Shown here: positions 1 through 30,609 of the stretch, piece by piece
Position numbering within the stretch: the first letter of the stretch is position 1
Layout of the letters: each line of letters opens with the position of its first letter
DNA from: a virus
Lineage: Duplodnaviria; Caudoviricetes
Length of the DNA stretch: 30,609 nucleotides
Reading direction: 5' to 3' (one strand)
IMG/VR virus record: IMGVR_UViG_3300038673_000372
Location: 1-30,609 of that record
Made by a program: the position numbers and the translations under genes
Notes under the pieces: generated by a model
What the model saw: only the letters and a program-made list of their open reading frames with translations
Database searches by the model: none
Told to the model about the DNA's origin: nothing

Positions 1-848
1 CCGCTACTGTTGGTTTGAGTTCGTCTGGCACAACTGGTAATATCGCTATTTGGTGCGGAAGCGCTACTGCCGGAAGTGCTCCATTCAGAGTGACGAGAGC
101 GGGGGCTTTAACTTGCACAAACGCCACAATTACTGGAACTCTTAAGACAGGGAGCCTTATTTCCAATGGAACAAAAATAGGTGCTTCAAGTGGGGGGCTT
201 GAAATCAATGATGGAAGGATTTATAAGGATTCCGCAAATTATATAGGAACTGATGGTAGCGTTGTTACCTCTGGGGCTAATATAACTGGGGGGAGCATAA
301 CGATTCCGTCATCTAGGGGCACGATAAAATTAAACCCAAGTTTTGGGATTGTGGTAGAGGATACATCTCAAACCCCTGACAGAACATTAGAAATATATAA
401 TCAGGGAAATAATGTAAGAATTATTGGTAGTGATAGCGGAACTATGTATGTAGGTAACAACAGGAGTTCTTTTGGTATACCCAAAGCAGGATTTTCTATG
501 AGTTATGATTCAACCGATGAAGAATATCAAGTTAGATGTAAAGGTACTTTTATTGAGGAATCTAATGAAGCGAGCAAAAAAAATATAAAAAAATGCTTAA
601 AAAATTCTTTATCTTTAATAAACGATTCCGTAATTTATGAGTATACCAAAATAAATGATGGGGCAAAATCAAAAAGAATTGGGCTTATTATAGAAAAAGA
701 GGCACCAAAAGAAGTAGTAAAAGGCGAGGGGGTAGACTTGTATTCTATGATTTCTTTGGCTTGGAAAGCAATACAAGAATTATCCGCGGAAAACCTTGCA
801 TTAACCTCAAGGATAGACGCTCTTGAGAAAAAAATAAAAGATAAATAG
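1..848 (+). CDS. Tail fibre/spike protein, C-terminal part (5'-partial), with probable intramolecular chaperone (peptidase S74-like) domain
   Basis: Frame is open from the window start. Gly/Thr/Ser-rich beta-repeat sequence (APFRVTRAG), then a C-terminus 'ESNEASKKNIK...IGLIIE...VDLYSMISLAWKAIQEL' plus coiled coil, typical of autocleaving tail chaperones. Confidence 0.8.
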   Translation, partial: ATVGLSSSGTTGNIAIWCGSATAGSAPFRVTRAGALTCTNATITGTLKTGSLISNGTKIGASSGGLEINDGRIYKDSANYIGTDGSVVTSGANITGGSITIPSSRGTIKLNPSFGIVVEDTSQTPDRTLEIYNQGNNVRIIGSDSGTMYVGNNRSSFGIPKAGFSMSYDSTDEEYQVRCKGTFIEESNEASKKNIKKCLKNSLSLINDSVIYEYTKINDGAKSKRIGLIIEKEAPKEVVKGEGVDLYSMISLAWKAIQELSAENLALTSRIDALEKKIKDK

Positions 849-861
849 AGGTGGTGAGTTT

Positions 862-3381
862 TTGATAACGGTAATTGGGAATAAGCCCATTTTAAGATGG
901 GAAGACAGAGACATAGGCATTGTAGGAGACAACGGCGTTAAAACCCTTGCGTTTTATATTGACAGAATTCAAGAGGAAACAGACTTAAATGATTTTTCTT
1001 GTTGGGCTTTAATTGAAAGAAGCCCTATGAACGGGGGAGACACATACTCCACCTCTGTATCAAAGTCTCTGCAAGGCAATAAAATTGTAGTTTTATTGCC
1101 AATAACGAGCAACGAAACAAGGGATTATGGGTATATTTATTGTTCTTTGAAATTCGCCACTTCTGAGGAGGCGACACCCGTTTGGCAAACCGAGCGGGTG
1201 TTACTCCGCATTTCAAAGGGCATATTAGGTGAGACTGAGGCAGAGGCGCTTGAAACAAATATTTTTGATCAGCAGGTCGCAACATTTCAAGCAATGATTG
1301 ACTTGTTAGACTTGACTAATTATGAACATACCAGCAATAAGGTTACTTCCGTTTCTGGTGATTCGACAGATGTTCAATACCCGTCAGCAAAAGTATTGTG
1401 GGAAAGAACAAAATATTTTAACACGAACACTCTTAATACATATCTTGGTCATCTCGTAGGGGCAAGCGGAACGACTACACAATTTTCTACTGGCGTAGGA
1501 TCATTTTCCTTAAATTCACTAACAAGCGGATTGTCAAATACCGCGGTTGGGCATAGTTCTGCCCGCGCAAATACAACTGGGTATAGTAACACCGCATTAG
1601 GTAGAGACGCTATGTTGAACAATGCAACAGGATATGAGAATGTTTCCGTTGGGGCGTTTTCTCTTGTTTCTGGCTCCAATGTTATTCAATCCACCGCGGT
1701 TGGTGCGTATTCATTAAATAAAAACTCTGGGATATGTAATACTGCTCTTGGTCACAGTTCGCTCAGAAATAACACAAACGGAGCTCAAAATCTTGCTTGC
1801 GGAGCTTTTTCTTTGGAGGCTAACACCACTGGTCAAAATAATGTTGGTGTTGGATATAACGCTTTGTTGGCAAACACTACCGCGTCTAACAATGTTGCCG
1901 TTGGTATGTCCTCTTTAAGCAATCTTGCGTCTGGGGGCAACAATACCTCGCTTGGGACTGTTTCTGGGCGCTATCTTGCGAATGGGTCAACTCCAAAGGA
2001 TACTGCTACTGAGTGCACCTATTTGGGGTATAACACTCGCTCTGGCGGTGCTGATACTACAAACGAAACTGTAATAGGCGCGTCTGCTATCGGTATCGGT
2101 TCAAATAGCATTGTGCTTGGCAATTCGTCTGTCGCTACAACTGTTCTTCGCGGAGATGTTAGAGTAGGGACAAAGATTACTGATAGTGCAGGAACGGGCG
2201 CGGCAAAAGGCATAACTCCAGTTGTTTCGGATAATACGACAAGTATACCGACTTGTGCGTGGGTGAATACTGAAATTGCGAATGGGTTTGCTAACAGATA
2301 TTATTTTATAAATGAAAATAATTTAGGAATAGGCTTTGAAACATTTTCTAATAATGTTGACGGACATGAAAATGTTGCGATAGGTTCATATTCTCAGGTA
2401 GCAATATCGAGCGGGGCTGGCAATACATCCGTAGGTATCAAATCTTTATCTCAAGGAGACGGAAATTTCGCCGTTTCAATAGGGGCTCATTCTGGGGGAA
2501 CCGCCACTGATTTTTCGGATTCGGTTTTTATTGGCGTAAACACAAATTCTGCCGGTGCTGTGTCTGATAATGAAATAGTTATCGGAGGAGGTGCAACTGG
2601 TGCTGGTTCAAACACAGCAACTCTTGGCAATTCACGTATAACTAAAACGGTTTTGCGTGGTGATGTTCAGATCGGAACGAAAATAACTGCATCAGACGGG
2701 ACATCACCTGCCGTTGGTATTACTCCTACCGCTGGCGATAACTCAACTAAACTTGCTACTACTGCATTCGTAAGAGGCGAGTATGAACAGACTGCCAATA
2801 AAATTACAGTTTTATCGGCGGAAAATACTGATGCTCAGTACCCGTCTGCAAAAAGCGTATATGACAAAATAGGGCACATTAAAACATCTAATGAAAACAC
2901 GGCGCTTGGTATATCCTCTTTTATTTCAAATACTACTGGAGACGGGAATAATGCGATAGGGTTCGAGGCTTTATATTCGAATACTACAGGAGACTATAAT
3001 ACTGCAAGTGGAAGCGCATCTCTTTACTGCAATACTACCGGGGACTATAATACAGCAATAGGGTTTTGTGCGGGTTTATTTGCTGGGGTATTTAATGAAA
3101 ATCAGACTGGCTCGAATTCTATTTTTATTGGCGCTTTATCGAGACCAAATGAAAACGGACAAAATAATCAAATTGTCATTGGAAATAACGCAATAGGAAA
3201 TGGGTCTAGGACGACGACTATTGGAAACGATAATACCTTGGTAACATATATAAGAGGCCAGATAGTTCCTGAAAAACTATTCGCGGATCCCGTTGGAATA
3301 GAAGGCGGAATATATTTTAATTCTAATGATAAACATTTTTATGGATATAACGGAACAACATTTGTTCAGTTGGATAATTAA
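862..3381 (+). CDS. Tail fibre/adhesin-like protein: N-terminal baseplate-attachment (BppU-like) region, then ~14-aa 'NTAVG..AL..NT.G' beta-roll repeats
   Basis: RBS GAGGTGG before a TTG start; 839 aa; YadA/Hep_Hag-like repeats; internally duplicated linker modules; tail-module context. Confidence 0.75.
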   Translation: MITVIGNKPILRWEDRDIGIVGDNGVKTLAFYIDRIQEETDLNDFSCWALIERSPMNGGDTYSTSVSKSLQGNKIVVLLPITSNETRDYGYIYCSLKFATSEEATPVWQTERVLLRISKGILGETEAEALETNIFDQQVATFQAMIDLLDLTNYEHTSNKVTSVSGDSTDVQYPSAKVLWERTKYFNTNTLNTYLGHLVGASGTTTQFSTGVGSFSLNSLTSGLSNTAVGHSSARANTTGYSNTALGRDAMLNNATGYENVSVGAFSLVSGSNVIQSTAVGAYSLNKNSGICNTALGHSSLRNNTNGAQNLACGAFSLEANTTGQNNVGVGYNALLANTTASNNVAVGMSSLSNLASGGNNTSLGTVSGRYLANGSTPKDTATECTYLGYNTRSGGADTTNETVIGASAIGIGSNSIVLGNSSVATTVLRGDVRVGTKITDSAGTGAAKGITPVVSDNTTSIPTCAWVNTEIANGFANRYYFINENNLGIGFETFSNNVDGHENVAIGSYSQVAISSGAGNTSVGIKSLSQGDGNFAVSIGAHSGGTATDFSDSVFIGVNTNSAGAVSDNEIVIGGGATGAGSNTATLGNSRITKTVLRGDVQIGTKITASDGTSPAVGITPTAGDNSTKLATTAFVRGEYEQTANKITVLSAENTDAQYPSAKSVYDKIGHIKTSNENTALGISSFISNTTGDGNNAIGFEALYSNTTGDYNTASGSASLYCNTTGDYNTAIGFCAGLFAGVFNENQTGSNSIFIGALSRPNENGQNNQIVIGNNAIGNGSRTTTIGNDNTLVTYIRGQIVPEKLFADPVGIEGGIYFNSNDKHFYGYNGTTFVQLDN

Positions 3382-3384
3382 ATA

Positions 3385-3412
3385 TGCCAATAAAATCGTC
3401 GTTTTATTGGCA
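3385..3412. repeat. Palindromic gene-boundary site 1: TGCCAATAAAA-TCGTCG-TTTTATTGGCA
   Basis: Perfect 11-bp arms with a 6-bp spacer, between the stop at 3381 and the next RBS. Confidence 0.9.
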
Positions 3413-3417
3413 AGCAC

Positions 3418-5679
3418 TTGAAGGGAGTGATTAACATAAAAGAAATAATTATAACAGATTATACGCTTGAACCGAATGTCGGGTATGAAGGAGAGCATAG
3501 GTCAACAAATCTGAACATAAGGCTTACTAACGACCTAATATCAGAAAACATAGATTATTATACCATAGAGTTTAAGCCACAAGGTCAAAGCGTTATTCAG
3601 ACTGAGGCGCTTCAACAAGAGGGCGGTTATCTAACTATTCAACTTTGGCAACAAATTATGGTTTCAGGGATACTTGAGTTTCAGGTGATTGCTTGGAGGC
3701 TTGTTGACGGTGAGGTTTCAAAAATAGGGAAAAGCCCTATAATCAAAGTTAAAGTAGGCAAGAGCGTAAGTGGCGAATACGAGGAACTTGATGACAATGT
3801 TAGCGGGCTTATTGTAGAACTACAAAACCTTATTGCAAATTATCCTGTTCAAATGGGCGAATTTAATGAGGGTACAGAATGGAACTTTGAACTCGTTGAC
3901 GGATTGCTGAATATAACTTACGTTAAAGCAAAAGACGGAGAAGATGGTAATAATGGATTAACGCCAGAAATAGGGGAAAATGGAAACTGGTTTATAGGTG
4001 GCGTTGACACTGGAATTTTAGCAGATGTTACGCTTGATGAACTAAGGCACTCTCACGATAACAAAGAGGCTATAGACCAAATCACCGAACAAATGTTATC
4101 TGATATATCGGATAACACAAGCGCAAGGCACGAACACGACAACAAAGAAAGCGTTCTCGACGAACTTACGGTTGACGAGGGTGTTTTGAATTGGGAAGGA
4201 TTGCCTATTAGCGGTTCGTGGGCTTCAATTGTTGACACATACGGCGATTTGGCTGATGTTTCGGGCAATGTTGCTATTGTCCTGCAAGGGCGTACGGGTT
4301 ACAAATACCTCGCTCCGACAGACGGTAATCCGTTTCTGCGGTACACGAATTTATACTTAAACCCTGTGCCGATATTCATTGAAAGTGCGTTTGATATAGG
4401 CGCTACAAACATAGATATAACCGCAACAGACGGAACGAACACCGTAAACATTTATAGTGATGTCGTTCAGTTTGGCGATGAAGAAGCGGCGGTTTTGGTT
4501 GTTAGCATCAACGGCGTTTCTTATGTTTGGTCGTCATCTACGCTGACTTTCCCGTTGTTTCCTGCTCCGCAAGGTTGGTCATTTAGAGAGGAAGCGTCAA
4601 CATTCACGAAACTCTCACAACCTCCGACAATTCCAACGGGCGACTATGAGTTAGATATTACGCAAGGCGAGGCTGGTTGGGTGCTTAACGACACGCCATT
4701 TAACGCTTTTGCGGAAGTTTGGTTCAAGGAAGAGGGTCTGTGGAAACAATCCACAAAACGCCCTTGCATTGTGCAGGACATTGCAGATTTGCCCGAAAAC
4801 TTCGACGGCGAAAGTTGCATTGTGCTTAACGGGCAAACATACAAAGGTAATATGGAGGTAGGGACTTATGCGGAGTTGTTCATAAACCCGATACCGCGCA
4901 CAGAAAAAACCGATTTCTTGTACTTAAAAATAAAAGACGCAGAAAGCGACAACGAATATGAAATCATCGCCGAGCGGAACACAAGAGCTCCGGGGGGTGT
5001 GCCTGCATTTGCAAACGCGACACGCGAGGTGCAGACTTGCTCTGTGTTTGGTAACGGTATCGCTCCCGTCCTTGCGTATTTTTGGGCAAGCGACAAATTC
5101 GAAGGAACGCATTATGCGCTCGGCGATTTGACCTTTCCTCGCGGTTGGTCGAAAGCCGAATTGAACGGCTCGGATATAACCATTACGCCAATTTCTTACA
5201 CGGAACTTCCGACAATTTCTTACGGCATTATTACCGAGTCATTCCGCACGACCGCTGAATGCCTTGTTCGTGATACGCCTTACAACCCGTCGCCCGCAAT
5301 TTACTACCGCGCAAACGGCACTTGGTGTTGTGATAGTTATATTTCATTAGATAACACGAAACAAGATAAAGTATGGATTTACAATAATGCGTTAAAAACA
5401 GGTTGTGTTTATACGCATACCACGGTTGGCCCTATTGAGTTCATTTTACCCGCTCAGTTTGAAATGGACGCGACAAGAGGAACGACCGAGTTTTCAAGAT
5501 TTTACATTGACCTAAAAGTCACAAACGACGCCCACAAGGTTTCATTTAATGAGCCTGTAAAATGGGTTGGCAGTTTTGCACCGACTTTAACCGAGGGTAA
5601 CTGGTTCATCGAAGCGTTTTTCTCGCCCGTTGAGGAAATCTGGGTGCTGTTCGCCACATCGTACGGCTCGGCTGTTTAG
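3418..5679 (+). CDS. Tail-associated/receptor-binding protein with an N-terminal BppU-like region and a tandemly duplicated C-terminal domain
   Basis: 753 aa; 'GLTPEIGENGNWFIG' motif common in phage tail proteins; paired HxHDNK motifs; exact start codon uncertain. Confidence 0.65.
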   Translation: MKGVINIKEIIITDYTLEPNVGYEGEHRSTNLNIRLTNDLISENIDYYTIEFKPQGQSVIQTEALQQEGGYLTIQLWQQIMVSGILEFQVIAWRLVDGEVSKIGKSPIIKVKVGKSVSGEYEELDDNVSGLIVELQNLIANYPVQMGEFNEGTEWNFELVDGLLNITYVKAKDGEDGNNGLTPEIGENGNWFIGGVDTGILADVTLDELRHSHDNKEAIDQITEQMLSDISDNTSARHEHDNKESVLDELTVDEGVLNWEGLPISGSWASIVDTYGDLADVSGNVAIVLQGRTGYKYLAPTDGNPFLRYTNLYLNPVPIFIESAFDIGATNIDITATDGTNTVNIYSDVVQFGDEEAAVLVVSINGVSYVWSSSTLTFPLFPAPQGWSFREEASTFTKLSQPPTIPTGDYELDITQGEAGWVLNDTPFNAFAEVWFKEEGLWKQSTKRPCIVQDIADLPENFDGESCIVLNGQTYKGNMEVGTYAELFINPIPRTEKTDFLYLKIKDAESDNEYEIIAERNTRAPGGVPAFANATREVQTCSVFGNGIAPVLAYFWASDKFEGTHYALGDLTFPRGWSKAELNGSDITITPISYTELPTISYGIITESFRTTAECLVRDTPYNPSPAIYYRANGTWCCDSYISLDNTKQDKVWIYNNALKTGCVYTHTTVGPIEFILPAQFEMDATRGTTEFSRFYIDLKVTNDAHKVSFNEPVKWVGSFAPTLTEGNWFIEAFFSPVEEIWVLFATSYGSAV

Positions 5680-5690
5680 GGGGTGTCTAT

Positions 5691-6575
5691 ATGCTATTAG
5701 CACACGGCATTGACAGGATTTTAGGCGCAGGGACTGAAACGAACCCGTACCAAATCCGCACTCCAGCACAACTTGCGGAAATGCGGGATAATGTCAACGC
5801 AAATACAGGAAACTTCCAAACTGCTCATTATGTGCAGGTGTCTGATATAGACCTTAATGCGATTGACAATTGGACACCGATAGGAACTGACGCAAACCGT
5901 TTTGGTGGTGTTTATAACGGTAACGGCTACACCGTTTATAACTGTAAATGTCAATCGGTTGCGTTTGGTTTCTTTGGGCGTGTAACGGGAACAATAAAAA
6001 ATCTGCGTATTAAAGGCGGCCTTTTTACCTCGACAAATTCTGTAACGGTTGGTGGTGTTTTTTGTAATAGACTTATTGGTGGAACAATTAGTGGTTGTAT
6101 ATCAGATAGCACGATTGAAACACCTTTGTTGGCGGAGGTGGCATATGCAATAATAAGCGGCATTGCTGGCTCGATACAATTTGAAAACGGGACGATATCT
6201 GACTGTATAAATTATACAAGTGTGTTGTTAAATGGCGCAAGCACAGACTCAAGGAACTTCGCAAGTGGTATAGCAAGACAAGGTGCTGGGGTAGCCGCTA
6301 CAATTTTAAGATGTTTAAATGTTGGTTCTGTGCAGTGCACAACAACAATCGGGAGTGCAGATGCAATCTCTGAAAACGCCACGACAATCACGAATTGCTA
6401 TTTTGACAACCAAACATCAATCGCAACAAACGCAATCGCAACAGGCAGGACAACCGAGAATTGTCAAGGCCCTGACACTTTGACAAATGAGAATAAACTG
6501 CCGAACCTCGGCACAGAGTGGATTGCAACGGCAGGATATCCGTCGCCTAAGCGTTATATAACGAGAAAAGGCTAA
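5691..6575 (+). CDS. GLUG-like beta-helix protein (probable tail/surface protein)
   Basis: 'GAGTETNPYQIRTPAQL...SDIDL...WTPIG...FGGVYNGNGYTV...GFFG' pattern of GLUG-repeat proteins; ends 'GYPSP'. Confidence 0.65.
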   Translation: MLLAHGIDRILGAGTETNPYQIRTPAQLAEMRDNVNANTGNFQTAHYVQVSDIDLNAIDNWTPIGTDANRFGGVYNGNGYTVYNCKCQSVAFGFFGRVTGTIKNLRIKGGLFTSTNSVTVGGVFCNRLIGGTISGCISDSTIETPLLAEVAYAIISGIAGSIQFENGTISDCINYTSVLLNGASTDSRNFASGIARQGAGVAATILRCLNVGSVQCTTTIGSADAISENATTITNCYFDNQTSIATNAIATGRTTENCQGPDTLTNENKLPNLGTEWIATAGYPSPKRYITRKG

Positions 6576-6593
6576 TGAAAGGGGTATAATTTT

Positions 6594-7868
6594 ATGAGTA
6601 TTACAATACATAAAACACATCAAACTAAAAATCGCGCATATACTACAGCACGAAAAATGACACCGAAAGGAATTGTCGTTCATAGCACAGGCGCAAACAA
6701 TCCAGAACTTAGGCGATATGTAGACGCTCCCGCTATTGTCGGCGTAAATCAAAACGGAAATCACTGGAATGTGGTTCAACCAGCAGGCGCCGGGAAAATG
6801 GTTCACGCATTTATTGGATATGATAAAAATAAGAAAATTGTAGTTTGCGAAACATTGCCGCTCGATTATTGTTGCTTTGGATGTGGGCAAGGAAGTAAGG
6901 GCAGTTATAATTATAATCCCGCGTTCATTCAGTTTGAAATTTGTGAAAGCGCCCTTAATAATAAGGCGTATTACGAAGAGGCTATGCAAGTATCTATTGA
7001 ATATTGTGCTATGCTCTGCAAAAAATATAATATCCCAATTAAAGATGTTGTTGACCACGCAGAAGCGAATAAAAGAGGATATGCCTCAAACCACGGAGAC
7101 ATTGCACATTGGCAGAGGCTGTATGGTGACAATATGGATAAATACAGGAACAGGGTTTTATCCGCAATGAATTCTTCTGCTGTGTCTCCGCCACCTGTTA
7201 TTCCTCCAGCCGTACCCCCGACGCAACCTCAATCTGGATTGAAAAAGAGTGACAAGATTATATTGACAAATGCAAGCCTTTATAGTTCTGCTACAAACAC
7301 TGTGGTCGCAAGGAAAATAACCGGAACATATTATATTTATAGTGATCAGATTATAAATGGCAGAATTAGAATAACAAACAGCTTATCAAATGTAGGAAAA
7401 ACAAATGGCGTAACTGGATTTGTCAATATTTCTGAAATTGTGACTGAAAAACAAAAACAAGAATCTGACGCAAAAGCACTGGCGGACAAACTTGCAAAAG
7501 AGAAGGCTGAATCGGAAGCTAAGATGCTTGCTGAAAAGTTAGCCAAGGAAAAGGCTGATGCAGAGGCCAAAGCGCTCGCTGAAAAATTAGCAAAAGAGAA
7601 AGCCGATGCCGACGCTAAGGCGCTTGCCGAAAGACTTGCTAAAGAAAAGGCGGATTTAGAAGCTAAAATTCTTGCCGAAAAGATAGAAAAAGAAAGAATT
7701 GAAGCGGAAAAATTAGCCAAAGAAAAAGAGAGATTGGAGGAATTTGAAAGGCAAAAAATAGAGAAAGAGTTGAAGGAATTAGAGGATAGGCAAGAAACTG
7801 AATTTAAGATCCAGAATATAGTTCAGTCATTTTTCGATATAATCCTAAGGATTTTCGGAAAGAAGTAA
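6594..7868 (+). CDS. Endolysin, N-acetylmuramoyl-L-alanine amidase (Amidase_2-like), with a Pro-rich linker and charged helical repeat tail
   Basis: 'GIVVHSTG...HAFIG...IQFEICE...VVDHAE...SNHGD' Zn-amidase motifs; adjacent to holin-like genes. Confidence 0.9.
   Translation: MSITIHKTHQTKNRAYTTARKMTPKGIVVHSTGANNPELRRYVDAPAIVGVNQNGNHWNVVQPAGAGKMVHAFIGYDKNKKIVVCETLPLDYCCFGCGQGSKGSYNYNPAFIQFEICESALNNKAYYEEAMQVSIEYCAMLCKKYNIPIKDVVDHAEANKRGYASNHGDIAHWQRLYGDNMDKYRNRVLSAMNSSAVSPPPVIPPAVPPTQPQSGLKKSDKIILTNASLYSSATNTVVARKITGTYYIYSDQIINGRIRITNSLSNVGKTNGVTGFVNISEIVTEKQKQESDAKALADKLAKEKAESEAKMLAEKLAKEKADAEAKALAEKLAKEKADADAKALAERLAKEKADLEAKILAEKIEKERIEAEKLAKEKERLEEFERQKIEKELKELEDRQETEFKIQNIVQSFFDIILRIFGKK
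7461..7700 (+). repeat. Five 48-bp (16-aa) tandem repeats within the endolysin (xxxAKALAEKLAKEKA)
   Basis: Units start at 7461, 7509, 7557, 7605 and 7653. Confidence 0.85.
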
Positions 7869-7901
7869 TCAACTAAAACAAGACAATGGAGGTAAATAGT
7901 T

Positions 7902-8174
7902 ATGCCAGAAGAAGAAGGATTTGTGGAGTTTAGATTAGCAAAGGTTGAAGGCGATGTGAAAGACTTAAAATCAGAAATGAGCTGTATTAGAAACGCTCAA
8001 ATGGAAACTAAATATACTCTTGATAATTTACTAGTGGCTTTTGGAGAATTGAAAGAAAGCGTAAATAAAATAAAGGATAGACCGTCTCAATATTGGGATA
8101 AGATTATTGCCGCGGTAATATCGTCTCTCGTCACGGGATTTATTACTTATACTGTTCTTTCAAATTTAGGATAG
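7902..8174 (+). CDS. Small lysis-module membrane protein (XhlA/holin-like): coiled coil plus C-terminal TM helix
   Basis: RBS GGAGGT; hydrophobic C-terminus IIAAVISSLVTGFITYTVL. Confidence 0.65.
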   Translation: MPEEEGFVEFRLAKVEGDVKDLKSEMSCIRNAQMETKYTLDNLLVAFGELKESVNKIKDRPSQYWDKIIAAVISSLVTGFITYTVLSNLG

Positions 8175-8183
8175 GAGGAAATT

Positions 8184-8603
8184 ATGGATATTGATATTGC
8201 TGGTCTTTTGCAAATAGCAATCACTACGATAATCGTTCCGTTTGTAGCTTGGGGAGTGACCGAATTTACTCGTTGGATTAAAGAAAAAAGAGAAAATGAG
8301 GTTCTCGACAAATACCTAAAACTTGCAAGCGACTCTATAGTTACTGCTGTAGCAGATACAATGCAAGTATTTGTAGGTGCCCTTAAAACGGCTGGAGAGT
8401 GGAATGAAGAAACCCAGAAGGAAGCATTTGAAAGGGCGAGGCTTATGGCTATTGAACTTATGGGTGCAACCGTATGGCAAGCGCTCGATATGATCGTTAA
8501 AGATTCTGAGGCTTGGTTATCCGCTAAAATCGAACAGGCGGTTCGCGATGAAAAGTTAAAAGAAAAAGCCGCTGAAAACTGCATTGTGACAATCCACGAA
8601 TAA
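8184..8603 (+). CDS. Putative holin (LL-H-like)
   Basis: N-terminal TM helix; 'AVADTMQVFV..LK..G.W....QKEAF...IEQAV' pattern; RBS AGGAGG. Confidence 0.7.
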   Translation: MDIDIAGLLQIAITTIIVPFVAWGVTEFTRWIKEKRENEVLDKYLKLASDSIVTAVADTMQVFVGALKTAGEWNEETQKEAFERARLMAIELMGATVWQALDMIVKDSEAWLSAKIEQAVRDEKLKEKAAENCIVTIHE

Positions 8604-8611
8604 AAACAAAT

Positions 8612-8658
8612 AAATAGGGAACATAGATACGCTCTTAAAGCATTTATGTTCCCTATTT
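8612..8658. terminator. Bidirectional intrinsic terminator between convergent gene blocks
   Basis: Perfect 14-bp stem AAATAGGGAACATA / TATGTTCCCTATTT with A-rich and T-rich flanks. Confidence 0.8.
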
Positions 8659-8664
8659 TTCACG

Positions 8665-8690
8665 GCCAATAAAATTATCGTTTTATTGGC
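8665..8690. repeat. Palindromic gene-boundary site 2: GCCAATAAAA-TTATCG-TTTTATTGGC
   Basis: Perfect 10-bp arms, 3 bp past the stop of the 8694 ORF. Confidence 0.9.
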
Positions 8691-8693
8691 ACA

Positions 8694-9143
8694 TTATTCA
8701 ATTTCATCAATTTTTGCTTTTGCCTCTTTTAAGAATTTATCTATGTGTTCTATCACTTTGTCTTTTGATTTAACACCCTGAATTTCTATTTCTTGATAAT
8801 AATTAAGTTTTGAGAAATTGCAGTTGAAATCAAATAAATTATAGTCGTGAATAAAAATTGTTATATCTAAATCATAATTATCATTTTCAGATACAGAGGT
8901 TATTACTTTTTCATAAAGGTTGTCATTGTCGTCCACGGAATAAGATAGTCCATATTTTTCTAATAGTGCCGTGAACTCTCCGTCTCTTTTATCGCTCCTT
9001 AGCCAAAATATATGGTCTGAAACCTTTGTTTTTTCGCAGTCAAAACAGCGCAACTTGTATTTTACTGGATTTGAAAGTAGGCAAGTTACTTCTGTGTTAA
9101 AAGAACCGCACTCACATTGGATATGTTTATATCAATTAGCCAC
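8694..9143 (-). pseudogene. Zn-ribbon hypothetical protein with an in-frame TGA at codon 4 (ORF track reports only 8694-9053)
   Basis: RBS GGGGGA then GTG GCT AAT TGA TAT AAA CAT ATC CAA TGT GAG TGC..., in frame with the 119-aa ORF; the extension supplies the first half (CEC) of a CxC...CxxC motif. Confidence 0.6.
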
Positions 9144-9145
9144 GC

Positions 9146-9535
9146 TCAATCCCCCAGTCCTAAAAAACACTTATATTTGTTGATGACATAGCAGAAACTC
9201 TCGCTGAGAGTAAAAGCAAAAGACCCCCCATTGTTTCCTATGTGATCAAAAACCCTTATGCTTTGCTTGTCGTCTGTGCAAATGTATTCAACATCAAAAC
9301 TCAAGTCAAACAATTCTTTCCTTATGTTTTCGAGCACCTCTCTTGTATTCTCGTCTGACGATGTTTCGTATGTTTTTAATCTGTGCCTGTCATACCTGTC
9401 TAAGCAACAGATCAGAACGCCCATCGCCTCGTCGCTTGCATTTATAAGGTTTTCGAGTTTAGCCTTTGCGCCAAATCCGAGACAGTATGTTATTCGTTCA
9501 AGTATCTGTTCCTTAACTTCTTGTCTATCTATCAT
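9146..9535 (-). CDS. Hypothetical protein
   Basis: 129 aa; RBS GAGAGGA directly after palindromic site 3. Confidence 0.7.
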   Translation of the reverse strand: MIDRQEVKEQILERITYCLGFGAKAKLENLINASDEAMGVLICCLDRYDRHRLKTYETSSDENTREVLENIRKELFDLSFDVEYICTDDKQSIRVFDHIGNNGGSFAFTLSESFCYVINKYKCFLGLGD

Positions 9536-9548
9536 ATATATTTCCTCT

Positions 9549-9574
9549 CGCGATAAAATGTAGGTTTTATTGGC
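9549..9574. repeat. Palindromic gene-boundary site 3: CGCGATAAAA-TGTAGG-TTTTATTGGC
   Basis: Abuts the TGA stop (9575-9577) of the upstream gene. Confidence 0.85.
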
Positions 9575-10009
9575 TCATTCCTCTGCAATCTTATCGAGTT
9601 CCTCTTGAAGTTTAACCTCAAACTCCGCTTGTTCCTTTTTCTCGTTGGCTTTTCTGTCACACACCACGCAGATTTTCTTGCCCTCGACGCGAGGTTCTAA
9701 CTTGCATTTGGCACACACAGGAACATCTTGAACAATGAGGTCAGCATAGAAGAAGACCCATATCTGCTTAATGCCATCTTTTTTAAGGTTGATTAAGTCA
9801 GGTCGCCTGCTATCATCAGGATTAAAGAATGTAGTGAACAATGTGTCCTTGTTTTCTTCAACCCACGCTTTGTATTTAGAAACCATTTTAGGATATTGCG
9901 GATGATTTACGATGTGGTCGTAGTTGAGTTTAACGATTTTCCCGTCTGGAATATAACTGGGCTGATGCTGTCTTTCTCTAATTCTTGCTTTCATTCTTAT
10001 CCCTTTCAA
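9575..10009 (-). CDS. Hypothetical protein with C-terminal CxxC...CxxC
   Basis: 144-aa ORF; CAKC...CVVC; true start may be the second Met. Confidence 0.7.
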   Translation of the reverse strand: MKGIRMKARIRERQHQPSYIPDGKIVKLNYDHIVNHPQYPKMVSKYKAWVEENKDTLFTTFFNPDDSRRPDLINLKKDGIKQIWVFFYADLIVQDVPVCAKCKLEPRVEGKKICVVCDRKANEKKEQAEFEVKLQEELDKIAEE

Positions 10010-10313
10010 TTATCTCGTATTCTCTTTTTGCGGATGTGACCTCAATGTCATCGAAATAGTTTGATGTGCAATGCAAATAATCATAAGCAAGGTCTAGGTA
10101 TGGATCAATTTTGTTTCTCTGAGTAAATATCCTTTCTTTGAAGTCCTCATCATAAATTGGCTCTACAAGTATTTTTATTTGACACTTCAGTTCATCTATA
10201 TAACATCTGGCATCATAACAAAGCATCCTAAGTTCTTTGAAATCTTGTCCAGTGTATAAGATATAAAATATTGGCTTTAAGCGCCTCAACAAACCAATAT
10301 CGCTTTCTGTCAT
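9978..10313 (-). CDS. Hypothetical protein
   Basis: 111-aa ORF in a tightly packed minus-strand block. Confidence 0.65.
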   Translation of the reverse strand: MTESDIGLLRRLKPIFYILYTGQDFKELRMLCYDARCYIDELKCQIKILVEPIYDEDFKERIFTQRNKIDPYLDLAYDYLHCTSNYFDDIEVTSAKREYEIIERDKNESKN

Positions 10314-10318
10314 AGGGC

Positions 10319-10528
10319 TTATTTATCATTCCCGTCCTCTTCGAGTAAAGATTTTAATGTTTCCTCAATGTTTATCATAGACTTTTTAATCATAAGTTTT
10401 ATGATCTGGGTTTTGCGAATATAAATCGCTGCCCTTGAACTATAATAAAAAATGTTTCCAAATATCACAAGCGCAACAATAGATATTATACTTGTAAGAT
10501 ATGGATGCCCCATACACCACTCAAACAT
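10319..10528 (-). CDS. Small membrane protein
   Basis: 69 aa with one N-terminal hydrophobic helix. Confidence 0.65.
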   Translation of the reverse strand: MFEWCMGHPYLTSIISIVALVIFGNIFYYSSRAAIYIRKTQIIKLMIKKSMINIEETLKSLLEEDGNDK

Positions 10529-10542
10529 CTCTCTTACCTGTT

Positions 10543-10683
10543 CTAATTAGTTTGCTCAACGAGCTTGTATTTATTGCCGAGCATAACATACCGATACTGC
10601 TTTCCTGAAAGTTCGAATGTGTATTTCTCGTCATATCTGCAACGCCGGATTTGCTTTTTTCTGTTTTCTCTGCTGAAACTCAT
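10543..10683 (-). CDS. Small basic hypothetical protein (46 aa; not in ORF track)
   Basis: RBS AAGGAG then ATG: MSFSRENRKKQIRRCRYDEKYTFELSGKQYRYVMLGNKYKLVEQTN*. Confidence 0.6.
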   Translation of the reverse strand: MSFSRENRKKQIRRCRYDEKYTFELSGKQYRYVMLGNKYKLVEQTN

Positions 10684-10823
10684 AATCAATCTCCTTATCA
10701 GTGAACATTATTATATAGTCATCAAGGCGTCAAGGATTACTTGTCAAGATAAAGTAAAGTCCACTTTATATTATCTTTGACTTTTATCTGCCATTTAATC
10801 AGAATTTTTTGATTTTTTCTCAG

Positions 10824-11039
10824 TTAATTATCCGGCAAGTTAGGACAAACTACATAGTCCTTATCAAAATCCTCAAAAGAAACCACCGTGAAAAATCCAG
10901 TCGAATCAAATATGGCAACATCTCCTTTTTTCAAAAGTTCGGTTATTGCTCTAAACTTTTTTTCGCAAAGCCAACTTGGTTTCTCGTCATACCCTACCTT
11001 ATAATGCTGACAAACATCAGACCGTTTAACGCAAATCAT
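10824..11039 (-). CDS. Hypothetical protein (probable start MICVK; ORF track extends it to 11114)
   Basis: The ATG at 11114 is only 2 nt from the -10 box, whereas GAGGA precedes the ATG at 11039. Confidence 0.6.
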   Translation of the reverse strand: MICVKRSDVCQHYKVGYDEKPSWLCEKKFRAITELLKKGDVAIFDSTGFFTVVSFEDFDKDYVVCPNLPDN

Positions 11040-11042
11040 ATA

Positions 11043-11106
11043 ATTCCTCATTTCAGTAAATACTTGCAGTTCTTGCAAGTTATTCCTCATTTCAAGAAAC
11101 ACTTGC
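11043..11106. repeat. Two 25-bp direct repeats (39-bp period) flanking a small palindrome
   Basis: ATTCCTCATTTCAGTAAATACTTGC and ATTCCTCATTTCAAGAAACACTTGC (22/25 identical); ACTTGCA-GTTCT-TGCAAGT lies between them. Confidence 0.75.
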
Positions 11107-11116
11107 GACTTCATAC

Positions 11117-11145
11117 ATTATACCATATTTTCAACTATTTGTCAA
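11117..11145 (-). promoter_or_regulatory. Consensus sigma-A promoter with extended -10
   Basis: TTGACA-17 nt (ending TGG)-TATAAT. Confidence 0.85.
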
Positions 11146-11272
11146 TACCATTGTTTGTGTTCTCTGTTTCTTCTCTTTCTTTTTTGCACTTAGGACACTC
11201 GTGCCAGTTCTTTATCGCGGGCTTTTCAAAACAAACAACACACATTTTCTTATGGTCTCTCACATTCAACAT
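11135..11272 (-). CDS. Small Zn-finger-like protein (45 aa; not in ORF track)
   Basis: RBS AGAGGT; MLNVRDHKKMCVVCFEKPAIKNWHECPKCKKEREETENTNNGIDK*. Confidence 0.6.
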   Translation of the reverse strand: MLNVRDHKKMCVVCFEKPAIKNWHECPKCKKEREETENTNNGIDK

Positions 11273-11294
11273 AACAAAATAATACCTCTTTTAT

Positions 11295-11321
11295 GGCAAT
11301 AAAAACCAGCGTTTTATTGGC
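11295..11321. repeat. Palindromic gene-boundary site 4: GGCAATAAAA-ACCAGCG-TTTTATTGGC (7-bp spacer variant)
   Basis: Between the stop at 11330 and the RBS of the 45-aa ORF. Confidence 0.85.
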
Positions 11322-11329
11322 TCGTTATT

Positions 11330-11767
11330 TTAACCCTCGTATCTGCTGAGTTCGTCCGCATAATCAGATTCAGTATCAATGGAAAAACCCCTATCCTCAA
11401 CCTCTGGTTCTTCGCCATGTTTTTCTTCAAGCGTCATATCCTCTTGAGCACTCATATATACAAACTTATTAAAATATGTCTCAATAACCTCGATGACCTC
11501 ATCTGATGTAGAACAAACCCTTACTGCGTATCCTTGGTTTGTGAGCCTTTCTATCCACCTTGCCTGATCCTCGGTAGGAGTTTTAGACGGATTTAAGGAA
11601 AAACAGACGAATAGCCCTGCAAAGTGGTGCTTCTTTACTGGTAGAAAAAGGTCAGGAATGCCGGGGTCGTAAGACCTTATGTTGAACAGCGACCCTAATT
11701 CGTAGTATGTGTTCTCCCTGAACGAAACCCAATAAAAAACTTTTCTTAATATCTCTGCCTTAGTCAT
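11330..11767 (-). CDS. VRR-NUC-like protein with a degenerate active site
   Basis: 'GIPDLFLP...GLFVCFS...PTEDQARWIERL..QGYAVRVC' matches VRR-NUC, but the usual ExK is absent. Confidence 0.7.
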   Translation of the reverse strand: MTKAEILRKVFYWVSFRENTYYELGSLFNIRSYDPGIPDLFLPVKKHHFAGLFVCFSLNPSKTPTEDQARWIERLTNQGYAVRVCSTSDEVIEVIETYFNKFVYMSAQEDMTLEEKHGEEPEVEDRGFSIDTESDYADELSRYEG

Positions 11768-11824
11768 AAATCCCTTTCTTTCAGTTATAACTGAAAAACT
11801 CTGTTTTATGTTATCATTCTTAAG

Positions 11825-12055
11825 TTATAAATGACATCTTTCTATCAGTTTTGATATGATAAAATCATAATCATAATGCGGAATAATGCAATCGGAGCAG
11901 TCTTTTATTCCGTTAAACAATTTATGTGTTCCACCGCAATCCTCAAAAAAATAAAGAGGACAAAAACAAAACTGACAACTAAAATTCTTACAGTCTTTAA
12001 TTTTGTGGCAAGGAAAATATTCACATTCGCTATTTTGAAAAAATCTGTAATTCAT
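11825..12055 (-). CDS. Cysteine-rich small domain (zf-like) protein
   Basis: MNYRFFQNSECEYFPCH...CQFCFCPLY...DCSDCIIPH; ATG at 12055. Confidence 0.85.
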   Translation of the reverse strand: MNYRFFQNSECEYFPCHKIKDCKNFSCQFCFCPLYFFEDCGGTHKLFNGIKDCSDCIIPHYDYDFIISKLIERCHL

Positions 12056-12138
12056 TCTTGTTTCCGGCAAGGAGATCCAGACTTCTTAAGTCTTGGAGGA
12101 ATTGCCGTTCCTTCCTTCTAAAGCGGTAGGTGATTGAC
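12056..12138 (-). mobile_element. 83-bp internally deleted IS200/IS605 (IscB-type)-like remnant
   Basis: Minus strand reads GTCAATCACCTACCGCTTTAGAAG...GGCAATTCCTCCAAGACTTAAGAAGTCTGGATCTCCTTGCC...|ATGAA. Removing it gives a TAATG stop/start overlap. Confidence 0.55.
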
Positions 12139-15100
12139 TATGAACACTTACTCCAGCCACAGGCTTTGCAAGATACGCAACCGCCCTCTGCAACCATTTG
12201 CTCTTGACACTCAGGGCATAGTTGTCCGTTGTTCAGTTCTTTATCCTCGACATCTAAAAGTCCGAGTTCATCAAGAACTTCTTTGTGCATATCGAGCAAG
12301 GCGTTTCCGATAGCCATAGGACAGCACGAACCTTTTGAGGTATCTTTTGCTGTTACCTTTCTAACTGCGTAAGACGGACAAACGCCACAACTATCAAGTT
12401 GATTTATGATAGATTTAATATCACAGCCGGCTCTTGCTGAAAGCGAAATCATACGGGATAATCCGACCATAAAATTGTTGCATCCACCTGTGCTACCTTT
12501 GCTAAGGTATGTCTCTAATAAGTCCCCGTTGAACGGATCGAAAAACGCGATGCAGTGTAGACTCCCACACCCTGTCGTCAGTTTTCTCTTTTTGCCAACG
12601 ACATCATTGTTAATCTCATAGATGAACCCTCGGCCAAGTTCCTTTTGTGGACTCACGGGCTTTTCCTTTTTATCGTCTGTTGTCAAGATGCCAAGTCGTT
12701 TGCACCCGTCTCTGAATATTGTAATGCCCTTTAGTCCTTGTTCCCAAGCGTACATATAGAGTTCTTCAACTTGCTCAACCGTGAATTCGTTAGGAACATT
12801 TACGGTAGAACTGATAGAAGCATCAATGTACCTTTGCCAAGTTGCCTGCATATCAATTCTGTTGCGTAATGCAATATCCTTTGATGTTACAAAATAATCT
12901 GGCAATTCTGATTCGTCTGTCAGACCAAACCTTTGCATATATTCCTCTACGATTGGTGTGTAGACCTTATAGGCAACATCCTTGCCGTGTAAAGATTCTG
13001 TTTTGCGTGTGTATGAGTTAGCAAAGATAGGCTCTATCCCAGAGGAAATACCAAGCATTGTTGCGATTGTTCCGCAGGGAGGGATAGTCAACAGTTGAGA
13101 ATTGCGAAGTCCACACTCTTTAAGTTTGTCTTTATAAAAATTATACCCAAGGTTATCTTTGTAAAATTGTGATTTAATTATATTTTCGAATGAATATTGA
13201 GGAAATGATTCCGCATTCTTTGCTAATTCACAAGATTTGAGGAATGCGCTTTCTAACATACAAGATGCTATATCTCCACATATTTTAATAGCCTCAGAAC
13301 TTCCGTATTCCACGCCTAATTTGATAAGCATATCTGAAAGTCCCATAATTCCGCAACCGATTTGTCTCCAGTTCTTAACGCTTTCTCTTTGCTCCTCTAA
13401 CGGGTGCAGAGGCAATCCCTCGTCAAGAATATCATTAAGTCCCTTTACAGCAATCTCTACAGTTTTTTCAAAAGCCTCATAGTTAAATTCTGCGTTTTTT
13501 GAAAATGGATTTTCTACAAACTCTGAAAGGTTTATGCTTCCGAGAAGGCAAGAGCCACCGGCAGGGAGGGGTTCTTCGGCGCAGTTATGAGCCACAAACC
13601 CATTAACCACGCCCCAGTGGGTAGATGGCTCCGTAAAGTCATAAACTTTTTCCACCCCTATATCTTTTATAGATATAACATATGGTGCTCTCATCATAAG
13701 CGTACAATATAAATTATATGTTTTATACTTTTGGCAAAACCCTATTTCGTGAAAAAAGGCGAACAACCCATTAAACTTGTAAATATTTACATCATAACTT
13801 TCCCTGCAAACATATTCCCCGTTTGAAAAAATGTTATTTTTTGATTTGTTGGTGGTTATATAAGAAGAAATCCCAAAATCTTTTTCTAATGTTTCTGAAA
13901 GTTGACGAGCAAAATTTATGGAGGTTGTTTTGTATTGGACTCTTCTGCTATACTTGTTTTTTGAGTTTAAACAACACCCATTCGCAGAATAACACCCGCG
14001 AAGAAAACTTGCTTTTTCTATTAGCCCCCAACTATTATAAGTTGACGGAAACTCTCTATTTAACAACCCCTCTTGAGAAAAGCCAAGGTCTTTAAGTTTT
14101 TCATTATATCCAGATAAATATATTACGCGATTATTTTTTCCCATAGAATAAACATCATCACGAAAAAGGTCTAACACATCTGAGTCGTTTTTACCAATGT
14201 TAACCTCTATGCCTTTGTGATAATTAGACTTCAGTCTTGTCAGTTTCCCGTTCCCCTGTATAAACCCGTACTTAACAAAATCCTCTATGTGAGAGTGAGA
14301 TGTTTTTAAAAAGGGCATAATTTTTTTAGATTTAAGACCCGATGCGATTGATTTTTGCATATCTATTGTTAAGAAAATATGGTCTGGGGTACACTTTATT
14401 TTTTCCCCGTTTGAAAGGGATAACTCGATTACTTGCTTAACCCCAGTTTCCCATACTTTGCCTTTCGAATTTGACCCTAGGTATCCAGTGACAAAAAAAT
14501 CCTTGCCACATAATTCTTCAAATGTTCTGTATCCCCCTGATGTTAAAAGTTTCATATCACCAGTGAAACAAGGATTAGTTCCCGCAAACTCAAAGTTTTC
14601 TGTTTTGCTCAAGAGAGACCAGTTTTTAATCCTATCCCAAAACAAGCAACCGGGTTCAGCATAATCCCAGTTTGCCTCAGCAATTTTTCTGAATAGCGCC
14701 TTTGCTTTAATGGGAACGCTAATTGTTTCCCCAGAAGATTCTCTGGTGTGTTCTAAGTAAAAAATCTCATCATTTTTTACCGCGTTCATAAACTCGTCTG
14801 TGACTTTAATAGATAAATTTGCCTTGTTTATTTTACTAATGTCTGTTTTAATTTCTATGAATTCTTCGATGTCTGGGTGAGAACAATCAATGGTGATCAT
14901 CGCTGCCGCCCTGCGTCCGCCTTGTCCGATCAAAGATGCTGTTAAATCATACAATGCCATAAATGACACAGCGCCACTGCTTTTCTTTGCCGTGTTGTTA
15001 ACTTTTGCCCCTCTCGGAGCAAGTTTAGAAACATCAACACCACTACCACCACCATAACTATATGTACGAGCCATTTTTTTAGCACAATCATATATTGATT

Positions 15101-15359
15101 CAATACTATCCTCAGGAGGTGTAACTACATAACAATTAGAGAGTGTAAACTTTAATCCATATTTTTCTAATCCTCTGTGAGCAAGTATTCTCCCGGCAGG
15201 AAGGAACTTCTTTTCTGCAATAATCTTTCTTAGTTCCTCATCACCACCAGAAATCCTGTCGAGCCATTCATCAAATGTCTCATTGTTGTATCTATATTTT
15301 TTTTCCCAAATGTCAACGCCAAGTTGATTTTTTTCGCCAAGCCACTCTCTTACTTCCAT
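12138..15359 (-). CDS. nrdJ: Class II (adenosylcobalamin-dependent) ribonucleotide reductase containing an intein
   Basis: SNCYV, GGGSG, GRRAA, TNP/CAEEPL, CLLGSINL, TIPPCGT, KGITIFRDG; TSCPD-like domain and C-terminal Zn ribbon; no beta-subunit gene in the window. Confidence 0.9.
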   Translation of the reverse strand: MEVREWLGEKNQLGVDIWEKKYRYNNETFDEWLDRISGGDEELRKIIAEKKFLPAGRILAHRGLEKYGLKFTLSNCYVVTPPEDSIESIYDCAKKMARTYSYGGGSGVDVSKLAPRGAKVNNTAKKSSGAVSFMALYDLTASLIGQGGRRAAAMITIDCSHPDIEEFIEIKTDISKINKANLSIKVTDEFMNAVKNDEIFYLEHTRESSGETISVPIKAKALFRKIAEANWDYAEPGCLFWDRIKNWSLLSKTENFEFAGTNPCFTGDMKLLTSGGYRTFEELCGKDFFVTGYLGSNSKGKVWETGVKQVIELSLSNGEKIKCTPDHIFLTIDMQKSIASGLKSKKIMPFLKTSHSHIEDFVKYGFIQGNGKLTRLKSNYHKGIEVNIGKNDSDVLDLFRDDVYSMGKNNRVIYLSGYNEKLKDLGFSQEGLLNREFPSTYNSWGLIEKASFLRGCYSANGCCLNSKNKYSRRVQYKTTSINFARQLSETLEKDFGISSYITTNKSKNNIFSNGEYVCRESYDVNIYKFNGLFAFFHEIGFCQKYKTYNLYCTLMMRAPYVISIKDIGVEKVYDFTEPSTHWGVVNGFVAHNCAEEPLPAGGSCLLGSINLSEFVENPFSKNAEFNYEAFEKTVEIAVKGLNDILDEGLPLHPLEEQRESVKNWRQIGCGIMGLSDMLIKLGVEYGSSEAIKICGDIASCMLESAFLKSCELAKNAESFPQYSFENIIKSQFYKDNLGYNFYKDKLKECGLRNSQLLTIPPCGTIATMLGISSGIEPIFANSYTRKTESLHGKDVAYKVYTPIVEEYMQRFGLTDESELPDYFVTSKDIALRNRIDMQATWQRYIDASISSTVNVPNEFTVEQVEELYMYAWEQGLKGITIFRDGCKRLGILTTDDKKEKPVSPQKELGRGFIYEINNDVVGKKRKLTTGCGSLHCIAFFDPFNGDLLETYLSKGSTGGCNNFMVGLSRMISLSARAGCDIKSIINQLDSCGVCPSYAVRKVTAKDTSKGSCCPMAIGNALLDMHKEVLDELGLLDVEDKELNNGQLCPECQEQMVAEGGCVSCKACGWSKCS
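13584..14570 (-). mobile_element. 329-aa intein with a LAGLIDADG-type endonuclease region
   Basis: Starts CFTGD after TNP; ends VYDFT...GFVAHN followed by Cys; block B 'CTPDH'; FLRGCYSANG. Confidence 0.92.
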
Positions 15360-15372
15360 AAATATTCTCCAC

Positions 15373-15776
15373 TCATAATTTTGAAATTTTAGTTATTGCG
15401 CTATAAATATCATTAAAATCACAAACCCTAAGTATTCCGTTCTTTTCCTCGTTATAATCTCTGTTCCACGGCCTATCCATAAGCAATCTGTAATACTCTC
15501 CCTTTTCAAGGTTGTGTGTTCCGTCGTCGATAAGCACATTACACTTTACGAGTTGCTTGTTTTTCGTTATGATAAAACTATCAAAACTTAATTCTGGAAA
15601 CAGGGAAAGAACCCTATCTACTTTCATTTTAATGGTCTGATAATTAGAGTTCGTGCAAACCCAGATTTCATATCCCTCGGCAGATAGTTTTTTAATAGTT
15701 TCTTGAGCGCCCTCTCTCGGTTGAATGTCTTTCCAGAAATCTTCCTCATAAAGAACCTCATAAACCTGTTCTACGG
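15373..15776 (-). pseudogene. 5'(3')-deoxyribonucleotidase (NT5C-like HAD), C-terminal fragment
   Basis: Open frame VEQVYEVLYEEDFWKDIQPREGAQETIKKL...NKQLVKCNVLIDDGTHNL...PWNR extends upstream of the 84-aa ORF as far as the insertion. Confidence 0.88.
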
Positions 15777-16235
15777 CAGGAATTCATAGAAGATGCAGGT
15801 GGCCATGAGGATGGTTTTGCCAAGTCCCATCGTGAGGGCGTAGATGTAGTTCGGGTAGTCCTCGCGGTACTTCTTCATCTGCTTGAAGAGCGTGTCGGTC
15901 TGCTTCTCGGTCGGAGCGTCAAAGAGGCGAATCTGACCGTTTTTCTCCAACGCATAATATGATGCATCGGAGAAGCGGTCTCTCTTATGACGCCAGTCAT
16001 CGAACATCTCATAGACCTGCTTGTTGTTCATGAATTCCTTCACGAAGATATACATCTCCAAAGCCTCGAACTGCGGCTTGCGCAGAAAGGCATGGGGATT
16101 CTCCTCGCTGTCGTTGTAGGCGAGGAACTTCCTCGTAAGGTCGTTATAACGGGAACGAATCTTTCCACGGTTCGTGGTGTAGTAGTACCACAGTTGTTGA
16201 TTGAATGAAAAATTCGGATCAAATTCTACAGCCAT
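15771..16235 (-). pseudogene. res: Type III restriction (Res) subunit, N-terminal fragment
   Basis: FLRKPQFEALE...ALTMGLGKTILMA (helicase Walker A); ends at the junction after 154 aa, its stop coming from phage sequence. Confidence 0.8.
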
Positions 16236-18143
16236 TTAACGCACCTCCACTTCCAGCGACTCGGAGAGCAGGTCGGTGATCTTGACTTTGATTGTGCCGC
16301 AGCCTTCCGGGATGTCGTAGATACCCTTAACCATCTCGTTCTTGCCGGGGACATCGGTCACGGCGGGCTGCATGACTACGCCATCGTAGTTCCAGTCAAT
16401 CATGATGGAATCAACAAGCTGACGCCAATCCTCTACATACTCTTTTTGGAGGGAGAGCTTCTGCATGAGGTTCATCGGGTAGAACGCACGGATGACCAGC
16501 TTGCCTCCCTCACGGACGATTTCAGCCTCGGAGTCACGCTTAAGCTGAAGGTCTGCCTTATCGCGGAGGATGTCCATGATCTGGATATCTACCTTGTACT
16601 CATTCAGTTCCTGCTCCAGCGCGCCTTTCAAATCCGGCTCGTGTCCCATGCAGACGATAGTTATGCGCTCCACAGGCTGGTTCGGATTCTCCTCCTTGCG
16701 CTTCTCGTAGGTCTTGTACGGAAGGTTCGCAAGAAGCTCCTTCAAGTCCGCCTTGGTAGCGATGCGGTTGACGGGCATGATCTTTACCATCCTGCCGTCA
16801 AGTTCGCCGTCCCAGACATCGCTCTGCGGGAACGGCTGGATTTCCAGGGCGGCGATGAGAAGGTCGCGGGCTTCCACGGGATTGCGGAAGAAATCGTAGT
16901 TGTTCACGTTGTAGACTTCAAAGCCTGTGTATTTCACATCCTCCAAAGCGGTCGTATCCAGTCCCTTCGACTTAAAGAAGTCGATGACCTTGCCTCGGTC
17001 TTCAGCATTCAGTTCAGCATTGCCGCCTGCGCTTGCTGCAGCGAGGTACGGAGCAGGCTCGGCTACCATTGAAAGCTGCGGTTTTATCATGTCGTAGGTC
17101 ACAGGCTTACGGGCAGGCTTTAGCTCATCGGCGATAGCAAGCAGCCGCTTGGTAGTTGTCTGAATCGCGCCGAGGTTGATGTCCGCACCGATAAAGCGCC
17201 TGCCAAGTTTCATGGCAACAGCCTGGGTTGTGCCACTTCCCATAAAGCAATCAAAAACGAGGTCTCCAGGTACTGTTGACGATTTAATCAGCCGCTCAAG
17301 AAGCGCTTCTGGTTTTTGAGTTGGGTAATCAAGCCTATTCTTTGACATGGAGTTTTCATAAGGAATATCCCAGACATCGTTAGGAATCATGCCGCTGTCT
17401 GGATAATATGTTCTCCATTTTCCTGCATCAAATCGTTTTCTGCACTGGCGTCCTTCATCATCGACATCACGAAAGTGAGAGCGTATGTATTCATCAGAAT
17501 ATGGTACTTTTGCATCATCAACATTGAAAAAGGTCTGGTCGGTTTTTCCATACGAAAAAATAGTATCATGCTTTTGCGCAAACCGATCATTCGGTCTTCC
17601 AAGAGTTGAATAAGACCAAATTATTTCATTCCTAAAATGATTAACTCCGAACACTTCATCCATGATGAGTTTCAACTGATGGCTCCTATGCCAATCACAG
17701 TGGAGAAATATAGTTCCCCTATCTGAAAGCAAATCCCGCATAATAATAAGCCGCTCAAACATGAATTGGAGATATTCATCGTTAGTCCATATGTCACCGT
17801 ATTGCTTTTCTTCAAAAGATGTTGCATCAGAAGTGGCTTTTCCAATCCCTCGAATATCTATTTTCTTCTTATAGTCTGCCTTGCTATCAAATGGAGGGTC
17901 AATATAGATACAGTCAATCTGTCCGCGGTACTCCTTCAGCAGATGGCTCATGACCTGGAGATTGTCTCCCCAGAAAATTTTGTTGATCCATCCGCTCTGT
18001 TCTTCTCCGTAGGATTCCCTCAACTGCGCAGGGTAATACTGCGTGGAGCGGTAGGGACGCTTGCCCGTCCATCGAAGTTCAGGGAAACCCTTTATCGTGG
18101 GTCTCTGTTCAAATTCAAAAGTAAGCTGCTCACCGTTTTCCAT
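16236..18143 (-). CDS. mod: Type III R-M Mod subunit, beta-class N6-adenine DNA methyltransferase (intact)
   Basis: GDNL, IYIDPPF (motif IV) preceding YPTQKPE and DCFMGSGTT (motif I); RBS GGAGG before ATG 18143; immediately upstream of res. Confidence 0.88.
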   Translation of the reverse strand: MENGEQLTFEFEQRPTIKGFPELRWTGKRPYRSTQYYPAQLRESYGEEQSGWINKIFWGDNLQVMSHLLKEYRGQIDCIYIDPPFDSKADYKKKIDIRGIGKATSDATSFEEKQYGDIWTNDEYLQFMFERLIIMRDLLSDRGTIFLHCDWHRSHQLKLIMDEVFGVNHFRNEIIWSYSTLGRPNDRFAQKHDTIFSYGKTDQTFFNVDDAKVPYSDEYIRSHFRDVDDEGRQCRKRFDAGKWRTYYPDSGMIPNDVWDIPYENSMSKNRLDYPTQKPEALLERLIKSSTVPGDLVFDCFMGSGTTQAVAMKLGRRFIGADINLGAIQTTTKRLLAIADELKPARKPVTYDMIKPQLSMVAEPAPYLAAASAGGNAELNAEDRGKVIDFFKSKGLDTTALEDVKYTGFEVYNVNNYDFFRNPVEARDLLIAALEIQPFPQSDVWDGELDGRMVKIMPVNRIATKADLKELLANLPYKTYEKRKEENPNQPVERITIVCMGHEPDLKGALEQELNEYKVDIQIMDILRDKADLQLKRDSEAEIVREGGKLVIRAFYPMNLMQKLSLQKEYVEDWRQLVDSIMIDWNYDGVVMQPAVTDVPGKNEMVKGIYDIPEGCGTIKVKITDLLSESLEVEVR

Positions 18144-18147
18144 TTCG

Positions 18148-18918
18148 TTAATCCTCCGTTTTATCGTTTCTTGCCTCATATCCGTATGATTCGGCTATTG
18201 TTGTTATTTCGGCTGCTCTGATAGGAATGAGCTGCCGTTCCTTATATAAATCCCTTCCAAGCAGACCGTGGAGTACGATGTACTTATCTGTCTCAAGCAG
18301 ATTCGGATTTTCACTCAAAAAAGCATTCACTCGCTCCAACATCGCAGGCTCTGTCAACTGCACCAAAGTTGAATCAATGTTGTCGATCTCATTGGCATCG
18401 TAAAGTTTCTTTAGACTGTTCAACATTCCGAGCCAGTGATACAGGACTTTTCGCTTTTCGGCATCAGCCTCTTCCTGCGTCATTTTTGTACCAGCTTTCG
18501 GCTGCCTTACGGCAACATCCGTACTCGCTTTTGATTTCGCAAGGACTGCGTCCGCTTTCAGTTCTTTTGATGTCAGAGCCTCTTTCGTGCGGCGATAAAA
18601 TGGAACGATATGCTCGTGCCACACATTTGGAAGCACCTCATAAAAGAAGATGTCAACGGCTCTATCAACAATGATTTCGGTGGCTTCCATCGCCGTATCA
18701 CGGACAGTGTCTTTGATGTAGTCCTTAACAGGAGAACTTTTTCTGACAGGGGCGGCGGGCGGTGAAGAAGTTCTCTGCTGAACCATAGGTGTATTTTCTA
18801 CATAGTGCTTCAGTTCCCTCAGAACCCTGTGAGGCTTGCGATTCATGAGCCGTCCGTACTCATCGATAAAAGCCTCGTCACTTTTCCATTTCACAAAAAG
18901 CTCATCGTCGGGAATGAT
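18148..18918 (-). CDS. Hypothetical protein, probably 5'-truncated at the insertion junction
   Basis: Frame stays open upstream of GTG 18894 (IIPDDELFVKWKS...) up to the junction; no clear RBS. Confidence 0.6.
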   Translation of the reverse strand: MIPDDELFVKWKSDEAFIDEYGRLMNRKPHRVLRELKHYVENTPMVQQRTSSPPAAPVRKSSPVKDYIKDTVRDTAMEATEIIVDRAVDIFFYEVLPNVWHEHIVPFYRRTKEALTSKELKADAVLAKSKASTDVAVRQPKAGTKMTQEEADAEKRKVLYHWLGMLNSLKKLYDANEIDNIDSTLVQLTEPAMLERVNAFLSENPNLLETDKYIVLHGLLGRDLYKERQLIPIRAAEITTIAESYGYEARNDKTED

Positions 18919-19099
18919 ATAATGTAGGAAAGCATCGAGTAATTGCCCAATCTTTAATATCCTCTATGTCTACGGAAAGTCCGTGTCTTTTGTTTAAGGC
19001 GCTTACCCAATGAGACACCAAATCTATAAGAACATCATCAAGGTCAAAGGTAATTCTAAAAGAATGTGCTTTCGCCTTTTGATTTTTCTGTTTCGGCAT
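18919..19099 (-). pseudogene. 5'(3')-deoxyribonucleotidase, N-terminal fragment
   Basis: HAD motif I 'ITFDLDDVL'; ends ...DWAITRCFPTL and then runs into a stop inside the insert. Confidence 0.88.
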
Positions 19100-19682
19100 T
19101 ATTTATCTCCTTAAACTCAATGTCCGTAAGTTCCGGGTGATTTTCCATATTGAAAATTGCGCCGAGCAAATTCCAAACTACTGCTCTGTCGTGAGGCTCA
19201 TCGTCATCGCCATTCAGCCATTTCAGATAATGTCTAATTCCGCTGTCAATAAACCTATGCAGATACATTCCCTTTTCCCAGTTCCTTGCGGAGTATTTGG
19301 CGCACCCAGATTCGTACTGCTTTGCTACTTCAAGTAACATAGTCGGTAGGCTTCCGTCATAGGCAATATCACAAAAGTTACCGATTGCGTCATAAATGTA
19401 TTCAGTGTCACCAGTTCGTATAAACCGACCAACAGAATATAAGAACTCAAACTGACATCTGCTATCCTCATACTCGCTCCTTGCAGGACAGAACAGTTCT
19501 GCAACCTGAATTAAAGGCAATAGGTCGCACCTGCCCTTTCCTACTGATATATCTCTAACAGCACCCGTCTCAAAGTGTTCTCTCTCGCCGCTATCTTTTA
19601 GTGGCGTGATGCCGTTAGAATAAGAAGAGATTTCCTCTCGAAGTCTTTCAAAACACTCTTTTGTTTCTCTTGCAGATCCCAA
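19056..19682 (-). CDS. dATP/dGTP diphosphohydrolase-domain (DUF5664-like) protein
   Basis: KDSGEREHFETGAVRD...GKGRCDLLP...KYSARNWEKG...DSGIRH...DEPHDRAVVWN; TTG start after GAGGAGG (ORF track start 19703). Confidence 0.8.
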   Translation of the reverse strand: MGSARETKECFERLREEISSYSNGITPLKDSGEREHFETGAVRDISVGKGRCDLLPLIQVAELFCPARSEYEDSRCQFEFLYSVGRFIRTGDTEYIYDAIGNFCDIAYDGSLPTMLLEVAKQYESGCAKYSARNWEKGMYLHRFIDSGIRHYLKWLNGDDDEPHDRAVVWNLLGAIFNMENHPELTDIEFKEINNAETEKSKGESTFF

Positions 19683-20365
19683 ATTATTTCGCCCTCCTCG
19701 CACAATTCATACACGCTAACATAAGAATCTATTTCTGTATTCAGAACTCTGGTTGAATATCCTGTATTTCTGTTTTTAAGATATCCCCACACGCCTTGGT
19801 TATATGCTTGTATATAGTCCTGAGTTCTTGTAAGTCCGTATCTTTGGCACATTTCTCTTGTATAATTCAGCATCCTAATGCCGACTACAACATTATGCCT
19901 GATGTTGTAATAATCAAAGTTCTTTTCAAAATCGTCCCCAAACCCGTCTGAGTTATCTTTTATAAATGGTCTGCTGTGAACTTTGTTTATCTGCATAATT
20001 CCGTGGTCATTCGTTTTAGATACAGCGTTCGCATCAAATCCACTTTCTACGGACATAATCTGGTAAATAAGTTTTTCATCGAATTCGTAATATTCGCAAA
20101 CCTCTTTAATGAAAATCTGATCCTCCACACTTATTCCTATAAAAAAGTGTTCTACCTCTACAGTTTTTCGTGGGAAAAAGTGTTCGTCTGTTGCATTTTT
20201 ACAGGGAAAGATATCTTCCCAGTCAACGCCTTCCTGTATAAAAAAATATTGATGCTCTGTTTGACCTTCCTTTAATCCTTCTGTCGTTTCCGTTGTTGTA
20301 TTAAAAAAACAAACCGTGATAAATAAAACAATAACACAACAACCTATTCGATAAAGTTTTTTCAT
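19598..20365 (-). CDS. Lytic transglycosylase (SLT domain) with N-terminal signal/TM segment
   Basis: IMSVESGF, GIMQIN and AYNQG motifs; start uncertain (20365-20425). Confidence 0.85.
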   Translation of the reverse strand: MKKLYRIGCCVIVLFITVCFFNTTTETTEGLKEGQTEHQYFFIQEGVDWEDIFPCKNATDEHFFPRKTVEVEHFFIGISVEDQIFIKEVCEYYEFDEKLIYQIMSVESGFDANAVSKTNDHGIMQINKVHSRPFIKDNSDGFGDDFEKNFDYYNIRHNVVVGIRMLNYTREMCQRYGLTRTQDYIQAYNQGVWGYLKNRNTGYSTRVLNTEIDSYVSVYELCEEGEIIWDLQEKQKSVLKDFERKSLLILTASRH

Positions 20366-20410
20366 AATCAGCAGACTTAACAAAGTGTCCGCAATCGTTC
20401 CCCCTTTTGA

Positions 20411-20436
20411 GCCAATAAAACTCAAGTTTTATTCAG
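20411..20436. repeat. Palindromic gene-boundary site 5: GCCAATAAAA-CTCAAG-TTTTATTCAG
   Basis: Between the stop at 20461 and the purine-rich RBS-like AAGGGGGA. Confidence 0.85.
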
Positions 20437-20460
20437 ATATCCCTCCCTTGCCTCGCAAAT

Positions 20461-20853
20461 TCACAACACCTTATTTCCGTGCCGATAAGGACGGGTTTTG
20501 TTGTATTCGTTCTTAACCTCTATAATGTGTTCAATGTCTATTTTTTCTTTTCCGCAATAGTCAAGGATTCTGATAATGCAATCTGCAAGTTCAACCGCAG
20601 TTCCCTCTGGTTTTTCACCCTTGAAATTATCGTCGCCGTGGTCTGTTCTCACACAAGGAATTATTGAGCCATCATCTTGTTCCATTTCGCATACATAGTA
20701 AAACGCAGGTCTTTTACATCTATATTCCTCAAGAGCTTCTGAAAGCTCAGAGTGGCATAAAGCAATGATATCCCCAAAAGTCCTTTCCTCGTCCCACCAC
20801 CCGTGAGCTATAGCGTTTTCGTGAATGTCCTTTGTGATTTCTGATATTGTCAT
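20461..20853 (-). CDS. MazG-like NTP pyrophosphohydrolase
   Basis: HGWW...LCHSELSEALEEYR...ELADCIIRILD...YNKTRPYRH. Confidence 0.8.
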   Translation of the reverse strand: MTISEITKDIHENAIAHGWWDEERTFGDIIALCHSELSEALEEYRCKRPAFYYVCEMEQDDGSIIPCVRTDHGDDNFKGEKPEGTAVELADCIIRILDYCGKEKIDIEHIIEVKNEYNKTRPYRHGNKVL

Positions 20854-20897
20854 ACTATATCCCTTTCGTCATAAATAATATGTGCTATTTGAAACCA

Positions 20898-20923
20898 CCA
20901 AATAAAATACAGATTTTATTGGC
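20898..20923. repeat. Palindromic gene-boundary site 6: CCAAATAAAA-TACAGA-TTTTATTGGC
   Basis: Intergenic, upstream of the MazG-like gene. Confidence 0.85.
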
Positions 20924-20972
20924 GGTTGACTTTCGTACCCATATCGCGCACGAAATGAGCACCAAAGTTCAC

Positions 20973-21212
20973 TCAATCTGAAAATATGCACTTCTCTTTG
21001 ATAATCCCGATAACATCGTTTGAAGTCCTGCAAGTCTTTTCAATAACTTGGCAATCCCCTTCCTTTGTTATTTGTTTTAAGGAAAGCATATACCCGTTTT
21101 GCAGTCTGTTAATACGGATTGCTACTGCCCCAATAGACGCTCTGATTTCATAATCAAAGTCTAAGTTTACGACGAACCCCTCAGATACAAACCAGTTCAA
21201 TAGCCGTTTCAT
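20973..21212 (-). CDS. Hypothetical protein
   Basis: 79 aa; RBS AAGGAGG; downstream of a consensus promoter. Confidence 0.75.
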   Translation of the reverse strand: MKRLLNWFVSEGFVVNLDFDYEIRASIGAVAIRINRLQNGYMLSLKQITKEGDCQVIEKTCRTSNDVIGIIKEKCIFSD

Positions 21213-21238
21213 ATTAGCCCTCCTTAAAGAACTCTATC

Positions 21239-21267
21239 ATTATACCATATTCCCAGCTTTTTGTCAA
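21239..21267 (-). promoter_or_regulatory. Consensus sigma-A promoter with extended -10
   Basis: TTGACA-17 nt (ending TGG)-TATAAT; the -35 overlaps the dnaE stop codon. Confidence 0.85.
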
Positions 21268-24200
21268 GCTATTTGCTTATAGTCTGTAAGATGCCAGTAT
21301 CCGCTCTTGTGTTTTTGTACCGTTTTAGCATAAACAATGTCGCCCTCAAGCACAGGAAATACCTTATAGAGTTTTGACAAAATGGTAAGCTCGCTGTTCT
21401 TACCAGTTCCGAGAGACCTTGTTGTTACGATGTAAGCCCAAGGTTCATCGCTATATTTTCCCATAAGTTGCCTAACGCTCATAACGACAAGTTTTCTTTT
21501 GTCTTCCTCTTTGTTTGTGGCAACATCAATATATCCGAGAATTTCTATATGAGACTTAATCTTTTCTTTCATTGGTTCCTCTGGAAGTCTTAATGCAAAA
21601 ATTCTCTCTTCAATTTTTTTCATAAGAGTTTGCATATCGGTTATGAAATATGACTTAGCAGGCGAACCGTCTTTTCTGTTTCCCTCACAATAATCTCTGA
21701 ATATATCCTCGAACTTTGCCACAACTTTTTCTTTTGCGACCTGTTTGGCGTCACCCTCTTTCAGCATCTCAAACATTTCTAACATCATAAGAAGTTCCGT
21801 AGTGTTCCCAAACTCTGAAAAGTAATCAATCTTTACGAGTTTTTCTATGGCGGTTCTTGACAGGGAAACCTCCTTTGCTTTCAAAAGGAACTCAAAAAAT
21901 CCGTCAAACTCTACATTGGATAAATCATAAAGAACATTTGAAACGCTACGCCCAAATCCTTTAATAGAGGAAAGACTGTTTATCATTCTCCCGTTCTCTT
22001 TGTCTGTCATAATCTTTCTGTTGTCTTGTCGGAATTTGAACGGAGAGAACCGGATCTTAAAATAGTTTTCTGCCTCAGCCTTAACTGCGTTCATTCTGTC
22101 TTTTTCGCCCTTTTCTTGCAAGATGCGTAAGAATGTCTCATAGAACTCGTAAGGGTATTTTGCTTTCAAATATGCCCCATAGAGGCTGTCTATTGCCATA
22201 CAGTAAGAGTGAGAGGCGTTGAATGAATACTGACTGGAATCCTCAAGAATTTGCCAAACTTTATCTGACAAGTCTTTTGCTTGCTGTTCGGTTTGCCCTT
22301 CGTTTTCAATGAGAACTTTTGAGAACCCATTGATAAACGCGTTCTTATATTTAAGAACTTTGTCAACTCTTTTCTTTGCGATGTTCTTGATTATGTCATA
22401 GCACTCAGACATAGGTATTCCTGCATAATGCAAAGTCGCCATAGACATTTCTTGATAAAGAATGAATGTGCTCGTCATCTCTGGTGTCTGTATAAGTTCG
22501 TCAAAAGACTTTATTCCATAATCGAAATGCTCTCTCTTTTCGAAAATCTTATACATTGAACGGAAAGCCGGTCGCAAGGCAGCGACAAACGCACAAAGTT
22601 CCACGATATTTTTTGGTTTATACTTTGCTACTCTGCCACGGCTCGCCGGTTGTTCGACCTGATTTATTCCGAGCGTACAACCTTTCTTGTATATATCCCA
22701 TACTTGATTGTCGTTCTCGCAGATTTCAAGCAACTCGTTTGCAGTGTGCCTTTTTATGCCTATTCTCCGATAGACTTTTTCTATCATCTCAACGACAGAA
22801 ACTTTAAGCAGATCGTTCTTTAAGAACTTGTATTCCTCAGCCCATTTCCCGTCCATAATGCAACACAAATGGTCTTTGATTTTTATTAGCCCAATCTCTT
22901 TTCTTATGTCGCCTTGATACAATAAATAAGAGCAGGGGTGAATTTTTGCGTCTGAAATAACGCCAAGGTACTCTGAACTCTGTTCGTAGATATCTCGATA
23001 AGAACTCTCAATATAATCTCGAACATCGACAAACTCTCTGTCATTTTCATCGGCATACTTCAAAGCCATTTCGTATCGTTCTATTTGTTTTGAAACCTCG
23101 TTAGTAATTTCAAAACTTATGTCTTGTGATTTAGAATACATTTTCCACGCCGCTTTCGGTTTCATTGTTCCGTAAGCCATCATCGGATAAGCGTGCTTTT
23201 CACCGAGGATTTCTCTTTGTGCGTCTGCAAAAATCTCAACTGTCCCAAGGTTAAAGTCTATATCTGCCAACGACTTTGTTTCCAGTATTCTTGTGGGAGA
23301 CATAAAGCGTTCTGGGTACATTTTGACCTTTGACGCTATCCTGTCTACCTCGGTGAACCCAAGCAGTTTATTTGTGAAAAATGAAACAGCAGAACCTCTG
23401 CCAGACGATGTGATTATTCCGCCGCTTTCTATTCCTCTTTTAATGATTTCATAGTCAAGCAAGAAATAATCGGAGTGGTTCGTTTCTAAAACAATTTGAA
23501 CTTCTTTTGCGATTTCTCTTTCGTAGATTTCCCACATTTCCTCTGGAACTTTTTTCTTGTGTTCTTCCCACTTTTCATAAACTAAATCAAAATAAATTCT
23601 GTTCTTTTCTTCTTGAGAAAGAGTAGGATATAAGGTAGGCATTTTAATGTCCTGCGTAAAGCAAGGATTGTTATATTCCTCTACCTCAAGAAAGACATTT
23701 GTGTTTTGCATAGCGGACACTATCTGGTCGTGCGACAAAACACATTGGCTCGCGAACCTTTTGTACGCCTCATCACCGTCTGGATAATCCATAAACCACC
23801 CGTCCTCGTCCTCGTATCTCATTCCTTTTGACGAGAGGTATTCTGTTCTTTTCCACGCATTATCCTCGGATATGTAATGGCTGTCGCAACCCATTATGAT
23901 TTCAATGCCATACTTTTCAGACAAGTCTAATACCATATTATTTATCTGAGCTTGCTTTTCCGTGTTGTGGTACTGAACCTCAAGATAAAAGTTTTTTCCA
24001 AAGTGGTCGTAAAGTTTTTTAACCACTTCCTCTGCGTCATCGTATTTCCAAAATGCAACGCAAGCTGTAGTCACAATGATGTCGTCCTTCGGCAAGGACA
24101 AAAGCAAATCAATATCAAGCCTTGCCTGTCCATAATATCCAGTTATGTTTGCCTCTGAAAGAACATCGTTTATTGCTTGTCTTCCGTTCTCATTTCTTGC

Positions 24201-24467
24201 AGCGAGGAAAATATGACAGTTTGTTCTGTCTTTCTCAAATCTATCTTTGACCCAGTATGCCTCGACAGAAAACACAAACTTCAAGTCATATTTTTTTGCA
24301 AGCTCATACCCCTCAATGTATCTGCCTTGATATCCGTGTTCACAAGTAGATATGATTCCGTGTCCGAGTTCCTTTGCTCTCTTTGCATAATCGTCATTAG
24401 AGGTTACACAATCAGAAACTCTGATATTCGTAAACATACTATGTCTATGATAGTTTTGAAATATCAT
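21264..24467 (-). CDS. dnaE: Phage family C DNA polymerase (DNA polymerase III alpha-like)
   Basis: PHP domain (NYHRHS, EHG, DSHY), GRGSA, ADIDF, KNDLL, YSFNASHS. Confidence 0.92.
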   Translation of the reverse strand: MIFQNYHRHSMFTNIRVSDCVTSNDDYAKRAKELGHGIISTCEHGYQGRYIEGYELAKKYDLKFVFSVEAYWVKDRFEKDRTNCHIFLAARNENGRQAINDVLSEANITGYYGQARLDIDLLLSLPKDDIIVTTACVAFWKYDDAEEVVKKLYDHFGKNFYLEVQYHNTEKQAQINNMVLDLSEKYGIEIIMGCDSHYISEDNAWKRTEYLSSKGMRYEDEDGWFMDYPDGDEAYKRFASQCVLSHDQIVSAMQNTNVFLEVEEYNNPCFTQDIKMPTLYPTLSQEEKNRIYFDLVYEKWEEHKKKVPEEMWEIYEREIAKEVQIVLETNHSDYFLLDYEIIKRGIESGGIITSSGRGSAVSFFTNKLLGFTEVDRIASKVKMYPERFMSPTRILETKSLADIDFNLGTVEIFADAQREILGEKHAYPMMAYGTMKPKAAWKMYSKSQDISFEITNEVSKQIERYEMALKYADENDREFVDVRDYIESSYRDIYEQSSEYLGVISDAKIHPCSYLLYQGDIRKEIGLIKIKDHLCCIMDGKWAEEYKFLKNDLLKVSVVEMIEKVYRRIGIKRHTANELLEICENDNQVWDIYKKGCTLGINQVEQPASRGRVAKYKPKNIVELCAFVAALRPAFRSMYKIFEKREHFDYGIKSFDELIQTPEMTSTFILYQEMSMATLHYAGIPMSECYDIIKNIAKKRVDKVLKYKNAFINGFSKVLIENEGQTEQQAKDLSDKVWQILEDSSQYSFNASHSYCMAIDSLYGAYLKAKYPYEFYETFLRILQEKGEKDRMNAVKAEAENYFKIRFSPFKFRQDNRKIMTDKENGRMINSLSSIKGFGRSVSNVLYDLSNVEFDGFFEFLLKAKEVSLSRTAIEKLVKIDYFSEFGNTTELLMMLEMFEMLKEGDAKQVAKEKVVAKFEDIFRDYCEGNRKDGSPAKSYFITDMQTLMKKIEERIFALRLPEEPMKEKIKSHIEILGYIDVATNKEEDKRKLVVMSVRQLMGKYSDEPWAYIVTTRSLGTGKNSELTILSKLYKVFPVLEGDIVYAKTVQKHKSGYWHLTDYKQIA

Positions 24468-26419
24468 TATTCGTCCTCAATCTCTCCAAATATTTCGCAT
24501 TCTTCTGTTTCTTTTTTGAGTTGTTCCGGCGGGAACGGAAGTTCATCTGTAGGCTCTGTATCATCCCAAGAATAATCGTAAGCCAAATCCGATAATCCAG
24601 TAAAAAATCTCTTAGACGGCTTATCATAATAAAGCCCTACGGTCTTGCCTTCCATACCTCTCATACGGTCTTTGAGTATGTCAAACAGAACATCATATTT
24701 GATAGGTTCTTTTTGCCAGCCTTGTCCGTTGAGCCTTGGCGTTCCTGCTTTGTCTGCATCTGAAACCCTATATAAGCTCACAACCCTGTGCGCTAAATCG
24801 CTCAATGCCATAGCGCCTTGGATATCCATTTTATTCATACGCCTTGTCATATCCATTTTGTGAGGGTGAACTACCATAACTACAACAACATTAAACTTCT
24901 TTGCAAAGTCTATGAGTTCGGTAATAAATTTTGCTTGTTTTTCATACTTATCCTTAACATCACAATCCAGATTTAATGCGGTAAGGTTATCAACGATTAA
25001 AAGCTTTACGCCGTTCTTTCTCACCGTTTCTTCCATAGAAAGCATAAGGTCATCAATTTTGCGAGAGCACCCGTCTTTATAAATATAGAGGTTATCTCTG
25101 TAGAAATCGTTGAGCTTTTCTTTGATGTGCTTAGGCGCTCTCCAGTAAATTGAATCAGAATCTTGATACTGTTTCAAATGCTTTTGCCCCGTCAAGATAA
25201 AGCTGATCCAGTTTTTTGTTTGGTGGTTCGGCAACTCACCGCTGTAAAACCAAGTCTTTTTGCCTTGCTCTAATGCCTGACAAATTATCTGGCTAAGAAA
25301 AGAAGTTTTACCAGACCCGTTTATGCCCGTCACAACATTGAATGTTCCATAGAACAAGCGCATAAGTTCTCTGTCGATGCCTCTGATTCCAAAGTTAATT
25401 CCCTCAATATCCTCAAGGTTCACATCTTCAATATCTGAATAGTCTATGACGCTTTCAATGGGACAATCTTTGGCATTTAAGATAAGTTCAATGACCTTTT
25501 CTTTTCCATAGTAAAAGAGAACCTCGTTCAAATCTTTTACAGATACGACAGTTCCATTTTCTTTCTCATACTTGCTTGGAATATCTATGACTTTTGTTCT
25601 CCAAGTTCCAAGCCGATAGATTATTTCTTTTTGCATTTTATATCCCGGCGCATCGTTGTCAGAGCAAATAATTATTTGTTCAAACTGCTCTAACCAATCC
25701 CAGTTCTCGTCAATCCAAGTGAAATTTCCAGCGCCGAAAGGAACGGAAGTCGCATTAGAATATCCTGCCTCAATAGCAGTCATACAATCTATCTCGCCCT
25801 CGCAAATAAGAAGTGGCATAGAGGCGTTTATCTTATTCATATTATAGAGCAAAGGCGAGGTATCCGCGTTTTTTTGACACCAAGTTTTAGTCTCACATTT
25901 TTCAAGTTTTCTCGCGGGGCGATATTTAACAAGAGTTAATACATCGTTCAAATCGTAGAAATTAAACGCGATGTTTCCGCCCTCTTGTCTTGCGTCTAAG
26001 TAGTCTATAGTTTGTCTGCTGATTTTTCTTTTTGCAAGATAGTCGTAGATGAGTTCCTTATCATCAGCCTGAACTTCTTTAGGATATCTGTACTGATGTT
26101 TCGTCTTAACTCTCATTTCGCCAAAACTGTAATTTATACCGGCGAGAGTTGTTAGTTTTTCTACGGCCTCAAGATATGTGCAACCTGCAAACATAAACGC
26201 ATCTATAATATCTACATTTTTTCCACACCCAAAACAGTGACAATTATACGCCTTTGCATTATAGATAAAACTCGGCGTTTTTTCATCGTGGAAAGGGCAA
26301 CAACATTTCTTATTTCTTTCATCAAACTCATCTATATTAAGGGCAGTCATTATGTTGGCAAAGTTATCCTCGCCAAGTTTTTCTTTTGCCTTATCAATAA
26401 CTTCTCTGTCTACAATCAA
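24467..26419 (-). CDS. Primase-helicase fusion (CHC2 zinc finger, TOPRIM, SF4/RecA-like helicase)
   Basis: CPFHDEKTPS...CFGC; CEGEIDC; SDND; GINGSGKT; IVDNL; VVHP. Confidence 0.9.
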   Translation of the reverse strand: MIVDREVIDKAKEKLGEDNFANIMTALNIDEFDERNKKCCCPFHDEKTPSFIYNAKAYNCHCFGCGKNVDIIDAFMFAGCTYLEAVEKLTTLAGINYSFGEMRVKTKHQYRYPKEVQADDKELIYDYLAKRKISRQTIDYLDARQEGGNIAFNFYDLNDVLTLVKYRPARKLEKCETKTWCQKNADTSPLLYNMNKINASMPLLICEGEIDCMTAIEAGYSNATSVPFGAGNFTWIDENWDWLEQFEQIIICSDNDAPGYKMQKEIIYRLGTWRTKVIDIPSKYEKENGTVVSVKDLNEVLFYYGKEKVIELILNAKDCPIESVIDYSDIEDVNLEDIEGINFGIRGIDRELMRLFYGTFNVVTGINGSGKTSFLSQIICQALEQGKKTWFYSGELPNHQTKNWISFILTGQKHLKQYQDSDSIYWRAPKHIKEKLNDFYRDNLYIYKDGCSRKIDDLMLSMEETVRKNGVKLLIVDNLTALNLDCDVKDKYEKQAKFITELIDFAKKFNVVVVMVVHPHKMDMTRRMNKMDIQGAMALSDLAHRVVSLYRVSDADKAGTPRLNGQGWQKEPIKYDVLFDILKDRMRGMEGKTVGLYYDKPSKRFFTGLSDLAYDYSWDDTEPTDELPFPPEQLKKETEECEIFGEIEDE

Positions 26420-26422
26420 ATC

Positions 26423-27190
26423 CTACCCTCCCCACATCATATTTTTGTATTCACAATGGTCGCATACATCGCAAAGATAATTGCATTTGAAATAATCAAT
26501 GCGAGGCGACCAGTCCTCGTTGTCAATAATTCTTTCTATCATTCGTTTAGCCCACTGCTTTGTTTCCTCAAACTTTTCAACATCAAAATCTTCCTCAACC
26601 CAACTTGACTTAAAGCAGTTGAACGCAAGTTTTTCCGGTGGCGCTTTATAAATGTCTATGACTGGTATGCAGTAAAGATAAAGTTGTCTCAGATATTCGT
26701 CAAGTAGTTTGTCTGTTTTTGTGGGCGTTTTTCTTTTGCTTCTCGGCTTCAAATCTCTTGATTTGTGGTCGAGGATAATTTTTCCGTCGTCAGCAACGGC
26801 ATCAATTATTCCGATGAAATTATATCCGTCTAAACTAAAATCGCATTTTAGTTCGGTCGAGATTTTATCCATATAAGGGAACTCTATGTTGTCAAAGTAA
26901 TCAATACCTTTTTTATAATAATTAAAATAAATATCCGTCGATGGCGGACTTCCTCTAACAGTAGAAAAGAAGTTGGAGATGTAATAGTTAGTCAACTCGT
27001 CTTTTTGAATCTGACCGCTCAAATACATCTCCAGTATTTTATGCACTAAACTTCCGTATTCAGCAAAGAACCCCGGACTTGATTGCACTTCTTTTATGTA
27101 TTTCAGAAACCACCCATATCGGCAATCTCTGAAACTGTTAATTCTTGAAAAACTCCACCGCATATCCTTTATAATAAGGCTACAGTTCAT
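26423..27190 (-). CDS. PD-(D/E)XK (RecB/Cas4-like) exonuclease
   Basis: SFSRIN...C...GSLVH...GIID...ILDHKS; C-terminal CNYLCDVCDHC. Confidence 0.85.
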   Translation of the reverse strand: MNCSLIIKDMRWSFSRINSFRDCRYGWFLKYIKEVQSSPGFFAEYGSLVHKILEMYLSGQIQKDELTNYYISNFFSTVRGSPPSTDIYFNYYKKGIDYFDNIEFPYMDKISTELKCDFSLDGYNFIGIIDAVADDGKIILDHKSRDLKPRSKRKTPTKTDKLLDEYLRQLYLYCIPVIDIYKAPPEKLAFNCFKSSWVEEDFDVEKFEETKQWAKRMIERIIDNEDWSPRIDYFKCNYLCDVCDHCEYKNMMWGG

Positions 27191-27206
27191 TTTTCACTCC
27201 TTATCA

Positions 27207-27632
27207 TTAAAACGGAAGGTCGTCGCTATCGTCAACAGGCGCAGGGACTTCATTTTCAGTAGGCTTTGTTGTTTTTGTGGTCTTTACAGAATCCTTGCTC
27301 TCAGATGACCTCTTTTGAATTTGAATAAAATCAATCTCAACCTCTGTTTTTGTTTTTTCCTCCCCATCTCTTGAGGTATAAGTAGATGTTTTCTCTACCC
27401 CAGTTACAAACACCGTATCTCCTTTAACGATTTCTTTTGCGATTTCCGCATACTGTCGCCAAGCGATACAGTTTTTCCATACGGCAACTTTATCATCACC
27501 AGTTCCTGTTTCGCCAACTTTTATAGAAAATTTAACGAGCAGAGAACCCTTTTCGCCCACTATGAAACTTTCAGCATCACGCGGAACGAACCCAGAACCA
27601 ATAGCCTTACCGTCTTTTGTTACAAGAAACAT
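27207..27632 (-). CDS. ssb: Single-stranded DNA-binding protein
   Basis: OB-fold pattern (WKNCIAW...KGDTVFVTG) and acidic tail DDSDDLPF. Confidence 0.9.
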   Translation of the reverse strand: MFLVTKDGKAIGSGFVPRDAESFIVGEKGSLLVKFSIKVGETGTGDDKVAVWKNCIAWRQYAEIAKEIVKGDTVFVTGVEKTSTYTSRDGEEKTKTEVEIDFIQIQKRSSESKDSVKTTKTTKPTENEVPAPVDDSDDLPF

Positions 27633-28354
27633 TATTTGTTTCCTCCTTTATTTTTGTTTATATATTCCTCAGTCTTTCGCAGAACCTCTGCCGCCATTTC
27701 AAGGTCTTTAATCTTTGCAAAGTTTGCAGTAGGCGAACCATTAACAGTAATTACAGACTCGAAAAAGTCTGTGATAGCTTTTCTTTTCTTTTCATCTTTG
27801 CCACAATATGCTTTTGATAATTCGCCTATCTTCTCAATAAGGCCATTCAAAATTCTATTATTTTCAGCGTCCTCTGCCTCTTTTTTCTTTGCGTACCACT
27901 GATCTGCATCATCATCAGCAACAGTAGCAACATTAAAATACTTCAAGAGAAAGTATCGAGATGAATAAGATAGCCCAGAACCAAACGCTTTGCTTGCATC
28001 GTCTTGATGTCCTACAAAGAACCAAGGCACTTCAAGTTTGTCGTTCCTGTCTGAATTATTGTACCAAGTATAAACCATATCCCCATAGACAAAAATCTCG
28101 CTGACGGTTTTCTCTATTTTATCACCGCTCTTTGCAAAACTAATGTTGTTGTAATTATTAAGAACAACCCTATTCGTTCCTTGAACAATAGACGGAACAA
28201 GGGATATGTTGTATTTTTCCATACCCGCCAAAACCTTTGCTAAAATTTCATCCTCAGGAACATACTTGTAATTATATCCTTTCTTGCTCTGTTCCATAAC
28301 CTCGACCAGACCACGAATTTTAGCAAGTTTTTCTAACAATGTCAACTCTGCCAA
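27632..28354 (-). CDS. ERF-family single-strand annealing protein
   Basis: GYNYKY...KAFGSGLSYSSRYFLLKYF....DDDAD. Confidence 0.85.
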   Translation of the reverse strand: MAELTLLEKLAKIRGLVEVMEQSKKGYNYKYVPEDEILAKVLAGMEKYNISLVPSIVQGTNRVVLNNYNNISFAKSGDKIEKTVSEIFVYGDMVYTWYNNSDRNDKLEVPWFFVGHQDDASKAFGSGLSYSSRYFLLKYFNVATVADDDADQWYAKKKEAEDAENNRILNGLIEKIGELSKAYCGKDEKKRKAITDFFESVITVNGSPTANFAKIKDLEMAAEVLRKTEEYINKNKGGNK

Positions 28355-28387
28355 ATTAAATCTCCTTTCATAATAGGGGGGGTATAT

Positions 28388-28579
28388 TTAGACTTTCCAA
28401 ATTATTTTGTCAAATTCGGTCGGATTTTTATTTTTTGCAATCTTAGATAAAATTCCGTCAACCTCTTTATATAAATAATACAAAGTCCTTTCCTTATTAG
28501 ATGTAACTACATACCGAAACCCTTGCCCAATGCAATTAACCCACTTAGTTTCTGAAGAAGGGATTTTATCCTTTGCCAT
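28388..28579 (-). CDS. Hypothetical protein
   Basis: 63 aa; RBS GAGGT. Confidence 0.7.
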   Translation of the reverse strand: MAKDKIPSSETKWVNCIGQGFRYVVTSNKERTLYYLYKEVDGILSKIAKNKNPTEFDKIIWKV

Positions 28580-28587
28580 AATTTACC

Positions 28588-28812
28588 TCACTGTTCTTGA
28601 GTAAACAAAGATTTAAGCTTATCTACAAGAACGCTGATCGTAATGTTCTTTTCCTCAATCGCAGCCTGTGTCGCTCGAACATACCCTTGATATTGCCTTT
28701 CGAGTTCTCGATAGTTATCGACAACCTCTTGATATCTCTGAGATGCCAAGTCATATTCCTTTGCCTCGATAGCCTCTTCAAAACTCATTTCCTTGCTTGT
28801 ATCCTTAGCCAT
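28588..28812 (-). CDS. Hypothetical coiled-coil protein
   Basis: 74 aa; RBS AAGGAG. Confidence 0.7.
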   Translation of the reverse strand: MAKDTSKEMSFEEAIEAKEYDLASQRYQEVVDNYRELERQYQGYVRATQAAIEEKNITISVLVDKLKSLFTQEQ

Positions 28813-28823
28813 AAATAATCTCC

Positions 28824-29084
28824 TTAAAATTTAATAGTTTTTTCCGCACAGTCTTTACACCAAAACTCTTTTTCGATGATATGAACCTCAAGGTTATCGT
28901 TGTTAATCTGTATAAACTTCTTGCATTTTGAACAATTTACTACGATGTTCTTTTTGCAAGCGTCAACACAGTCTAAACAATAATATGAACCCTCGCCAAT
29001 GTCTAACCCAAAATCGCCGGAAACAAACGGCTTTTTACAGCTAAAACAAATGCCTACAATTCCGTCAGTTGGATTTCCCCCCAT
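28824..29084 (-). CDS. Small multi-CxxC zinc-binding protein
   Basis: CFSC, CLDC, CSKC, CKDC. Confidence 0.7.
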   Translation of the reverse strand: MGGNPTDGIVGICFSCKKPFVSGDFGLDIGEGSYYCLDCVDACKKNIVVNCSKCKKFIQINNDNLEVHIIEKEFWCKDCAEKTIKF

Positions 29085-29086
29085 TG

Positions 29087-29326
29087 CTATTCATCCTTTC
29101 TTTCGTATTTTGCTATCAACCTCTTTGGAATATACAGAGTTCCACACTCCGAACAGGCTAATATGTCACCAAGAATAAGAACATTGTAATCCGTTTTACA
29201 AACGGGACAACAGTCGCCTATCATAGTTGAGAATTTGCAATCCTTGGACGAGCACATCCACATTTTTTCGTCATCGGATATATACATTAAATTAGAACAC
29301 GCCGGGCATTTTTTTAAATTTTTCAT
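29087..29326 (-). CDS. Small double Zn-ribbon protein
   Basis: CPAC, CSSKDC, CPVC, CSEC; overlaps the methylase stop (ATGA). Confidence 0.7.
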   Translation of the reverse strand: MKNLKKCPACSNLMYISDDEKMWMCSSKDCKFSTMIGDCCPVCKTDYNVLILGDILACSECGTLYIPKRLIAKYERKDE

Positions 29327-30036
29327 TGAACGCCACCTATTCTATCTATCTTAAATAATCTTTCAACACCTTTCTTGCTTCCAGTGTCTTTGGTCAAACT
29401 GCTTACTATTTCTTTTTCAAATACGCACTTAAAATCATCTGGCGCGTTATATTCACTAACATAAACAATATGACCGTCTATCACCTTTTTCCTACACCAA
29501 TTAAAAAAATCTAAATGGTTAAAACCATTAAGATACTTTGTCGAATTAGCGTACGGGGGGTCGCAATATATAATACTATTTTTTGGAATATCTAATTGAG
29601 AATAGTCGCAAGTTAAAAGTTTTACTCCTTGTAGGCGTTTACTTTGTTTTACTGCGTTTCTGTATGCCTCTGACACATAATCTCTTTTCCCATCAGAATC
29701 TCTGCTCCACCCGCCAAGCCATTTGCCACCATAACTAAACGCAAATCCAGCATATCCCTTGTGTTTATACTCTTCGCTCGCTCTTAATTGTTTATAGTCC
29801 CCCTCAGTAAATTCGCTGTTATCCTTTGGGAGTTCGTGGACAAAATCTCTAATAGAAACTAATGCGTCTATGACATATTTGTTTGAATCAGACCCAATTC
29901 TTTCGCCAGAAACTTTATCTATGGTGTTTCCACCGCCGACAAATGGCTCAACCCAAACTTGATTGTCTCTTTTTTCGGACAACATAATAGGAAGTATATA
30001 TTTAGAAATTCTTTGCTTACTACCCATATATTTCAT
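29323..30036 (-). CDS. Dam-like (D12-class) N6-adenine DNA methyltransferase
   Basis: MKYMGSK, EPFVGGG (motif I), YCDPPY (motif IV), VSEY. Confidence 0.88.
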   Translation of the reverse strand: MKYMGSKQRISKYILPIMLSEKRDNQVWVEPFVGGGNTIDKVSGERIGSDSNKYVIDALVSIRDFVHELPKDNSEFTEGDYKQLRASEEYKHKGYAGFAFSYGGKWLGGWSRDSDGKRDYVSEAYRNAVKQSKRLQGVKLLTCDYSQLDIPKNSIIYCDPPYANSTKYLNGFNHLDFFNWCRKKVIDGHIVYVSEYNAPDDFKCVFEKEIVSSLTKDTGSKKGVERLFKIDRIGGVQ

Positions 30037-30049
30037 TAAGTAAAATATC

Positions 30050-30496
30050 CTATTTCCTTTCTCCTTTTATTGCCTCTTCCTCCGTAAGATAAACCAAACT
30101 AAGAGGAACTTCTCCCCAGTTGTTTTCAAAGTAAACTTTAGGCTCTACAAATCCGAGTTTCGTATCTCCGTATATCCGTTTAGGGTGAGTATTGGTAATC
30201 GACATATATACAGACACAACCCTATCTTTAACGCCTATAAACTTTTTGCCAATTTCGCTCTTTCCGTTTTCGTCGCAATACGGACAATCTAATTTCATAA
30301 CAGAGCCAGAGTATGTAGTCTTGATAGTTCCCTTGCCACCACAAACGGAACAGATTTCAAGAATTGGAACCTCTTGTCTGATGTACGCGATTTTACCAAC
30401 CTCAATGCCTTTCAGATAAGATTTAAAAAGTTCCTTTGCACTTTTCTTTTCTTCGTCCGTGAGTTCGTATAAGGTTTGTCCGCCGTCTATATCCAT
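30050..30496 (-). CDS. Hypothetical protein with DnaJ-like CxxCxGxG motif
   Basis: CSVCGGKG...CPYC; ATG 30496 follows AAGGAGGAG (ORF track start 30538 runs through palindromic site 7). Confidence 0.7.
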   Translation of the reverse strand: MDIDGGQTLYELTDEEKKSAKELFKSYLKGIEVGKIAYIRQEVPILEICSVCGGKGTIKTTYSGSVMKLDCPYCDENGKSEIGKKFIGVKDRVVSVYMSITNTHPKRIYGDTKLGFVEPKVYFENNWGEVPLSLVYLTEEEAIKGERK

Positions 30497-30509
30497 ATTT
30501 TCTCCTCCT

Positions 30510-30537
30510 TGCCAATAAAACTTATGTTTTATTGTCA
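30510..30537. repeat. Palindromic gene-boundary site 7: TGCCAATAAAA-CTTATG-TTTTATTGTCA
   Basis: Between the stop at 30542 and the RBS of the next gene. Confidence 0.9.
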
Positions 30538-30541
30538 TACA

Positions 30542-30609
30542 TCAATAATTTTTCGCCTCTTCTCTCGTGCAAAAGAAGTGAAAACCCGTGCTACACTCTT
30601 CGTCCGACA
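30542..30609 (-). CDS. C-terminal end of a protein running off the window (DUF5758-like tail)
   Basis: SDEECSTGFHFFCTREEAKNY* resembles the 'ECSTGIHFF.TR.EA..Y' ending of phage pentapeptide-repeat-associated proteins. Confidence 0.55.
   Translation of the reverse strand, partial: SDEECSTGFHFFCTREEAKNY

Follow-up and report, generated by a model that had tools for sequence, protein, structure and literature searches.

Palindromic sites with individual centres as candidate crossover sites for module exchange between large Firmicutes phages

Introduction

It is an old question whether phage mosaicism arises through dedicated joints or only through relaxed homologous and illegitimate recombination. 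The phage DNA analysed here, a stretch of 30,609 nt that we call the window, raises this question again. A sequence-only reading had noted seven palindromes at its gene boundaries and had suggested that they delimit exchangeable gene cassettes. Their layout recalls that of dif sites, which are described as keeping the inner arms constant while the outer arms vary, around a centre of 6 bp (PMC6449649, PMC5357621). Here, we ask what these palindromes are, how widely they are distributed, and whether gene exchange occurs at them.

Results

The window carries nine palindromic sites

All seven palindromes were recovered in place and with the centres reported for them. The total is nine, however, as the copies at 1075 and 2794 had been missed (Table 1). 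Among the seven, only those at 3386 and 8665 match GCCAATAAAA-N6-TTTTATTGGC perfectly, while the rest have one to three mismatches per 20 arm bases. When a 6-bp centre is required and up to three mismatches are allowed, the window has nine matches, the 11295 copy being counted one base inward, whereas 40 dinucleotide shuffles gave a mean of 0.00. The core ATAAAA-N6-TTTTAT occurs eight times, against 0.06 expected. Arms are 10-11 bp long and the centre is 6 bp in eight of the nine copies; since contigs of two other runs (X4 and X8) lack one base of the 11295 centre, 6 bp is the norm. The centre is different at every one of the nine copies, and the outer arms are of the GCCAA type. No tRNA or Rfam match was found in the sequence examined.

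This anatomy bears out the proposed tyrosine-recombinase-like layout, with the inverted arms (~10-13 bp) and short centre (6-8 bp) of dif/lox-type core sites. A further feature of such sites, crossover within them between copies of equal centre, is seen by comparative genomics in relatives only.

Seven of the nine site centres lie outside gene bodies, in 7.9% of the window (binomial P = 6e-7; for two genes, likely starts behind ribosome-binding sites were used). Gene boundaries, where all copies had been placed, account for these seven but not for the other two, which are in-frame inside the tail gene. As previously noted, there is no copy in the ERF-SSB-exonuclease-primase-dnaE core or in the methylase insert.

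Table 1. Palindromic sites and associated genes in the window
Feature	Position	Strand	Details
Site copy	1075..1100	.	Centre TTGTAG; 10-bp arms GGCAATAAAA/TTTTATTGCC, perfect; in-frame in tail gene, residues 72-80 GNKIVVLLP
Site copy	2794..2819	.	Centre TTACAG; arms 19/20 bases; in-frame in tail gene, residues 645-653 ANKITVLSA
Site copy	3386..3411	.	Centre TCGTCG; perfect; tail gene stop 4 nt before, next ribosome-binding site after
Site copy	8665..8690	.	Centre TTATCG; perfect; late (+) and early (-) arms converge here
Site copy	9549..9574	.	Centre TGTAGG; stop codon on one side, ribosome-binding site on the other
Site copy	11295..11321	.	7-bp centre ACCAGCG; 6 bp in runs X4 and X8
Site copy	20411..20436	.	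Centre CTCAAG; right arm TCTGAATAAAA (read inward) matches SPbeta outer-arm consensus
Site copy	20898..20923	.	Centre TACAGA; intergenic, 3' of dnaE and a 79-aa ORF
Site copy	30511..30536	.	Centre CTTATG; ribosome-binding site directly after
Tail/virion structural gene, 839 aa	862..3381	+	Holds two in-frame copies; lone half-sites at 2526-2535 and 3123-3132
Erf-family single-strand annealing recombinase gene	27632..28354	-	Agent of the main rival mechanism
SSB gene	27207-27632		After Erf gene
PD-(D/E)XK exonuclease gene	26423-27190		After SSB gene

The sites belong to a family-wide motif

We find that an invariant core, TAAAA-N6-TTTTA, is common to the phage family. SPbeta has 34 copies against 2.35 expected, and other large Firmicutes phages have 22-37 copies each. 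Enrichment is also evident in E3 (30 versus 5.7 expected), Nate (22 versus 1.6), G001 (22 versus 1.3), G003 (13 versus 0.7), and G004 (12 versus 2.0). Across the family, it occurs at spacer 6 only, and 1 Mb of one Clostridia genome shows none (28 versus 28 and 28). The nine palindromes are the window phage's version of a site T[A/G]AAA-N6-TTT[T/C]A with lineage-specific outer arms. The motif was widened to TGAAA after TAAAA alone had passed in only two of six predicted phages.

No centre is repeated within any of 13 sequences, which differs non-significantly from expectation (1.8 expected, P = 0.16). Sharing of centres between distant lineages is likewise non-significant (18 versus 12.8 +/- 3.4), and one of the window's nine centres recurs in distant lineages. 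In public collections, the exact full-length site occurs 0 times in viral contigs, 26 times in metagenomes, and 16 times in genomes. These 42 matches were rejected as kin, being all single-copy and without kinship to the window, and are ascribed to chance or terminator hairpins. No close relative of the window was found in the collections searched: the best primase match in viral contigs is 60%, and the tail protein has none. A 69.8-kb contig encoding the same tail protein is on record.

Gene swaps occur at sites while the centre is kept

Sites coincide with homology breakpoints in SPbeta: such breakpoints fall at 27 of the 30 gene boundaries that carry a site, compared with 55 of the 140 that carry none (odds ratio 13.9, P = 3e-7). 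Alignment ends fall within 25 bp of a SPbeta site in 54 of 411 cases, against 5.2 expected. Most SPbeta breakpoint clusters lie elsewhere, however: of 186, only 34 are close to a site of strict or relaxed form.

Among 232 sites in seven SPbeta-like genomes we detected 97 swap events, in which left or right flanks are exchanged at a site while the centre is kept (identical in 85; no more than a single mismatch in 93). Exact identity breaks off 6 nt or less from the core in 82 of the 97, and extends only 0-2 nt past the 16-bp core in 62. The unrelated flanks each carry their own consensus-fitting outer arm. The same pattern is seen at 14 clostridial-type loci, where the centre CCGATA joins four left and six right flank clusters. 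Three junctions have a clearly different centre (2-5 mismatches), and some match the centre of the next site downstream.

Some of the window's own sites also adjoin junctions. Contigs of run X4 part from the window 13, 1, and 4 nt from three cores: at 8665, the right-hand gene is replaced and identity stops 13 nt past the core; at 9549, the contig diverges at 9570; and at 30511, X4 carries other sequence between 30506 and 30512, with identity beginning 4 nt outside the core. No second site was found at the far ends of the X4 insertions (9579, 30506), and at least four junctions in the window's relatives lie away from sites (1824-2932, 10683-10724, 15777-18920, 29340-30053). The anticipated gene gain and loss breakpoints at sites are found in the SPbeta-like and clostridial groups and next to three of the window's sites.

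An excisable cassette array, as the sequence-only reading had envisaged, agrees poorly with these results. Since none of the 13 sequences has a duplicate centre, nothing points to cassettes bounded by matching sites, and most breakpoints lie away from sites. We also rejected the in-frame tail copies as module joints, as the two informative of three tail-gene homologues show no module break there (the P0122 alignment reaches residue 483; P0123 ends at 147). The data agree better with exchange between two phages at a same-centre site than with genes being excised from and inserted into a single genome.

In four laboratory SPbeta/phi3T hybrids, crossovers are not localised (identical blocks of 1.4-18 kb), and one 39-nt crossover interval contains no site. 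A non-homologous junction has been reported "following yosA" (10.1101/2020.05.06.055103). The centre TATTCC is common to SPbeta 116415, which adjoins yosA, and phi3T 107932, where the two phages have nothing but the site in common, making this junction a lead for crossover at a TATTCC-centre site.

YomM is the candidate enzyme

Three recombinase-fold clades occur in SPbeta, and only the YomM clade has members in all site-rich lineages examined. Site enrichment is clear in 11 of 15 YomM-bearing lineages (weak in three, none in one); among 19 records that have no YomM-clade match, one shows it clearly. The TGAAA-N6-TTTCA core accounts for several exceptions to this pairing. Others are Brevibacillus phage Sundance, which lacks clear sites (0 TAAAA, 1 TGAAA, 6 mixed) although its YomM-like gene is intact; G021, with five TGAAA-type sites and no full YomM-clade match; and G004 and KKP_3916, with sites and a split YomM-like gene. 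The YomM-negative relatives (14) form few clusters and are mostly G+C-richer.

The clade keeps Arg, His-x-x-Arg/Lys, His/Trp, and Tyr, with the second catalytic Arg replaced by Lys in YomM of SPbeta, E3, and Goe11. Its proteins score far under the XerC, XerD, XerS, and XerA cut-offs. No solved structure close to YomM was found, and the best structure match of the G001 protein (335 aa) is 4a8e, an archaeal XerC-like recombinase. The yomM gene is conserved, and no paper found in our literature searches names it. Another protein of this fold in SPbeta, MrpR, is described as having turned into a pure repressor (PMC10516654).

The window itself has no tyrosine-recombinase gene, in line with the earlier reading: none of its 36 ORFs matches a tyrosine-recombinase family, and a YomM-clade profile run over all six frames found no match (the contig is an estimated 23% complete). 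Judging from relatives only, the cognate enzyme would be a phage tyrosine recombinase, likely of the YomM clade.

Discussion

A model of ordered exchange, and its known counterparts

We lean, at slightly better than an even chance, towards reading the sites as crossover sites with individual centres that would serve ordered module exchange between phages, via a likely YomM-clade tyrosine recombinase, and not as an integron array. In this model, drawn from sequence comparison, one recombinase subunit would bind each arm, and strand exchange would take place across the 6-bp centre. As matching centres would be needed, the only partner open to a site would be its counterpart in a co-infecting phage or prophage. 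Two same-centre crossovers would then swap the genes in between, with no deletion, inversion, or reordering of the genome, while rare mismatched-centre events might produce deletions, for which the three junctions above are candidates. We predict that the gene for the enzyme sits in the three quarters of the window phage that are still to be sequenced.

Heterospecific lox/FRT cassette exchange uses the same principle, in that unequal centres keep sites from recombining within one molecule; to our knowledge, it exists only as a laboratory tool. Integrons, in turn, have gene-boundary sites that often overlap a stop codon, as with the window's sites. However, these sites have no attC-type hairpin with extrahelical bases, and no attI or adjacent integrase. 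We rejected an integron cassette array because the 36 ORFs include no integrase, the 26-bp symmetric palindromes are scattered across both genome arms and inside a gene, and none has an Rfam match.

The pdif/dif modules of Acinetobacter plasmids, which use the host XerC/XerD, are described as having a 28-bp layout in many copies per replicon, with conserved inner arms, variable outer arms, a variable 6-bp centre, and clustering around accessory genes (PMC6449649), all of which resemble the window's sites. Unlike pdif, the phage sites have symmetric T[A/G]AAA arms that are probably not XerC/XerD boxes, lie on phage genomes and also in core genes, have a phage-encoded candidate enzyme and a core that shows no enrichment in the single host-type chromosome examined, and each have a centre that marks a fixed position common to related genomes. 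XerH/difH and XerS/difSL likewise pair one tyrosine recombinase with two inverted arms ending in GAAAA/AAAA at the centre, but are described as single chromosomal sites for dimer resolution with FtsK (PMC5357621), whereas the phages have dozens with different centres.

Within the same phage group, SPBRE is another dispersed intergenic element, bound by the tyrosine-recombinase-fold protein MrpR (YopR, SroF) (PMC10516654). It is described as asymmetric, promoter-located, phage-specific, and bound by a catalytically dead monomer (PMC10516654; 10.1101/2025.11.27.690993), in contrast to the symmetric, family-wide TAAAA-N6-TTTTA core. We rejected identity between the two, as ten MrpR-bound promoters share AATATGTAT (10/10) and not this core. 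T4-type PeSL cassettes are also dispersed between small accessory genes and shuffle modules among related phages, but are described as promoter-terminator units that recombine within a genome and make mini-circles (PMC2839356). The window's sites are 16-26 bp long, promoterless, and have their own centre each. PeSL identity was rejected on the region 8500-12200, where the sole perfect promoter (11145-11117) is ~150 nt from the nearest copy and there are no terminator calls.

Alternative explanations

The sites could instead be binding sites of a dimeric phage protein, regulatory or DNA-organising (possibly YomM as a binder only, like MrpR), with swaps accumulating passively as the conserved 16-26 bp offer Erf/Sak4-type annealing proteins short homology. 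We regard this as unlikely, although it is the most serious of the alternatives. In-gene copies without a module break (2/9 in the window, 5/22 in G001, 7/9 in AM1), the many copies directly ahead of a ribosome-binding site, and the Erf and exonuclease genes of the window all suit it. It also has precedents in MrpR (PMC10516654) and in the dispersed repressor sites of mycobacteriophages that block elongation (PMC9283540), and exact pairing of 23-27 bp suffices for Red-beta (PMC3945230). However, the 0-2 nt of identity beyond the core in most swaps is shorter than annealing proteins favour. Repressor motifs are reported as phage-specific (10.1101/2025.11.27.690993), whereas this core stays constant though repressors differ (YopR of SPbeta and phi3T are 30% identical). 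The motif also differs from the MrpR target sequence, and neither of the perfect sigma-A-type promoters (near 11117-11145 and 21238-21267) has a copy at it.

Homology-independent recombination of the Tn916-like kind provides a further model, whereby the sites are scars or targets at which single genes are inserted or deleted and the centre comes from either partner. The three junctions with a clearly different centre and the X4 insertions with a site at one end only are consistent with it. Nevertheless, under this model about half of all swaps should show a changed centre, far from the pattern observed, and no gene is flanked by duplicated centres; we consider it improbable. Least probable, and by our estimate very much so, is that the sites act as RNA hairpins, be they terminators, processing stems, or translation-control stems. 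In six of nine copies, the strand chosen does form the expected hairpin (z -3.5 to -5.5), the 1075 copy carries a two-sided change that preserves pairing, and GenBank stem_loop features overlap two SPbeta copies (2622-2651, 116406-116431). Yet the other three have no stable version (z 0.25 at 9549, z -0.22 at 11295, an alternative fold at 20411), and outer arms are unpaired in most family copies, leaving an A:U-only stem of 5-6 bp with a loop of strictly 6. Intrinsic terminators, already judged a poor fit from sequence, were rejected: no T run follows the stems, no terminator call covers the three copies in 8500-12200, and immediately to the left of 8665 there is another, longer hairpin that does have a T run.

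Implications

Crossover at individually centred sites may be part of something larger. With a little less than even confidence, we propose that large Firmicutes phages, including SPbeta, encode a dedicated gene-trading machine: a YomM-type recombinase and dozens of mutually incompatible, module-addressing crossover sites, with swaps in register between co-infecting phages. Arm sequences would drift apart between lineages (cores TAAAA or TGAAA; outer arms GCCAA or TCTRRW), and even tail genes would recruit new sites in-frame.

A candidate joint and a candidate enzyme are both present in SPbeta, a model phage of the laboratory strain B. subtilis 168, and the question of mosaicism thus reduces to one knockout and one reporter assay. 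If the proposal is true, phages would have a built-in means to trade gene modules in order, and the modular theory of phage evolution would have its long-sought dedicated linker. yomM would gain a function, and a recombinase with many natural orthogonal sites would become available. Such exchange would also account for the movement of accessory, defence, and metabolic genes between large phages of Bacillus, Clostridium, and Staphylococcus.

Palindromic sites in the window phage

All seven palindromes listed by the sequence-only reading were found at its positions. The feature is real, with two details misdescribed: placement at a gene boundary, claimed for every copy, holds for only seven of nine centres (P = 6e-7), and two further copies lie in frame within a tail gene. 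The window has nine matches with ≤3 mismatches, against 0.00 in 40 shuffles, and the invariant part of the site, ATAAAA-N6-TTTTAT, has eight exact copies (0.06 expected). The one copy with a 7-bp centre has 6 bp in contigs from two other runs. Outside the window, the exact 26-bp pattern occurs as only 42 copies, each single and without kinship, and the GCCAA outer arm is thus a lineage mark.

Both in-frame copies sit on a permissive protein background (N/D-K-I-x-I/V). At the first copy, the amino acids of two homologues are incompatible with coding for the right arm, and neither homologue has a break there; both copies were therefore probably gained in the window phage's lineage. The window phage is a clostridial-type member of the site class, with outer arms of its own and copies inside a gene. 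The window, an entire virus record of 30.6 kb, represents ~23% of its phage genome (completeness estimate), and the runs containing this phage derive from bioreactors, digesters, and wastewater. The best named matches of its dnaE are Clostridium phage c-st, Geobacillus E3, and large Bacillus and Lactococcus phages (38-42% identity). For the 753–amino acid ORF beyond site 3386, the sequence suggests that translation begins at ATA or ATT, or that the start codon is mutated.

Features of the window and of two related phage records
Feature	Position	Detail
Palindromic sites	1075, 2794, 3386, 8665, 9549, 11295, 20411, 20898, 30511	
Tail gene	862-3381	Two in-frame sites
Tail, amidase and holin genes		+ arm
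Small genes, intein-bearing ribonucleotide reductase, methylases, dnaE, primase-helicase, exonuclease, SSB, Erf		- arm
753-aa ORF after site 3386, start region	3412-3445	Strong ribosome-binding site AAGGGAGTG, then ATA AAA GAA, no ATG
Amidase endolysin	6594-7868	C-terminal 16-residue AKALAEKLAKEKADAE-type repeats in series, 48-nt period
Sigma-A-type early promoter, first copy	11116-11145	- strand; 12/12 consensus match, with TG
Sigma-A-type early promoter, second copy	21238-21267	- strand
Ribonucleotide reductase	12138-15359	LAGLIDADG intein, TSCPD domain
5'-nucleotidase (NT5C) gene, two pieces	15373-15627, 18902-19099	~3.1-kb insert: N6/N4 DNA methylase, truncated restriction-like ORF, 248-aa ORF
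Dam-type methylase gene	29323-30036	
YomM-clade gene adjoining HU-like DNA-binding gene (yonN homologue)	G001 37228-38547; G004 13148-13983	Recombinase gene split in G004

Junctions in contigs of other runs

Contigs from four runs were compared with each window half. Among the ends listed, run X4 diverges from the window at 9570, 1 nt beyond a core; carries a different sequence between positions 30506 and 30512, 4 nt from a core; and has 8699-9139 replaced, starting 13 nt beyond a core. No second site appears in the 30 letters shown at the far ends of the 9570 and 30506-30512 junctions. Other junctions among these ends lie away from sites: 15777-18920 (methylase insert), 29340-30053 (Dam gene), 10683-10724, and 1824-2932, the last a deletion inside tail repeats.

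In a contig from run X5 the NT5C insert is absent and 15777 adjoins 18920; no palindromes lie at the insert ends. The Dam-type gene is cleanly absent from runs X4 and X8, and neither end of the joint carries a full site. Contigs of run X3 have loose ends at 11050-11145, among the ends listed.

Flank exchange at sites in relatives

The sites, with their spacing and individual centres, are points of flank exchange in relatives. Clustering of the 60-nt flanks at 232 sites in seven SPbeta-like genomes showed that 36 of 116 left flanks occur with two or more right flanks, and 33 of 120 right flanks with two or more left flanks. In comparison with six relatives, SPbeta boundaries are homology breakpoints in 27 of 30 cases where a site is present and in 55 of 140 where none is (odds ratio 13.9, P = 3e-7). 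For short gaps in the variable arm, the figures are 15/15 and 32/78; the 13 boundaries with one-mismatch sites, excluded from the main test, have breakpoints in 10. Only 34 of 186 SPbeta breakpoint clusters lie near sites, which counts against reading the sites as exchange points.

The SPbeta-like genomes yield 97 swap events (one flank shared, the other unrelated), which are pairs of flank clusters and not phylogenetically independent. In 85 of them the centre is the same, and in 93 it has at most one mismatch; in 82, exact identity stops no more than 6 nt from the core. Each unrelated flank carries an outer arm that fits TCTRRW. The same pattern is found in 14 clostridial-type loci, where centre CCGATA links four left and six right flank clusters, CGGCAC links four right flank clusters, and three centres within conserved genes never swap.

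Also to be weighed against that reading, crossover positions in four laboratory SPbeta/phi3T hybrids are not resolvable, and one 39-nt crossover interval contains no site. Fully identical SPbeta/phi3T blocks often start or stop at a site (SPbeta loci L123/L139/L140 and hybrids; e.g., hybrid intervals with starts at 104632 and 29375 and ends at 106012 and 119045). At position 74483 of the BUCT083 record (L180), the centre is TGGGTA, near the reverse complement of the orthologues' TTCCCA, a possible inversion of the centre.

A shared core and its variant

Among 81 loci collected with the primase as query and then examined for the core, it is conspicuous in L066 and L108-L122. Whole records contain TAAAA-N6-TTTTA 22 times in G001 (1.3 expected), 13 in G003 (0.7), 12 in G004 (2.0), 34 in SPbeta (2.35), 30-37 in six relatives (two partial), 30 in E3, and 22 in Nate, and counts of TAAAA/TTTTA pairs by spacer always peak at 6. 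Annotated gene boundaries, 17% of the SPbeta genome, hold 30 of its 34 sites. No excess is present in 1 Mb of a Clostridia genome (28 at N6, 28 at N7, 28 reversed).

An unbiased dyad search returned TGAAA-N6-TTTCA as the top signal in MT835469 (25 versus 1.7), which has 48 sites counting both cores, 38 of them at boundaries. This variant has 10 sites each in KKP_3916 and G018 (control 0 in both) and is present in G017 as well, which has 13 sites counting both cores. Separately, the Sundance record (L392-L398) carries a repeated palindrome, AAATACATGTATTT, clustered at 3.8-7.0 kb and 110.9 kb, which looks like an operator.

The YomM clade as candidate enzyme

Thirty-two proteins with the recombinase fold, drawn from 11 records plus two stretches of c-st, separate in a tree into the MrpR and YopP clades, integrases, and the YomM clade (support 94/88, not starred). 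The YomM clade alone is represented in all of SPbeta-likes, E3, Nate, AM1, c-st, and G001; its G004 member is split. YomM-clade proteins conserve Arg, His-x-x-Arg (Lys in 3/8), His/Trp, and Tyr, and their scores fall short of every named Xer cut-off.

A forward test covered six further YomM-clade phages and five Herelleviridae without a YomM-clade gene. With TAAAA alone, two of the six are clearly enriched (phiCD211, 26 versus 12 and 7; a Staphylococcus SPbeta-like, 17 versus 4 and 8), SEP9 is weak (10 versus 3.3 expected; reversed control 9), and three lack enrichment. The TGAAA variant was found after this test; Sundance shows no enrichment even with it included. Of 15 YomM-bearing lineages, eight proteins of which supplied the YomM profile, 11 are clearly enriched, three weak (AM1, SEP9, and fragment G010), and one not. 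Among 19 records lacking a full YomM-clade hit (the five Herelleviridae and 14 primase relatives with a completeness of 73% or more), site excess is absent from 18, with LP65 borderline (4 versus 1 and 0); the remaining one, G021, has five TGAAA-type sites. Because these negatives form few clusters, mostly of higher G+C, the association of clade and sites is a lead, not proof.

Proposed mechanism and significance

In Xer systems, the 6-bp centre sets cleavage and exchange (PMC5357621). In the window phage and its relatives, a YomM-type recombinase would recombine two phage genomes sharing a cell at sites with the same centre. Same-centre pairing would trade modules in register, and unequal centres would guard each genome against self-deletion. 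We consider this on balance probable. The sites could instead be passive hot spots, where a regulatory or organising protein binds and Erf or Sak4 serves the exchange (PMC3945230); we regard this as rather unlikely. Homology-independent insertion seems improbable, and that the sites are RNA hairpins, very improbable.

In their working, the sites would resemble dif modules or cassette exchange between heterospecific sites. As tested, they do not belong to the integron, SPBRE, or PeSL systems (the last compared over 8500-12200), and probably not to XerCD/pdif. Identity of the core with SPBRE, the MrpR operator, was ruled out: the ten promoters that PMC10516654 gives as MrpR targets have AATATGTAT in common. 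No description of TAAAA-N6-TTTTA was found in the literature searched, and "yomM" occurs zero times in the papers that part of this search listed, with subscription literature, including the original SPbeta genome paper, outside the search. The sites belong to a wide class of phage sites, apparently unpublished, to which we add a named candidate enzyme, the YomM clade, and a second core, TGAAA-N6-TTTCA.
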